Assembly: GCA_965207455.1 (NCBI GenBank)
Contig: CBDBMJ010000001.1
Location: 1,728,001-1,792,000 of the forward strand
Direction of reading: 5' to 3'
Source of the DNA: Bdellovibrionota bacterium
GTDB lineage: Bacteria > Bdellovibrionota > UBA1018 > CAIPTA01 > JAALKR01
DNA: 64,000 nucleotides
Shown: piece by piece, positions 1-64,000 of the stretch
Layout of the letters: every line of letters begins with the position of its first letter
Numbering within the stretch: position 1 is the stretch's first letter
Notes under the pieces: model-generated
What the model was told of the DNA's origin: nothing
Databases searched by the model: none
The model's input: the letters and a program-made list of their open reading frames with translations, nothing else
Program-made: the position numbers and the translations under genes

Positions 1-2
1 AT

Positions 3-224
3 CGTCACACTGGATTCCCTGGAGGAATAAAAGTGCGTACAGCAAAAGAGCAGTTTGCACGCAAGCCAGAGGAAATTTTACGAAAAGCAGTATGGGGCAT
101 GATGAATAAGAGTAACCTCGCCCGACGACAACTCATGAAATTAAAAATTTATACAGGACCGGAACATCCCCATCTGGCACAAAACCCCAAACCATTGGTA
201 ATTAGTGCTGCAGCCAGAAAGTAA
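3..224 (+). CDS. rplM: 50S ribosomal protein L13, C-terminal part (gene starts before the window)
   Basis: Frame is open from nt 3 (RHTGFPGG...KPEEILRKAVWGM...KLKIYTGPEHPHLAQNP); directly upstream of rpsI. Confidence 0.97.
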   Translation, partial: RHTGFPGGIKVRTAKEQFARKPEEILRKAVWGMMNKSNLARRQLMKLKIYTGPEHPHLAQNPKPLVISAAARK

Positions 225-239
225 GGAGACAGTAAAAAT

Positions 240-638
240 ATGGACACTGATGAAGTAATACATGCCGTTGGCAAGCGTAAGCGATCCAAGGCTAGGGTAT
301 ATATGAAAGCTGGTTCAGGAAAGTTTATGGTCAATCATAAGACCATGGAAGAATATTTTGTTCGTCCCACTAGTCGACTTATTATCGAGCAACCACTAGA
401 TTTAATAAAAGAAAAAGACATGTGGGATATTTATGTAAATGTCTGTGGAGGCGGTCCTTCTGGTCAAGCAGGGGCCACTCGCCACGGAATTGTACGTGCC
501 TTGGTAAAAGCGGATACTGAGAAGAACCGGGCTATTTTGAGAAAAGAAGGTTTGCTGACAAGGGACGCACGTAAGGTGGAACGTAAAAAGTATGGTCGCC
601 GTGGTGCTCGCCGTAGCTTCCAGTTTTCTAAACGATAA
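240..638 (+). CDS. rpsI: 30S ribosomal protein S9
   Basis: GKRKRSKARV, GGGPSGQAGA, LLTRDARKVERKKYG...QFSKR motifs. Confidence 0.98.
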   Translation: MDTDEVIHAVGKRKRSKARVYMKAGSGKFMVNHKTMEEYFVRPTSRLIIEQPLDLIKEKDMWDIYVNVCGGGPSGQAGATRHGIVRALVKADTEKNRAILRKEGLLTRDARKVERKKYGRRGARRSFQFSKR

Positions 639-640
639 TT

Positions 641-1105
641 TTACAATTGCTGGCGAAGAGCCTCGTATACTACAACCGCGCTAGCATTGGCTAAATTTAT
701 ACATCGAACATTATTCGAGGGCATGGGAATATTTAAAAAGGCCTCCTTGGGTTCTTCCTTATGGATGGCATCGGGGAGACCCGTGGTTTCTTTGCCAAAG
801 ATAAAAAAGTCTTTATAGGAAAATTTTGTGTCGTAGATATTTTTTTTACCGAACTTGCTGATAAACCAAAGATTAGAATCTGGGGGCACTTGCTCTTTAA
901 ATGTGCCAAAAGATTCATATACATGGAGCTTCACATGTTTCCAATAATCTAGCCCGGCTCTACGCACAGCTTTTTCCGAAAGGTCGAAGCCTAGCGGTTT
1001 AATAAGATGAAGTTGTGTGTTCGTGGCTACGCAAAGTCGGGCGATGCTCCCTGTGTTTTGGGGAATAAGAGGTTCCACTAAAACTATATGAAATTCTTTT
1101 TCCAT
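641..1105 (-). CDS. trmL: tRNA (cytidine/uridine(34)-2'-O)-methyltransferase, SPOUT family
   Basis: IVLVEPLIPQNTGSIARLC, RRAGLDYW, FGKETTGLP, NLANASAVVVYEALRQ. Confidence 0.95.
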   Translation of the reverse strand: MEKEFHIVLVEPLIPQNTGSIARLCVATNTQLHLIKPLGFDLSEKAVRRAGLDYWKHVKLHVYESFGTFKEQVPPDSNLWFISKFGKKNIYDTKFSYKDFFIFGKETTGLPDAIHKEEPKEAFLNIPMPSNNVRCINLANASAVVVYEALRQQL

Positions 1106-1106
1106 C

Positions 1107-2414
1107 TCATGGACGAATATAGTTAATCATTCTTGGGAAGGGGATTGTTTCTCTCACATGATCCAGACCGCAGATCCAGGCAACCATTCGTTCCAAGCCC
1201 AAACCAAAGCCAGCGTGGGGAACGGATCCATACCTCCGCAGATCTAAGTACCACTCGTATTCTTTTTCATCCAGTCCGTACTGTTGGATGTTTTTTTTCA
1301 AAATATCCACATCGAATTCACGTTCGCTCCCACCAATAATTTCTCCGTAGCCGTGGGGAGCGATAAGATCAAACCCAAGGACTGTTCGTGGATCTTTATC
1401 GTTTTGTTTAAAATAAAAGGATTTCATCTCCTTGGGAAACTCTTTTATAAAAACAGGCATGCCTTTAAAAATAGAGCCTAGTTTTGTTTCTTCAGGGGCT
1501 CCAAAATCATCTCCCCACTTGAGCGACCCTCCATGCTTATTGAGTACATCTATGGCTTCTTCATAAGAGATCACGGGGAAAGTTTTCTGAGTTAAAAGTT
1601 CAAGGTCGCTTCTATCTCTTCCTAGAGTAGTGAGCTCTTCTCCGCAGACTTCCAGTACATTTTTTACCACTGTGGTGATAAATTCTTGGGCTAGATCCAT
1701 TACTCCGTTCATGTCGCAAAAGGCAACCTCTGGCTCTATCATCCAAAACTCAGTCAAATGTTTTCTCGTCTTAGATTTTTCAGCACGAAAGGTTGGTGCA
1801 AATGTATAGGTTTTTCCCAAAGCCATGGCACCCGCCTCGGCATAGAGCTGACCCGATTGGGTCAAATAGGCTCTGCTATCAAAGTACTCTGTTTCAAATA
1901 GATCGCTAGTACCTTCGCAAGCGCTGGGTGTGAGTATGGGTGGATCCATTAAGACAAATCCCCGTTCGTCAAAAAAGTTTCGAATAAGGGAGTTTATTTT
2001 TGCCCGGGTTCGCAAGATGGCCACTTGCCTGGGTGTGCGCAACCAAAGGTGACGATTTTGCATTAAGAACTCCACACCATGTTCCTTGTGACTAATGGGA
2101 TAGCTGGGCTCTGCCATCTGAACGAGTTCTATTTTATGTACATCAATCTCATAAGTGCCCACTTTTTTATGGTGTTCTTTCACTGCACCTGTGACTGAGA
2201 TAGAGCTTTCTTGGGTAAGTTTTTTAGCTAGTTGAAAGGAATCTTCGTCGCAATCGTGGTTGGATACAATGGCTTGCAGGGTTTGGAGAGAGCCGTCGCG
2301 CAACTCCAAGAAACTAATTTTCCCCGAAGAACGACTATTATATAACCAGCAATGAATAGTAACCACTTGCTTGTTGTATTTTTTTATTTCTCCAATGCGA
2401 ACAATAGAGGACAT
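1107..2414 (-). CDS. asnS: Asparagine--tRNA ligase
   Basis: N-terminal OB fold, YLTQSGQLY, FRAEKSKTRKHLTEFWMIEPE, YLDLRRYGSVPHAGFGLGLER. Confidence 0.95.
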   Translation of the reverse strand: MSSIVRIGEIKKYNKQVVTIHCWLYNSRSSGKISFLELRDGSLQTLQAIVSNHDCDEDSFQLAKKLTQESSISVTGAVKEHHKKVGTYEIDVHKIELVQMAEPSYPISHKEHGVEFLMQNRHLWLRTPRQVAILRTRAKINSLIRNFFDERGFVLMDPPILTPSACEGTSDLFETEYFDSRAYLTQSGQLYAEAGAMALGKTYTFAPTFRAEKSKTRKHLTEFWMIEPEVAFCDMNGVMDLAQEFITTVVKNVLEVCGEELTTLGRDRSDLELLTQKTFPVISYEEAIDVLNKHGGSLKWGDDFGAPEETKLGSIFKGMPVFIKEFPKEMKSFYFKQNDKDPRTVLGFDLIAPHGYGEIIGGSEREFDVDILKKNIQQYGLDEKEYEWYLDLRRYGSVPHAGFGLGLERMVAWICGLDHVRETIPFPRMINYIRP

Positions 2415-2426
2415 TCCCTTTACTCC

Positions 2427-3914
2427 TTAGTAGTGGGCAGCAAAGTCTATTAATGTGCGAACACCATGCCCTGTGGCTCCGTGGGAGCAGTACGGTAGGT
2501 GTGGCTGATTCCAAGCAGTTCCTGCGCAGTCAATATGTATCCATTTTGTTTTATCTTTTACAAACGCTTGTAAAAAAGCACCTGCCTTGGAGCTACCCGC
2601 ACCACGACCAGTACCAATATTGCGTAGGTCTCCAACTTTCCCTTTCATATCGTCGGCATATTCTTGATACAGGGGAAGCTCCCAATGCTTTTCTCCCGTA
2701 TTTTTTGCAGACTCCTTATATTTTTTCATTAAATCCTCGTTGTTACCCATAATAGCCGAGGCCACCTCACCAAGAGCCACCAATACAGCACCCGTAAGGG
2801 TAGCCATATCCAGTAGGGCATCTGGTTTTTTATCTTGGGCATAGTCTATGGCGTCTGCCAGTACAAGCCTTCCCTCGGCATCCGTATTCAGAACTTCAAT
2901 TGTTTTTCCTGAACGGGTGTGGAGGATCGTGCTAGGAACAATGGCATTGCCAGCAGGCATGTTTTCCGCAGACGCTATATAGGTATTGATTTGGTTGGGA
3001 CACTTTAGCTTGGCTGCCAATAGGGTAGCTGCTAACATATTGGCTCCACCACTCATATCGTGCTTCATCTCGTCCATTGCCCCGCCCGGCTTTAAGGAAA
3101 TACCACCAGTATCAAAAGTAATTGCCTTGCCCACGAAAGCGATTTTTTTCATATTCTTTTTGGGTCGAGTGGGTTTATATTCCAGTGAAATTAAACAAGG
3201 TGGATTTACAGAACCTTGACCCACACCAAGGATCCCACCCATATTTTCTTTTTTCAAAGCGACGGTATCAAGCACCTTGCATGTTACACCATATTCTTTG
3301 GCGTACTTTTTTACCCGCTTGGCAAGCTCCATGGGAACCAGCTTATTGCCTGGCTCGTTGGAAAGGTCTCTTGCAATAGCGATACATTCATATTTTGCTG
3401 TAGCAAAGGAAAGAGTTTCTTTGTCGAAGGAATTTTTTCCTGTGTAACAGTTCACATCCATGGATTTCTGTTTCTTTGGTTTCTTACCCTTATACAGATC
3501 AAAGGAATAACTCGCCAAAAGCAGCCCTTCGAGAAAGGCCAGAGAATCTTGCTTGTTGTTTTTGCTTTTCTTTTGAAAAAAAGAGTCCACAGCCAGTGCC
3601 ACTGTTTTTTGCTGCTCTTTTGCTAAATTCTTGTATACGTATGCCCCTCCCCGTCGGTACGTTTCTCCCAAAACCTGATCGGGTTTCCCGAGACCAAAAA
3701 ATAATAAATGGGGGCCTTTTGTTTGACGATAGAAATATGTGGAATCCCGCTTGCCAAAAAACACTCCATCCTTCACCAGAGAATCCAAAACGGAGGCGTA
3801 TGGCTTGAGACTGGGCCCCATCACTGCCTTTTCTCCCGCCTGAAACACACCCAGTACCAATGTGGACTCTTGCACCTTCGATAGGGAGGCTTTTTTATTG
3901 AGATTAATTTTCAT
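2427..3914 (-). CDS. pepA: Leucyl aminopeptidase (M17)
   Basis: GKAITFDTGGISLK, MKHDMSG, NTDAEGRLVLAD, WIHIDCAG. Confidence 0.95.
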   Translation of the reverse strand: MKINLNKKASLSKVQESTLVLGVFQAGEKAVMGPSLKPYASVLDSLVKDGVFFGKRDSTYFYRQTKGPHLLFFGLGKPDQVLGETYRRGGAYVYKNLAKEQQKTVALAVDSFFQKKSKNNKQDSLAFLEGLLLASYSFDLYKGKKPKKQKSMDVNCYTGKNSFDKETLSFATAKYECIAIARDLSNEPGNKLVPMELAKRVKKYAKEYGVTCKVLDTVALKKENMGGILGVGQGSVNPPCLISLEYKPTRPKKNMKKIAFVGKAITFDTGGISLKPGGAMDEMKHDMSGGANMLAATLLAAKLKCPNQINTYIASAENMPAGNAIVPSTILHTRSGKTIEVLNTDAEGRLVLADAIDYAQDKKPDALLDMATLTGAVLVALGEVASAIMGNNEDLMKKYKESAKNTGEKHWELPLYQEYADDMKGKVGDLRNIGTGRGAGSSKAGAFLQAFVKDKTKWIHIDCAGTAWNQPHLPYCSHGATGHGVRTLIDFAAHY

Positions 3915-4068
3915 ATTAGTTCCTTTCGTCTATTATTTCCTGTGGGAACAATACTACACCCACTCGGCACTTGTCTATTTTTCCTTGGAACTCCTTATGA
4001 TATGGACAATATAACTCGTCGCACCAAAGACTATTTCAGTTTTTATAAGTCAATTTGATTTAATATTC

Positions 4069-4358
4069 TTACTTAGACGGGGTTTGAAATAGACCTCGAA
4101 GAATCCAAGCAAAGAGTGCGATAGCAGCTGGGATCGTATATACAAAGGCAATTAGAATCTCAGTTTTCTTATAGTAAAGAGCAAAAAATACACATAAATA
4201 AAAAAGAAAGATTCGCGTACTTTAACTTCTCTTGCCTATCTTGCGCCAAACCTTTTACTGTCTTCAGTACTCTGAGCATGTTTTTTTGCGTCATGTAGTT
4301 CTGAGGAACGAAAAGAGTGTAGAAAACTCTCCCAATCTTTATGCTTATCTTCTGCCAT
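4069..4358 (-). pseudogene. Frameshifted small membrane protein, probable toxin partner of the adjacent Panacea antitoxin
   Basis: MAEDKHKDWESF... changes frame near 4250 into KGLAQDRQEKLKYANLSFYLCVFF...IALFAWILRGLFQTPSK*; directly downstream of the Panacea gene. Confidence 0.5.
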
Positions 4359-4370
4359 TATTTGCTATTT

Positions 4371-4859
4371 TTATGATTGGTCACTTGACTGTTGATTTGA
4401 TAATCTCTGATAATATTTTTTAATTGTTTCATTATCTATTGTTCTTCTTACTTGAGGCCACCCCTTAGAATCAAAGGCCTTAGTCCATGGTGTATCTGGC
4501 TTATGAGTTAAGCCCGATAATTCCCAAGCATCAAGTTCACCGTAAACGGTACAAACTGCCGTCATAATTTCTTTCTCTGGTTCAAAAAAATCAGAGCGTA
4601 TATCAAATCCTCCCACTAAAGCAGGTCTAAAAATTGGTCTTCTTTCGTAGTGCTTAAATTCCTCATATATAGATGGGAAAACTGGACCGAACTTCCATGC
4701 TTGAAGGCTTTCTGTCACTAAAGGATCATCGGTTGCTACAAGAGTAAATCCATGAGCTATAGCAGACAGTTTCAGGAGCTGCATAATTGTTAGTCCTTCT
4801 TTCTATGCTTTCCCTATAAGATGGTTTGCAACTGCTAATGGATGATGACCGTTTTTCAA
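4371..4859 (-). pseudogene. Panacea/SocA-like (DUF4065) antitoxin with an in-frame TAG
   Basis: GGAGGA then TTG at 4859; HPLAVANHLIGKA*KEGLTIMQLLKL...QAWKFGPVFPSIY...LSGLTHKPDTPW; TAG at 4803-4805 is in frame. Confidence 0.75.
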
Positions 4860-5117
4860 TGTTATATTCCTCCGTTTTCCTTGATTTCCTATTATCTACT
4901 GCTCTTATACTATTTTATCATAGGAGAGTCTTATTTATTTCCTCAATTAGCAACGCTTATAAGGAGTGGACCCCTCCTCCAAAAAACAAAAAGCCCTTTA
5001 AAAACAGACATTTACAAAATTATCGGAAAACAAGACCTTTTTGCTTTACTTTTACGTCAATATGCACTAAAATACCGCAAGTATTCATTGCCAAAGGCTT
5101 TTGAATAAAGGAGGAAA

Positions 5118-6161
5118 ATGGAAAATAAGAAGTTACTATTTATAGCTGCTGCCCTTTTGCTACTAGCACCTCAGGTTGCTACAGGTGAAATAGAAGACTG
5201 TTATTCCCAAGAACATTATGAAAAAGTAACTAGAACTATTCCTCCTGCAAAGCTCTGTGGTGCCAAGCTATCGGGTGCAAATCTAATTGCTGTGAACTTA
5301 CTTCAGGCGAATCTGAATCATGCAGATCTAAGTGGAGCAAAGCTGTGGCATGCAACTCTAAATGGAGCAAATCTAAGTGATGCAAATCTAAGTGGTGCAC
5401 AACTAAGTGATGCAAATCTAAATGGAGCAAATCTAAGCAATGCAATTCTAAATGGAGCAAATCTAAGTAATGCAATTCTAAATGGAGCAAAACTGAACCA
5501 TGCGGATCTAAGTGGCGCAGAAATGCCGAATGCGGTTCTAAGTGGCACAAAAATGTCGTTTGCGATTCTAAATAATGTGAATCTAAGAAGAGCAATAATG
5601 CCCTATGCGGATCTGAATCATGCAAAACTAATTAATACGATTCTAGATTATGCGGATCTAAGTAATGCAAATCTAAGTCATGCGGATCTAAGTGGCACAG
5701 ATATGTTATTTGCAAATCTAAGTCATGCAAAATTAAGGGGGGCAATACTAATTCATACAAATCTATATGGAGCAAATCTAAGTGGTGTGGAACTCAATAA
5801 TATGGATCTACATCATGCAACACTAACTGCTGCAACACTAATTGGTACAAATCTAAGTGGAGCGAATCTACATTATGCAAGCCTAAATGCTGCAAATCTA
5901 AGTCATGCGGATCTAAGCAATGCGATTCTCAGTAAAGCAAATCTATTTGCTGCGAAACTGTATGAGGCAGACCTAAGTGGGGCAGATTTGGAAGGTGTGG
6001 ATATGCGGTATGCAAAGATTGATGAGAAAACGAACTTCGCAGGTGCGAACCTTGCAGGTGCAAAATTGGACAAAGCAGTGCTGTGCAGAGCGAAAAAAGA
6101 TAATGCAAAATTAGGCTTCGAGAACACATTAATTGCATTTTTTCAGTGTAGTACTGACTAA
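5118..6161 (+). CDS. Secreted pentapeptide-repeat protein
   Basis: Signal-peptide-like N-terminus followed by a long run of A(N/D)LxG-type pentapeptides; AAGGAGG RBS. Confidence 0.92.
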   Translation: MENKKLLFIAAALLLLAPQVATGEIEDCYSQEHYEKVTRTIPPAKLCGAKLSGANLIAVNLLQANLNHADLSGAKLWHATLNGANLSDANLSGAQLSDANLNGANLSNAILNGANLSNAILNGAKLNHADLSGAEMPNAVLSGTKMSFAILNNVNLRRAIMPYADLNHAKLINTILDYADLSNANLSHADLSGTDMLFANLSHAKLRGAILIHTNLYGANLSGVELNNMDLHHATLTAATLIGTNLSGANLHYASLNAANLSHADLSNAILSKANLFAAKLYEADLSGADLEGVDMRYAKIDEKTNFAGANLAGAKLDKAVLCRAKKDNAKLGFENTLIAFFQCSTD

Positions 6162-6301
6162 TGCAAAGAGCCAAGGGCAAGCCCATATTCCTCTTGGAGA
6201 GCGTTTCTAGCATATTGATGTAATGGAAAAATTTAAAAAAGTATGTAAAGAAACGGTAGAAAATCATTCATTAAGAGAACTTTTAGTGCTAAAATAATGC
6301 A

Positions 6302-7696
6302 GTGCTGACTCGTACACACCAAAAAATCGGATTGTTGCTATCCCTTTCAGACGCTCTTGGTCTGCTTGCTTCTTGGGCGCTTGCTTATTATTTACGTTTT
6401 CATACGGAGATTATTACCGTTACCAAAGGGATTCCTCTGCTTTCCGTTTATATTTATCTTGCTGTTCCTATTATTTTGGTGTGGTTTTTGGTTTTCCACT
6501 ATTTTCATCTCTATGGCTATAAGGCTCTGTTGAAAAATATAACGCCAGTTGTGGAATTGTTTTCTGCCCATGGGTTGGCGTTGCTGATTTTTTTAGCCCT
6601 GCTGTATTTTCATTCGGAGTATTACTATAGCCGGGTGGTGGTTATTTATTTTGGTTTTTTGTCGGGTGTTTATCTTTTGGGGTCGCGGTTGCTCTTGTCT
6701 AAGCTGCTGCGCTATTCAGCCGAACAATGGGATCAGAAAAAACCCATTCTAATCGTGGGTATGGGAAAAACAGCCCAGGCCATGGTGTCTCGGATAGAAA
6801 ATAATCCTGAGCTTCGTCTGTCCATTCAAGGATTTTTACACCAAGGTGGGGAGGCTCCCGATTCCCCTTACCCTGTGCTGGGAGGCTATGACGATATTCT
6901 TTCCGTCGTAAAAGAACAGCATATTCAAAAAGTTCTCATTGCTTTGCCCAGAGAGGAGGCAAAGTTTCAAACGCCCGTACTGGAGTCTTTGTCGAAAACC
7001 ACGGTGGAGTTAGGCCTTGTTCCCGACACGTACGAATATGTGGTATTGAGTTGCAAGGTAGAGGATTTTGACGGGATTCCCGTAATCAACCTCAACGAGG
7101 CTCCCATTAATCTCTCCGGTAAAATTGCAAAGCGTGTTCTTGACATATCTTTCTCCCTCCTTGCTATTGCTCTTTTTGCTCCAGTGATGCTGATCATTTG
7201 CATTGCCATTAAGTTGACGAGCAAGGGACCCATACTCTACCGTCAGCAACGCATGAGTCTCGATGGTCACCTTTTTTCCATGTGGAAGTTTCGTTCCATG
7301 CATGTGGGAGCCGAGGATACGGCAGGTCCTGTGTGGGCCGCTTCTAACGATTCACGGAGAACGTCTCTTGGCACTTTTCTTCGAACCACCAGCTTAGATG
7401 AGTTACCTCAGTTTTTTAATGTGCTTGGGGGAAATATGTCTTTGGTGGGACCAAGGCCGGAGCGACCTAATTTTGTGGACGAGTTCCGCCATAGTATTCC
7501 AAAGTACATGTACCGTCACAAAATAAAATCGGGCATTACGGGGTGGGCGCAAATTAATGGCTTGAGAGGAAACACCAGCTTAGAGAAAAGGCTGGAATTG
7601 GACCTCTATTATATTAAAAACTGGAGCCTGCTCCTAGATATTAAAATCCTTCTCCTAACTCCCATAAAGAGTTTGGCCGATAAAAATGCGTATTAA
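6302..7696 (+). CDS. wcaJ: Undecaprenyl-phosphate glucose phosphotransferase (WcaJ/GumD family)
   Basis: N-terminal TM helices, CoA-binding-like domain, KFRSM, LDELPQFFNVLGGNMSLVGPRPERP, GITGWAQING. Confidence 0.88.
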   Translation: MLTRTHQKIGLLLSLSDALGLLASWALAYYLRFHTEIITVTKGIPLLSVYIYLAVPIILVWFLVFHYFHLYGYKALLKNITPVVELFSAHGLALLIFLALLYFHSEYYYSRVVVIYFGFLSGVYLLGSRLLLSKLLRYSAEQWDQKKPILIVGMGKTAQAMVSRIENNPELRLSIQGFLHQGGEAPDSPYPVLGGYDDILSVVKEQHIQKVLIALPREEAKFQTPVLESLSKTTVELGLVPDTYEYVVLSCKVEDFDGIPVINLNEAPINLSGKIAKRVLDISFSLLAIALFAPVMLIICIAIKLTSKGPILYRQQRMSLDGHLFSMWKFRSMHVGAEDTAGPVWAASNDSRRTSLGTFLRTTSLDELPQFFNVLGGNMSLVGPRPERPNFVDEFRHSIPKYMYRHKIKSGITGWAQINGLRGNTSLEKRLELDLYYIKNWSLLLDIKILLLTPIKSLADKNAY

Positions 7697-8819
7697 CAAT
7701 ACTCTTCATCGTTATATTCTTTATGAGGTGTTTCGTCCATTTATCGGAAGTTTGGCTTTTTTTATTTTTATTGCTTTAGTGTTCCAACTCATTCGATTTT
7801 CTGACTTTTTGCTGGTTCATCATGGAGACTTTGGCTCTTTCTTCCGGCTCCTCTTGTATTTAACTATTTATTTACTTCCTACCACTGTGCCTATTTCCTT
7901 TTTCTTGGCTGTTTTGATTGGCTGTGGTCGTTTGTCTGGCTATAGTGAGGTGACGGCTCTGCGTGCTTCAGGCATGTCCTTATTTCAATTTATGACTCCT
8001 ATTATTGCTTTAGGTTTTTTTATCTCTTTATGCAGCCTTGTACTCAACTTACATTTTGTTCCCTGGGGGGACAGAATGTTTCGTCAAGAAATCATTGAAA
8101 TAGGAAGGAAGAAAATAGCTACCAATATCCGCACAGAACGATTTACAAGAAACTTCTTCAACATGGTTCTATACGCAGACGACGTGAACAAAGAGGGAAC
8201 TGTACTAAAAAAACTATTTATCACAGACGAGTCCATTAAGAGTTCCCCAATGACCATAGTAGCGAAAGAGGGGATATTCTTAAACAGCGGCAACCAAGGT
8301 GGTGAGGATGGTGATCTCATCCTACGTTTAAAAAACGGGTCACTACACCGAAGCAGAAAGCAGGGTTATTATAACGAACTCATACAATTCTCCACCTACG
8401 ACATTCTATTAAAAATAACAACCTCAGAGATAATGAGCCTCAATAAACCAAAATCAATGGACCATGAATTATTGGTAAAAAAAATAAACAAATTAGAAAA
8501 AAATCCCAAAAAAACAAAAGGAAATCAGAAAAGCATCCGCCGCCTCAAGGTGGAGTTTTGGAAACGCTATGCCCTTTCTGGCTCCTGCCTAGTCTTTGCT
8601 TTTATGGGTGTGGGCTTTGGTATTGTTCGAACCCGTTCTGTGCGCACAAGCTCTCTTCTCATTAGCCTTATCTTCCTGATGGGTTACTGGATTCTTTCCC
8701 GTCTGGGTTTGTATTGGGGAGAGAATAATATACTCTCTCCCTTTCTTTCTATATGGTTGCCAAATTTTTTATTACTGGGAGTTTCCGTTTTCTCCTTGCG
8801 TGGAGTTTGGAATAAGTAG
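7686..8819 (+). CDS. lptF: LPS export ABC transporter permease, LptF/LptG family
   Basis: RYILYE start, SEVTALRASGMS, three TMs + periplasmic domain + three TMs, WLPN at the C-terminus. Confidence 0.82.
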   Translation: MRINNTLHRYILYEVFRPFIGSLAFFIFIALVFQLIRFSDFLLVHHGDFGSFFRLLLYLTIYLLPTTVPISFFLAVLIGCGRLSGYSEVTALRASGMSLFQFMTPIIALGFFISLCSLVLNLHFVPWGDRMFRQEIIEIGRKKIATNIRTERFTRNFFNMVLYADDVNKEGTVLKKLFITDESIKSSPMTIVAKEGIFLNSGNQGGEDGDLILRLKNGSLHRSRKQGYYNELIQFSTYDILLKITTSEIMSLNKPKSMDHELLVKKINKLEKNPKKTKGNQKSIRRLKVEFWKRYALSGSCLVFAFMGVGFGIVRTRSVRTSSLLISLIFLMGYWILSRLGLYWGENNILSPFLSIWLPNFLLLGVSVFSLRGVWNK

Positions 8820-8858
8820 GTTTTATTTACAGTCGTATTGACACCGCATGAACGGAAA

Positions 8859-11800
8859 TTACCGATAGATGTAGATTGTTCGGGTTTCTTCCTTGCCCGA
8901 ACCTTCTAGTGCTCTACTTTGCTGACTGGGAGGAGGATTATTCTCCCCTCCGTAGCGTTTCTCGATAGATTCCTTATCGTAAATTGTAATGGCACGAAAA
9001 ACAGTATTGGTATCGGAGATTTCTTTCATTGCCGAAGAAGGACCATCATCACCTGTATTCTTTAGTCCCAAAAAGTGACCTAATGCATGAAGAATCACAG
9101 AGGGTAAATCATAAGCATCACTATTGGAAGAATCGTAAGTAAAATCGTTCTTTTTAGCGTTGACTATTATATCGGCAGAATAGATCTCTCCATGTTCGTA
9201 GGGAGTTCCCACATTTTTATTTCTTATTTTGAGATAGACTCGAGCCAGTACTTTAGAAGAAAGGGGAAGCGAACCCTTCTTGTTGCTATAGATTCCCATT
9301 GTACTATCTTCGTTGTAACTATCGCCATTATCATAGATTAATCTATCCACAGTAGTACTTGGCACAGTAAAAAAAGTGTAATTAATATCAGACCCACTGT
9401 TGTTCCATGCCCCCATCATTCCACCCAAAGTACTTAGTCCATCGCTAAAAAATTCGCTGACTTTAATATTAATACCACCACTTAATGCATCATCAGACCA
9501 GCGCTGCCATTTATCTGCCGACGGGGAAGAGTGAACATAATAAACACCGTTAGAGCAAGGGAGGATTTGTTCACCTACCGTTTGTTTCACAGAATAATAA
9601 TTACCTCCATAACTTGTCTCCAAGTCGTCTGGAACAGTGAATCTTCCCTTTTCATCTACAGAAACATCGAAACCAGCACCAGAGCAAGAGTTGTTTTTAT
9701 ACAAAGTAACCGTTGCATCTGTTTCCAAGTTTGTAACCTTTAACGTTGGTGTGTCATCAGTTCCCGGACTCTCGCTTATAAGGCTAAGCTCCGTGTTCAT
9801 TAAATTGCGCGTATAGAGTACCGCCCCGGAACAAGGGGAACTTTGTCCATTTACTGTTTGTTCAACAAAATAATAATTATCTCCAGAACTTGCCTCTAGG
9901 TTAGATGGAACGTCAAACCTTCCCTTTTCATCTACAGAGACATCGGAACCAGTACCCGAGCAAGAGTCGCTTTTATACAAAGTAACCGTTGCATCTGTTT
10001 CCAAGTTTGTAACCTTTAACGTTGGTGTGGTATCAGTCCCTGGGCTTTCGCTTAAAAGACTAAGGTTCAGAGTGGCGAAATTACGAAGATAGTACACTCC
10101 TGTAGAACAAGGGGAACTTTGTCCATTTACTGTTTGTTTAACAGAGTAAGAATTATCTCCGTAACTTGTCTCTAGGTCAGATGGAATGTCAAACCTTCCC
10201 TTTTCATCCATAGAAATATCGGAACCAGCACCAGAGCAAGAGCTGCTTTTATACAAAGTAACCGTTGCATCTGTTTCCAGGTTTGTAACCTTTAACGTTG
10301 GTGTAAGGTCTGTTCCTGGAGTCTCGCTTACAAGGATAAGATTCGGAGTGGTTAATAAACTACGAACATACTCCACCGCCTCAGAACAGGAGGAGACTTT
10401 TTCACCTACCGTTTGCTGAACAGAATAATAGTTATCACCGTGACTTGTCTCTAGGTTAGACGGAACTGTCACTCTCCCCTTTTCATCCAAAGAGACATTG
10501 GAACCAACACCAGAACAAGAGTTGTTTTTATACAAAGTAACCGTTGCATCTGTTTCCAAGTTTGTAACCTTTAACGTTGGTGTGCGGGCAAGCCCCGGAC
10601 TCTCGCTTAAAAGACTAAGGCCGGGGGTGCTTAATAAATCACGAACATATCTCACCGCCTCAGAACAAGGAGGGGTTTCTCCATCTACTATTTGTTGGGC
10701 AGAGTAATAATTATCTCCTAGACTTGTTTCTAGGTCAGATGGAACGTTAAACTTTCCTCTTTCACCTATAGTCACATTGAAAGCAGTACCAGAGCAGGCA
10801 GCATCCTTATACAAAACAATCACCGTACCTATTTCCAAGTTTGTAATCTTTAAGGTTGGTGTGGCGTCAGTTCCTTGCTCATCACCTACAAGACTAAGAT
10901 TGGGGGTAACCAATAAGCTGCGAACATAACTCACCACCTCAGAACAAGGAGGACTTTCTCCATCACTTAGCATTTGTTTAGCAGAATACTGATTATCTCC
11001 ATAAATTGCTTCTAGATCGGTTGGAACTTCAAATCTTCCTCCTTCACCTATAGCGACATCAAAACTAGTGCCAGAGCAGGCGGCATCCTTATACAAAGTA
11101 ATCATTGCACCCATCTCTAGATTTGTAATTTTCAGGATTGGTGTGGCATCCGCTCCCGGACTGCCACTCACAAGGCTAATATTTGGAATGATTAAATTGC
11201 GAACATACTCCACCACCACAGAACAGGGGGAGACTTTTTCATCTAATGTTTGTCTAACAGAATAATAATTATCTCCATGGCTTGTCTCCAGGTCAGACGA
11301 AACTTTGAATCTTCCCTTTTCATCCACAGAAACCTCGGAACCAGTTCCAGAGCAAGGCTCGTCTTTAGGGCCTTTATGCAAAGTAATCGTGGCACCTGGC
11401 TCTAGGCTTGTAACCTTTAACGTTGGTCTAAGGTCTGTCCCCGGACTATCATCCACAAGACTAAGGCTTGGAGTGATTAATAAACCACGAATATATTCCA
11501 CCGTTTTAGAGCAAGGAGGAATTGCTCCATCTACTATTTGTTGGGCAGAATAATAATTATCTCCGTAACTTGCTTCTAGCTCGGCTGGAACTTCGAATTT
11601 TTTATTTTCGTCCAGAACCATACTGTAGGCAGTACCAGAGCAAGGCTCATCTTTACTACCTTTATATAGGGCAACCGCTGCGCCCACCTCTAGGTTTGCA
11701 ATTTTTAAAGCTGGTGTGGCACTCGTTGACGGGTTTTCACTTGCAACACTGAGGTCTGGTTCGACTAATAAGCTGCGCTCATAGGCATTCAAATCAGAGC

Positions 11801-12203
11801 AAACAGAGCTTTTTCCATTCAGTGTTTGTTTGACATAGTAATAATGCGTTTTGTATCCTTCTGCCTCTAGCTCAGATGGAACGTCAAACCTTCCCTTCTC
11901 ATCCACAGAGACATTAACACCAGCACCAATGCAGGTCTCCTCCCCTTTATACAAAGTAACCTGCGCACCTGCCTTTACATTTTTAAGCTTTATCTTTGGT
12001 GTGGCATCAGTTCCTGGGTTGCCACTTAAATAGTCAAAGGTCAGCGTTTCTGGGGTAACCGGGGCGCTGGAACCTCCCCCTCTAACAGCACCACCTAAAA
12101 AAACCTTGAGTCTTAATTTAACAACATCGGGGTTTTGAGCGTTTGCGAACCCTGCTCCTTGGAGAAGCAGTACTAGACAGATTAAGTATTTTATTATTTT
12201 CAT
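8859..12203 (-). CDS. Large secreted protein with nine ~94-aa Ig-like repeats and a C-terminal matrixin-like domain with a degenerate zinc motif
   Basis: Signal peptide MKIIKYLICLVLLLQGAGFANA; nine PGTDxTPTLKVTNLE...C...C repeats; ADIIVN...YDLPSVILHALGHFLGLKN...SAM. Confidence 0.8.
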   Translation of the reverse strand: MKIIKYLICLVLLLQGAGFANAQNPDVVKLRLKVFLGGAVRGGGSSAPVTPETLTFDYLSGNPGTDATPKIKLKNVKAGAQVTLYKGEETCIGAGVNVSVDEKGRFDVPSELEAEGYKTHYYYVKQTLNGKSSVCSDLNAYERSLLVEPDLSVASENPSTSATPALKIANLEVGAAVALYKGSKDEPCSGTAYSMVLDENKKFEVPAELEASYGDNYYSAQQIVDGAIPPCSKTVEYIRGLLITPSLSLVDDSPGTDLRPTLKVTSLEPGATITLHKGPKDEPCSGTGSEVSVDEKGRFKVSSDLETSHGDNYYSVRQTLDEKVSPCSVVVEYVRNLIIPNISLVSGSPGADATPILKITNLEMGAMITLYKDAACSGTSFDVAIGEGGRFEVPTDLEAIYGDNQYSAKQMLSDGESPPCSEVVSYVRSLLVTPNLSLVGDEQGTDATPTLKITNLEIGTVIVLYKDAACSGTAFNVTIGERGKFNVPSDLETSLGDNYYSAQQIVDGETPPCSEAVRYVRDLLSTPGLSLLSESPGLARTPTLKVTNLETDATVTLYKNNSCSGVGSNVSLDEKGRVTVPSNLETSHGDNYYSVQQTVGEKVSSCSEAVEYVRSLLTTPNLILVSETPGTDLTPTLKVTNLETDATVTLYKSSSCSGAGSDISMDEKGRFDIPSDLETSYGDNSYSVKQTVNGQSSPCSTGVYYLRNFATLNLSLLSESPGTDTTPTLKVTNLETDATVTLYKSDSCSGTGSDVSVDEKGRFDVPSNLEASSGDNYYFVEQTVNGQSSPCSGAVLYTRNLMNTELSLISESPGTDDTPTLKVTNLETDATVTLYKNNSCSGAGFDVSVDEKGRFTVPDDLETSYGGNYYSVKQTVGEQILPCSNGVYYVHSSPSADKWQRWSDDALSGGINIKVSEFFSDGLSTLGGMMGAWNNSGSDINYTFFTVPSTTVDRLIYDNGDSYNEDSTMGIYSNKKGSLPLSSKVLARVYLKIRNKNVGTPYEHGEIYSADIIVNAKKNDFTYDSSNSDAYDLPSVILHALGHFLGLKNTGDDGPSSAMKEISDTNTVFRAITIYDKESIEKRYGGENNPPPSQQSRALEGSGKEETRTIYIYR

Positions 12204-12266
12204 TCCGACATTATGCATTAATTCTGCGAAATAGTCAAATGTTTTTTACAAAATTTTTAAATGAAA

Positions 12267-13157
12267 TCAAGAATCCTCCTCTTCCTCCTTTTCCCCAGCG
12301 TCGGCATCTGGAAACAGGGGTAGCCGCACGTTTGGTACTTCGGAGACGGGAAGCACCACGCTTCTTTTTCTATCCTTATACATAAGGGTGGGTAGGGTTT
12401 CTCCATTGAAGATGGCAATGAGTCCGTCCAGGTTGCCGGAAAATAGTTTCACCACCTCGTCAGCTCGAAGGGTGATCTTGCGACTTTTTCGCAATATAAT
12501 ATCTTTTATTTTATCGTCGTCGGTTTGGAAGCGTATCCAAACGTCCTCTTTGGCAATGAGGGTGAGGTTGTATTCCTTTTCTTCCGAGGTGTTGCTTTGC
12601 TCTTCCTGTGCTTCTGCCACAGCTTTGGCAACTTCTTCTGGTGTTTTTTCTGGTTCCGGTTCTGATGCTTTTTCAGGTTCTGGTGCTTCTTTTGGTGTCT
12701 CTTTCGAGGTCGGTGTTGTGAGCAGGGTGTTTTTCAACCTATCTTTGGTTTCTTTTAGCACTTTATCTCCAGTGTTGCCTGTGATGAAAAAGTAAACGCC
12801 GCTAATGCATAAAATGATCAGTAGTACGACCACTGCGGATAGAAACTTTTTTTTTTCCTTCACATGCTCCTCAATGCTTCCCGGCTGAGGGCTTTTAATG
12901 TAAATATTGGGATTGCAGGCGATATGTTGTTGGTAGCGAAGAAGTATATCCTTGTTGTCTATTTTTAAGTATTTTGCATACGCTTGGAGGTAGCCGCGCA
13001 CGAAGGGTTCCGGGGGTAGGAGTGCGTGGTTGTCTTCCTCTAGGGCGCGGAGGAGTTTTAAGCTAATGCGAGTGGAATAGGCTATTTGATCTAAAGATAT
13101 GTCCCGCTTTTTTCGTTCTTGGCAGAGGTATTGTCCCAGTGTTTCGATTTCGTCCAT
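12267..13157 (-). CDS. rodZ: RodZ-family protein (HTH, TM, DUF4115)
   Basis: LGQYLCQER...STRISLKLLRALEE...FVRGYLQAYAKYL; single TM; VWIRFQTDD C-terminal domain. Confidence 0.82.
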   Translation of the reverse strand: MDEIETLGQYLCQERKKRDISLDQIAYSTRISLKLLRALEEDNHALLPPEPFVRGYLQAYAKYLKIDNKDILLRYQQHIACNPNIYIKSPQPGSIEEHVKEKKKFLSAVVVLLIILCISGVYFFITGNTGDKVLKETKDRLKNTLLTTPTSKETPKEAPEPEKASEPEPEKTPEEVAKAVAEAQEEQSNTSEEKEYNLTLIAKEDVWIRFQTDDDKIKDIILRKSRKITLRADEVVKLFSGNLDGLIAIFNGETLPTLMYKDRKRSVVLPVSEVPNVRLPLFPDADAGEKEEEEDS

Positions 13158-13169
13158 ATCGCCACGCCC

Positions 13170-13937
13170 TTACAGTCTTTTTTCCAATGCCACTAAATCT
13201 TTTAGGGAACGTTCTGCCCAAACTGTTTGGGGAAACCGATCCATCACTTCCAGTAATTTCTTTTTTGCGTCCGTATACTCATGGGCGCGCATTAACATTT
13301 CACCGAAGAAATAGTGTGCTTCCGCATAGCCGTAGCAAAGTCCAGAGGAGGCTTTGCCTAGAGCTTCAAAGGCGCTTTCTTTTTTATATTGTTTCCAGCG
13401 AACTTTTCCCAGTCGTAGCCAACCTGAGCAGTGATGTTTATTTTCCTTAACGGATCGTTGTAACTCGTACTCGGCCTTGAGCCATCGTTTTTCTTTTATA
13501 AAGGTGAGGGCTAGGAAGAAGTATGTTTCATGTTGACGAGGATATTCCAGGTCTTTTAGTGATTGATAAAAAATTGCTCTTGCCTTAGCGAGTTTGTTCA
13601 TCTTGTAGTAGAGAAAACCCAAGTTGTTTTTCATGATGGTTAGTTTGGGGTCGATGGTGATGGATTTCTTTAGTGCGTCTTCGGCTTCAGCGTGGGCACC
13701 TTTTTTAAAATAGGCAATTCCCAGGTGTCCCCATGTGGTGGGGTTTCTGGGGGTGTGCTTGAGTCCTTTACGAAAGAAGCCTATTGCTTCGGAGAACCTG
13801 CCTCTGAGTAGGGCTTTTATTCCTGCTTCTTCGTGGATTTCGCCAAAGCGGGTGTTTTGTTCCTCTTCTTCCAATTGCGAAAAAGCGCAGGATGTCAAAA
13901 ACATCGCCGTTAACAATAAAGAAATTAATTTATACAT
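13170..13937 (-). CDS. TPR lipoprotein, PilF/PilW/Tgl-like type IV pilus assembly factor
   Basis: Lipobox LTSC, TPR repeats (NNLGFLY, AEAHY), position upstream of rodZ. Confidence 0.7.
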   Translation of the reverse strand: MYKLISLLLTAMFLTSCAFSQLEEEEQNTRFGEIHEEAGIKALLRGRFSEAIGFFRKGLKHTPRNPTTWGHLGIAYFKKGAHAEAEDALKKSITIDPKLTIMKNNLGFLYYKMNKLAKARAIFYQSLKDLEYPRQHETYFFLALTFIKEKRWLKAEYELQRSVKENKHHCSGWLRLGKVRWKQYKKESAFEALGKASSGLCYGYAEAHYFFGEMLMRAHEYTDAKKKLLEVMDRFPQTVWAERSLKDLVALEKRL

Positions 13938-14024
13938 GCTCTTTAATTCTAAATTTATGTAGTAAGGGGGTCAACTGAATTTATTTCTATCTCCGTTGTA
14001 TGATATCATTAGTGGAGGGTTTTT

Positions 14025-14624
14025 ATGAAAAAACAGTTCATGTTAGATATTGAGACCACTGGGGTAAACCATAAAACGGACGACGTGTTGCAAATTGCCC
14101 TTTTGGAGTTGAATTTCAATGGGGATTATTGGGAGCGGGGCAGGCACTTTAATTTCTTTCAGCACACTGATCGTCAGCCTGAGAGTCCTTTTGCTAAAAA
14201 ATGTATGCCGGGGTTGTTTGAGCGTTGTCGAAATACTGATCCTACTCCCGTGAATGAGGCACGTCAGCAGATTTTGGACTTCACAAAAGACTGTGGCGCT
14301 GCATCCCCTAATGTTTATATTTGTGGTTGGCATGTGGGTGTTTTCGATCTTTCTTTTTTGAGTCAGCACGGGTATTTGCGGGTGGCTCAGTACAATTCCG
14401 AGGGTGTGCTGGAGGGTGATTGTCATTATCGAACGTATGAGATTAGTGGCGCACTACAGTTGGTGGCCAATTTGGCAAAAGTGTCGGATTTAAATTCCCT
14501 TGTTCGACGATCCTTGGAGGGCAGTCAGCTTCCTGAGGGACAGCGGCACGATGCGCTCTATGATTGTGAGCGGCAATTATGCATTATGAACGGACTCTTG
14601 AAGATTGCTCGTGGGGACTTGTAG
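14025..14624 (+). CDS. DEDDh 3'-5' exonuclease
   Basis: LDIETTG, WHVGVFD, HDALYD; overlaps the convergent DAHP synthase gene by 48 nt. Confidence 0.85.
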   Translation: MKKQFMLDIETTGVNHKTDDVLQIALLELNFNGDYWERGRHFNFFQHTDRQPESPFAKKCMPGLFERCRNTDPTPVNEARQQILDFTKDCGAASPNVYICGWHVGVFDLSFLSQHGYLRVAQYNSEGVLEGDCHYRTYEISGALQLVANLAKVSDLNSLVRRSLEGSQLPEGQRHDALYDCERQLCIMNGLLKIARGDL

Positions 14625-15428
14625 CGACAAGGGGTGCAATTTCTCCAAAAGACCGTTTAGTTCTTTCGGTGTGAGTTGCTGATCAGCATCACTAAAAGCA
14701 TTCTCGGGGTCGACGTGACTTTCGATCATTAGCCCTTCCATTTTCAGATCCACGGCTTGTTTGGCGAGGTCTAGGAGGTAGCGCGTGTTGCCTGCGATGT
14801 GACTAGGGTCGCAAAGTATGGGAAGATTTGGGCAAAGGCGTTTTAGTTCGAGGGGGATATGCCAGCTTGGGGAGTAGCGGAGTTTCGTTTTTCCTTCTTT
14901 GGGAAGGTCGGTGGCAAAGCCCCGGTGTACGGCAGCTAGTTTTTGGATACCTGCTTGGTTCATTCTTTCCAGGGCTCCTATCCATAGTTCCAGGTCGACC
15001 ACGAGGGGATTTTTAATGAGTACGGGGATGTCCACTCCTTTGAGAGCGTCGGCAATTTCTTGTACGGAGAAGGGGTTGACGACGGTACGAGCCCCTATCC
15101 ACAAAACGTCTATTTCTTTTTTCAGGCAAGCGTGCACATGGGAAGCGTTGGCCACTTCCACAGCCACGGGTATTTTTGTTTCTTCCCTTGCGCGAACGAG
15201 CCAGTCCAGTGCTGCTTCTCCTCCTCCTGCAAAGCTATGGGGACGGCTTCTGGGTTTCCACACCCCGGCACGAAAGAGGGCTATTTTATTTGTTTGGGCC
15301 AGTGCTTTAGCGGTGTCCATAACTTGGCTTTGGGTTTCCGCACTACAAGGACCGGCAATAACTGGAAAGCTTGTGGGCGACTCCAACCAAGACGACAACG
15401 GAGCAATTTGAAGATTTAATTTTTCCAC
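14577..15428 (-). CDS. DAHP synthase, class I-beta/KDSA-like fold
   Basis: IAGPCSAE, FRAGVWKPRSRP, WIGART, IKNP, HRGF, DPSHIAG, GLMIESH..P..A.SD. Confidence 0.88.
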   Translation of the reverse strand: MEKLNLQIAPLSSWLESPTSFPVIAGPCSAETQSQVMDTAKALAQTNKIALFRAGVWKPRSRPHSFAGGGEAALDWLVRAREETKIPVAVEVANASHVHACLKKEIDVLWIGARTVVNPFSVQEIADALKGVDIPVLIKNPLVVDLELWIGALERMNQAGIQKLAAVHRGFATDLPKEGKTKLRYSPSWHIPLELKRLCPNLPILCDPSHIAGNTRYLLDLAKQAVDLKMEGLMIESHVDPENAFSDADQQLTPKELNGLLEKLHPLSLQVPTSNLQESVHNA

Positions 15429-15626
15429 AGACCCTGAGAGTACCGCCTTAGGTGTAAATATGACAATGGTTTTTCTTGAGGGTTTTGCTTACGCTAGGCA
15501 ATAATGCCTCCCAAAAGTAACAAAACTTGTTGAAATCATTGAATTTTCAAAATCATTGCCTATTTATTCAAGTGATGCTATCAGTATACCGATATGGTAT
15601 AATGTTATAAGGAAGAGGGTTGTTTT

Positions 15627-15833
15627 ATGAAGAGGGAAAGAGAGTTTAAGTACTTGTCCAAGGAGAAGAGAAAAGAATTAGAGCGGATGTTTAAATTCTT
15701 GGAAAGCTGTCCTCGCTATCCCCTCCCCACCAACTATGAAGGTCTCAAAGACTATTACGATCTCGACAAACATTTTGAACAATTCTCGCTACCACAGCAC
15801 AATGGTATGAAATTTAAGCTGACACCTAGTTAG
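15627..15833 (+). CDS. Small hypothetical protein preceding the protease relic
   Basis: ATG with purine-rich RBS; 10 nt upstream of the next ORF. Confidence 0.45.
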   Translation: MKREREFKYLSKEKRKELERMFKFLESCPRYPLPTNYEGLKDYYDLDKHFEQFSLPQHNGMKFKLTPS

Positions 15834-15843
15834 AAGTTGACTC

Positions 15844-16445
15844 GTGCCAAATTGGAACCAAGTTTTAAAAGAAATTCAAAGAGAACAACGAGATCCTTTT
15901 CACTCAATTCAGGCTGTAAAAGCAAAATATATTACAGCACTTTTTAAAAAACGAAAGCGAAATATAATTACCTATTATTCTGGATGGCTCCGTAAAGGTA
16001 ATGCACATGAAATGACTATTAACAACAACGATAAAAATTCCTTTATGAATGCTATTCATGGCATGGATCGCAAACTAGGACTGGATTTAATACTCCACAC
16101 ACCAGGTGGTGATATTGCAGCAACAGAGTCCTTAGTATATTATTTAAAAAAAATGTTCAGCAATAACATCGAAGTATTTGTCCCACAAATAGCTATGTCA
16201 GCTTCCATTATGGCAAGTGATTATCGGTAAATACAATCCCACTTTTATATTAACTTGTAAAAATGCAAGCGAATGGTCGAAAGAAATTGTAAAAGAATGG
16301 CTTTTAGAGGGGATGTGCCGTAACTGTAAGGATCCTAAAAGGGAATCTGAAAGGAACTTCTAAGTGTAACTGATCTGCTCAAAATTGTAGAAAACCATAA
16401 TGGCGTTGGACAGTACCTACGCTTATCTACTCAAAAACAGTAAGA
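15844..16445 (+). pseudogene. SDH/ClpP-fold serine protease with internal deletions (end approximate)
   Basis: RNIITYYSGWL, LDLILHTPGGDIAATESLV, VPQIAMSA, then out-of-frame blocks PLWQVIIGKYNPTF...WSKEIVKEWLLEGM and KIVENHNG. Confidence 0.75.
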
Positions 16446-16516
16446 AAATATTTATGTCGGCATTCTTCACAGCAGTATCCGCAGTTATTCGGAATTCCCG
16501 AATAACTGAATTTAGT

Positions 16517-17491
16517 TTACACGCGTTTTTGTTGGTATTTCACCATTCTATTTATGTATTCATTGATGGTATGGCTCGTGAAGCAACGTTCAAAGTAATT
16601 CCATACTGAGTCTTGGAAGAGGTTAATGGATTCTTGGGTTGTGAGTACTTTTTTTGTGCCGTCTGGAAATATTGTTAAGGGTTTGTTGGCGTATTTGTAG
16701 CGCCCTATGCCTGGGGTGGCTATTTTAAAGAGTTCTCCCAAGCGGATCACGTCTGGTTCGAAGGTACTGCCTTCGTAGATATGTTCGAGACCCCAGAGTA
16801 TTCTTTCCATTGGGGGTATTTCGTTGGGGGTTAGGGAGAGTAGTTGGGGTATAATATCTCCTATATTTACAAATCTATTGAGTTTTCTGTGTATTGTTTG
16901 GACCATTTCAGGTTCTGCGCAGGCGGGTGCTCCGAAGGTATAGCAGGCTTTAAATCCGGTGGCGCCTAATTTTATAGCTGCCACTGTGGCAAGTGCGCCG
17001 CCGGTGGAGTATCCCGTGATGTAGAGTAGTAGGCCTTTGGTTCTGGTTTCTTTGAGTAGGTGGAATATATTATTTTCGATAGCTTTGTAGGGGCGTAGGA
17101 AGGCTATGTGTATTTTGTCTTCAGGTTTCGTTGGGGTTTTGGCGAGGGCTTCCATACCAAGATCATCGAGGATATGGGAGCGATTTTTTTCTGTGCCACG
17201 AAAGCACAGCACTCGAAATCGTCCGTTGGTGCATAGGTAGGCATGGGCTTTGTTTTCTATGTTGTGGATGGGTTCTCCCACGAGGACGAGGCCAAGGGAT
17301 TTTAGTTTATTTTGAAACTTGTTTTTGTCTTCTTCTGAGGTGTAGGAGGTTTCGTAGGCTAGGGCAGAGAGTTTGGCTAATAGGGAGGGATTTGGTCGGG
17401 AGGTTTTCTTTAAATTATGTATATTCTGTTCGTAGGAACTTTCGGTAATTGGCGCATTCTGGTTGCTTGTTTTATCCATGATTTTCCCCAC
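16517..17491 (-). CDS. Class 3 lipase-family alpha/beta hydrolase
   Basis: FRGTE, YITGYSTGGALA (GxSxG), YTFGAP, GDIIP, SHTINEY. Confidence 0.85.
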   Translation of the reverse strand: MGKIMDKTSNQNAPITESSYEQNIHNLKKTSRPNPSLLAKLSALAYETSYTSEEDKNKFQNKLKSLGLVLVGEPIHNIENKAHAYLCTNGRFRVLCFRGTEKNRSHILDDLGMEALAKTPTKPEDKIHIAFLRPYKAIENNIFHLLKETRTKGLLLYITGYSTGGALATVAAIKLGATGFKACYTFGAPACAEPEMVQTIHRKLNRFVNIGDIIPQLLSLTPNEIPPMERILWGLEHIYEGSTFEPDVIRLGELFKIATPGIGRYKYANKPLTIFPDGTKKVLTTQESINLFQDSVWNYFERCFTSHTINEYINRMVKYQQKRV

Positions 17492-17658
17492 GGTCCCATC
17501 TTTCGCTTGAGTCCAAAATTCAAAATAATGGAACCCATAGTTCTATTATAACTATTTATTCTGGAGAAATATAGTGGGGTAAATCCTCTACCTGTTACCA
17601 GTTAGTTATGAGAAATTAATTTTGTAAAAAAACCACATTATGATACCGTAAGGGAACT

Positions 17659-17895
17659 ATTGAAGAAATCACGTCAGTAAAAGATCTGGGCTTTATTGTC
17701 CGTAGGGCACGAAGAGCGCGCAATTTGACTCAGGAAGAGTTAGCCAAAATGAGTCAAACAGGTCGACGATTTATTGTGGAGCTAGAGGGTGGTAAGACGA
17801 CGATGCAAATGGAAAAAGTACTAAAAGTTTGTAAGGTCGCAAATATTGCTCTTTTTGCCTTAACCTTTCGTAAGGACAAGACTCCTGCTCGCTGA
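17659..17895 (+). CDS. HipB/XRE-type HTH regulator (not in ORF track; ATT start or mutated start)
   Basis: IEEITSVKDLGFIVRRARRARNLTQEELAKMSQTGRRFIVELEGGKTTMQMEKVLKVC; AAGGGA precedes ATT; in-frame TGA at 17641. Confidence 0.75.
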   Translation: MEEITSVKDLGFIVRRARRARNLTQEELAKMSQTGRRFIVELEGGKTTMQMEKVLKVCKVANIALFALTFRKDKTPAR

Positions 17896-18015
17896 TCGTT
17901 CTTGCTGCCCTCAGCTTTTATTATGAGTCAATTCGGGCACTTACATTAGGCAAGATAACAATTGACAAAACCGCATCAATTTGTTATGCTGTGCATTAAC
18001 CAGGAGAACAAAAAG

Positions 18016-18507
18016 ATGAAAATAACGAAAATAATAATAATGATGTTGATAGTACACTCACCGGCTTTTGCACACCCGAACCATCCTCGTACGAAGATAG
18101 ACTTGGGCACTCTTACCTTTAAAGAGAAGGATCTCTGCGATGATACTGCACGAGTGTTAAAGGATTTCCATGGATCTAATTCGTTGGGGAGGGACGCTAA
18201 ATTTTTAATGGGCGAATGTAAGTCCACTGATAACGGCTATCGGTTAAGCGGTATCACACTGGACACTCAAGTTAAAGATTATGACCATATGAATCTTTCG
18301 GAAACAAAATTTAACTTTGATGAAACTCATTATTCCAGTCGTGAAAGGTGCGAAGAAGTGAGCCAATTCTTAGCTTCACTTTCTGATACTGTTAATAATG
18401 TGGTTGTCTTTAAGCCCGGTTCCTGTCAGGAAACCCGCAATCGACCGGATAAAGTATATTTTTCATCTACGTCTATAATTGTTAGGAATCAGGAACAAAA
18501 ACAGTAA
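18016..18507 (+). CDS. Secreted hypothetical protein
   Basis: AGGAG RBS; signal peptide MKITKIIIMMLIVHSPAFA; four Cys. Confidence 0.65.
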   Translation: MKITKIIIMMLIVHSPAFAHPNHPRTKIDLGTLTFKEKDLCDDTARVLKDFHGSNSLGRDAKFLMGECKSTDNGYRLSGITLDTQVKDYDHMNLSETKFNFDETHYSSRERCEEVSQFLASLSDTVNNVVVFKPGSCQETRNRPDKVYFSSTSIIVRNQEQKQ

Positions 18508-18521
18508 TTCTGACCTCAAAA

Positions 18522-18911
18522 TTACCACTTAAACCAGTTCCTAATATCCCTCTGCCACGCACAAAGCATGGGTGCTAGGAGGTAGTTATCCATATCCATT
18601 TCACCCCATGCTACGTCGACTACTCGGCAGAATAGGCGGCTGCCTAAGAGGCCGATACGAAATTTTGCATAATAGAAAGTTGCACCTGTGAAGTTTGCGT
18701 AGTGGAGTTTAGCGTTGTTTAGGGTTGCGTTAGTAAGATTTGCGCCGCGGAGGTCGGCGTGATTTAGTTGAGCGTTGTTTAGGTTTGCATCTTTTAGGTT
18801 AGCATTCATGAGGTCTGCGCCGTTCAAGTCGAGAGAGCTCAGGATAGCGCCGCAGAGTTTTGCGAAGGGGACGTGTTTGCCGCTTCTTACCAGGTTGAAG
18901 CTCGTGGCCGC
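18522..18911 (-). pseudogene. 5'-truncated pentapeptide-repeat gene, paralogue of 5118..6161
   Basis: SFNLVRSGKHVPFAKLCGAILSSLDLNGADLMNANL matches TRTIPPAKLCGAKLSGANL; no signal peptide; upstream in-frame TAA lies in the repeat at 18912. Confidence 0.75.
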
Positions 18912-19013
18912 TTACGCTAGGGAGAAGGTTTTCTTTTTTTTGCGACGGAATTCAGGAACACACCTGATTCATAACCTTACTGATTGGATTCCCAACGTTA
19001 GGCGAGAAAGCTC
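18908..19013. repeat. Island spacer repeat, copy 1
   Basis: GCTTACGCTAGGG...TTTTTGCGACGGAATTCAGGAACACACCTGATTCATAACCTTACTGATTGGATTCCCAACGTTAGGCGAGAAAGCT. Confidence 0.85.
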
Positions 19014-19041
19014 ACCCCTTTGAATAAAGGTATTCGATTTT

Positions 19042-20508
19042 TCAGAAAAGACCGACCTTCTTTAAGTTTTCCAATCCTTTTACTGCATCTTCATATCCCT
19101 GCTCTGCTGCTTTTTTATACCAAGAAATTGCTTTCTTATAATTTCCAGAAGTGCCCTCTCCGGTATAATGCATAACGCCTGCATTAAACTGAGCTCGTGC
19201 ATGTCCTTGATCTGCTGATTTCTCAAACCAATAAAGTGCTTTTTTATCGTCTTTTGAAGTACCCTTTCCAGCATGATACATGGTTGCCAAATTAGATTGA
19301 GCTTCTGCATGTCCTTGATCTGCTGATTTCTTGTACCAAGGGAGTGCTTTTTTAGCATTTTTAGAAACTCCCTTTCCCTCAATATACATCGTTCCTAAAT
19401 TATATTGAGAGTTTGCATTTCCTTGTTCTGCTGCTTTCTCATGCCAAGAGAAAGCTTTTTTAACATCTTTGGGAACACCATTTCCTGCATAGTACATAAC
19501 TCCCAAGCTGAACTGAGCCTGTGCATCTCTTTGTTTTGCTGCTTTCTCAAACCAATAAAACGCTTTTTTAGCATCTTGAGAAACGCCATATCCAGCATAA
19601 TACATGAGTCCCACATTAGTTTGGGCTTTCACATGTCCCTGTTTTGCTGCTTTCTCCTGCCAATAAAATGCTTTTTTATTATCTTCAGGACGCAATCTTC
19701 CAGCATAATAAGTAATTCCTGAATTGTATTGAGCTCCTGCATGTCCTTGTTCTGCTGCTTTCTTATACCAATAAAATGCTTTTTCAGTATCTTTAGGAAC
19801 TCCCCTTCCCTCGTCATATATAAATCCTAAATTAAACTGAGATCCCACATGTCCTTGTTCTGCTGCTTTTTTACACCAATAAAATGCTTTCTTATAATTT
19901 TCAGGAGTTCCATCCCCAAAATTATACATAACTTCTAAATTGTATTGAGCTTCTGTATGCCCTTGTTTTGCTGCTTTTTCAAACCAAGGAAGTGCTTTCT
20001 TATAATTTTTAGAAACTCCATCTCCTGTATAATACATAATTCCTAAATTGTATTGAGCCTGTGCATCTCCTTGTTTTGCTGCTTTCTTATACCAATGAAA
20101 TGCTTTTTTAGCATCTTGAGAAGTGCCCGCCCCCTCGTCATACATAATTCCCAGATTATGTTGGGATTTTGTATGCCCTTGTTCTGCCGCCTTCTTATAC
20201 CAATGAAGTGCTTTTTTATCGTCTTTAAAAGTTCCATCTCCGGTATGACACATAACTCCCAGATTAAATTGGGCTTCTGTATGTCCTTGTTCTGCTGCCT
20301 TCTCATACCAATACAGTGCTTTTCTACTATCTCGAGAAACCTCCAATCCGTCGCTGTAGATAAAACCCAAGCGATACTGCGCTTCAGCCTCTCCTTGTTC
20401 TGCTCTTCTTTCATAGCTACTTATGAATTCCATATAATTAGCATTGAATTTAATACCATGAATGAACTTAGCCAATGATGACAAAGAGGACTCAATTTTA
20501 TTCCTCAT
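19042..20508 (-). CDS. Sel1-like repeat protein (~12 repeats), no signal peptide
   Basis: Tandem 36-aa AQYNLG.MY..G.G...D.KKA..WY.KAAEQG units. Confidence 0.93.
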   Translation of the reverse strand: MRNKIESSLSSLAKFIHGIKFNANYMEFISSYERRAEQGEAEAQYRLGFIYSDGLEVSRDSRKALYWYEKAAEQGHTEAQFNLGVMCHTGDGTFKDDKKALHWYKKAAEQGHTKSQHNLGIMYDEGAGTSQDAKKAFHWYKKAAKQGDAQAQYNLGIMYYTGDGVSKNYKKALPWFEKAAKQGHTEAQYNLEVMYNFGDGTPENYKKAFYWCKKAAEQGHVGSQFNLGFIYDEGRGVPKDTEKAFYWYKKAAEQGHAGAQYNSGITYYAGRLRPEDNKKAFYWQEKAAKQGHVKAQTNVGLMYYAGYGVSQDAKKAFYWFEKAAKQRDAQAQFSLGVMYYAGNGVPKDVKKAFSWHEKAAEQGNANSQYNLGTMYIEGKGVSKNAKKALPWYKKSADQGHAEAQSNLATMYHAGKGTSKDDKKALYWFEKSADQGHARAQFNAGVMHYTGEGTSGNYKKAISWYKKAAEQGYEDAVKGLENLKKVGLF

Positions 20509-20806
20509 TTAAAGCTGCCTTCTTTATTTTTCTCAATGATATTAGTGCATCTTCATCTCCTTGTTTTGCCGCCTTCTCAAACCAAAAAAATGCCTTTTCT
20601 ATATCTTTGGGAACACCTTTTTCAGCATCTTTATGGACTCCTACTCCTTCTTGATAAATAACTCCCATGCGATATTGGGCATATTTCTCTCCTTGTTCCG
20701 CTTCTTCTTCATAGCTACTTACAGATCTTATGGGAGGGTCATTAACTTTAACGTGAGGAATAAAGCTAGATAACGACAACCAAGATGATTCAACTTCATT
20801 TTCCAT
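20498..20806 (-). CDS. Short Sel1-like repeat protein (internally deleted)
   Basis: One Sel1 unit with a fused junction GVHKDAEKGVPKDIEK; overlaps the next Sel1 gene by 11 nt. Confidence 0.7.
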   Translation of the reverse strand: MENEVESSWLSLSSFIPHVKVNDPPIRSVSSYEEEAEQGEKYAQYRMGVIYQEGVGVHKDAEKGVPKDIEKAFFWFEKAAKQGDEDALISLRKIKKAALNEE

Positions 20807-20975
20807 TTCAAACTACCTCCTTTAAAAATCAAACGCACTCATATAATTTAATATATCACTCATTAGTATTTCACAACCCTCTGTTCGCATTTTCATCCAT
20901 AATTGGCATGACTAAGCGATTCCATTGCATTATAACTACCAAGGGAATTTGACGGGCGCATTGCGCCGAGGTAAA

Positions 20976-21048
20976 CGTTTTCCTTTTTTTTGCGACGAAG
21001 TTCAGGAACACACCTGTGATTCATAACCTTAATTATTGGATTCCCAAT
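20976..21048. repeat. Island spacer repeat, copy 2
   Basis: TTTTTGCGACGAAGTTCAGGAACACACCTGTGATTCATAACCTTAATTATTGGATTCCCAAT. Confidence 0.85.
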
Positions 21049-21059
21049 CTCTCTCTATT

Positions 21060-21335
21060 TTAAGGGGCGTCTTTCTTTGTGTTTCTCAATGTTCTTACTG
21101 CATCTTCATGTCCTTGTTCTGCTGCCTTCTCATACCAGTAAAGTTCTTTTTCATCATCTGTAAAAGCCTCAGCTCCTTCGCTATAGATACGGCCTAGGCG
21201 ATACTGTGCTTCAACCTCTCCTTGCTCTGCCTTTCTTTCACAGCTATTTATGAATTCCATGTACTTGGCATTGAATTCAGCACCAGAAGGGAGTTTAAAC
21301 AATGACAACCAAGTTGACTCAAATTTATCTTTCAT
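21060..21335 (-). CDS. Single-repeat Sel1-like protein
   Basis: N-terminus homologous to 19042..20508; one Sel1 unit. Confidence 0.7.
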   Translation of the reverse strand: MKDKFESTWLSLFKLPSGAEFNAKYMEFINSCERKAEQGEVEAQYRLGRIYSEGAEAFTDDEKELYWYEKAAEQGHEDAVRTLRNTKKDAP

Positions 21336-21466
21336 TTCAAGCTACCTCCCTTACAAATGAAACGTGCCAAAAGACATCTTCTAACCCCATTTTTATACTG
21401 TAAAACACAACAATTCAATACCCTATCTTTCAACATTTTGCAACCATTTGTTCATATTTCGACCTC

Positions 21467-22354
21467 TTATTTCCTGAGGGCATGAATCACATCCTCGATT
21501 TCCTCTACTCGTACTGCGCCTGCTTTCTCGTATTTTTTAGGCCAGGAGATTGAGGGTTCTTCAAAGCATGAATTTAAAATAAATAATTTTCTTCCCTGCT
21601 GTGTGGCTGCACGGGCCTGAATTAGTGCGCCACTGGTATCGGAGGCTTCAATTATTACAGTGCCTTGAGATATTGCAGACATGGTTGCATTTCTTCTGGG
21701 GAAATTATTCTTTCTCTTTTGAAAAGGTTCATAGCTGTATTTATAAAAAGGAACTTGGCTTATTAGTAGGTGTTCTCTTGATATTAAATTCTGCAAATCT
21801 TTGTTCTCCTTTGGGTAATATTTATTAATGGGAGTTCCAATGACTCCAATGACCTTTCCGCCTTCTGCAATGGCTGTTTCTAGGGCTATGGTATCCACTC
21901 CAGCAGCCAGCCCGGACACAATGGTATATCCATTTTCTACCAGCAGTTTTGTTAATCGTTTTGTTCTTAGCTTTCCTTTATGGCTGCATTTTCTAGACCC
22001 GATGATAGAAACGCAATTATTTTCAAGCAAGTCTATCTCGCCCTTGTAATAGAATAGTTCAGTGGGGTGCTGGGCTTCTCTTAATTTTTTTGGATATTGG
22101 TGGTCGCCGTTGATAGAAATGGAAAAATTATCTTTAAGGCTATTGAGATAATGGGTAACTCTTAATTTCAGTTCCGAATCTATAAAGCCCATCTTGTCTC
22201 TTAGTATTTCAGATGGCCGTGCAGTACCTTTAAAAAGTTTCGACAATTTTCCATCCGTCATGCCCTCTATAGCCCAAAGGGTTTCAAAAGCAATCATTTC
22301 ATCTCTTGGTGAAGCCACATTTTCGAAAATATTATCTGTCTCGCTTTCAATCAT
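21467..22354 (-). CDS. DprA/SMF-like protein (ShosA-type antitoxin), orphan copy
   Basis: YPKKL, IIGSRK, IVSGLAAGVD, FPRRNATMS, IIEASDTSG; near-identical to 61354..62241 but with no PRTase downstream. Confidence 0.85.
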   Translation of the reverse strand: MIESETDNIFENVASPRDEMIAFETLWAIEGMTDGKLSKLFKGTARPSEILRDKMGFIDSELKLRVTHYLNSLKDNFSISINGDHQYPKKLREAQHPTELFYYKGEIDLLENNCVSIIGSRKCSHKGKLRTKRLTKLLVENGYTIVSGLAAGVDTIALETAIAEGGKVIGVIGTPINKYYPKENKDLQNLISREHLLISQVPFYKYSYEPFQKRKNNFPRRNATMSAISQGTVIIEASDTSGALIQARAATQQGRKLFILNSCFEEPSISWPKKYEKAGAVRVEEIEDVIHALRK

Positions 22355-22393
22355 TATATTTCTCTAACTACTGGACTTTGCCGATGTAAATTT

Positions 22394-22459
22394 CTAACAT
22401 TTTGAGCAATCACTATTCTTTGCTTTCTTCTTAGTTCCTGCTGCACCTCTTTTTGCCAT
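22394..22459 (-). pseudogene. Truncated copy of the Lys-rich small ORF
   Basis: MAKRGAAGTKKKAKNSDCSKC* matches the start and the KKKAKNSD block of 25072..25263. Confidence 0.6.
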
Positions 22460-22542
22460 AACCCCCTTTCCCTTCTATCTAGTTATTGTAAAATAAAATA
22501 TAAGCACTGACAATGCAAGCCCGATAATGCTTGCTGATCACA

Positions 22543-22600
22543 GAGGATCATGGCAACAGATTTCAAGGAGCACACCAATGATTCATAACATTAATTATTG
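22543..22600. repeat. Island spacer repeat, copy 3 (degenerate)
   Basis: GAGGATCATGGCAACAGATTTCAAGGAGCACACCAATGATTCATAACATTAATTATTG. Confidence 0.75.
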
Positions 22601-22605
22601 AACTA

Positions 22606-23388
22606 CTAGCGCAAGCCCCTCAATGTTCTTACTGCTTCTTCATGTCCCTGATCTGCTGCTTTCTTGCACCAAAAAAGTGCCTTTTTAGTATCTCTAGAAA
22701 CTCCCTCTCCAAGAAAATACATAAATCCAAGGCTGTATTGAGCCTTTGCATATCCTTGTTTTGCTGCTTTCCTATACCAAGAGATTGCTTTCTTATAATT
22801 TTTAGAGGTGCCCTCTCCTGTACAGTACATACTCCCTATATTAAATTGAGCTCCCGGATGTTCTTGTTTTGCTGCTTTTTCAAACCAAAAAACTGCCTTT
22901 TTAAAATCTTTAGAAGTTCCCTCCCCCATACAATACATACGTCCCAGAGTGTTTTGAGCATCTGCACTCCCTTGTTCTGCTGATTTTTCACACCAATAGA
23001 ACGACTTCTTATTATTTTTAGAAGTCCCCTCTCCGGCATAATACATAAATCCTAAATTAAATTGAGATTCTCCATTCCCTTGTTCTGCTGATTTTTTATA
23101 CCAACAGAGCGCTTTCTTATAATTTTTAGGAGTGCCCTCACCGGCATAATACATAGATCCCATATTGAATTGAGCTCCTGCATGTCCTTTTTTCGCTGCC
23201 GCCGCACTCAAAAAAAATGCTTTCTTATAATCTTTAGTAATGCCATCACCAACATAGCACATGCACGCCAAGGTGTATTGATCGTCTATTTCCTCTTGTT
23301 CCAATTTTTTTATAGAATCCATATCATCGGCATTGGATTTAGTTTTTGGAAAAAGTTCTACTACGTTCGATTCAGACTTATCTTTCAT
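22606..23388 (-). CDS. Sel1-like repeat protein (~6 repeats)
   Basis: Tandem Sel1 units; no signal peptide. Confidence 0.92.
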   Translation of the reverse strand: MKDKSESNVVELFPKTKSNADDMDSIKKLEQEEIDDQYTLACMCYVGDGITKDYKKAFFLSAAAAKKGHAGAQFNMGSMYYAGEGTPKNYKKALCWYKKSAEQGNGESQFNLGFMYYAGEGTSKNNKKSFYWCEKSAEQGSADAQNTLGRMYCMGEGTSKDFKKAVFWFEKAAKQEHPGAQFNIGSMYCTGEGTSKNYKKAISWYRKAAKQGYAKAQYSLGFMYFLGEGVSRDTKKALFWCKKAADQGHEEAVRTLRGLR

Positions 23389-23542
23389 TTCAAGCCACCT
23401 TCCTTACAAACGAAATACGCCAAAAGACCTCTTCTAACTGCCCATTTTTGCTATAAAATACAATAATTTAATACACTATCTTCCAGCATTTTGCAACCCT
23501 TCACTCATAATTTCACCCCCTTATTCCCAATCTTCCTTTATT

Positions 23543-24814
23543 TTAAGGAAACTGTTTCTTTATGTCTCTCAATGCTCTTATTGCATATTTATGTCCGCAA
23601 TCTGCTGCTTTTTTATACCAATAAAATGCTTTCTGATAATTTTTAGAAGTGCCCATTCCAATATCATACATAATGCCTACCTGAAATTGAGCCTCTGCAT
23701 GCTCTTGTTCTGCTGCTTTCTCGTACCAGAAAAATGCTTTTTCAGCATCCTTAGCAACTCCTTCTCCGGCATGATACATAGATCCTACATTAAATTGAGA
23801 AACCGCATATCCTTGTTTTGCTGCTTTCTTATACCAAGAAAACGATTTTTTAGCATCTTTAGAAACTCCCCTTCCCACATCATACATAACTCCTAAGTTA
23901 TGCTGAGCTATTCTATGTCCTTGTTCTGCTGCTTTCTTCTGCCAATAAAATGCTTTTTTATCGTCTCTAAAAGCACTTTCTTTCTCAGCATACATAATTC
24001 CTAAATTGTACTGAACTTCTTCAGACCCTTGCTTTGCTGCTTTCTCATGCCAATAAAATGCCTTTTTATCGTCTTGCAGGACGCCTTTTCCAGCATAGTA
24101 CATAAGTCCTAAGTTAAATTGAGCTTTTTCATGCTCTTGTTCTGCTGCTTTCTTCTGCCAATAAAATGCTTTTTCATCATCTCTAAAAACCCTCTCTCCC
24201 TCATTATACATAATTCCTAAACTGTATTGAGCTTCTGCATACCCTTGTTCGGCTGCTTTCTTCTGCCAATAAAATGCTTTTTTATCATCCCTAAAAACAC
24301 CCTCTCCCTCACCATGCATAACTCCTAAACTGTATTGAGCTTCTGCATGTTCTTGTTCGGCTGCTTTCTCATACCAATAAAATGCTTTTTTATCGTCTTT
24401 CAAGCCCCTTTCTTTATCGTCTTTCAGGACCCTTTCTTGATCATAATACATAGATCCTAAATTAAATTGGGCCTGTACATCTTCTTGTTTTGCTGCCTTC
24501 TTATACCAAGAGATTGCTTTTCTATCATCTTGAGAAACTCCTTCTCCCAGACTATACATAATTCCTAAGTTATACTGAGCTTTTTTGTGTCCTTGTTCTG
24601 CCGCTTTCTCACACCAATAAAATGCTTTTTTATTATTTTTGGAAATGCCCAATCCTCTGTTATAGATAAAACCCAAGTAGTACTGTGCATTCACCTCTCC
24701 TCGCTTTGCCTTTCTTTCATAGCTACCTATAAATTCAATATAGCGAGGCTTGAGTTCAATGTCCGGAATAATCTTCGCCAATGGGGGTCCAGGCAACTCA
24801 ATTTCATTTTTCAT
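23543..24814 (-). CDS. Sel1-like repeat protein (~10 repeats)
   Basis: Tandem Sel1 units, including an 8-aa internal duplication ERVLKDDK/ERGLKDDK. Confidence 0.93.
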   Translation of the reverse strand: MKNEIELPGPPLAKIIPDIELKPRYIEFIGSYERKAKRGEVNAQYYLGFIYNRGLGISKNNKKAFYWCEKAAEQGHKKAQYNLGIMYSLGEGVSQDDRKAISWYKKAAKQEDVQAQFNLGSMYYDQERVLKDDKERGLKDDKKAFYWYEKAAEQEHAEAQYSLGVMHGEGEGVFRDDKKAFYWQKKAAEQGYAEAQYSLGIMYNEGERVFRDDEKAFYWQKKAAEQEHEKAQFNLGLMYYAGKGVLQDDKKAFYWHEKAAKQGSEEVQYNLGIMYAEKESAFRDDKKAFYWQKKAAEQGHRIAQHNLGVMYDVGRGVSKDAKKSFSWYKKAAKQGYAVSQFNVGSMYHAGEGVAKDAEKAFFWYEKAAEQEHAEAQFQVGIMYDIGMGTSKNYQKAFYWYKKAADCGHKYAIRALRDIKKQFP

Positions 24815-25071
24815 TTCAAACTCTACCTCCCTTAAAAATCAAACGCACCCACGCGTCGAAAAGTACTTCCTAATCACCCATTTTCATTATGAAACATGAC
24901 AATTTAATACATTATCTTTCAACATTCTGCAACCCATTATTCCTATTTTGATCTCTTCTACTCGTACCGCACTTTTATAGCTTCTAGCACCTCATTGAAA
25001 TCACTGTCTTTTATCCCATAGCTTCCATCAGAGTACATGCCTTTTCTTCTAGGTAATCTTCTGAAAGCCGA

Positions 25072-25263
25072 CTAGCCGCCGTTTTTAAATCTTATGGCTC
25101 TTCTTGATGCAATAGAAATAGAAAAAGGAACGGTAAGCTTAATATTTGACCAGTCACTATTCTTTGCTTTCTTCTTGGCGACCAATGGAGCAGGTTTCTG
25201 CTTACTCCCAGTTCCTGCTGTGGAAATCCTTTTTTTCGTTCCTGCCGCACCTCTTTTTGCCAT
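25072..25263 (-). CDS. Lys-rich small protein, family copy A
   Basis: MAKRGAAGTKK...DWSNIKLTVPFSISIASRRAIRFKNGG; AGGAG RBS; frame conserved in four copies. Confidence 0.65.
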   Translation of the reverse strand: MAKRGAAGTKKRISTAGTGSKQKPAPLVAKKKAKNSDWSNIKLTVPFSISIASRRAIRFKNGG

Positions 25264-25303
25264 AACACTCCTTCTTTTTTAAGTTAAACCCATATCACCA
25301 CAA

Positions 25304-27097
25304 TTAAAAAACAGGGCAATTAAAAAGTCTCCCTTCATCTCCTTCGTCTGTCAGTTTTCGAATCACTTCTGTTTCAGGAAAGTGAATTTTCTTGCCATCT
25401 CTGTCTAAGGGAAGATCGGAGTCAATGGCAGTTAAAATGTATTGTATGCCGTAGTTTTCTGAATACTCTCTAATAGATTTAAGCAGAGCTATCTTTTTTC
25501 TATCATCTAAGCCTTCCAGCACCCCATCATGGTATATAAAATGATAAAAATTTGATTTGCTATAATATTTCTGTACTGCCATATCGAAGAATACACACAA
25601 CAGTTTCTTATAGCTTGTCCCATCACCTTCTGATGTTGAGGACGTTGGATCTTCTTGTTTTGTGTAGTCGGCATGAAAATCAAAATTGTTCTGCTTATTA
25701 ATGTTAACATAAACCAGCCCGCTAACTTCTAAAACTGCGTTAATCAGAGAATTAAAACTTGAACGAATCTTTGTGAACGTTGGATTATCCTTGCTGTTTT
25801 CTTCCCGAACATCTTTAACCTTCTTGTCAAGATCTTTTTTTGCTATATCTAATTCTGCCAACCTATCGTCTATTTTCTTGAAGTTTTCCAAGTCTTTTTC
25901 TAAGTGAATCAATTTTTCTTTTGCAAAAACCAACTCGCCCTGCATTTTTTTGTATTTTTTAAAAGAATCTTTTTCTCTAAGAACATCGAGTTTTTTAATT
26001 TTTTCTTGATTAAACTTCTCTAACTGTTCCTTGAGCGTATCAAGTTTTTTGTTAATTCTGCTTTTTTCTTTTTTAAGCCTTTCTCTTCTGTCTTTTGTTA
26101 GCCTGTTGTTAAAGTTCTCTAAATCTTTATATTCTTTAACCAAAGGCTCTTTAAAGTGAAGGTTGGCTTCATTAAATATTTTCTGAACATTACCTATTTT
26201 AAAAAATATTTCAGCTTTCAAAGATTTTGATATTTCGCCAAGGTCATGATTTAAATTATATATTTCGTTATTTATATAAGATATGTTAGCTTCAATTTCC
26301 GGAAGTTCCTTTTCACCAAGGTCTAAATCCTTTTCTTTGAAGTCAAAGGCGTCCAGCTTTTTTTCTAGTTCAAGAACTGCTTGTCTCTTAACCTCTGTCC
26401 TTGCTCTAATCTTGTCGAAACTCTCTCCCGACAATGTCAGTTCTTTTCTAATAGTTACGAGCTCTGTTTCTTTTTCTTTTACCAGCTTGTCGCAGTTATA
26501 TTTATTTTCAATGACTTCGGATGAAAACCCCAGTATTTTCCCAACATAAGGCTTCCAATCAACGCCTTTACTGGCAGAAAATTTGCTAATATGGAAGACG
26601 TTATTAAAATCTTTCTGGCTTCTTAAAAAATATGTTATACCCTTTCGATAGTTATATGGTTTTATAACAGATAAACCTATCAAACCATCGAGGAAATCCA
26701 TTGCCTTTTCATGCGGAAGCTCATACTGATTCCAGTCTTTCTCGCTAAGATGGCAATAATTTTGCTGAGGCTCGCCATGCTCCTTAAAGGAAATTTTAGT
26801 ATTATTTTTAATGCTTCTTTTTATGGTCACAAAGGAGTTCTTGGGCAACTCAAGCTCCAAGTAAAACTCAATATCCTGTAATTCATCTGGGAGCTTCTTT
26901 GTAAAATTTTCTTTGCTCACTCTTTTCAATAGGCAGTAGTCGATTACATCGATCAAAAGGCTTTTACCTAGGTTATGAGAGTCCATGTCAGTTGCATTAA
27001 GGTTCGTTGATTTGCCCAAAATAATATTAAGGCCGTGGTTGAAGGCAATCGGCTTAAAGTAGTTATCAAGGTTAGTATATAGTCTTTTTAGTCTCAT
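25304..27097 (-). CDS. Lamassu/ABC-3C SMC-like ATPase (DUF2326, LmuB-like)
   Basis: HNLGKS Walker A, long coiled coil, SEGDGTSYKK signature, FIYHDG, QYILT. Confidence 0.87.
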   Translation of the reverse strand: MRLKRLYTNLDNYFKPIAFNHGLNIILGKSTNLNATDMDSHNLGKSLLIDVIDYCLLKRVSKENFTKKLPDELQDIEFYLELELPKNSFVTIKRSIKNNTKISFKEHGEPQQNYCHLSEKDWNQYELPHEKAMDFLDGLIGLSVIKPYNYRKGITYFLRSQKDFNNVFHISKFSASKGVDWKPYVGKILGFSSEVIENKYNCDKLVKEKETELVTIRKELTLSGESFDKIRARTEVKRQAVLELEKKLDAFDFKEKDLDLGEKELPEIEANISYINNEIYNLNHDLGEISKSLKAEIFFKIGNVQKIFNEANLHFKEPLVKEYKDLENFNNRLTKDRRERLKKEKSRINKKLDTLKEQLEKFNQEKIKKLDVLREKDSFKKYKKMQGELVFAKEKLIHLEKDLENFKKIDDRLAELDIAKKDLDKKVKDVREENSKDNPTFTKIRSSFNSLINAVLEVSGLVYVNINKQNNFDFHADYTKQEDPTSSTSEGDGTSYKKLLCVFFDMAVQKYYSKSNFYHFIYHDGVLEGLDDRKKIALLKSIREYSENYGIQYILTAIDSDLPLDRDGKKIHFPETEVIRKLTDEGDEGRLFNCPVF

Positions 27098-27107
27098 TGC
27101 TTGCTCA

Positions 27108-27359
27108 TTACTTAATCAAAAAAAAGGTGTCGTTTTTATCCAAATAATCAATCTTTCCAAGTCCGTACAACATCGTAAGAGCTGCTAAAAAAACATCGTC
27201 CATATTTTGTCCTATTTTGTCTTCAATGAAGTCTCGAAGTATTGGCAGCTTAACGATCTTGTTTCTAAACATATACTTTAGGGTCAATCCAGATACATAA
27301 AGCACAGACTTATCTAAATCCATATATTTTTTAGGTAGAATCATTGTTGCATTTTCCAC
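27108..27359 (-). CDS. ABC-3C middle component (LmuC-like)
   Basis: MILPKKY...ALTMLYGLGKIDY; lies between effector and ATPase. Confidence 0.82.
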   Translation of the reverse strand: MENATMILPKKYMDLDKSVLYVSGLTLKYMFRNKIVKLPILRDFIEDKIGQNMDDVFLAALTMLYGLGKIDYLDKNDTFFLIK

Positions 27360-27370
27360 TTTGTTTTCCT

Positions 27371-28312
27371 TTATTCCTTTTTTCCGATATCACAATTAAA
27401 ATATATAAAGTGAATGAAAACCTTTAATAGCCGCTTGGCCACACCTTTTTGTTGAAGCTTGGAATAGGATTCTTGGTAAATCGTCTCCAACACATCATCA
27501 AACGTATTAAAGTCACCTCTTCTGTTAATTATCATCCCCTTAAAATCGAGCGCGGTATCACTATAGAGAATCTCTGACCTGCCGTGCTTCGGATCCTTCA
27601 GAAAATCCATAATGCGCTGAAAGTGCTTTTCAGAATCTTCTTTAATGTATTTGCAGTACTCATCAGAAAGACCATTGATTTCATTCTTCTTGTCGATATT
27701 AACATAAAGAAAGTCCTTTTTGTTTTTCCCTTTATCTTCAGGGCTTTTTACGGGTATAAAATCTCTAAATTTAGAAATAACCCTTTCAAGATCTTCGGGG
27801 AACACGTTCAATGGGGTGCGTGGTTGATCGAAGCCAAACTCTTCATGAAGTTCTCTGTGAGAATCTAAATGTAAATGCAGCTTTTCCATTCCCCAAATTG
27901 TTACCGATGAAAGGCTGGGAACTGCAGATTGAATTTTATCTTTTATTTTCTTCTCATGCCCCGCCGAAAGCGTTCTGTTTGTTAAAATAAAATAATGCTC
28001 AAGCTCATCACTGTCTACGAGCCTTTTTATCTTACTTATTTCTTTATCCAGAATGGTCTTAAAAAATTGTCCCTCAGAGCAAGACGCGTTTGCCCTGGCA
28101 GTGTACTTTGCTTGCATAACAAACTTGCCTGAAAGTGGAGCGGCACTCGAGGGCAGATCCTTAGCGGTCCCGTTGAAAATTCCATCTCTACCGCCATCTT
28201 TCCCAGAAGCGAAGTTTACAAACCCCTCACCAAGAACATTTACGCAAATTCTTGAGCACAATTTTTCAAAGCTCGAGTAATCAAGCTCATATATCCTATA
28301 GTTTCTTTTCAT
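27371..28312 (-). CDS. Lamassu effector: Mrr-like restriction endonuclease domain plus ABC-3C C-terminal domain (LmuA-like)
   Basis: FEKLC...GKDGGRDG...VMQAK, LTNR, C-terminal FIHFIYFNCDIG; probable ATG at 28312. Confidence 0.83.
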   Translation of the reverse strand: MKRNYRIYELDYSSFEKLCSRICVNVLGEGFVNFASGKDGGRDGIFNGTAKDLPSSAAPLSGKFVMQAKYTARANASCSEGQFFKTILDKEISKIKRLVDSDELEHYFILTNRTLSAGHEKKIKDKIQSAVPSLSSVTIWGMEKLHLHLDSHRELHEEFGFDQPRTPLNVFPEDLERVISKFRDFIPVKSPEDKGKNKKDFLYVNIDKKNEINGLSDEYCKYIKEDSEKHFQRIMDFLKDPKHGRSEILYSDTALDFKGMIINRRGDFNTFDDVLETIYQESYSKLQQKGVAKRLLKVFIHFIYFNCDIGKKE

Positions 28313-28554
28313 GCTCACCTTACATTCGGCTTTTTGTACACCGACCGCCCACACCTGCGCGTTAATTTTCCTCTTTCAAAAATGACAATTGATTAGGCTT
28401 ACCGCACTTTTATGAAAAATCCAAGTTAAATATCACACTTCCCAGCCTTGACTTCCCTGGCTACCTGGTGCGGCAAATTCTTGCGGAGCAGGGGAATCCG
28501 AGGGAACGGAGTGTCGGACGATGGGGTACTCTGGGGAGTGGTGATAGTTTTGGT

Positions 28555-28779
28555 TTAGTAGTCAAATTTATAAACGCACCAGTTATCGTTTTCGTTCCCC
28601 TCGCTACCGGTGGCAGGGTCACATTCATACTGTTGAGCAAGAATATTCTCTGCTCCTTGAGCGACGGTTTTTGATTTATATTTGCCTAAGATGACCCAAT
28701 TTTTAAGGTTTGGGTGTTGTTTTTCCCAGTATTCTTTGCGACCTTTAGGATCAGTTGTCATTCCAATTCTGCAAGCCAT
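28555..28779 (-). CDS. 74-aa GIY-YIG-like mini-protein, copy 1
   Basis: CRIGMTTDPKGRK...AQGAEN; paralogue at 55747..55971. Confidence 0.6.
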   Translation of the reverse strand: MACRIGMTTDPKGRKEYWEKQHPNLKNWVILGKYKSKTVAQGAENILAQQYECDPATGSEGNENDNWCVYKFDY

Positions 28780-28850
28780 ATTTACTTACTCTTTTTTACT
28801 AATTGCCCTAGAGATAATGTGGCTTGATTCAAGATTCTGCACATATAGTA

Positions 28851-29657
28851 TCATCCATCATATTTTACCTCTAGCATATCCTTGGCAGCAGCAGTTGTGC
28901 AGCCAAAAAAGGCGCTCTTCGTTTCTTCTTTTAAAGATTCAATCTCTGTTAACAGCTCCTCTTCATTCAAATCATAAAAATCATTATTTTGAAATGTTCT
29001 AATACCTGTAGTCTCAACAGGAGTCAATATTTGATCATCAAGAAGTTGAGCTCTAAAATTTAAGCTTAACTTTGTACTCTCTTCTTTGCCCTTAAAATTA
29101 AATTGCGCTGTAATACCAGAAACAGGTATTTGATCACCATTAATTTTCACACTACAGTTCAGATCAAAATAATGCCCGAGATTTTCAGATTTAGGAATAA
29201 AAAACATATTTACATATCTAAAAACTACTCGTCGGACTTTGAAAAGATTATTTTCATCTATTATCCTTGATACATCAATAATATCTTTTTCTAAGTCACT
29301 TTTATAGGATTTATACGGTTTATCGGAGATATCATGGAGGGTATGAAAGGCTAGAAAATGATTTCCTAGCCTTAAAACCTTTCTATTACCCTGAGATTTT
29401 TCCCAAGATATTTCTCTGTCCCAAAATGGTTCAAACTTCCTTTTATCGCCTGTTCCTATAGGAACCAATAACCTTGAAGTGGTTTTAAATGGAATTCTCT
29501 TTTTTCTGAAAAATTTTTTTTCTATATTAAAAGAAAGAGATCCTATCTTGTCATGTAAAGCCCGTTCACTTGCTTCACTGCTAGGCTCTCCTTCAAGAGT
29601 TGCCCAGACTTCTGCTAAATTAGACTTGGCACATTTATTGACTCTACTCACATTCAT
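28851..29657 (-). CDS. TIGR04255-family-like protein
   Basis: LAFH......Y..Y..., RRVVFRYVNMFFIP, C-terminal E...AFFGCTT pattern. Confidence 0.6.
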   Translation of the reverse strand: MNVSRVNKCAKSNLAEVWATLEGEPSSEASERALHDKIGSLSFNIEKKFFRKKRIPFKTTSRLLVPIGTGDKRKFEPFWDREISWEKSQGNRKVLRLGNHFLAFHTLHDISDKPYKSYKSDLEKDIIDVSRIIDENNLFKVRRVVFRYVNMFFIPKSENLGHYFDLNCSVKINGDQIPVSGITAQFNFKGKEESTKLSLNFRAQLLDDQILTPVETTGIRTFQNNDFYDLNEEELLTEIESLKEETKSAFFGCTTAAAKDMLEVKYDG

Positions 29658-29704
29658 ACCCTCTAAATTTTAGTATCAAGCTAAAATTAATCTTACGAAA
29701 GCAG

Positions 29705-29869
29705 CTAATCGCCATTTTTGAATCTTATAGCTCTTCTTGATGCAAGGGCGATGGAAACAGGAACTGTAAGCTTAACCTTTGACCAATCGCCATCTTTTGC
29801 TGTCTTCTTTGCGCCTGATGGAGCAGGTTTCTTTTTTCTTTTTGCTCCGACTGTACTTTTTTTTGCCAT
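29705..29869 (-). CDS. Lys-rich small protein, family copy B (54 aa)
   Basis: MAKKSTVGAKRKKKPAPSGAKKTAKDGDWSKVKLTVPVSIALASRRAIRFKNGD; start assigned by alignment with the other copies. Confidence 0.65.
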   Translation of the reverse strand: MAKKSTVGAKRKKKPAPSGAKKTAKDGDWSKVKLTVPVSIALASRRAIRFKNGD

Positions 29870-30285
29870 AACCCTATTTTCCCCTCTATCTAAACTATTG
29901 TAAAACAAAACGTAAACACAGACAATGTTCTCAGAACCTACGCCACAATCAATTCCCCACTTTACCTCGTTCACCTGTTACTCGCAAGCGCAGCAATGCT
30001 TGAAAGCTGTTTTTCATTATCATTTAGTTCTTCCCGATTCTAATCACTTATTTTATGCGCTGGCACTAGGTAGCATCAGGCGCATAAGCCACTCACTTTC
30101 CTTGTTGCGGCTTCGTATTACAGCAGCTACGATTCTCCAGAGTTCAGAGTTCATGGATTCGGTGTGATGCGAAACCAACAAGTACTTAATATTATTTAAG
30201 AATTAATTTTAGCGGGCTTAAAAGCACGCTACACTTACTACTATGTACGGTCATGTTCAGTATATAGTGTAAGCTGTCTCCGGAT

Positions 30286-30352
30286 AGTTTTCCTTTTTTT
30301 TGCGACGGAATTCAGGAACACATCGACGACGACTACTGCGATTTAGGATTGT
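30286..30352. repeat. Island spacer repeat, copy 4 (short)
   Basis: GTTTTCCTTTTTTTTGCGACGGAATTCAGGAACACATCGACGACGAC; abuts the ATPase stop at 30353. Confidence 0.8.
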
Positions 30353-32071
30353 TTAATATCTTATCCCGAGCAGGCTTCCTTCTGGTCCTTCATCTGTAAG
30401 ACGCAGTTTAATATAGTCATCAAAATTAAACTCACTACTAAAATCGGAGTGAGGAATCATGTCGGAGTTAATGGTCATGATATATTGAAAATTGTACTCT
30501 TTTGATTTTTTAGCGACTTGTTCTATAGCATGTGCGATTTGACGCTGATCAACTCCCTCATAAATAATGCTGTCATGGACGAGAAAATCGATATTTCTTC
30601 CTAGTATCACTTGCATGCAGATGATCATAAGATCGTAACAAAATGTTTTCATTTTACCAATGCCACCGCCGCGACCACCTGGGATATCAACATCGAAGTG
30701 ATATCCTTTATCAGAAATATTGATAACAAATTCCCCAGGTACACCATAAAGAGCCGTAGCTGTTTCGTTGAAGAGCTTAATAGACTGCTCCCAAAATGCT
30801 CTTTTCTCTTCGTAGTCAATAGTAGCTTTCTTGTCGAGTTCCAATCTATCTAACTGAATATCCTTGCGCTTAAGTTTTTTATCTTTAATATCCTCAATGC
30901 TCTTTTTAATATTTTCAACTTTTCCAACGATTTTAGTGTGCTGTTCCTGCAGAAGAGAGTATTCTTCAAGTGCACCATGCGTTTTTAAAATTTCCATGCA
31001 CTCTGAACGTTCGTCTGTTAGTTTTTTAATCAACAGTTCATGTTTGCTTATATTATTTTCTATCTGTGTAATTTCGCTACCTAAAAATGAAGCACGATTA
31101 CTTATAATTTTTTCGTGGAAGAGATTAGCTTCTTCCAATGTTTTCTTAATAGCATTATGAAATACCAATCCTGCTTCTTTATAAATCTTCTCAAGTTTTA
31201 TTTTTTCAGGTACTTTTTCTTCAACAATAGCGTTTTTGTAATGCCTTAGTTTTTGATTATCTAATATATTCTGATTGGCTTGCTGGTGAACCTCAGAAGT
31301 CAATTTATTGGCTTTGACCTGAATATCTTTATACTGCTCGTGAACCTTGAAATTAGAAAGAATCTTTCTGCCTTTCTCTAACTCCTGCTCAAGTGCCACT
31401 TTTTTTGCCTCCAGCACGCCTTGTGTCTCATATAAACCTTCTTTAATCATTCTATCCAAATCTTTTAGCTGTTTATCTTTTTTGTATAAAGCAGTCCATT
31501 TTTCAGCATATTGGGAGTTCAAGCCTACAAAAAAGGTATTATATATATGTGCAACATTATTCGCTTGGGCTGCAAAAAACTTTAATGGCGTAGTGTAAGC
31601 CTCATTGCTGGAACGAATAAAATAAGATAGCATGCTTCTCATAGATATTTTGCTTGTTTTTGGTATGGAAAAAAGAGCTAAGCCCAAAAGCTCCTTCCAT
31701 TTTTCTAAAGTTAAAACGTATGTGTTTGTCTCTTCGTCCAGTTCTGGTATGATCGACCAGCCTTTTATTTCCCGATCGAAAAAAATATGCTTTGGATTAT
31801 CAGTTTTTCTTGTTGCGCGAACTCTCTCTTTCAAAAGAGTAATATCGATTGTAAAGCTCCACTCTTTCAAATCATCAATACATATACTGCTTCTTGCAGC
31901 ATCACTACCGAGGCAAAAATTAATTATTGACACCAGTGTTGACTTACCTCTGCTATTAACTGTTTTCTGACTGTCGGAGTGAGCATCGCGATCTGCAACA
32001 ACAACATTTAACCCTTTTTCAAACTGAACAGATTTAAATGATGGCTTGTTGGAATAAATCCCGTGAATCAT
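30353..32071 (-). CDS. Lamassu/ABC-3C SMC-like ATPase (DUF2326, LmuB-like)
   Basis: NSRGKST Walker A, coiled coil, GIGKMKTFCYDL, FLVHDS, VDQRQ, QYIMT. Confidence 0.87.
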   Translation of the reverse strand: MIHGIYSNKPSFKSVQFEKGLNVVVADRDAHSDSQKTVNSRGKSTLVSIINFCLGSDAARSSICIDDLKEWSFTIDITLLKERVRATRKTDNPKHIFFDREIKGWSIIPELDEETNTYVLTLEKWKELLGLALFSIPKTSKISMRSMLSYFIRSSNEAYTTPLKFFAAQANNVAHIYNTFFVGLNSQYAEKWTALYKKDKQLKDLDRMIKEGLYETQGVLEAKKVALEQELEKGRKILSNFKVHEQYKDIQVKANKLTSEVHQQANQNILDNQKLRHYKNAIVEEKVPEKIKLEKIYKEAGLVFHNAIKKTLEEANLFHEKIISNRASFLGSEITQIENNISKHELLIKKLTDERSECMEILKTHGALEEYSLLQEQHTKIVGKVENIKKSIEDIKDKKLKRKDIQLDRLELDKKATIDYEEKRAFWEQSIKLFNETATALYGVPGEFVINISDKGYHFDVDIPGGRGGGIGKMKTFCYDLMIICMQVILGRNIDFLVHDSIIYEGVDQRQIAHAIEQVAKKSKEYNFQYIMTINSDMIPHSDFSSEFNFDDYIKLRLTDEGPEGSLLGIRY

Positions 32072-32295
32072 CTTTTGGATCTCACTATCATGTTATCTTT
32101 TATGTCAATTATTCCAGTAATATGTAGCATATCTAAAGTCAAAATAAATCGCTCATATGTTTGTATCGCAGAATTAGCTTTTACTGCTTCCCATAGGTTT
32201 GAAAGCAGCACGGGTTTGGAGGTTTGTCGCAGAATCAAAGCACCAGTTCCGAGTAATGCTTCATGTGCAGCAGTATGTTTTGTCGGTAAGATCAT
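32068..32295 (-). CDS. ABC-3C middle component (LmuC-like)
   Basis: MILPTKH...ALLGTGALIL...FILTLDML; 4-nt overlaps with both neighbours. Confidence 0.83.
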   Translation of the reverse strand: MILPTKHTAAHEALLGTGALILRQTSKPVLLSNLWEAVKANSAIQTYERFILTLDMLHITGIIDIKDNMIVRSKR

Positions 32296-33047
32296 GTTTC
32301 AAAAATCTCACATAATTCAAACAAGTGTACTAATACAGTCAGACCTGCCGCTTGCCGTTTAAAATCAATGCTACTACCGCCAGAAAACTGAAACATACTT
32401 TCAAACAAGTCATCGCCAGTAATACCCTTATCTACTAGACTATCATATTCGTTTCTAAAGCCTTTTTTTAGCCGTTCTGGATAACCCTCATCTAGCTTTG
32501 ATTGGTTTTCAATATATTTACCTACTTCACGACTGCGGCTCAAACCCGTTACAATAAGATTGTACGTCGATTTCGTTAAGTTGTTCTTTTTAATTTTTTT
32601 CTCAGGTGGCAGTAAGTGAAAAGATGTGTTTGCCTCTATTATGCTTCCTGAAAGGAGTACATTAATGGCAGTCTCGAATTCTGCAAAACCGATATTGATC
32701 ACTTCTTTTTCTAAAGAAATCGTAACCCAAGCTTCATGCTTTTTTTTCATTTGACGAAGACCTTCGATTGAATAATCAGGCTCCATCGTATCAACAATAT
32801 CGTGATGCGTCCCGCAAAGCAAAATCAAATTATCGTATGTGTTGCGTTTCTCTCGAGAATAGGAACGATCTCCTCTTGGACCATTATCACTGTGCGCAAT
32901 AATGTGGGCAATTTTACCAATTTGTTTCGTTTCTCTAGTTTTTTTCTCTTCCAGAATTAATTCTGTACGGCATTCTGGAAAGCTACAACGCCCTGCTGCC
33001 TTTCCATATAACATCTTGATGTCTCCTGCTCGCATTGTTCTTGCCAT
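32292..33047 (-). CDS. Lamassu effector: HNH endonuclease plus ABC-3C C-terminal domain (LmuA-like)
   Basis: GRCSFPEC, IAHI, NLILLCGTHHDIVD; C-terminal LVHLFELCEIFE. Confidence 0.85.
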   Translation of the reverse strand: MARTMRAGDIKMLYGKAAGRCSFPECRTELILEEKKTRETKQIGKIAHIIAHSDNGPRGDRSYSREKRNTYDNLILLCGTHHDIVDTMEPDYSIEGLRQMKKKHEAWVTISLEKEVINIGFAEFETAINVLLSGSIIEANTSFHLLPPEKKIKKNNLTKSTYNLIVTGLSRSREVGKYIENQSKLDEGYPERLKKGFRNEYDSLVDKGITGDDLFESMFQFSGGSSIDFKRQAAGLTVLVHLFELCEIFET

Positions 33048-33442
33048 GATATGAGTACGTTTTTTGTAACATCAATTATATAAGTCATAAAGACAATTCT
33101 AAAAAAGACCACACCTTTAGAGGCTCTATCTCGTCCAAGACGGCTTAAATTTTTCATTTAGGCATAATGGCACAAGGCAATCTTTGGTTATAAGGCAGCC
33201 TTCAAGTGCCGAGCTGCTACTCAATCCGAGGTCGAGCAGTATGGTTATGATTATTAATAATCACATATTGGAGTCATATAATAATCACATTGCGCCATGT
33301 ATTGGGCTCGTTTCATAATAGGACTGTTGTATGTCTTTTCAAAATATACGCAAAGCACAAATCATTTAATTTCAACAAGTTAAGATTGTCACACAACACC
33401 GAACCGACGAACTCGGCTGGATAACTCGCATATAAGCACATT

Positions 33443-33541
33443 CATAGCTTGGATCCTGAGAATCATTCCGACATTCTTCAAGGAACACACCTGCAATTCA
33501 TAACCTCCTTATTGGATTCCCAACGTTAGATGAGAAAGCTG
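33443..33541. repeat. Island spacer repeat, copy 5
   Basis: TTGGATCCTGAGAATCATTCCGACATTCTTCAAGGAACACACCTGCAATTCATAACCTCCTTATTGGATTCCCAACGTTAGATGAGAAAGCT. Confidence 0.9.
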
Positions 33542-33542
33542 A

Positions 33543-33707
33543 CTAACCGCCGTTTTTGAATCTTATAGCTCTTCTTGATGCAAGGGCGATGGAAACAGGA
33601 ACTGTAAGCTTAACCTTTGACCAATCGCCATCTTTTGCTGTCTTCTTTGCGCCTGAGGGATCAGGTTTCTTTTTTCTTTTTGCTCCGACTGTACTTTTTT
33701 TTGCCAT
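33543..33707 (-). CDS. Lys-rich small protein, family copy C (54 aa)
   Basis: Differs from copy B at two residues; followed directly by the spacer repeat. Confidence 0.65.
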   Translation of the reverse strand: MAKKSTVGAKRKKKPDPSGAKKTAKDGDWSKVKLTVPVSIALASRRAIRFKNGG

Positions 33708-34262
33708 AACCCTACTTTCCTCTTTATCTAAACTATTGTAAAACAAAACGTAAACACAGACAGTGTTCTCAGAACCTACACTACAATCAACGTTTTACTC
33801 TACCCCTTTTCACCTGCTGCCCGCAAGCGCAGTAATGCTTGAAAACTGTTTTTCATTATCATCTAGTTTACCTATTCTAGTCACTTATTTTATGCGCTGG
33901 CACTACCTCAGAAGCCCCGGCGTGTCCGATAGCACGGTAGTGTACCACCACTGCCAGCAGCCCCGGCCCCAGCCTGATGTCCAAAGTGTTGGGTGTCTTT
34001 TTAAAATATTGCCGAGCATAATCTGTTTATTTTCAGCTAGTTGCGATTTTTGCATTGCTCCGAATCCATGAACTCTGGAGAGTGAGGGGGAGTTTACCTA
34101 TATGGCATAGGGATCTAAGCGCGGCTTTCCTATTTCTCAAAGATATTATCAAGTAAAAACAATTACTTACAGAATTTTTTTATAAATAACTCAATTTTTG
34201 GGTTATTTATGTTTACTTTCTGCCCAATATATTGCATAATTAACTCAATAGTTGAGGTAATT

Positions 34263-34835
34263 ATGCAAAATAAAGCAAAAGACAGGCTTTACAAGTACGC
34301 AAGTCTGCAGGAGGGTTTGTTTACCACAAAGCAAGCTGAGAGGGCTGGTTATAGGCGAAGTCATCATTCCTACCATGTAAGGGCAGGTAATTGGATTCGT
34401 GAAATGAGGGGGCTTTATCGGCTCTCTCATTTTCCTCAAGATGATGAAGATGCTCAGCTTGTTCTTTGGTATTTATGGTCAAGGGATCAAAATGAAATAC
34501 CTCGGGGGGTTTACTCCCATGATACAGCTCTTAGAGTTTATGAGCTCAGCGACATCATGCCTAAAAAGTTGCACATAACAGTTCCAAAAAAATTTCGTCG
34601 TTTCAATAATATACCTGGGATACTCGCTCTTCATAAGACTGATCTTTCAAATTCCCACATTCGTCTGATGAGAGGGTTTGCCGTCACAACTCCCGTTCGG
34701 ACAATTCTTGATCTGATTCATTCAAGGCACTTAGATATTTTTCTAGTAAAGCAAGCCCACGATGAGGCTTTAGAAAAAGGAATGCTGTTGCCAGGGGATG
34801 AGGAAAAAATTAGAGAGGCATTTAATGAAAGATAA
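34263..34835 (+). CDS. Type IV TA antitoxin, AbiEi family
   Basis: QEGLFTTKQA...RGLYRL, SHDTALRVYELSD, HITVP, VTTPVRTILDL; probable ATG at 34263. Confidence 0.85.
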   Translation: MQNKAKDRLYKYASLQEGLFTTKQAERAGYRRSHHSYHVRAGNWIREMRGLYRLSHFPQDDEDAQLVLWYLWSRDQNEIPRGVYSHDTALRVYELSDIMPKKLHITVPKKFRRFNNIPGILALHKTDLSNSHIRLMRGFAVTTPVRTILDLIHSRHLDIFLVKQAHDEALEKGMLLPGDEEKIREAFNER

Positions 34836-34925
34836 AAAGTACCAGGCACCCAGCGCACTGCTTTTCTCACTCTCTAAGCGGCTGGAAAGAGCAAAATCAG
34901 AGGGCACTGACATTCAGCCTCTCTC
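34825..34925 (+). pseudogene. 5' stub of the cognate AbiEii-type toxin
   Basis: MKDKKYQAPSALLFSLSKRLERAKSEGTDIQ overlaps the AbiEi stop and runs into repeat copy 6 after ~33 codons. Confidence 0.65.
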
Positions 34926-35024
34926 GATCATTTCTTGTTTGGATCCTGAGAATCATTTCGACATTCTTCAAGGAACACACCTGCAATTCATAACCTCCTT
35001 ATTGGATTTCCGCTGTAACTTTTC
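34926..35024. repeat. Island spacer repeat, copy 6
   Basis: GATCATTTCTTGTTTGGATCCTGAGAATCATTTCGACATTCTTCAAGGAACACACCTGCAATTCATAACCTCCTTATTGGATTTCCGCTGTAA. Confidence 0.9.
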
Positions 35025-35026
35025 CT

Positions 35027-36016
35027 TTATTGAAAAGAGATTCTTTCTGGGTACACCTTGGTATATAGCTTAGCTATGTTGGAAAAGATTACATCTTTTG
35101 TAGCAATTTTTGAAAAATAATTGCCCATTATATTTAGCAATCTGTCGGAAAAGTTTTCTGATAGTGACACCTTTCTGTTAGCTTTCAAAATATTCAAGAG
35201 TTCACCATTTTTTTGAGATTCTTCCTTTATCTTTAACGTTATCATATCTTCCAGTTGTATGATGTAAGACATGTCATGCTCAAATGATGACAGTTCCTTG
35301 GACGGTTCATAGAAAAAAATCCCCTTTGAATCAAATTGGTTCAAGGATAAACTGATTAATTTTTTAGGATTACTCTCAATTATAATTTTACTACTCTCTT
35401 CTTCAGAATCCTTTTTATATTCCTGTAAATCTAACTCCCATTTAGTAGACGACTTGAACTTTTGTAAGGCATCTATAGCAGCAGCATTGCTATCTGGGTT
35501 ATTAATATTTAAAGCTTCAATTATAGCTTCTAGCACCTCACTGGGATCACTGCCCTTTATCCCGTCAGATTTCTTTACTTTATTAAATAAGGCACTCATT
35601 GCATTTACGGCTTCTTTAGAAAGTTCTTTTTTTGCAAAATTTATAAATTTTGTTTCAAGAAAATTAATAGGTGATTTTGGAAGGTTCTTTCCCTTGAGGA
35701 CACCCTCAATTGTCCCTCTTTCAATAGCACTTAATAATCCCTGTAATGGGCACAAAAACAGATTTGTGCTAAAGTATCTGCCCTTTTCATGAACCATGTC
35801 GCATGCTTTATTGAGTACAGACCATAATTCGTGGGAGTAATTGCTATCTTTTGAATATGCTTTAAATAAATCGTATATAGCGGAATGTCTTGCTATTTTT
35901 TTTATATCCTCAGTGCCTAACTCTATCACGTCACCAGTACGCAACATCCCATCTTTTCCATCAGAGTACATGCAAGGACGATAACTCTCAATATGAGTTT
36001 TCCAATCGGGATTCAT
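35027..36016 (-). CDS. Hypothetical protein (329 aa)
   Basis: Long ORF flanked by the Lys-rich ORF (5') and spacer repeat (3'); a deleted relic exists near 25 kb. Confidence 0.7.
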   Translation of the reverse strand: MNPDWKTHIESYRPCMYSDGKDGMLRTGDVIELGTEDIKKIARHSAIYDLFKAYSKDSNYSHELWSVLNKACDMVHEKGRYFSTNLFLCPLQGLLSAIERGTIEGVLKGKNLPKSPINFLETKFINFAKKELSKEAVNAMSALFNKVKKSDGIKGSDPSEVLEAIIEALNINNPDSNAAAIDALQKFKSSTKWELDLQEYKKDSEEESSKIIIESNPKKLISLSLNQFDSKGIFFYEPSKELSSFEHDMSYIIQLEDMITLKIKEESQKNGELLNILKANRKVSLSENFSDRLLNIMGNYFSKIATKDVIFSNIAKLYTKVYPERISFQ

Positions 36017-36052
36017 ACAATTTTTTTCTTCTAAGTAATCTTACAAAATCAA

Positions 36053-36223
36053 CTAGCCGCCGTTTTTAATTCTTATGGCTCTTCTTGATGCCAGAACAAC
36101 AGAAACAGGAACTGTAAGATCGATGTTTGACCAATCGCCATCTTTTGCTGTCTTCTTTGCGCCTGATGGATCAGGTTTCTTTTTTCTTTTCGTTCCTGCT
36201 GTGGAACTCCTTTTTTTTGCCAT
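36053..36223 (-). CDS. Lys-rich small protein, family copy D (56 aa; below ORF-track cutoff)
   Basis: MAKKRSSTAGTKRKKKPDPSGAKKTAKDGDWSNIDLTVPVSVVLASRRAIRIKNGG*. Confidence 0.65.
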   Translation of the reverse strand: MAKKRSSTAGTKRKKKPDPSGAKKTAKDGDWSNIDLTVPVSVVLASRRAIRIKNGG

Positions 36224-36694
36224 AACCCTATTTTCCCCTCTATCTAACTATATGTAAAACAAAACCTACACTACAATCAGTTCCCCACTTTACCTCGTTC
36301 ACCTGTTACTCGCAAGCGCAATAATGCTTGAAAGCTGTTTTTCATTATCATCTAGTTCTTACCGATTCTAGTCACTTATTTTATGCGCTGGCACTGCCCC
36401 AGAAGCTCCGACGTCCGATAGCACGAAAGTATACCACCAGATTCGCACGGTAGTATACCAACGCTGCCAGCAACCCCGGCCCCAGCCTGATGTCCAAAGT
36501 GTTGTGTGTCTTTTTGAAATGTTGTATGTCTTCTCAAAATACACGCAAAGCACAAATCATGTAATTTCAACAAGTTGAGCCTATCGCACAACACCGAACC
36601 GACGAACTCGGCTGGATAATTCGTATATAAGCTTGCCAGAGCACACCGTCGTTTCTTTCTGATTTGTCATCGTTACAAGCCATGTTTACTCATT

Positions 36695-37077
36695 TCCATT
36701 CTGTTCAAGACAAAGCTACTTCGTCCCCCTGATTACAGCCCATTCATAGCTTGGATCCTGGGGAGCATTCGTGCCCTTGCCAAGAGCCCACTTCTGCATC
36801 TATCCTGATTAGTAGTTAAGGTTTTAGCGTACGAGTTCAGTTTTGTTCCCTTCGACGACGACGCCTGTTTTATAGCTTCTTAAGATTTCCTAGTTGAGCT
36901 TTCACACAGGTGAAGTTGCATAGTTTCATTGTTTTTTTTGCTGGATAAAATTTTCATTCCACTGGCCAGCCTCTGCGGATCATTTCTTGCTTGGCTCCTG
37001 AGAATCATTTCGACACTCCTCAAGGAACACACCGACGATTCATCACCTCCTTATTGGATTCCCGCTGTAATTTTCCC
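36695..37077. repeat. Island spacer repeat, copy 7 (long form, two cores)
   Basis: AAGACAAAGCTACTTC module, variant core TGGATCCTGGGGAGCATTC, CCTGATTAG...GTTCCCTTCGACGAC...CTTAAGATTTCCTAG module, then canonical core. Confidence 0.9.
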
Positions 37078-37078
37078 T

Positions 37079-37531
37079 TTATAAGCTCCATCTTTCGTAA
37101 CAGTTTTGCGACTTGAATTCTTCCTCAATCCTTGAATCTTCCATGAAGCTATCAACATAGTTAAGTCTATTGAATTGATAGAGGTAGTAGGGGGTAGTAG
37201 GGCTTGTGGTGAATGTAATTCCTGTGGAGTTGAGCCAATTCTTACAAGTGAAGGAGAGTGGTAGGGTATGTTTGTTGTTTGTTGGCCATGCTATATTGCA
37301 GTTGTTATATTCTTCAATTTCGGCGTTTACAAAAGTTAGAGGCAATACTTTTATATTGCCATACTGTGGTTTTGAGGTGTCGTAGGTGATTTCAAACTTA
37401 CTGTGGGTGAATTCTCCATTCCAGCCGCAGGTAAACTGTAGAGTTTTCATTTCGCTGTGTGCGGAGGCAAGATTTGGGGATAGGGTTACTATTAGGCAGC
37501 CTAGTATTATTATATTTTTTACGTTTTTCAC
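37079..37531 (-). CDS. Secreted hypothetical protein
   Basis: AAGGA RBS, signal-peptide-like N-terminus, four Cys in the mature part. Confidence 0.65.
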   Translation of the reverse strand: MKNVKNIIILGCLIVTLSPNLASAHSEMKTLQFTCGWNGEFTHSKFEITYDTSKPQYGNIKVLPLTFVNAEIEEYNNCNIAWPTNNKHTLPLSFTCKNWLNSTGITFTTSPTTPYYLYQFNRLNYVDSFMEDSRIEEEFKSQNCYERWSL

Positions 37532-37795
37532 AATTATATCCTTTTTGTTATTAGGTTAAGAAGTGCAGCATGCGACCTCTTGATTATGGGTTCCTTATAG
37601 CTACCTTCCCCTTAGTTGTCAGGGCCCTCTAGTTACGCATCGAACAAACTGAGTTATTGAGGAGTAGTTTGGGCATTTTGAGGTATTTCTGTGTGATTAG
37701 GGTATGGGGGGGCATTTATTTGGTTGGGGTGGGGCATTTGTGAGTTTCAGGAGGTATTTTTGCATTATTTTTGACAGGGGTTATTATTTTGGGAG

Positions 37796-38044
37796 TGAGT
37801 TTTGTTTTGTTCCCTTCGACGGCGACGGTTGTTTTATAGTTTCTTAAGATTTCCTAGGTGAGTTTTCACTCGGTTAAGGTTGGATAGTTTCATTGTTTTT
37901 TTTGCTGGATAAGATTTTATTCCGATCGCCGGCCTTTTCGGGTCATTTCTTGTTTGGATCCTGAGTATCATTTCGACAGATTCCAAGGAACACACCGACG
38001 ATTCATCACCTTACTTATTGGATTTCCGCTGTGACTCTCCCTCC
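37796..38044. repeat. Island spacer repeat, copy 8 (long form)
   Basis: TTTGTTCCCTTCGACGGCGAC...CTTAAGATTTCCTAGGTGAG...GGGTCATTTCTTGTTTGGATCCTGAG...AGGAACACACCGACGATTCATCACCTTACTTATTGGATTTCCGCTG. Confidence 0.9.
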
Positions 38045-38047
38045 ATT

Positions 38048-39208
38048 TTAAAGGGACTGTTTATTTTTTGGAAGAATATCATTCACTTCTTTTGTAAATT
38101 CCATTGTTCGCTTTTCAGCATCAATGCTAAGAACTCCTATTACTCCTGATTGTTTATCTTTTTCTACTTCTTGATAAGCATCTCTCAATTCTCTAAAAAT
38201 ACGAAAACCTTCCATAATAGTATTTTCCCACTCCTTAAATCCAACATCTTTTACTTCTAGTTCGCTTGTTAAATTTCTTACAAATTTCAACATATCATAT
38301 TCTATGCGAACCATTCCTTCTAAAAAATCATTCCGCTTCGCATAGTTAAATATCTGAAGGGAAATAGCTTCTTCTCGAATTATAGCTCTTGCTCCATCTT
38401 CATTCTTATCTGTAGTAGAACTGTTCTTACGCTTAACTTTTAGAAGACTTCTCAGGACAGGGGACCAGCCTAAAAAAGTAACATAAGACCAATGAAACAC
38501 ATCATGAAACCTGTAATAATCGGGTGATTCATTATTATCATCCACTAGGTCACCTAGATTCATGTCATTCATCTGCATTAAAATTTTATTATCAGTCGAT
38601 TTAATGAATTTAATTTCTGCTTTTCTGGGAAGCCGTTGATAGCGTGGGGAATCTTTATCACGAAAATAACCTTCATCTCTAGGATCTTCCCAACGAGATT
38701 TATTCTTAGCAAGGTTGTCAGAAAACAATTCTTCTTTATTAAGCTTATTTTTCTTCAGTATAAAGAAAATTATTTTTAAAATTTTTTTTATTCTTTCCTT
38801 TAAAAAATCTTTCTTTCTTAAATTACCTCTTTCTTTTAATATTTCAACAGAAATCTGGAGTAATTTATAAATGACTTCTAAATCATTTTCCGTGGTGCTT
38901 GCATCTTCTTGGTTAATAAAATCATCATTTAATTCAATGTTATTCAAGAATGCCAAAGCGGCTGTATACCACAAAGCATCGCCTAACTCCTCAAGAAGAG
39001 ATTCTTTATATTCTTTTATTTCTAGTGAATCTCTTTTTGCTCTTTTATATATACTGGCAAGCGAGCCTATCTCACCACAAAGGCCTAAAAGTACAATCTC
39101 CAGTTTTTTCTCTTCGGTAAGTCCTGTGAGTAATGTTTTTGTCGCTTCCCTTTGATATTCTTTAAGGTTCATTTCTGTAGGTAGGATGATTGACAGGGTT
39201 TTTCCCAA
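38048..39208 (-). CDS. MazG-like NTP pyrophosphohydrolase with MazG-C domain
   Basis: LKEYQ, LGLCGEIGSL, EELGDALWY; C-terminal GDLVDDN...YRFHDVFH...GWSPVLR...EDGARA..REE; probable start at MNLKEYQ. Confidence 0.85.
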   Translation of the reverse strand: MGKTLSIILPTEMNLKEYQREATKTLLTGLTEEKKLEIVLLGLCGEIGSLASIYKRAKRDSLEIKEYKESLLEELGDALWYTAALAFLNNIELNDDFINQEDASTTENDLEVIYKLLQISVEILKERGNLRKKDFLKERIKKILKIIFFILKKNKLNKEELFSDNLAKNKSRWEDPRDEGYFRDKDSPRYQRLPRKAEIKFIKSTDNKILMQMNDMNLGDLVDDNNESPDYYRFHDVFHWSYVTFLGWSPVLRSLLKVKRKNSSTTDKNEDGARAIIREEAISLQIFNYAKRNDFLEGMVRIEYDMLKFVRNLTSELEVKDVGFKEWENTIMEGFRIFRELRDAYQEVEKDKQSGVIGVLSIDAEKRTMEFTKEVNDILPKNKQSL

Positions 39209-39846
39209 TTAATTGGAAAGCCGTGAATTCCCCCGGTAATCTTTCTCTTCTTAAATAATTTTTCCAGCAATCCTATTAGCCTTTCAGCTTCCTTGCCTTC
39301 AAAATTTTTATGACGGATATCTTCTACATCCCTTGCAAATTTCCTAGATATCTGTCCCAAGGCAATTCTCTTTTCCTTGCCAAAATAGTAAAATTCTTTT
39401 GAAATCAGCACATGATGAGACTTTGTATCTACCTTTAAATTTCCTTGGTGAGTCCTTCCATTTTTTCTACTATGGCTTGAATTAGCTTGGTGCCACTTGC
39501 CATCCTTGTGGTACACATTGTCACCATACATGATTTTTTGGCTTCCCGCCTCATTTGGCTTTTTACATTGAAACCTTGAATCGCTCCAATACTTGTTAAA
39601 TATCAGCCTCTCACTAACTCGCATCGCATAAATTAAAGAACCTCTATTTTTCAATGCCTTGCTTCCCAATCCTAGTACCCAGTCTCCAGCCTCAGCATGC
39701 TGTCTTATACTCGACTTACAAGTGGCTAAAGTACAGAATCCATGAAATGGATTAGGAGCAAAACCAAAGTCTTTTGTAACTATGTATGTAAAAATTTTTA
39801 TCGACCCGTTTAACGTAAGGCTTTCTTTTTTTTCTTTCTTTGACAT
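39169..39846 (-). CDS. Nucleotide modification-associated domain 2 (Nmad2) protein
   Basis: YIVTKDFGFAPNPFHGFCTLATCKSSIR, LIYAMRV, YWSDSRFQCKKP, GDNVYH, VLISKEFYYFG. Confidence 0.82.
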   Translation of the reverse strand: MSKKEKKESLTLNGSIKIFTYIVTKDFGFAPNPFHGFCTLATCKSSIRQHAEAGDWVLGLGSKALKNRGSLIYAMRVSERLIFNKYWSDSRFQCKKPNEAGSQKIMYGDNVYHKDGKWHQANSSHSRKNGRTHQGNLKVDTKSHHVLISKEFYYFGKEKRIALGQISRKFARDVEDIRHKNFEGKEAERLIGLLEKLFKKRKITGGIHGFPINWEKPCQSSYLQK

Positions 39847-40316
39847 AAGACCCTCTTCATTTTCTTTGAACTATCAGTATTTTCAAGCCTTTCCGAGCCA
39901 TCAGGATTACAAAAAATCTTCTTGTCATTTATAGCTTTAATGATTTTTCTAGGATCCCAATCAATAATAGCATCTGCATGGTCCTCTATGCCAGAGGGAA
40001 GTGGAACGTCTAATTTTTTTAAAAAAACTCCGATAATTTTTTTCCCTTCTTTCGAGGCATGCTCTATTTCCCAGTTAACAAATTTTCGCCTATGCGTTTC
40101 TGGTCCAATTAGGCGTATTACCGCGCTCGCTCGCTCCATTTTTTTAGAAATGTAACCCTCATGAGATGCATTATTTTCTTTTCCGATATCGATTGGGTAG
40201 CTCTTTAGTTTCCAGCCCGTGGACGCTTTAATAATTTCCTTCAGCCTCCCTATATATTTTTTATCACCCTTGTAATAACTAATAAAAACATATTTTTCTT
40301 TTTGTTTCTTTTTCAT
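39810..40316 (-). CDS. ThsB-like (DUF1863) TIR-domain protein
   Basis: VFISY, ASAVIRLIGPETHRRKFVNWEIEHA (catalytic-type Glu), KKIIGV. Confidence 0.85.
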   Translation of the reverse strand: MKKKQKEKYVFISYYKGDKKYIGRLKEIIKASTGWKLKSYPIDIGKENNASHEGYISKKMERASAVIRLIGPETHRRKFVNWEIEHASKEGKKIIGVFLKKLDVPLPSGIEDHADAIIDWDPRKIIKAINDKKIFCNPDGSERLENTDSSKKMKRVLCQRKKKKKALR

Positions 40317-40675
40317 TCTTTAATCAAACCTAACGCACCAAGTGCTCATATTCCCCTTCTTGGCTATATATTATAAGCCCACAAATATTTTTTGTCTATA
40401 TAACAATATTTGAGGCCACAAGAAGAGTTGCGCCTTTAATAAATAAGATGACTATTATTGCTAAAACTAGACCTGCACCCGTGCTGCATGGTTACTTCCT
40501 AAATCAAGAAAAACCATTCCGACACCTCTTCGATGATGTGCGGAAAAAATCAAATACTGATTTTTCAATGCTACCACCATCAGAAAAATCTAGTTGGCTT
40601 TGTACTTGTTTTTCAAAAATTCTTATATTTTTCTATCTCATCCCTTTGATTATAGTAATAATTTGCCTTTACTAT

Positions 40676-41662
40676 TTAAATTAAATTATTTTCTAAAGTA
40701 CATAATTTCCATTTTGGCGGATACCACTGTGGGATTTCACCAGAACATTTATTGTACTTTTGCTTTATTTTAACTCTATTTACTTTCCCTAAAATATTTG
40801 GGTGAGCAACTCTAGAGTATTTATCAACTTCACAAAATAAATTCTGACAATCAATAAGCTGAGGTTCTCTACCCCAGAGATATTGAAAAGACAGACCTAA
40901 ACGTGAAAATTCTTTCTCTGAGCGAGTTGCCATCTCTGAAATTATCTCCTCATCAGTTAACCCACCAGTATTTGAAAAGCATTTTCTTATCCCATTTATA
41001 GCACCAGGACCCGCAACCACATAATCCATTTCAGAAAAATTTATAAGTTCACTATAGTTAAAATCAATTGCAAATTGAAAAGCAAGAAATTTTCCTAAAG
41101 ATGGATAGGAAAGAAGTAATTTATATACCTCCATTAATGATTTTGTTTTTAATAATTTCCTTGTAAAGGAACCACTCAACATATATTCTATCAATTTCAA
41201 GTGATTCTGATACTTTTTTAGCAAATCAAAGCCGGGAGATGGCATAATATAAGCCGCAGAATAAATGGGTTTTTTATTTTTTATTTGTATTTCTAAAGCT
41301 TTAGAGTATTTTTCAAATGAATACGCTTTCCATGTTATGTCTCCAGAATAACTCTGTATATTTTCCCATGTGCTAATTTTATTAAATATCTTGAATAAAA
41401 GAATTCTAAATACAACATCTTCTTCTTTTTGAGAGCCAGAATAGATTACATTTTTAATTAGATACTGACTAACCCTGTCCGATGCTCTATACACATTTGT
41501 AAAGCGATGGTTTTTAATTATAGGATCATTTGTCCATGGTGGAATAATTCCCTTTACTCTCTTCATGAAAATATTTTGTCTTTCAACAGCAAACCTCCAG
41601 TATGTATCAAAAACTAATGTGGTTTTTAGAAAGATACCTTTTGCAGTTTTAATTTTTCTCAT
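40676..41662 (-). CDS. 5hmdU DNA kinase helical-domain protein (aGPT-Pplase1 family)
   Basis: YWRFAVERQNIF, PWTNDPII..RFTNVYRASDRVSQYLI, ILLFKIFN, AYIM, AGPGA, QNLFCEVDKY; GGAGGT RBS before ATG 41662. Confidence 0.82.
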   Translation of the reverse strand: MRKIKTAKGIFLKTTLVFDTYWRFAVERQNIFMKRVKGIIPPWTNDPIIKNHRFTNVYRASDRVSQYLIKNVIYSGSQKEEDVVFRILLFKIFNKISTWENIQSYSGDITWKAYSFEKYSKALEIQIKNKKPIYSAAYIMPSPGFDLLKKYQNHLKLIEYMLSGSFTRKLLKTKSLMEVYKLLLSYPSLGKFLAFQFAIDFNYSELINFSEMDYVVAGPGAINGIRKCFSNTGGLTDEEIISEMATRSEKEFSRLGLSFQYLWGREPQLIDCQNLFCEVDKYSRVAHPNILGKVNRVKIKQKYNKCSGEIPQWYPPKWKLCTLENNLI

Positions 41663-41663
41663 A

Positions 41664-41864
41664 TTACCTCCTGTTTTTCTTTTTCCCATTGTTTAATTCA
41701 CTCACATAATCATCTAGCGCTTGTAAAACCACCTGAGTAAGAGGCCAGCCCTTACTCTCTGCGATGTCTTCCATGCCTTCCACTAATTTTCTATGAATTC
41801 GAAATGCCTTCATTTCTGTATTCCCTGTACAGTAATTTCTATTTGGAAGTGCCTGCTTCTTCAT
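41664..41864 (-). CDS. Small ribbon-helix-helix (CopG-like) regulator
   Basis: MKAFRIHRKLVEGMEDIAESKGWPLTQVVLQALDDYV strand-helix-helix pattern; stop is adjacent to the next start. Confidence 0.65.
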   Translation of the reverse strand: MKKQALPNRNYCTGNTEMKAFRIHRKLVEGMEDIAESKGWPLTQVVLQALDDYVSELNNGKKKNRR

Positions 41865-42234
41865 CTGTCATACATTGTATTACAATTATTACACGGTTTC
41901 AATAAATATTTTTCCTCACAGACCGAGGTAGCTATAAAAGTTTCTAAATCAATTGCCATTTCTCAAAGTAAGAGCGTTCCAAGATGACCGGGAGTAAGTT
42001 GAGAATAAAGGCTACAAAACAAAAAAACAGTATAACGTGTGCGCTCCTTAGATCTCAAATAAGAACCCCCCAAAATAAATAATAGTTATTTTGTAAAATT
42101 ATCTATTTTAGCTTATAACCAAGAGTAGAGTGTTATTTGTTATATAGTTAGAATCTTATTTATAAGAAAATGCCGACCATCTCTTAATGGCACTCGTGAG
42201 AGGCTTGCGCCGGGATTAATTCAGGAGTTTTACG

Positions 42235-42597
42235 ATGGGCAATAATGAACCTTATTTGCTGGATCCACGCAATGAAGCTGAGGCATTCATCCAAAAGCAA
42301 ATAAAAATTGGAGAAGAGCTTAAGGGTAGAGCAATAAACGATAAGCCTGCACTCAGGCAGCTTTTAGATGACTTTAATGCTTGGGATGATTATAATCATG
42401 ACCTCTTACAGGAATTATTTTCAAATAAATCCGAGGCAACGAAATATGATGATGGCGATCGTGATGAAGGTGTATTTCGCCCTGGAAATTCGTATAAAAG
42501 CCTATCCCATGAGATAGACTGTGTGAGAAAAGATATTGATAAAAAAATAAGACTACTTCGATCAGTAGAAAAAAGACTCGATTCTTTTCAGCGCTAA
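42235..42597 (+). CDS. Helical protein resembling the N-terminal domain of Cap12-like TIR proteins, with no TIR domain
   Basis: QIKIGEELK...WDDYNHDLLQELFS...Y pattern; AGGAG RBS. Confidence 0.5.
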   Translation: MGNNEPYLLDPRNEAEAFIQKQIKIGEELKGRAINDKPALRQLLDDFNAWDDYNHDLLQELFSNKSEATKYDDGDRDEGVFRPGNSYKSLSHEIDCVRKDIDKKIRLLRSVEKRLDSFQR

Positions 42598-42707
42598 GAA
42601 AAATAATTTATAATTACAACACCTCTTATTATTTGAGTAAAGCCTCATTTCTCATATCAACAACTCTTAATGACAAAACTACTTCTTTCAAAACAGCGAA
42701 ATACCTC

Positions 42708-43367
42708 CTAGCTCTCTGGTCGTATACAATTCAACTGCTCATCAGTAAGATCATCTCTATCTATAATGCTATTGGAACACTTCTGCATTTTAATCTCTCC
42801 ATAATTAGCTCTATGTTTGTCTGTATAGTAACCACCGTTTAAAGTTTTGCAGTTATTTAAAAGAAATAACTCCTGCACACCTCGATGACACCTCATTGTA
42901 TTTTTTGAAGTATTGAAGGGCTCATTAGAATATTCATATTTCAATTTAAAGTTCTGAGTATCTAAATATGCCATATTTGAGATTGACCTTGATTCATCTG
43001 TATACATTATAATACTAATTAATTGCCATGTTTGATGAATATGAACAACAAAAGAAAATGTAGTTCCTCCCTCTTGCCCCTTTTCAGCATAAGTTGACTC
43101 ACTCCTCCCGATCCATGTGCCTTCTAAATTAGGAGTTTTTGATAAAAATTTAATTTTCCAAAGGCATTCCGAATAAATATAGAGCAAAAAAGCGTAGATA
43201 GGCATAACCGAAGGAAGAGAAATAAACCAAGGGGATTCAATCTGTGCCATGACTGCTATATGATTAATAAACCATGCAAAAGCCAATGAAATTATAGCTA
43301 AAACTATGGGAACACTCACTCTTCTTCCTCCACCGCTTCCCTGTATATTTAAAGAATAATTGTGCAT
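42708..43367 (-). CDS. cap15: CBASS Cap15-like 2TM beta-barrel effector
   Basis: Two TMs, then PNLEGTWIG, IHQTW..ISI, SRS, YEYSNEP, HRG, GGYYTD..R.NYGEI. Confidence 0.85.
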   Translation of the reverse strand: MHNYSLNIQGSGGGRRVSVPIVLAIISLAFAWFINHIAVMAQIESPWFISLPSVMPIYAFLLYIYSECLWKIKFLSKTPNLEGTWIGRSESTYAEKGQEGGTTFSFVVHIHQTWQLISIIMYTDESRSISNMAYLDTQNFKLKYEYSNEPFNTSKNTMRCHRGVQELFLLNNCKTLNGGYYTDKHRANYGEIKMQKCSNSIIDRDDLTDEQLNCIRPES

Positions 43368-43378
43368 ATTGATTACCT

Positions 43379-43858
43379 CTATATTAAATCTAACTTCCTA
43401 TGCTTTCCATTGCTAACTGACCAACATCCGATGCTTTCAATGCCAACAATAATAAACAATAGAAAATCTTGCTCATAATGAGCACTTTTGTATATTTCCA
43501 GCCAGTTTTTTATATCTTGTTTAGATGGATTTGGAAATGGTTCTGGATGCGTATGCCATTCACCTAAATATATTTGAGTCCCATCAGATCCTTTCCATTT
43601 TTTATTTACAATATCTTGAGCTGGTTCTCTCTTTCTAAAAAACAAAAATCGTTTTCTAGTATCTACTCTAGCAGGTTTACTAGAAAAATCAATAACCACA
43701 TCACTGTTTGACTCAATTATTCGACCAATTAACAATCCCCCAGATTCTTTTGAACTGATTTTTCTCTGAACATAATGCTCGAAAGTATCTAATACCTCTT
43801 GCTTAATTTCAAGAATCCTCTGTTCTTCAATTTGAAATTTCATTCCATCTTTCCACAT
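43379..43858 (-). CDS. cap3: CBASS Cap3 JAB isopeptidase
   Basis: ESGGLLIG, YLGEWHTHPE...PSKQD. Confidence 0.9.
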   Translation of the reverse strand: MWKDGMKFQIEEQRILEIKQEVLDTFEHYVQRKISSKESGGLLIGRIIESNSDVVIDFSSKPARVDTRKRFLFFRKREPAQDIVNKKWKGSDGTQIYLGEWHTHPEPFPNPSKQDIKNWLEIYKSAHYEQDFLLFIIVGIESIGCWSVSNGKHRKLDLI

Positions 43859-45561
43859 TTACTACAATTTAACGCCACAAAATCAGTTACATTTTTAATC
43901 TCTTCATCTTTAAAAAGTTTGGCACGCTTAGAAAATTCAAAACCTTCTGACAAAAAAATATCCCTTGTACCAAATGAGCTTCTTAAAAAATTCTCTTTTT
44001 TTCTATCAGCCAAAATGTCAATGGCACATCGAGATAAATCGATAGCCAGATTGATTGCATCTATATTAGTATGAGGTAAAAAATATCCACTACAGCCAGC
44101 ATGAACACGTCTCAGATTCTGATTAGGCATACTAAACATTGCTTGATTAGCTACAAACATCCCTTCATCCGAAGTATAAAGGCATTCAAGACACCCTTTT
44201 TTACTTCCAATATTGGACGATACAATATGGTGACCTAATCCCAAGGCTTCAACCCATCCAAAAAGTAAAGGTATATTGCTCGGAAAATTAGAGTTATTTT
44301 TTCTGTATAGATTTTCATCACCACTAACATCAATAACAAGATCAACTCCATTGAATTGACCTTTGATTTCTGAAAAAGCATTAATATTATGCGCGAAAAC
44401 TTCACCAATTGTATATTTTTCATCTAAAAAAACCTTAATTGCTTCTGCCTTATTTTGATTCAAAAATTTCATGCCCAAGTTATGTCTATGCAGATTTTCA
44501 TTTGTGAGTGTCTCTCTATCTAGAACATTTATTTTTCCTATACCAGAGGCACGCAAATAGTCTGCAAGAAACCCTCCAACAGAACCTATACCTATGATTA
44601 ATATCTCTTTATTATTCAGCATATTTGTTGCTCCTGAACGCTTTAATAAATAATCTGCATCAAACCTATTCAAAGAAATTCTTTCAATGAATTCATCGAT
44701 TACAAAATTAATCTCATGTTTAGCATTTACTTTATTAGCTCTAAATCCTTTGTTAACTTTTTTTCTATCATTAGAATGAGGAATTCCTACAGCATATAAC
44801 ACATAATAATCTTTAAAAGGAATCGAGAAAACAATGTAGATTGGCAGCTTCGAAGATTTTAAAAATTTAATAAAATCTTCATGCGACTCGTTACTAGAGT
44901 GATTTTTGATTATACTAATAATTTTTCCAACAGTAATTTCTTCTTTATACCTTGGTGGCTCAATTGCATTTAGCAAAGGACAATAATATGTATGTTTCTC
45001 TTCTTTATAATTTGTAGCTCCATATTTTTTCAAAAATACTACTAATTCGTTTTTATTTTCTGCAATTATAACACTTCTTTCAAGCGGTACTTTTTTTTCA
45101 TAGCTTGCCGCAAATAGCTCTCTGGGGATATTGTTCGATGTTACAAGTGAAATTGCATTTCCTTTGTGATCGGAACCTCTCCAATAAGCGTCAAATTCCG
45201 ATATCAATTCAATTTTTCTATCATCTGAAAAGCCTAGCTCTAAAATTTCAATTGCTTTCTTTAGCACAGTCTCCACTATATCGACAGGACGCGAAAAATC
45301 GATAACAGTTGTTCCATCCTGAAACAAGCAAATTTTTCCATCCTTCTCTACATGGGGAAGAAGCAATGAATGTTCTGAGCTGGGAATATAAACTGAAGGC
45401 AATTTATATGGAAATTGGTCCGGAAAACACAATGTTAGTTGCATCTGATTTCCTGAAATTTGATATTCTTTATTGAAGCTTTGACACTCTTTATTGGGAG
45501 ATTTCTTCGACTGTTTAAATTTTCTTTCCTTTAAAAAATTTAAAACAGCATTATCAATCAT
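43840..45561 (-). CDS. cap2: CBASS Cap2 E2-E1 (ThiF) fusion
   Basis: E2 FPYKLP...PHVEKDGKICL; E1 GIGSVGG, NLHRH, CLECL, AGC. Confidence 0.9.
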   Translation of the reverse strand: MIDNAVLNFLKERKFKQSKKSPNKECQSFNKEYQISGNQMQLTLCFPDQFPYKLPSVYIPSSEHSLLLPHVEKDGKICLFQDGTTVIDFSRPVDIVETVLKKAIEILELGFSDDRKIELISEFDAYWRGSDHKGNAISLVTSNNIPRELFAASYEKKVPLERSVIIAENKNELVVFLKKYGATNYKEEKHTYYCPLLNAIEPPRYKEEITVGKIISIIKNHSSNESHEDFIKFLKSSKLPIYIVFSIPFKDYYVLYAVGIPHSNDRKKVNKGFRANKVNAKHEINFVIDEFIERISLNRFDADYLLKRSGATNMLNNKEILIIGIGSVGGFLADYLRASGIGKINVLDRETLTNENLHRHNLGMKFLNQNKAEAIKVFLDEKYTIGEVFAHNINAFSEIKGQFNGVDLVIDVSGDENLYRKNNSNFPSNIPLLFGWVEALGLGHHIVSSNIGSKKGCLECLYTSDEGMFVANQAMFSMPNQNLRRVHAGCSGYFLPHTNIDAINLAIDLSRCAIDILADRKKENFLRSSFGTRDIFLSEGFEFSKRAKLFKDEEIKNVTDFVALNCSKCGKME

Positions 45562-45565
45562 TTCT

Positions 45566-46558
45566 CTATGCAGATGAACTGGATGTTATTATAGCAGGTG
45601 ATAATGTTTTCTTTCCTGTATCTTTTGTTTTTGGCACAGGAAAATCATCACCAAATTGATTATCTCTAAGAATTTTACAGGCATCTACAGGGTCTGTTTT
45701 AGATTTAGCAGCTTCAAGATCTCTGTATAAAGACTCAAATCTACTCTTTAAGTCAGACATCGCATCACTAGATAGTTTATTAAATACATCTTCATATTCT
45801 GGAGATGGCTTTTCCACTATAAGACGGCCCCGCGTTGTATAAGCTTTATATGAAAGCCATAATAAAGCTTCTAGGTCATTGGGATTTCCATCAAATGAAT
45901 ATGTTGGTTCAAGGTTATTTATAGAATATAGTAATAATGATAGTCCATTTGGCTTGTCTTCGGACTCATAAGGTATAGCAACGTCATTCCAGCGCTTAAG
46001 AAATCTCGTTACTCTTCTTAATTGATCTGTTTTTGTTGATGAGTCCTCTGTCCCTTCATAAATTTCTCTAGCTTCCTTGATGCTGTCGGAGAGTTTAATC
46101 GGGTCAGCCTTGAGCCAGCTCTTACTTTTGTGAGCCAATCTGAACTGCTCGTTATCAAGGTCATCAGTCCAATTTGCATAAACCACTAAGTCAACATGAT
46201 ATTTTTGTTGTGAATAATTAACCCTTATACAAGGCCCCTTGCTTTCAACAGATTTTGTGTGATTTTCGATTGCATTTAAAACCCATTCCCTTACCTCTAA
46301 TGCTTTATAATCTTCATCCTTTACTTGAAAGCGCAGGCCTATATCTATATCAAATTCCAGATCTTCAATTGTTTCAATTCCAACTTTATATTTATAACTA
46401 CCTTGGTGTATTTCTTTAAAGCCCGGTTTTGAATTTTCCCTTAAATATGCTCGAAGCTTTTTTAATATTGCGTCTCGTTTTTCTCTCAAGACCTCAGCGT
46501 CATCATCCAGTTTAATAGTATTATGAAACTTCTCAAAGTATTTTTGAATATTTGCCAT
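45566..46558 (-). CDS. CD-NTase (SMODS cyclase) with a Cap2-substrate-like C-terminal tail
   Basis: QGSY...DIDIG, CIRV, HVDLVVY, ADP, RFLKRW, FGDDFP and tail ending SSSSA. Confidence 0.9.
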   Translation of the reverse strand: MANIQKYFEKFHNTIKLDDDAEVLREKRDAILKKLRAYLRENSKPGFKEIHQGSYKYKVGIETIEDLEFDIDIGLRFQVKDEDYKALEVREWVLNAIENHTKSVESKGPCIRVNYSQQKYHVDLVVYANWTDDLDNEQFRLAHKSKSWLKADPIKLSDSIKEAREIYEGTEDSSTKTDQLRRVTRFLKRWNDVAIPYESEDKPNGLSLLLYSINNLEPTYSFDGNPNDLEALLWLSYKAYTTRGRLIVEKPSPEYEDVFNKLSSDAMSDLKSRFESLYRDLEAAKSKTDPVDACKILRDNQFGDDFPVPKTKDTGKKTLSPAIITSSSSA

Positions 46559-46586
46559 ACTGTATCCTCCATTTATTAGCCATTAC

Positions 46587-47558
46587 TTATCTCCATAGCT
46601 CCGCATATGCCCAAAGATCACTAAAAAAAGCCTTAACCTCTTTCATTTTATTTGATTGCTCAGGAGGAAAGAGCTGTTTTATCTCATCAATCTCGGTCCA
46701 TAATTCAAAATTAACTGGTTTGCGGACGTGATTTAATATCTCAAAACTGACATCTCTAACAGCGCCGTAAAGCTTGGTAGCTCCATAACGGCTGTTGGAT
46801 ACATTATAGGCGAGGCAGGCAATCTGGTGTGATGATATTTTTTTTGCACTTTCATAGCCCTTTTCTTCCATTTCATTTCGTAGCCCTTTAAGGACACGAA
46901 CGACTCTTTTATATCTTTCTTGGGTCTGCTTATTCTTGGCAACACCGTTGGCATAAGTCTGTTCAGGCCAATTAATTATAAATTCCCTCGATTTGGTCCA
47001 GAAACAAACCCCGCATCGATACATTAAGTCATACCCAACATAGAAGTATTCATGATAGCCAATAGTTGGGAGTACATCAGCATTAATGCGGCATGTATTT
47101 TCTTTGACGTTAAAGACTTTATCTCCATCGTTAACAGCACAACTTGTAAATTTATTATGAAGTGCTTGACGAATTTTTGAACGATAGGCATAAAAGTCGA
47201 AGTTAGCTGTAACAAGTCCAAGAGATTCCTTTGTTACCCCAGTGGGATAGCTGGCTACAAACACATTTGAGTATTGAACTCTAATATCCACATCACTATC
47301 ATGACGCACATTGGTGTCTGCTTTGTAAGACCCTTGGGTATAGATACCAGGATTCCATCTTAAAAGATCGGCATCAACCTTCAATGCGGACTTAATTGCA
47401 ATCTCGGCCTTTTGGCATTTTTTGTTCTCTGTATCACTCAAGGGTTTGGCCCAGCGCTCAAATTTATCACGCACTGCTTGACTCGCAAGATGACGCTGTT
47501 TCCGCACTCTCGCTAAAGTTTCTAGCGTATTACTGCTAACGCCTGTTGGTTGATGCAT
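46587..47558 (-). CDS. Second CD-NTase, CdnE-like
   Basis: WAKPLSDTE..KC, QGSYKADTNVRHDSDVDI, ADVLPT, IINWPEQ...NGVAKN, YKRVVRVLK, CLAYNV. Confidence 0.87.
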   Translation of the reverse strand: MHQPTGVSSNTLETLARVRKQRHLASQAVRDKFERWAKPLSDTENKKCQKAEIAIKSALKVDADLLRWNPGIYTQGSYKADTNVRHDSDVDIRVQYSNVFVASYPTGVTKESLGLVTANFDFYAYRSKIRQALHNKFTSCAVNDGDKVFNVKENTCRINADVLPTIGYHEYFYVGYDLMYRCGVCFWTKSREFIINWPEQTYANGVAKNKQTQERYKRVVRVLKGLRNEMEEKGYESAKKISSHQIACLAYNVSNSRYGATKLYGAVRDVSFEILNHVRKPVNFELWTEIDEIKQLFPPEQSNKMKEVKAFFSDLWAYAELWR

Positions 47559-48258
47559 AAATATTTCCTCCTAAAAAGCCAGTGTATCTCCTATTAACAA
47601 AATTTGTAAAATTTGATTAACTGGAGAATCATAATAAAGACTATACCCACAAATAAGGCTACCCGCCACCCGTGTAAGGATTTGTTAGAGTTTATTGTAA
47701 GTGCTACCCGCAGACTCTTCGAATTGCATAAGACAGCCATCAAAAGCCCGCCCATACCCAGCACCACCAATCCCAGCCAAAAACCCATTCACTCCCTTTG
47801 TTACCGTTTCGTATTACAGCATTAGCAACCCCGGCCCCGGCACCCCAACCCGGCAGCATTAGCAATCACAGCAAAAATCGCCAGCATCAGCAATCCCGGC
47901 CCCAGCAATCAAGGCATCAACTTGGCACACCCAAGCCCCCCTGTTTCTTTCCTGCTTAGGTTAGTTGAGTTTATGAGGTGTTGTGTTGTATTTTGTTTTC
48001 TTTGTTGTTGTGTGGGAGGGTGCTCACTCCGACGCTCCCAACCCATTCACTTCCCCTATTACAGCACAAGCAATCCCGGCTCAGCATTAGCAACCCCGGC
48101 CCGGCGCTCAGGATCCCTCTCTTCCATCTGATTAGTGTTATAGAGGTTTTTCTTGTTATTCTTTGAGTTCATTAGGTTGGGTGTTGTCACGCAACAAGCC
48201 AAGTACAATCGTATAGTTATGATGGGTATTGAGGAGGGTTTGATTTCAGGGAGGGTGT

Positions 48259-48652
48259 TTTCTCGCTCCGGCCTTTCACTAAAGACAGTGTTACATCTTC
48301 TCACAGATTGAGTTAAGAGGAGGAGTTTTTTGATTAGTTGAGTGAGGTTCAATTCCGTTCATTAGAGTATGAGGGTTGCATATTTGGCTCTTGGGGATCA
48401 TTCGTGCCCTTCCCAGGAGCACACCTCTGCTTCTATCCTGATTAGTGGTTGGGGTTTAGGGTGTGTAGTTTGTTTTGTTCCCTTCGACGCCGAGGTGTTT
48501 ATAGCTTCTTTTGCAGCATAAGATTTTCATTCCACAGGTGAGCCTCTTCGGGTCATTTCTTGTTTGGATCCTGAGAATCATTTCGACAGATTCCAAGGAA
48601 CACACCGACGATTCATCACCTTACTTATTGGATTCCCGCTGGAATTCTTCCT
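48259..48652. repeat. Island spacer repeat, copy 9 (long form)
   Basis: CTCGCTCCGGCCTTTCACTAAAGACAG module, variant core, CCTGATTAG/GTTCCCTTCGAC module, canonical core at ~48550-48640. Confidence 0.88.
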
Positions 48653-48850
48653 TTATTTTTAGGATATTTTTTATTTTTTTGCAACAACTTTCTTAAGCTT
48701 ATAAATTCCGTTATCTATTTTCATCGCTTCTGTCAACACTATTGGAACTCGAACTAAATAAACATGGCTGGTGTGATTTCGCTCTTATTGCGACACTAAA
48801 TGAGAAAGATTAGCTCCTATCCTCAAATAAAGGCAATTAATTATTTCAAG

Positions 48851-49906
48851 TTATTTTTCTAAAATTTCTTTTATAGTATCATCTGGAATATCAAATTTTG
48901 TTTTTAATCTGTCTGACAGTTCATTCATTATACTTTTAACTCTAGCTGGATTTTTATTCTTATGCTCTCTAATATAATCATTTACCTCTGAGATTATTTT
49001 TTTCGGCAAATTATTGCTAATATTGATACCCACCAAACCTGTAAATACCGAATCAAAAGTATCTTTAATTCTTCTTGCGTTTGGCGAGAAAGAAATATAA
49101 TTATACAAAAAGTCAGGTCTCATGCAACAACCTTTTTTATACTTTTCGTCCAAAACATTTAAGGCAGTCTTTTGAGTAAGGGTATCCTTTGATAGCCACC
49201 ATGTCTTATAACCAAAAACATTTTTGTTAGATATCTCATTATTTTTTTCTCTCCTATGATATATTTCTATAAATAATTTTGAGTCATGCCTAGCTTGATT
49301 TTCCCGCCTATTATTTCCTATTAATTTCTCACAAAGAGTTTCTACGCTCTCATTTTCTTTCTCATCAAATTCAGGTTTAGTGCTCAAATATAAAATACCA
49401 AACGTCTCTTCAAGCCAAGTGATTATATCCTCTTTAGCATTCTCCAAAGATGGGCTGACAAACTCATCAAGATATTCTTCAAAGCTTCTAACCTTCCCGT
49501 CGCACTTGGCATAGAAATATGCGCGTATTAAAATATGATCGATATACTGTATAAGCATCTTATTCTCAAGAAAAATATCTTCACAATCAAAGTATTCTTC
49601 TTTATATTCTTTCTTTATATACACTAAATGATTTATCAACTCATTTAGAATACCTTCATTAATGAGCAGCTCAACACCCAGTGTATTGGACTGAGATAAA
49701 AGGTTTGAATGTCTTCGACTTTCCTCTTCCAAAAAACATTCGGATAAAACAGGCACTAGAATTGATGTGCATACATATAATTTTAACTCAGAAGCCATTC
49801 TTTGAAAATAAGCGGACACTTTAGGATCGCATTGAAGCATAAATAGCATTAAATAAGTCTTTGAAAGCTTAGTAAGAAAAAGCTTTTGTCGCTTGCTGCC
49901 CTTATA
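48851..49906 (-). pseudogene. IS21-interrupted hypothetical protein, 3' part (possible PIN-like domain)
   Basis: YKGSKRQKLFL...LYVCTSILVPVLSE...ARHDSK...WWLSKD; an in-frame 5' part lies at 52547-52473. Confidence 0.7.
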
Positions 49907-49923
49907 TGTCCGATAGCATGAAA

Positions 49924-50100
49924 GTATACCAGGGGATTCGCACTGAGGTATACCACCAGATTCGCATTGAGGTATACCACCGGATTCGCACGGTGGTATA
50001 CCACTAGATTCGCACGCCGGTATACCACCGGATTCGCACGCCGGTATACCACCGGATTCGCACGCCGGTATACCACCAGATTCGCACGGTAGTATACCAC
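49924..50100 (+). repeat. Seven and a partial 24-bp tandem repeats at the IS21 left end
   Basis: GTATACCACCRGATTCGCACGCCG-type units starting at 49924, 49948, 49972, 49996, 50020, 50044, 50068, 50092. Confidence 0.92.
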
Positions 50101-50173
50101 TTGCGACCGGATGGGCCATAATCTCAAAAAATGTAAGATGCTCCCTTTAACTAAATTTTTAAAGGAGGTTTTT

Positions 50174-51640
50174 ATGAAAGTGAGAAGGAAGTCTATGGCA
50201 ATGCAGGAACAAATTATTTATTTAAGAGGTAAGGGTCTATCACAAAGAGAGATCGCTAGGAACCTAAGAATCAACCGGAAGACAGTCTGTGCCTATTGGA
50301 ATAGCAAGGCTGCGATGCCTAGTGAACAGGCACCAGAGTGGACAAAGCAGTTTGACTGGGAATACATCGGCGATGAAATTCAGAAAAGAGTTCCGATAAA
50401 GACACTCTATGAGGAGTTATCCGTGACGAAAAAGATGCCTTCTTATTCGTCCTTTTGTCGGTTCTGCTCTAAGAAAGTAGGTGGCAAAAAATGCGATATA
50501 ACGATCAGAGTGCCAAGGAGTCCGGGTGAGAGTGTAGAGACCGATTACTCTGGAAAAAGCATTCCTATACTTGTTCCCTCCACAGGAGAGCTGGAGTCCA
50601 CTGAGCTGTTTGTCGGAACCATGTCCTATAGTGGTAAGATATATGCTGAATTTACTCCATCCCAAAAAATGGAGGATTGGATTGCATCCCACAATAGGAT
50701 GTTTACCTTCTTTGGTGGAGTCCCTAAATTTGAAATTACCGACAATTTAAAGGCTGCTGTGACAAAGACTCATCGCTATGATCCAGAAATTAATCGAACC
50801 TTTAACGATATGGCAAAACACTATGGACTGGCTATTGATCCAGCAGATAAAGCGTCTCCCAAGCAAAAGCCCAATGTGGAAAAGGCAGTGCATGTTATTC
50901 AACAAGGCTTTTTTCCAAGGATAAGAAATAAAACATTCACCTCTATCCATCAACTGAATAAATGTCTATGGGAGTACTTAAAGGAAAAAAACGCTGCGGT
51001 AATGAAGGATCGTGGTCGGTCAAGAGATGCTTTCTTTGAAGAGGAAAAGCAACTTCTATCGCCCCTGCCACCTGACTCCTACGATATTTACTACTGGAAG
51101 AAAGCCAAGGTTCACCCCGATTGTTGCTTTCAGTTGCAGAAGAACTTTTATTCTGTACCTTATCGGTATGCGGGTAAAGAGGTAGAACTAAAATTCAACT
51201 CTAAAATGGTTTATGTATTTTTTGAGACCGAGCAAATCAAATGCCATCGTATATCTCTCCCTGGAAAAGGGTATTTTATTATTGATGGCAAGGACTATCC
51301 AGAAAAGAAGTTTGTTCATACAAACAATCAAATCCAATATGTTCTGGAGAAAGCAAGGCGTATTGGTGAGAATACTCATGGGCTAATAGAGTTGCTTATA
51401 GATATGCCTCGCTTTCCTCTGAAAAATCTCAGGAAGATGCAAGGAATTATTGATTTGAGAAAGAAATATTCATCGGAGGCGATGGAGTATGCAAGCAAGT
51501 CCGCACTGGAACTAAGGAAATATAATTACAACTTCATTAAGTCATGCGCAAAAAATTATCGAGAGCCAGAGAATGATCAGAGACATCTCCCACCCAACAG
51601 ACAATCCGATTTTACCTGCTTACAAGGAGAACAACTATGA
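50174..51640 (+). CDS. istA: IS21 transposase IstA
   Basis: N-terminal HTH, PGESVETDY, FFGGVP...DNLKAAV, KPNVE, YSVPY; GGAGG RBS. Confidence 0.93.
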   Translation: MKVRRKSMAMQEQIIYLRGKGLSQREIARNLRINRKTVCAYWNSKAAMPSEQAPEWTKQFDWEYIGDEIQKRVPIKTLYEELSVTKKMPSYSSFCRFCSKKVGGKKCDITIRVPRSPGESVETDYSGKSIPILVPSTGELESTELFVGTMSYSGKIYAEFTPSQKMEDWIASHNRMFTFFGGVPKFEITDNLKAAVTKTHRYDPEINRTFNDMAKHYGLAIDPADKASPKQKPNVEKAVHVIQQGFFPRIRNKTFTSIHQLNKCLWEYLKEKNAAVMKDRGRSRDAFFEEEKQLLSPLPPDSYDIYYWKKAKVHPDCCFQLQKNFYSVPYRYAGKEVELKFNSKMVYVFFETEQIKCHRISLPGKGYFIIDGKDYPEKKFVHTNNQIQYVLEKARRIGENTHGLIELLIDMPRFPLKNLRKMQGIIDLRKKYSSEAMEYASKSALELRKYNYNFIKSCAKNYREPENDQRHLPPNRQSDFTCLQGEQL

Positions 51641-52389
51641 GCAATCATTATCAAGAGCTATTGAAAGAACTTAAATTAAGTGGAATGGAGGAATCCATTG
51701 AATACAGGATAGAGGAAGCAACAGAGAGCAATTTAGATTTTAATGAATTTATTTGTTTGCTCTTAGAGGACGAAAAGCTCTACCGAAAAAATCGCCGATC
51801 TGCAAGTCTGAGAAAAAAGGCAAGATTTAATAATAATGCTGCACTAGAAGAATTTAATGTTTATTTAGAAAGAGGAATCACCCGATCGATGATTAAAAAA
51901 CTGGCAACCCTTAACTTTATGAGGGAAGGAGAAAATATTATATTTATTGGTGGCACTGGGACAGGCAAAAGCTACCTTGCCCAGGCATTAGGGCATAAGA
52001 GCTGTGCCCATGGCTCTGAGGCTCTCTATTTGCCCGTTAATGTGCTTTTTAAGCGCATTCAAGAGGCAGAGGTTAACGGAAGCTACCTTAGGTTACTTGA
52101 ACGCATGAAAAAGGCTAAGCTAATCATACTAGATGACTTTGGACTTAGGAACTACTCCCACAAGGAAGCACTGGCACTATATGACCTGCTGGAAGACTCC
52201 TACAGAAAGCGCTCAATGGTCATTACTTCTCAAATTAAACCTAAAGGCTGGCAAAACTTGTTTGAAGATGCCGTTATCGCAGAAGCTATAATTGATAGGA
52301 TAACGTCCTGTGCCCATACCATTGAGATCACCGGGCCATCTTACCGAAAGAAGCATAGCCCCAAAGAAAGGATTGATTATAGGAAATAG
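51637..52389 (+). CDS. istB: IS21 helper ATPase IstB
   Basis: GGTGTGKSYLA, LIILDDFG, ITSQ, AIIDRI, GPSYR. Confidence 0.94.
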   Translation: MSNHYQELLKELKLSGMEESIEYRIEEATESNLDFNEFICLLLEDEKLYRKNRRSASLRKKARFNNNAALEEFNVYLERGITRSMIKKLATLNFMREGENIIFIGGTGTGKSYLAQALGHKSCAHGSEALYLPVNVLFKRIQEAEVNGSYLRLLERMKKAKLIILDDFGLRNYSHKEALALYDLLEDSYRKRSMVITSQIKPKGWQNLFEDAVIAEAIIDRITSCAHTIEITGPSYRKKHSPKERIDYRK

Positions 52390-52647
52390 TTAGTGTAAAA
52401 GTATTCAAATTGGGATTTTGACCCGGTTCATTAAAGTGCGAATCCCCTAGTATACTATCGTGCGAACGAACATTTATACCAAGTAAAATAAATATATTTA
52501 AACAATAACCACATATCAATAACTTCTATTTGTTGAATCAAAATCATAGACCAACCTTTTCAGGTCGAGTTTATTAAAATTAGGTTTTACATATAATATC
52601 TGCCGCCCTCTGAGATGTACTCTAGTGCTTAGATCGCCAGATTACAC

Positions 52648-53442
52648 TTAAGGTGTACTTTTTTCTTGCAATAATAAATAAAATCTCTGCAAAAAATCTT
52701 CCTTTGAAATACCATTTCGTTTTATTTGAATTGCATATTTAAAAGTAGTGCAGGGTCCGGTAAGATCATTTTGATTAAGTCTTTCTCCACTTTTAAATAA
52801 TTTATTAAATAAATCACCTTCCAGTTGACGCAAATCCATCAAATGGTCTATGTGGTCTAAGCCAATTAAAAAAATGCAAAGTGCGATCTTATATAACTCA
52901 TTACTAAGTGCTCTAAGCATATGTGATCCCATATTCATACTGTTTAATTTTTCAGATGTCAAATCTCCTTCTAAAAAACAGAGTTTATCGTTTTTTATAT
53001 TTAATTCAACGACGGAATTGGTCATGCTTCTATTCATATATGCCTGTAAGTATTTTTCTAAGGCATAGAAATTGCCATGAATAATTAAATTGCGCAACTC
53101 CTGAAAAATTTGAATCTGTCCGTTAAAGTGCGGGTGTTCTTCTTCAAAGTTTCTTTTAAGATTGTCAAGTTTTTTATATCGCACTATTATTTTTCCCTCA
53201 TGGTCCTTGTAATCAAAAGATTTAATTTTAACTAAACCACAAAGATTTCTAAATCGAAATTCCCAGATTGCCGCTATTTTAACTAAGTCATAAAAGCATT
53301 TCTGCTGATCTCCATGTGAACTCATATTTATGGTAGTTATCTCGATGGATTTTAATATACCGGAAAGATTTTTTAGTATTTCATTTATTTTTTCAGGAGA
53401 TTTGAGGTTTTCTGGCTTCAGTGCATACATTATTTTTTCCAT
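52648..53442 (-). CDS. Hypothetical protein with a HEPN-like Rx4H motif
   Basis: WEFRFRNL upstream and ELRNLIIHGNF. Confidence 0.55.
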   Translation of the reverse strand: MEKIMYALKPENLKSPEKINEILKNLSGILKSIEITTINMSSHGDQQKCFYDLVKIAAIWEFRFRNLCGLVKIKSFDYKDHEGKIIVRYKKLDNLKRNFEEEHPHFNGQIQIFQELRNLIIHGNFYALEKYLQAYMNRSMTNSVVELNIKNDKLCFLEGDLTSEKLNSMNMGSHMLRALSNELYKIALCIFLIGLDHIDHLMDLRQLEGDLFNKLFKSGERLNQNDLTGPCTTFKYAIQIKRNGISKEDFLQRFYLLLQEKSTP

Positions 53443-53515
53443 ATGAAAAATCCAACTAAATATTTATCTTGCGGACTAATTTTTTGTTTTGTTAAATATT
53501 AAATACTTTCTGCAT

Positions 53516-54523
53516 TTATTTGTCGCCTAAAGTATTGTCTCTTAACTTTCTTGCCAAAGCCACGCTTGGCAAAATAGAAGTTACCGACTCTTGATTTTTA
53601 AGGTAACCAGACGGTGGCAATGAAAAGATAGTATAGCTTGCTTGTTGCAAAATAACATCTTTTACATCTTCATTATCTGCAGCATCAACAAATGTTTTAA
53701 AAGTTGAAAGTGCTTTTGATTTATCTCCATTTGTAACAGCTAAGTGTTGATTTGAGTTATATTGTTTTACAAAGAAATATAAAACGTAAACTAGAAGAAA
53801 AAAACAAGCTGTTATGCCAATTTCAATATACCCAAGACTAGGTATTATTCCCGAATAATCTGTTGATAAATGATATGTGCAAGCAATGGTATAAGCAAGC
53901 AATACAGAAAAAGTACCAATAGAAAAATTCAGCCATTTTTTAGCTAGCGCCGCATGTTTTTTTTCAGCATTGCTGTAATAGATTGAGTTTTGAGAAACGC
54001 CTGCCTCAGCAGCAATAGTTCTCATTGAATCAATTATTTTATTAGATTCCGTTTTATTTTTTTCTAGCTGTTTTTGGAATTCTTTAGCATTATCTTGGAT
54101 TTCTTTTATTAGTTTATCTGAATATTTTTTAGCCTCCTTAAGATCAGTCCCTAGTTTAGTAGAGAACGATATAATTGGTGCAAGCTCATTAAAACAATGA
54201 CTGTATTGACTCCGGATCTTTGAAACAATAGCATTTTTTTCGTTTTGAATGTCTGCTGTAGATTCTATGTCAATTTTCAAAGCACGATCAATATAATCTT
54301 TAAAAAAAACAGCCCAACTTGAAATTGTATTCAAATTTTCTGAAGGAATTCTATTAAGATTACATTTCTGAATATCTTCAAAAATTTCAAACATCAACTC
54401 AAAATCTTTTTTTTCTTCTTCATTTCTTCCAAAGCTCAATTTTCCAAGCCTATCATTTTCGTAAAGTTCCTCTCTATTTATATTAAGAATTTCTTTTATT
54501 TGTGATTCTATCGCTGTTTTCAT
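53516..54523 (-). CDS. Coiled-coil protein with two C-terminal TM helices
   Basis: Heptad-rich middle region, two hydrophobic segments, ALSTFKTFV tail. Confidence 0.65.
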   Translation of the reverse strand: MKTAIESQIKEILNINREELYENDRLGKLSFGRNEEEKKDFELMFEIFEDIQKCNLNRIPSENLNTISSWAVFFKDYIDRALKIDIESTADIQNEKNAIVSKIRSQYSHCFNELAPIISFSTKLGTDLKEAKKYSDKLIKEIQDNAKEFQKQLEKNKTESNKIIDSMRTIAAEAGVSQNSIYYSNAEKKHAALAKKWLNFSIGTFSVLLAYTIACTYHLSTDYSGIIPSLGYIEIGITACFFLLVYVLYFFVKQYNSNQHLAVTNGDKSKALSTFKTFVDAADNEDVKDVILQQASYTIFSLPPSGYLKNQESVTSILPSVALARKLRDNTLGDK

Positions 54524-55373
54524 AATTATAAGAATACCTTTCTTGTAGATTAAAATTTTTCAGAAATTAATAAATATCTTTCTATCCAAATATTTTTATT
54601 TACTGAACGTTTGGTTTCATTAATGCTCGTTGTATCCATAGTATCGCCAATCAGCTCAACACAATGAGGGGTGAGAGTACTACCTTATATCACTGAACAG
54701 GAAGTAATGCAAAAAAATTATAGCCCCTACAAAAACTTACTCTCCCAATCTTAAGACGATTTTTCTGCCTTAAATATATTTCATTTTCTAAGTGGGAAGG
54801 AAATGAGCCTCTGCGAAAGAGCGGAGCGCACGAATGTGCAGTATGAAAACTAGAGCTAACATCGCACTAGCGCCATATATGAAACTCTGAGTGGTGCTGT
54901 AACTTTATTTCATACCTTTAAAACAGCGCCAAGACCAATCCCGGCCTCCAGCCCCGCCTCCTTTACGCAGCAATCCCAGCGGCAGCATTAGCAGCCTCAG
55001 CATCACCAATCCCGTCCCGGTCTCCAGCCCCTCGCTCCCTTTGCGCAGCGACTCTATCGGTATAACTACACAGGGAAAATGTCGGCACAGGTGCGTCAGA
55101 AGAGGTGTGTTTGATTTCTAGTAAAGTGGGGGTTTTCAGGGCAGTGTGTACAGTTATTTTCTATCTCTGGGGAAGGCTATGTTCTGCCTCTAGCGGTCTC
55201 TTTTCTTTTTTGAGGGTTACGGGGGGTGTGGGTATCTTTTTAAGGTGGGGGGGTGTGTTTACGTTAGGAGATACAGCACGGCTGGTCTCTCTTGCAGTTG
55301 GGTTACATTGTTTTATTGATTGGGTTTGGGGCAGGGGTTTTTCTTTAGGTGGATGGAGTTCTAGTTCTCATGA

Positions 55374-55744
55374 GGCTCTCCGGGTCATTTCTTATTTGGT
55401 TCCTGAGGATCGTTCCGACAGAGTTCAAGGAACACATCTCCGCTTCTTTCCTATAAACGTACAGGGTCTGTTTTCGTTCCCCTCTCCGACGAGGACTGTT
55501 TTATAGCTTCTTAAGATTTCCTAGGTGAGTTTTCACACAGGTAAGGTACTTTGTTCTATTGTTTTTTTACTTCATAAAATTTTCATTCCTCTTACCGACC
55601 CTTTCAGATCATTTCTTGTTTGGCTCCTGAGAATCATTCCGACACTTCCCAAGAACACACCTCCGCTTCTTTCCTGATTAGGAGTTAAGCGTTTAGCGTA
55701 CGAGGTTTGTTTTGGTCCCTTCGACGACGACGACTGTTTTTACG
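55374..55744. repeat. Island spacer repeat, copy 10 (two tandem units, period ~230 nt)
   Basis: Cores at ~55382 and ~55608, each followed by CGCTTCTTTCCT...CGAC modules. Confidence 0.88.
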
Positions 55745-55746
55745 AC

Positions 55747-55971
55747 TTAGTATTCAAATTTATAAACATACCATATCTCGTTTTCATCCCCACCACCACC
55801 AGCAGCAGAAATACATCCATGCTGTTGAGCAAGGACATTCTCTGCTGCTTGAGCGACGACTTTTGATTCAAAGTAGCCTAGGATGGTCCAATTTTTAAGG
55901 TTTGGGTACTGTTTTTCCCAGTATTCTTTGCGACCTTCAGGATCAGTTGTCATGCCTACTTTACAAGCCAA
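55747..55971 (-). CDS. 74-aa GIY-YIG-like mini-protein, copy 2 (TTG start)
   Basis: CKVGMTTDPEGRKEYWEKQYPNLKNW...AQAAEN; colinear with 28555..28779. Confidence 0.6.
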   Translation of the reverse strand: MACKVGMTTDPEGRKEYWEKQYPNLKNWTILGYFESKVVAQAAENVLAQQHGCISAAGGGGDENEIWYVYKFEY

Positions 55972-56035
55972 GTTCAGTCATTTCCCTTCTACTTAGATGA
56001 TAGGGCGTAGCTTAAATTTGTCAAGGATGTCAGCT

Positions 56036-56199
56036 TTCTCGCTCCGACCTTTCACAAAGACAAAGTTACTTCTTCTCACTGATAGCCCTAAGGGCGCTTG
56101 TTTGTTCTTGTTTGGGTCCTGAGAATCCTTCCGACATACCTCAAGGAACACACCGACGATTCATAACCTTACTTATTGGATTCCCGCTGTAACCTTCCT
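56036..56199. repeat. Island spacer repeat, copy 11
   Basis: CTCGCTCCGACCTTTCACAAAGACAAAG module plus core TTGGGTCCTGAGAATCCTTCCGACA...GGATTCCCGCTGTAA. Confidence 0.88.
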
Positions 56200-56306
56200 T
56201 TTATTTTATTGATGGAAACAGGTAAATCCACTAATATAAAATCAGAATATGAAGAAATCGAATTTTTTAACTAAAGGATTAAATACTTTTTGTCGACAGG
56301 CATAAC

Positions 56307-57014
56307 ATGAGTTCAGATAACACTGGGAAAGAGAAGATTAAACTCAAGGCGGAATGCTTTTTTTCTTCTCCCATCCATTCCTTCATAGAAAAATTCATTT
56401 TTTGCCGTTGGCAATACTTTAAAAATAATGGTCGGTCGAATTTTTTAATTTTCCGTGCATTTTTTTCTTTTTTATCCATTTTATTACTTTCATTTCTTCT
56501 CCTTTATATTCCCTACTATTTTTTTTCTCAATGCCCTAAGCTCTCGTGCGAAAGGACGGGAAGTATTACTTTTAAAGAAATTTTTATTTTTTTATTGAGC
56601 GGCTTCTCCTTAATTTATTGGAATATGGGAAACCTTGTTCATAAGAAATGGGAATACTGTGCCAATTTATATAATAAAACTCTTGAATCGAGATGCAGAG
56701 AATCTCGAGCAATGCCGTTAAATGCACTCGCCATAGACATATTGACTCTCGATCTTTGGGCAACTCGTTCATTTAAAGCATTATTCTACGATGAGTTGAC
56801 GTTATCAATAGAATGTTTGTATGGGAAGTCAGACCCTAGCTATGGAAAAGAGATTAGACGTAAAGCTAAAATGGGAGAACTTTCAGAAGAAGATGCTCTT
56901 GTGCTTTTAGAAAGAAGACAGAATAAACTTTTAAATGAAAGGTTTCCTAGAAAAACCCCTTCCAAGGATTCCTCATCCTCCAAAGCTGATAGCGAATCAA
57001 AAAAAACCTCTTAA
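56307..57014 (+). CDS. Hypothetical membrane protein (two TMs)
   Basis: 235-aa ORF with two hydrophobic segments. Confidence 0.6.
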   Translation: MSSDNTGKEKIKLKAECFFSSPIHSFIEKFIFCRWQYFKNNGRSNFLIFRAFFSFLSILLLSFLLLYIPYYFFSQCPKLSCERTGSITFKEIFIFLLSGFSLIYWNMGNLVHKKWEYCANLYNKTLESRCRESRAMPLNALAIDILTLDLWATRSFKALFYDELTLSIECLYGKSDPSYGKEIRRKAKMGELSEEDALVLLERRQNKLLNERFPRKTPSKDSSSSKADSESKKTS

Positions 57015-57060
57015 AGATAGAGATTGAGGCTCTCCATTCATCCGCTTCCCAGAAGAAAAC

Positions 57061-60000
57061 TTAATTTTGACTAAACTGGTATTTAGAGTCTCTATTATCA
57101 AACGCCGGTCTAGTTCCTTCAAGAATGTTTATTATTTTTTCATTAATTTCAGGATTCTCGATTGATCCAGAGTCATACTTAACTGCATTTCCATTGGTTT
57201 TATCTATGGAGGCAACGATAACTTGTTCCGCATCACACACGACCGCTAAGTTTGGGTTATGTGTGACGAGAAGGATCTGACGATTCTTTTTAGCATGCTT
57301 AATGCATGGGACTAGAACCTTATAAATCGTCTGATTGTCTAAATTTTCTTCCGGCTGATCGATTACAAGAGGACGGTCATCTTTATCTATCATAAAATAA
57401 AAAATAAAAAGTAAAGTTCCGCGTTCACCTGGGGAAAGTTGATCCAAGGATTTATTATTTAATTTAAGAGAATAACGTGGAGACAAGTAATCCAAAGAAA
57501 AAATAAATTTGTATATTTCAAAAACTTTTGAATCTTTTACTTGAGAAAAAACTGATACGGGTTGCTTTCTTTCATCTCTACAATCAGATTTCAAACTTGT
57601 TAGAATTTTTCTCGTAAATTCTCCCACATCATCAGCATCATTAAAGTTATATTGGTCAAATATTTTAGCTATTTGCCCTTCACTTTCCTCTACGCCAAAA
57701 AAAGTTCCGGCACGCCCTCTATTTATATATTTAAAGAATCTCTCTTTAAAGGCAACGTTAGTGATAGAAACATCAAATACTATATTGAATTCTTCATCAC
57801 CAAAGGGATTATTTCTAATGAAATCTTGAACGGGCATATAGAACTCGATATAAATATCTGCAAGTCCCTTTATTTTAGAAAATATATTTTTAACTAATGA
57901 ATCTCGCTGCTCTTCTAGATTCTTGTTTTTTTCTGGAATATTTCTAATTTCTGTAAGACCGAATTCCAGATAAGAAATGCTTCCCACTTTCTTTTCATCA
58001 CCCATAATTGCAGAATGAATACCATTCCAAGATTCAATTTCTTCTAAATATTTCTGATACTTTTTGTTAGGTTCATCAATAGACTCAGAAATTTCTTCAA
58101 TTCTCAATCGAATCTTATGTCTTACTCCCATTAACCCATTTTTGTTTTCAGGATTTAGCTCTATTTGTATTTTTTCTATAGATTCATCTATAGCGGACAA
58201 AGCATCTTCGATTGGCTTTTTATCTAAATAAAATGAAAAAATATCATTAATATTTAATCCTAAATCGAAAACAGCCTGCTTAATTTTAGAAATAGATTGC
58301 TTATATTTACTTTCTATCAAATCTGATTGCGAAATAACTTTCTCAGCAAGAGCTTTGCGTTTCTGTGCATCCTCCAACCCCCTGCCTTGTCGCGCCATTT
58401 CTGCTGACAAACTCTGTTCTTCCACTTGTTTTTGATTTAATTCTACAACTAAGCTCGAGGAAGATTCGGTAGGATCCGGTCTCAAGCACTCTGAAGGTTT
58501 ATTTTTTAAATGCGCATTTAACTCATCTTTCTTGGAAGAAAGTTGATTTATTACTCCTCGTTTGTATTCATCAGTTAGTTTTTCTTCATTTGACAGTATT
58601 TCCTCCAAGACAGGGGCAAGTCTCCCCCTCAGCAGCTCTACTTCTTCATTTATTTCTTCCGTTTTGTAAGAAATCAACTCATCAAGAGTCCTATATCCAA
58701 GCCTCTTATCTTCATCTATATGTGAAAAAATTACTGTTTTGAGTTCTTTGTCAAATAATTTTTTCTCTGAATTTACTTCGTTACATAGCTGCTCTAAATA
58801 ATTTTGTGGAATATATTTGATTGTTTCAACGGATGACGGATCTACTGATTCTGACAAGAATTTACTCGAGGTATCTGCACTAACCCAATGAAGGTTTGCA
58901 TAAAATTTATTTGCTCTCAATCCCTGTTTTTCTCTAAATTTTTTTTCATTTAAAAATGAAAAAGCCGCTTCCAATCTTGTATTTCCTAGGAGACCAACAA
59001 TATCAACAAATGCACTTTTTCCTGAACCTTTATTACCGATAATAGCAATGAGCTCGGAGTTTAGTTCAATTGTGTTATCAAACCAAGATTCATCAATCTG
59101 TTCATCTTTTTTTCTCTTTATTTCAATTTTTGAAATAAACTTTGTTGCTTTGGATGAAATCATTTTGAGTTTACTTGGAGTTTCACCAATATAAGTTCGC
59201 CCTTCAGGCTCAAACAGGGTTTGCTTAAGACCAAGAAAGCAGGGGTCAGCTTTGATCCAAGTAGCTTTTCCCGAAGGGTAAATACCGTAGTCAGAAATTT
59301 TATGCGCATCAGACCCACTAACCACTGGTTTAGGATGACCGCCAATATTCTTTAAAAATTGATCAATAAAAGAATTATTTTCGGTAGTACGCTTCCCTAA
59401 AAAGAGGTTAATATTATTCTTATTACGTGCTTCAAAAATATCTGCTTTCTTCAAAAAATAGTAATCCTCATTTGGATGGATTTCCCAATTTAATTTAGAA
59501 ATACCATTAGATGTGTCATAGGGTAAAATAATTAAACATTTTTCTTTTGTTAGATCTTGGACGGAATCAAATAAGGATTGATAAGTGATTTTAATAGTTT
59601 TAATTCCAAGTTCAAACGCTGCTTTATCACAATTTTTATAATCCATTGTACCGATAACTGCTTTTGCTTTATCTTCTGGAAGCGCTTTTCCTGCTGCAAT
59701 AATTGCTTCATCTGAAAGAGGACGATCTAAACCACCAATAATTAGCTTTGATTTAAAATCAGATAACTCCTGATCTGTAACCTGTTCTGAAAATATTACA
59801 TGTATGTTCAATCGAAATTTGACAGGTGCCTCAACGCGAAGCTCTATTCCCGGAAGTAATGTTTTGCTCAAGGTCGCATCACTTTCTTTTACAAATTTTC
59901 GAATATTTAGAACTCCATCAAATGTGAAATAATCCATAATAGAAAATACTGCTATATCACTTGAATTAATTTTATCAACGATCTTCCATGCAGATTTATT

Positions 60001-60135
60001 TTGTTCAGCAGGGCTCATTTGCTTGAAATTTTTACCGTCATTCCATTCAAATGAAGCTGGGGTATGAATATGTAAATCCCATTTCCTCCATACTGATCCT
60101 TTATCTAAATTACTCATATTTGGTAAAATCACCAC
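57061..60135 (-). CDS. PHP-domain + SMC/ABC ATPase fusion (Ppl/TrlF-type defence protein)
   Basis: WRKWDLHIHTPAS, PGIELR, HVIFS, SGSDAH; GNKGSGKS; LSPGERG, IDQPEENLDN, VTHNPNL. Confidence 0.9.
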   Translation of the reverse strand: MVILPNMSNLDKGSVWRKWDLHIHTPASFEWNDGKNFKQMSPAEQNKSAWKIVDKINSSDIAVFSIMDYFTFDGVLNIRKFVKESDATLSKTLLPGIELRVEAPVKFRLNIHVIFSEQVTDQELSDFKSKLIIGGLDRPLSDEAIIAAGKALPEDKAKAVIGTMDYKNCDKAAFELGIKTIKITYQSLFDSVQDLTKEKCLIILPYDTSNGISKLNWEIHPNEDYYFLKKADIFEARNKNNINLFLGKRTTENNSFIDQFLKNIGGHPKPVVSGSDAHKISDYGIYPSGKATWIKADPCFLGLKQTLFEPEGRTYIGETPSKLKMISSKATKFISKIEIKRKKDEQIDESWFDNTIELNSELIAIIGNKGSGKSAFVDIVGLLGNTRLEAAFSFLNEKKFREKQGLRANKFYANLHWVSADTSSKFLSESVDPSSVETIKYIPQNYLEQLCNEVNSEKKLFDKELKTVIFSHIDEDKRLGYRTLDELISYKTEEINEEVELLRGRLAPVLEEILSNEEKLTDEYKRGVINQLSSKKDELNAHLKNKPSECLRPDPTESSSSLVVELNQKQVEEQSLSAEMARQGRGLEDAQKRKALAEKVISQSDLIESKYKQSISKIKQAVFDLGLNINDIFSFYLDKKPIEDALSAIDESIEKIQIELNPENKNGLMGVRHKIRLRIEEISESIDEPNKKYQKYLEEIESWNGIHSAIMGDEKKVGSISYLEFGLTEIRNIPEKNKNLEEQRDSLVKNIFSKIKGLADIYIEFYMPVQDFIRNNPFGDEEFNIVFDVSITNVAFKERFFKYINRGRAGTFFGVEESEGQIAKIFDQYNFNDADDVGEFTRKILTSLKSDCRDERKQPVSVFSQVKDSKVFEIYKFIFSLDYLSPRYSLKLNNKSLDQLSPGERGTLLFIFYFMIDKDDRPLVIDQPEENLDNQTIYKVLVPCIKHAKKNRQILLVTHNPNLAVVCDAEQVIVASIDKTNGNAVKYDSGSIENPEINEKIINILEGTRPAFDNRDSKYQFSQN

Positions 60136-60338
60136 ACAAACCAGCCCCTCAAGTCAACAGAGCGCAGGATAGTGCTATAGAGTTTTGCGGATGGGATGTA
60201 TATGCTGTTGGTTACGAGATTGAAGTGTTTTTGTGAGTAGTAGTCTTTTTCAGTGGTTTGGAGTTTGCTAGAAGCTGTTAGGGGGCTTAGGAACAGTGGT
60301 GTAACGCTGGTGGTGACTATTGATTTTTTATTTTTCAT
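60129..60338 (-). pseudogene. 5' stub of a pentapeptide-repeat family gene
   Basis: MKNKK...EKDYYSQKHFNLVTNSIYIPSAKLYSTILRSVDLRG aligns with EIEDCYSQEHYEKVTRTIPPAKLCG (5118) and FNLVRSGKHVPFAKLCG (18.9 kb). Confidence 0.65.
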
Positions 60339-60504
60339 GGTTCCCCTCTCTATTGCCAGCATCACTCCTTATTAACGCACCAAATCTTAAAAGTAAAGAG
60401 ATCCTTGCGGAGGCATGTATTGCGCCCCCTCCGATCAGAAAAATCCTTTGATTTCAGGTATATGTGTTCTCATAAAGGAAAGCAAGCTTGTTGAGGCTCC
60501 CTGT

Positions 60505-60702
60505 CCGCTTACGCTAGAGAGAGCATTTCCTTTTTTTTGCGACGGAATAGAAGGAGAAAAGCCGTAAGATTATTTAACCTCTCCATCTCTGGATTGTTTA
60601 GCCACTCTCCTCTTGCGCTCGGAGGATCATGGCGACAGACTTCAGGAACACATCGACGATTCAGAACCTTACTTATTGGATTCCCAATGTAATTCTCCCT
60701 CC
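60505..60702. repeat. Island spacer repeat, copy 12
   Basis: GCTTACGCTAGAG...TTTTTGCGACGGAAT...GAGGATCATGGCGACAGACTTCAGGAACACATCGACGATTCAGAACCTTACTTATTGGATTCCCAAT. Confidence 0.85.
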
Positions 60703-60719
60703 ATAAAGAAAAGAAGTAA

Positions 60720-61370
60720 TTAGTCTGGGAACATTTCTTCTATGGAAAGTTTAGGCCGTACACTCAAAGCCCAAAACACACCATAAACTTTTGTTGAAGG
60801 ACATTTCTCATTTACAAGCTTTTGAAATGCATCGAAATGAGAACCATCCGTTAGCACATCATCAATAACAATAATTTCTCTGGGAACTCCATTAGTAAAT
60901 CCGTTCCACTTATAATTTCTATAGAGATCCGCAGGCTCTCTAGAACCACCTTCGCTTGAAGCAGAATCTACACTTTCTTTATTTGAGATAGGCACTTCAA
61001 TAATGACATTAGAATTTATTCTTCTTAGCTCCCTTAATACATCATTAAGCCTAGAGTCATATTTAGGATGTCCCGGTATTTTAGATGTAGGAATTACTGC
61101 AACTGCGATTCTCCTTGAGAGTAAGCCTGAAAGTTCTTTTGCAAATTTTTGTATTGCTTCAATTTTATATTTCCATTCTGGTGTGTTTATTTTTGATGGA
61201 ACTTTTTTAAAATTCAATATCAATGAATTTGTTCGTGAAGCTTGGTACCCACCTCCCGGGATATATTCTCTAGCAACATAGCAGATATCTTCTTTTTTTA
61301 AATGACTGGGAAATCTCTGAAATTTATCAATTCTTCTCCAACGGGCCGGCTCTTCATCTCTTGAGGACAC
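60720..61370 (-). CDS. Phosphoribosyltransferase-like toxin (ShosT-type)
   Basis: NSLILNFKK, IPTSK, PRPP-binding IIVIDDVLTDGSHF; start overlaps the DprA-like gene. Confidence 0.83.
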   Translation of the reverse strand: MSSRDEEPARWRRIDKFQRFPSHLKKEDICYVAREYIPGGGYQASRTNSLILNFKKVPSKINTPEWKYKIEAIQKFAKELSGLLSRRIAVAVIPTSKIPGHPKYDSRLNDVLRELRRINSNVIIEVPISNKESVDSASSEGGSREPADLYRNYKWNGFTNGVPREIIVIDDVLTDGSHFDAFQKLVNEKCPSTKVYGVFWALSVRPKLSIEEMFPD

Positions 61371-62241
61371 GAATCACATCCTCAATTTCTTCTACCCTTA
61401 TTGCGCCTTCTTTTTCATATTGTTTAGGCCAAGAAATTGATGATTTTTCAAAGCATGAATTTAAAATAAATAATTTTCTTCCCTGTTGCATGGCCGCGCG
61501 GGCTTGCGTTAGCGTGCCACTGGTATCAGAGGCTTCAATTATTACAGTGCCTTGAGATATTGCAGACATGGTTGCATTTCTTCTGGGAAAGTTATTCTTT
61601 CTGCTCTGAAATGGCTCATGATAATATCTATAAAATGGGACTTGGCTTATTAATAAATGTTCTCTTGATATTTTATCCTGCAAGTCTCTGTTCTCTTTTG
61701 GATAGTATTTATTAATGGGCGTTCCAATGACTCCAATGACTTTTCCATTTTCTTTAATGGCTGTTTCTAGGGCTACAGTATCCACTCCAGTTGCTAAACC
61801 AGATACAATGGTATATCTATTTTCTACCAGTAGTTTTGTTAATCGTCTTGTTCTTAATTTTCCTTCATTAGTACATTTTCTAGACCCAACGATGGAAATA
61901 CAATTATTTTCAAGCAAGGCGGCATCACCTTTGTAATAGAATAATTCAATTGGATGCTTGGCTTCTCTCAATTTTTTGGGATATTGATGATCGCCATTAA
62001 TAGAAACTGAAAAATCAACTTTAAGATTATCTAGATAATTAGTAACTATCGATTTCAGTTCTGAATCTATAAAGCCCATCTTGTCTCTTAGTATTTCAGA
62101 GGGCAGCGCAGTACCATTAAAAAGTTTTGAAAGTTTTCCATCTGTCATACCTTCTGTAGCCCAAAGGGTTTCAAAAGCAATCATTTCATCTCTTGGTGAA
62201 ATTACATTCTTGAAAATATTATCTGTCTCGCTTTTAATCAT
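61354..62241 (-). CDS. DprA/SMF-like antitoxin (ShosA-type)
   Basis: IVGSRK, IVSGLATGVD, FPRRNATMS, IIEASDTSGT; coupled to the PRTase gene. Confidence 0.87.
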   Translation of the reverse strand: MIKSETDNIFKNVISPRDEMIAFETLWATEGMTDGKLSKLFNGTALPSEILRDKMGFIDSELKSIVTNYLDNLKVDFSVSINGDHQYPKKLREAKHPIELFYYKGDAALLENNCISIVGSRKCTNEGKLRTRRLTKLLVENRYTIVSGLATGVDTVALETAIKENGKVIGVIGTPINKYYPKENRDLQDKISREHLLISQVPFYRYYHEPFQSRKNNFPRRNATMSAISQGTVIIEASDTSGTLTQARAAMQQGRKLFILNSCFEKSSISWPKQYEKEGAIRVEEIEDVIRVLKR

Positions 62242-62591
62242 TATATTTTTTATAATTCTATTTATTAGATTTTGCCACCTTTATCAACGCATCTGACCTT
62301 AAAAGTAAAGAGTTAGCTCTGAATATCGAAAATGGGGCGCCCCAACATCAGAAAGCCACCTTAACTTCAGCCCGTCGCATCAATCTTGTTTTGTCGATTT
62401 TTCGCTCAAGAGGGAAGAGATGCACAAAAGGTTCTTGCTATCTTCAGTGGTTAGAGTGATTCGAGTTTCTATGAGGTTGATAGGTAGAGGGGTAAGGTTG
62501 TGGGAGGTTGTTTGAGGGCAGTTCAAGTACTTGTTACAGTTGCGTTTTCGTTTGTATGTTTTAGACCCCATCGAAATTTATAGAGTCCTTG

Positions 62592-62790
62592 TCGCTTACG
62601 CTAGGGGGAGCATTTAAATTTTCTTTGGCACGAAGTTCTCCGATTAATAGAGGCATCATTTGTATCTCGGACACTCACCGATATTTACATTTCCCTCAGC
62701 GCAATTGCTACAGAAGATCATAGCGACAACTTCAAGAAACACACCGACGATTCATAACCTTACTTATTGAATTACCGATGTAACTTTCTC
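62592..62790. repeat. Island spacer repeat, copy 13
   Basis: GCTTACGCTAGGGGGAGCATTT...AAGATCATAGCGACAACTTCAAGAAACACACCGACGATTCATAACCTTACTTATTG. Confidence 0.82.
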
Positions 62791-62796
62791 TCTTTT

Positions 62797-62875
62797 TTAA
62801 GGAGACTGTCTATTTTTTGGAAGAATATCATTCACTTCTTCTGTAAATTTCATCGATCGCTTTTCAGCATCAATA
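62797..62875 (-). pseudogene. 3' relic of a second MazG-like gene
   Basis: Encodes IDAEKRSMKFTEEVNDILPKNRQSP* versus IDAEKRTMEFTKEVNDILPKNKQSL* at 38048. Confidence 0.8.
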
Positions 62876-63916
62876 CTACTTGAGAAACTGATCAAAAACA
62901 GAGTGCTGAAAGGGAAATTCTTTAAATATATTCGAAATGATTGGATCAAGTGTGGGAACATCTATTGAACTCACATCCAGCTTTTCAAGTATTTCCCCTG
63001 TTTTTGAATCAACAAATAAGAAAGATCCATCACAAAACGGAATCGGATTATAATTTTCTTTAACCGCTTTATTTTCATTGAGCTCTCTCAGAATCATTTT
63101 AAACTTTTGGATTCTATCTTTCACGTCTTTTCGTTCTTTATTTTTGTATTTTTCTCTATCATTAATCCCGATTGCCACAAAAGCCGGCAAGCGATATTTC
63201 TTGTCCTCATCAAATGTGCCAATACAGGATGTTTGTATCTGCTCAAAGTCAAAAAGATCTCTAAATCCATGAAACCCCTTAGCAATGGAATTAAGTATTT
63301 CTTTTGTTTTTTTATTGCAATTTCCTGTTTTACTGCGATTTTTTTTATAAAATTCATAAACTCGGCCGGCAACAGCAATCATTGCTCTAAATTGAGATAT
63401 ATTCATTCTTGCTTCTTCTTTATAATAATTTGCATATAAAAAAATAATCGCTTGAAAAATAATCATATCGATGTTGAGCGCCTTAAAGACGCTTTCTCTA
63501 TAATTAAACCTGAAATAAAAATCAATAGATAAATTATTATAAATATCCCTTATTTCATCTTCATATTTTTTTGATCCTTTAATGAGCAGACCTCTCAGTT
63601 TTCTGTCGACATCATCGAGATTCATTTCATTTTTCTTGCTTAATGCATTTTGTTTTTTACTCTCTTCTCTTTTTTCATGGTAGGATTCTAATAGCCTTGC
63701 AATACGCCTCTCTAATTCACGAGATGATAATTTAAACTCACTTAAATATTTTTTCCTAATGCTTTTAAAAAATAAATCAAAAAAAATTTTTCCCTTGCTT
63801 ATAAGTAAAGACATTTTTTTGGGATCCTTACTACCCTTGAGCAACTCATAGGTTTTATTTAAATCTGCAATACATTTTTTTATCTCTTCTTTTTTTAAAA
63901 AATAACTTTCATCCAA
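62876..63916 (-). CDS. Hypothetical protein (346 aa)
   Basis: Long AT-rich ORF with TTG start; no recognised family. Confidence 0.6.
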   Translation of the reverse strand: MDESYFLKKEEIKKCIADLNKTYELLKGSKDPKKMSLLISKGKIFFDLFFKSIRKKYLSEFKLSSRELERRIARLLESYHEKREESKKQNALSKKNEMNLDDVDRKLRGLLIKGSKKYEDEIRDIYNNLSIDFYFRFNYRESVFKALNIDMIIFQAIIFLYANYYKEEARMNISQFRAMIAVAGRVYEFYKKNRSKTGNCNKKTKEILNSIAKGFHGFRDLFDFEQIQTSCIGTFDEDKKYRLPAFVAIGINDREKYKNKERKDVKDRIQKFKMILRELNENKAVKENYNPIPFCDGSFLFVDSKTGEILEKLDVSSIDVPTLDPIISNIFKEFPFQHSVFDQFLK

Positions 63917-64000
63917 ATAAATAGTACTAATATTAGCATACTCAATAAAAGAAAGGGGAGTTGGGGTAATATAGAACGAGTAACCCGAATAGTGCTTCCT

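Follow-up and report, generated by a model that had tools for sequence, protein, structure and literature searches.

The DNA considered here is rich in anti-phage genes that are separated by non-coding repeats, all pointing the same way, and the question it raises is what these repeats are and how they came to punctuate a defence island. The first-pass annotation of the window (the whole stretch of 64,000 nucleotides that was analysed) described an integron-like array with sites other than attC and suggested either a different system for capturing or shuffling gene cassettes or a homologous-recombination accordion. We arrive at a different answer: the repeats are most probably scars of added foreign DNA, much of it anti-phage, and not an integron, and the island would be an unusually long, integrase-free case of a known mode of island building.

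Extent and Orientation of the Array

Positions are given in window numbering, which is continued past the window end by W values (contig position minus 1,728,000). When conserved cores lying less than 400 nt apart are grouped into a module, the window holds 13 modules with 17 cores on one strand only, and all 13 repeats of the first-pass annotation were recovered at the positions and in the shared orientation it had given. The whole island (W18.9k-85.7k) has 17 modules and 24 cores, all co-oriented, and is a defence island of 67 kb; its far end lies 22 kb past the window at a sulfatase-family gene. Modules 14-17, a lone copy of the sulfatase end, the gene-proximal copy of a small gene that we call G, and the intact sulfatase are all beyond the window. 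A core HMM matches the 24 cores at E 9e-13 to 0.003 (the same 24 built the model), and the genome of 2.38 Mb yields no further match with an E under 3. This genome-wide scan, which the annotation had proposed, bears out its claim that the repeats are confined to the defence island. Pairwise core identity ranges from 36 to 100%; the core persists in all subfamilies, and the flanks vary among them. Double cores, which the annotation had placed ~230 nt apart, do occur, with a measured spacing of 121-241 nt. Of the island ORFs listed, 41/49 are co-oriented.

Array DNA is contained in one listed sequencing run only (X1, which may be the source sample); no RNA run is listed as containing it. Its contigs span 30/30 bins of W66201-86200 at a depth of ~14 in unique parts; 7/8 listed pieces have no differences from the assembly, and none of the 13 listed joints is a clean join at a core. 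A second run (X2) has next to no cover of the region.

Composition of the Junctions

Each module couples a ~45-bp element end (the core) with a decayed duplicate of the last ~100 bp of the sulfatase, often followed by pieces of G, a GIY-YIG-like gene whose place is behind the intact sulfatase. That the repeats hold copies of a host gene end situated outside the window had been overlooked in the first-pass annotation. A sulfatase end is recognisable at 13/24 cores. At seven of these it occupies a single fixed offset, with the sulfatase 12-mer W86039-86050 at -35/-36 from the core (expectation 0.012 per 110 nt); six further cores have a clear sulfatase-end copy no more than 150 nt away, and 11/24 are without a recognisable target copy. 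An HMM built solely from the decayed sequence left of the seven cores matches the sulfatase at W85979-86050 with a score reached by 0/3000 random segments. In total there are eight clear sulfatase-end copies in addition to the gene and seven decayed ones, all of varying length, and a search of the genome with the sulfatase end gave nothing below E 3.9 apart from the eight copies and the gene. The tail-bearing junctions with the fixed offset are 83-97% alike and may share one ancestor, so they should not be counted as seven independent integrations.

At tail-less cores the place of the tail is taken by a relic of the G 3'-end (score reached by 2/3000 random segments); compared with G over its whole length, the spacer reaches only z 0.8-3.4. 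The core itself matched neither G, nor the intergenic part, nor the sulfatase; this speaks against its derivation from any of the three and is as expected for the arm of an element. Similarity to the gene end drops with distance from it (Spearman rho 0.79, p 0.0003, n = 16 modules, the p-value being too small because the modules are not independent). The exception is a copy of G without an adjoining core at 28555..28779 (minus strand), which is 89% identical to the proximal copy (85% at the amino acid level).

The modules within the window, all on the plus strand, differ in completeness. Module 1 (18894..19003), of a distal divergent type, has a core and tail and lies left of a Sel1 stop; module 2 (20968..21057) also has a core and tail, and module 3 (22540..22605), with a short tail, abuts the Sel1 stop at 22606. 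Module 4 (30286..30345), a core with a truncated tail, lies beside the stop of an ABC-3C/Lamassu-like SMC gene and module 5 (33447..33529), a core and tail, beside the stop of a lysine-rich ~55-aa ORF that is itself repeated. A decayed sulfatase end, core and tail make up both module 6 (34891..35027) and module 8 (37790..38042), the latter beside a MazG stop. Module 7 (36610..37079) has three cores, a clear sulfatase-end copy at ~36711, a G-end relic, a decayed sulfatase end and a tail, and module 9 (48190..48653) has a relic of the G start, a sulfatase-end copy at ~48287, two cores and a tail, with a MazG stub on its right side. Module 10 (55368..55740) comprises two tail-less cores, each with a decayed sulfatase end, and a G-end relic; a copy of G with an altered start codon lies at 55747..55977 (minus strand). 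Module 11 (55970..56201), has the intergenic stretch, a clear sulfatase-end copy (~56059), core and tail, and no other module of the window is as complete an attP-like junction. Module 12 (60490..60701) lies beside the ShosT stop, and module 13 (62587..62792) has a MazG stub on its right.

The junctions also display a strand-biased, GRINS-like skew (C>T/A>G) in which GC and TA skews are correlated. It is tied to the junctions in mirror-image fashion, and the patches, for the most part non-coding, generally measure 150-550 bp; the majority of patches and repeats stay under 500 bp.

Cargo of the Array

The cargo on the minus strand includes Sel1-repeat genes with a lone ShosA/DprA gene at 21467-22354 (19042..24814), two Lamassu-like ABC-three-component systems with DUF2326 and CTD12 or CTD10 (25304..33047), MazG-C, Nmad2, a ThsB-like TIR and a 5-hmdU kinase helical domain (38048..41689), a CBASS with two cyclase-family genes, E1-E2, JAB and a Cap15-like 2TM effector (42708..47558), and ShosT-ShosA (60720..62241). 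An IS21 (IstA/IstB) is inserted in the array on the plus strand (50111..52389). The CBASS, AbiEi and IS21 had been overlooked in the first-pass annotation, and its description of the cargo as unrelated is only partly correct: one MazG 3' stub is common to four copies (38.0k, 48.6k, 62.7k and W68.7k) and one Sel1 3' end to two (18.9k and 21.0k). Since cargo stubs are shared at several junctions, these junctions are not independent precise captures. In addition, a 486-bp pair at W68k/83k is 97% identical, an IS end present elsewhere is matched by the repeats at 55016-55345 and W67753, and 33170-33256 matches repeats beside tRNAs.

A Model for Growth of the Island

We consider it probable, at roughly 60%, that CIME-like islets, which have no integrase, accreted in tandem at the sulfatase 3' end to form the island, with decay and recombination between repeats thereafter. 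Foreign islets would have been added repeatedly at one target within the gene, ~100 bp short of its 3' end. An incoming islet would bring a copy of the gene end that restores the sulfatase, then the intergenic stretch and G, with the core at its other end. An internal junction would then read, in the direction of the gene, cargo stop, tail, core, sulfatase end, intergenic stretch and G, an attP-like hybrid. With every new islet entering beside the gene, those already present would be displaced outward and decay there. We infer that a site-specific recombinase, acting transiently in trans or since lost, took part at least in the founding events, and that homologous recombination between repeats gave rise to duplicated and mixed junctions (double cores, shared stubs and the 486-bp pair). 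The earlier suggestion that homologous recombination shuffles the copies is probably right. The polarity of decay corresponds to the order reported for CIME tandems (PMC7563491), which we count in favour of accretion; that every islet is without an integrase exceeds the published protein-gene tandems of 2-3 elements, which counts against it.

The tyrosine or serine recombinase, HUH nuclease or reverse transcriptase that the first-pass annotation had proposed to seek did not come to light as a cognate enzyme of the array. The genome has nine tyrosine recombinases and one serine recombinase. No integrase or integrase relic was detected in the array by blastx with the genome's proteins, the recombinase-bearing regions compared share neither core nor arm with it, and IS110, Y1 transposase and RT gave no match in the genome (94.7% complete). 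The genome's only large serine recombinase has a tail 14-mer directly upstream, and window positions 30143-30281 match its flank at 91%; a link was rejected, as a tail model matched none of the serine recombinase loci of 29 relatives (24 with tRNA/tmRNA). About 10/16 core copies can be aligned to the end of a tyrosine integrase in relative G336. That the core is the stump of such a 3' end is not supported by a frameshift-aware integrase profile from 29 relatives (p 0.24-0.87) or by the DNA score, which was equalled by 21/3000 random segments before correction for ~20 comparisons.

Outside this genome, homologs of G in the phylum reside in integrative elements: in G336 one lies 260 nt behind a tyrosine integrase, near tRNA-Ala, and in relative G268 they occur in conjugative-type islands. 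The assignment of G as GIY-YIG-like is a prediction from family and fold comparisons. T5orf172 and MUG113 match 13 and 11 of 70 family members, respectively (E<=0.01), and the best VIA match of G is an I-TevI domain (Z 4.7, rmsd 3.0, 56 aligned), level with dodecins; Foldseek at E<=0.001 and a PDB sequence search with the G alignment gave none. G gave no match in viral contigs and plasmids, and the one named Chloroflexota locus with G is devoid of the array architecture. The repeat gave one weak 29-nt match of unrelated context in 60 relatives, three metagenome pattern matches with unrelated flanks, and none in viral contigs, phages or 126 genomes of the class. Among 30 relatives there was no close sulfatase ortholog (best 25-32% identity), and no related element with a cognate integrase at the sulfatase was found in the genome or by DNA match in the 126 class genomes.

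A Possible Insertion Without a Site-Specific Enzyme

A possible, though distinctly less probable, explanation dispenses with a site-specific enzyme: insertion with long target duplication and RecA-type unequal recombination (the accordion of the first-pass annotation), with the core as an inherited foreign flank that acts as a homology anchor. A target duplication at neighbouring pilD keeps this reading in contention. About 3 kb beyond the sulfatase start, an insert is flanked by two copies, 96.9% identical, of a permease-pilD stretch of 1319 bp; the motif that follows pilD occurs there four times in one orientation, and no Phage_integrase or serine recombinase match lies in the vicinity. In the family relative G001 the downstream gene directly follows pilD. 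At the family level this duplication has the marks of long target duplication (>30 bp, no mobile-element genes, a relative with the empty site). Furuta et al. (2010; PMC2853133) describe such insertions that involve no mobile element and frequently extend across start or stop codons. The mosaic modules, the 486-bp pair, the shared MazG and Sel1 stubs and the variable lengths of the target copies also agree with an enzyme-free origin. Against it, copies that are 60-85% alike make poor RecA substrates. Moreover, published duplications are long and variable, whereas here a non-host core recurs 24 times, with one offset in seven copies.

Unlikely, in our judgement, is that stacking at the protein-gene 3' end is still active, with a trans recombinase that inserts and reshuffles integrase-free, core-bearing defence cassettes, as an analogue of an integron that has no attC, and leaves C>T/A>G hypermutation at the junctions, mirrored across the flanks of the pilin locus.

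Stop Codons and Tests of Integron-Like Sites

We regard as quite improbable a dedicated, integron-analogous system in which a trans recombinase captures genes at their stop codons and shuffles them between cores. Stop adjacency speaks for it: at 8/14 tail-bearing cores the minus-strand stop of an ORF of at least 91 aa lies 0-49 nt from the tail end, far above chance (null mean 1.7; 8 reached in 0/100,000 simulations). The first-pass annotation had counted a stop within ~30 nt at 11 of 13 copies. Eight of these belong to such ORFs and the enrichment stands; of the other three, the stop at 33543 is that of the ~55-aa ORF, the one at 55747 belongs to G and the one at 62797 to a MazG stub, and the distance limit fails for 19042, which is 49 nt away. 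Five copies (34.9k, 37.0k, 48.6k, 56.1k and W68.7k) have a TTA at the same tail offset, which serves as the stop of two unrelated ORFs. The retention of the core across subfamilies with differing flanks and the co-orientation of the ORFs also fit cassettes. Conversely, the junction stubs are inherited, the cargo contains multi-gene operons with long upstream regions, and the gene ends appear imprecise: a 329-aa cargo protein stops 14 residues before its paralog does and MazG is ~10 residues longer than 2/2 inspected plasmid homologs, three comparisons that weakly suggest imprecise joins borrowing a stop.

The site itself has no conserved structure. The attC consensus is a pair of boxes, RYYYAAC ... 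GTTRRRY, and no such pair was present within 40-150 nt on either strand at any of the 24 cores. Folding gave 0/14 folds better than shuffles (seven copies, both strands; z -0.79 to +1.73), RNAalifold predicted no pairs across 15 copies, and an Rfam scan of the window gave no matches. The string of the hairpin claimed at 48569-48599 is present. The IntI model TIGR02249 had no match over its cut-off (best 82 bits vs 265), which at 94.7% completeness of the genome falls short of proving absence; IntI is not required in the CALIN class. An attC or hairpin site is rejected for want of both boxes and a significant fold. The annotation was right that the repeats are not attC, as it was about confinement and, probably, homologous recombination; a hairpin-type site and a new system of precise capture as the default are not supported, the repeat being a junction of target-gene end and element end that models of tandem accretion already cover.

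Two further roles were considered. XerC/D dif modules (pdif, IMEX) have a 28-bp dif-like site with a fixed 6-bp spacer that resembles the host dif. The tail has CATAA-N5/6-TTAT-like halves, and the array lies ~1 Mb from the skew-inferred terminus; a dif-like Xer site was not adopted. The spacer between the halves is not constant in length, and neither half is present at the 10 tail-less cores. A promoter or terminator role was set aside, as searches of two regions gave no consistent matches at the cores and counts near those of shuffles.

Finally, an ordinary MITE/REP/IS-end repeat enriched in the island, or an assembly artefact, is very improbable, since the confinement and orientation of the repeats already largely refute it. 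The array does contain some IS-end and tRNA-linked repeats, but 24/24 cores lie on one strand within 67 kb rather than being dispersed in both orientations, form no palindrome or significant fold and span 36-100% identity, and 7/8 listed X1 pieces show no differences from the assembly.

Comparison With Known Systems

Tandem accretion would mean that successive additions at a single host gene can produce a 67-kb defence-dense island in which no integrase is left to be seen, and this bears on how defence islands devoid of integrases come about. The array also offers a defined attB/attP-like pair for testing candidate recombinases against RecA.

The ssrA locus of Dehalococcoides has more than a dozen target repeats in a 100-kb region, each adjoining a non-host motif, and 15 islands there are without an integration module (McMurdie et al., 2011; PMC3146451). 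Our array resembles these islands in its co-oriented target 3' ends and the adjacent non-host motif marking the insertion point; it differs in that the target is a protein gene with ~100 bp duplicated, as against 20 bp of the tmRNA gene, integration modules are missing from all islets, no cognate recombinase was found, and the copies are strongly decayed and mosaic. CIMEs and microCIMEs accrete with ICEs and IMEs at the 3' ends of fda, rpsI and rpmG (PMC5704250, PMC7563491). An integrase-less tandem at a protein gene 3' end with the greatest decay farthest from the gene is common to both, and gene-less microCIMEs of 130-220 bp resemble the 121-241-nt core-to-core units. However, the published tandems were detected beside an ICE or IME, whereas none accompanies the 17 modules here, and streptococcal protein-gene tandems comprise 2-3 elements (PMC7563491) versus our 17 junctions. 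The Prochlorococcus tycheposon islands (bioRxiv 10.1101/2020.12.28.424599) are likewise seeded at a target gene, with old elements pushed outward, scattered partial target copies and most islands now without an element; unlike ours, they have tRNA targets and identified integrases.

The insertions of Furuta et al. (2010; PMC2853133) share defence genes, target duplication of >30 bp and the absence of mobile-element genes. Their repeats across start or stop codons fit the neighbouring pilD duplication well; their duplication ends are variable, and no recurring element arm is described in the part consulted (Nobusato et al., 2000, cited therein). Sedentary chromosomal integrons and CALINs (bioRxiv 10.1101/2024.07.02.601686) are similar in their co-oriented gene-plus-3'-site layout and wealth of defence genes, but here attC boxes, a folded site and IntI are lacking, the site includes a host gene end, and the operons are long. 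Lastly, GRINS are defined as repeats that exceed 500 bp in length, 80% in identity and 0.15 in mean absolute GC and TA skew (Nivina et al., 2021; PMC8256042). The repeated DNA here shares with them correlated GC and TA skews, C>T plus A>G on one strand and abrupt sign changes; GRINS are described mainly in protein genes, whereas the patches here are mostly non-coding, and the junctions provide a polarised context outside coding DNA for work on the still unexplained mutational process of the GRINS type.

Extent and Setting of the Array

The array is real and well defined: BLAST, fuzzy and HMM searches recovered all 13 copies listed in the first-pass annotation, all on the plus strand, and a genome-wide scan with the core HMM gave no match below E 3 beyond the array. 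The genome (2.38 Mb, three contigs, 94.7% complete) carries 24 cores (each a ~45-bp putative element end), grouped into 17 modules that span W18.9k to W85.7k; 17 of these cores, in 13 modules, lie in the window; W denotes contig position minus 1,728,000, so that values above 64,000 are beyond the window. Mean identity is 66% among cores and 75% among the 14 that bear a right-hand tail. Eight of the 14 tail-bearing cores adjoin the stop codon of a minus-strand ORF, compared with 1.7 expected (0 of 100,000 simulations).

The remainder of the array and its anchor (G000:C1:1792243-1816103, W64243-88103) comprise a lone sulfatase-end copy at W64246, modules 14 (~W68241-68708), 15 (~W73758-74084), 16 (~W83154-83539) and gene-proximal 17 (~W85620-85660), the proximal copy of the 74-residue gene G (W85667-85891), and an intact sulfatase-family gene on the minus strand (W85953-88103). 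The island has a GC content of 36.2% vs. 40.2%, with 41 of its 49 listed ORFs on the minus strand. Its cargo includes two ABC-3C/Lamassu-like systems, TIR-Nmad2-MazG, CBASS, ShosTA, a lone ShosA, AbiEi, Sel1 genes, IS21 and IS66. The CBASS operon (window 42708-47558) contains two cyclase-family genes in tandem (330 and 323 residues), E1-E2, JAB and a Cap15-like effector.

Several smaller repeats occur in and near the island. An ORF of ~55 residues, lysine-rich and with conserved flanks, is present in five copies (window 25068-25349, 29701-30067, 33540-33904, 36050-36395, and 22401-22518), one of them partial, and within the genome is confined to this island. A repeat that accompanies several tRNA genes has one copy within the array, away from any tRNA (window 33170-33256), and 139 nt at window 30143-30281 are 91% identical, inverted, to the flank of the serine recombinase element at tRNA-Ala (C1:105270-105408). 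The IS21 left end (window 49900-50125) has 24-nt tandem repeats, with a relic at 36413-36460. Left of the island lie genes for a large protein containing ~280-nt repeats (window 8859-12218) and for a pentapeptide-repeat protein (5118-6161), and pentapeptide relics are also seen after modules 1 and 12.

Composition of the Junctions

Behind the intact sulfatase gene come an intergenic stretch of ~60 bp, gene G and a degenerate core. Eight clear copies of the last part of the sulfatase gene (W36.7k, 48.3k, 56.1k, 64.2k, 68.3k, 73.9k, 74.06k, and 83.2k) retain 21-33 of 36 bases, and at seven further cores the left-hand sequence is a decayed copy: a model built solely from sequence left of those seven matches W85979-86050, with none of 3000 random segments scoring as high. 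For 7 of 24 cores, the distance between the sulfatase 12-mer W86039-86050 and the core anchor is 35-36 nt (expected 0.012 per 110 nt). Based on the clear copies and the decayed copies with the 12-mer at fixed offset, 13 of 24 cores count as abutting a target copy, which is not recognizable at the other 11. Long duplications that restore the C-terminus of a protein gene are known, for instance for e14/phi21 at icd. Right of the tail-less cores is a relic of the 3′ end of G (2 of 3000 random segments). Core and tail themselves have zero match to G, the intergenic stretch or the sulfatase gene. In gene direction, a full junction runs from the cargo stop through tail, core and sulfatase end to the intergenic stretch and G.

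The farther a module lies from the gene, the less it resembles the gene end (rho 0.79; p 0.0003; 16 modules, without the gene-proximal one), although the p value is optimistic as modules are related; a G copy at 28.5k, 89% identical to the proximal G, breaks the trend. Junctions were also duplicated once formed: a MazG 3′ stub is common to four junctions (z 3.9-27.7) and a Sel1 end to two, two 486-bp stretches at W68k and W83k match at 97%, and six modules have two or three cores 121-241 nt apart. Three comparisons of cargo ends, all weak and distant, suggest imprecision: a 329-residue cargo protein stops 14 residues before its paralog's end, and the MazG cargo extends about 10 residues past two plasmid homologs.

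A left-side 150-nt patch with (G+T-A-C)/N of at least 0.25 occurs in 8 of 17 modules vs. 12% of random positions in island and genome. Correlated GC/TA skew patches, G+T-rich on the plus strand, lie left of the pilin locus (window 16550-17500, 18650-18900, 37600-37950, 55100-55450, 60150-60350, and 62400-62650), and the mirror A+C skew is found in the pilin operon and right-hand array (W89000-99850). Compared with the gene-proximal sequence, eight copies have 80 C>T/A>G vs. 39 T>C/G>A changes (p 3e-5; one near-duplicate dropped, direction assumed). An IS-end relic polarized with two outside copies as outgroups gave 22:9 in one array copy but only 16:12 in the other. This skew resembles GRINS (PMC8256042), but the length in the GRINS definition is not clearly reached.

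Gene G and Its Homologs

G is a member of a conserved protein family, with 375 representatives at E ≤ 0.001, that shows weak GIY-YIG likeness and no Foldseek match. Homologs occur in 2 of 400 other genomes of the phylum: in G336 following a tyrosine integrase close to tRNA-Ala, and in G268 inside conjugative-type islands (ORFs interpreted by reading). Because these homologs sit in integrative elements, G reads as typical luggage of such elements. The family (e.g., the window 55747-55977 copy) has an N-terminal YIG-like strand, a conserved C-terminal W-x-V-Y-x-F strand and two conserved cysteines, and is possibly a circularly permuted minimal GIY-YIG. In G336, the 3′ end of the integrase near tRNA-Ala recurs as a relic 10 kb downstream of the intact gene (G336:C1:123742-123835 and 134096-134188), another sign of tandem accretion.

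Possible Routes of Entry

Right of the sulfatase gene is the pilin locus, where two copies of a 1319-bp permease-pilD stretch, 96.9% identical, flank an insert (within W90976-104120). The motif following pilD recurs there in four copies of one orientation, forming a mirror-image mini-array right of pilD with no integrase match nearby. In a family relative (G001), the gene immediately after pilD is the homolog of the W98969 gene, an empty state at family level. The pilD duplication looks like an insertion that duplicated a long stretch of its target (PMC2853133), and with this pattern next door the sulfatase-side islets, the foreign DNA between modules, may have entered by an enzyme-free route.

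The genome has nine Phage_integrase matches (XerC/XerD-like and island integrases, classed by reading sequences), and its single large serine recombinase sits at tRNA-Ala. None of these is inside the array, no integrase relic was detected there, and the integrase-bearing regions compared have no junction sequence in common with it (two Xer-like loci were compared at 3′ ends only). IS110, Y1 transposase and reverse transcriptase had zero matches in the 94.7%-complete genome. The serine recombinase locus was considered as a source, having a 14-mer in common, but failed tests, as did the G336 integrase-end likeness as origin of the core.

On three tested features the array is not an integron, the layout to which the first-pass annotation had likened it: attC boxes are present at 0 of 24 cores, IntI gave 0 matches over cut-off in the genome, and the bulged hairpin it proposed beat shuffled sequences in 0 of 14 folds and has no consensus structure. 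Rfam returned 0 matches in the window.

Other Genomes and Sequencing Reads

Array DNA had zero matches in 126 genomes of the class, and chance-level matches or none in metagenome, viral and phage sets. One run among those listed, possibly the source sample, contains it. Contigs of this run cover 30 of 30 bins of W66201-86200 (4 of the 17 modules, all outside the window) at a depth of about 14 in unique parts, supporting the assembly there. Of 13 contig joints, not one falls cleanly at a core and nine have intervening sequence that is not known. Four of the six listed in-between strings were sought in the assembly, and since none was present, variant versions of segments of W66201-86200 exist in the sample (depth 6-9), as co-occurring strains, relatives or unassembled DNA. 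At L088:13496-15918 (W79.7k-82.1k), a contig of depth 3.6 skips IS66 with eight shared letters, the sequence between being not known, and possibly represents an empty-site subpopulation.

Comparison With Known Systems

The array is mostly accounted for by a known process and is unusual in its size, the absence of an integrase and the junction-linked skew. The literature searched, with queries lacking the word sulfatase, contained no report of a sulfatase-anchored array. Target copies, a fixed arm and polarity, features of tandem accretion, are all found in the present array. It works like the stacking of elements in tandem at the 3′ end of a target, as in the Dehalococcoides ssrA islands (PMC3146451), tandems of CIMEs/microCIMEs, integrase-less elements at a target (PMC5704250, PMC7563491), and tycheposon islands (bioRxiv 10.1101/2020.12.28.424599).
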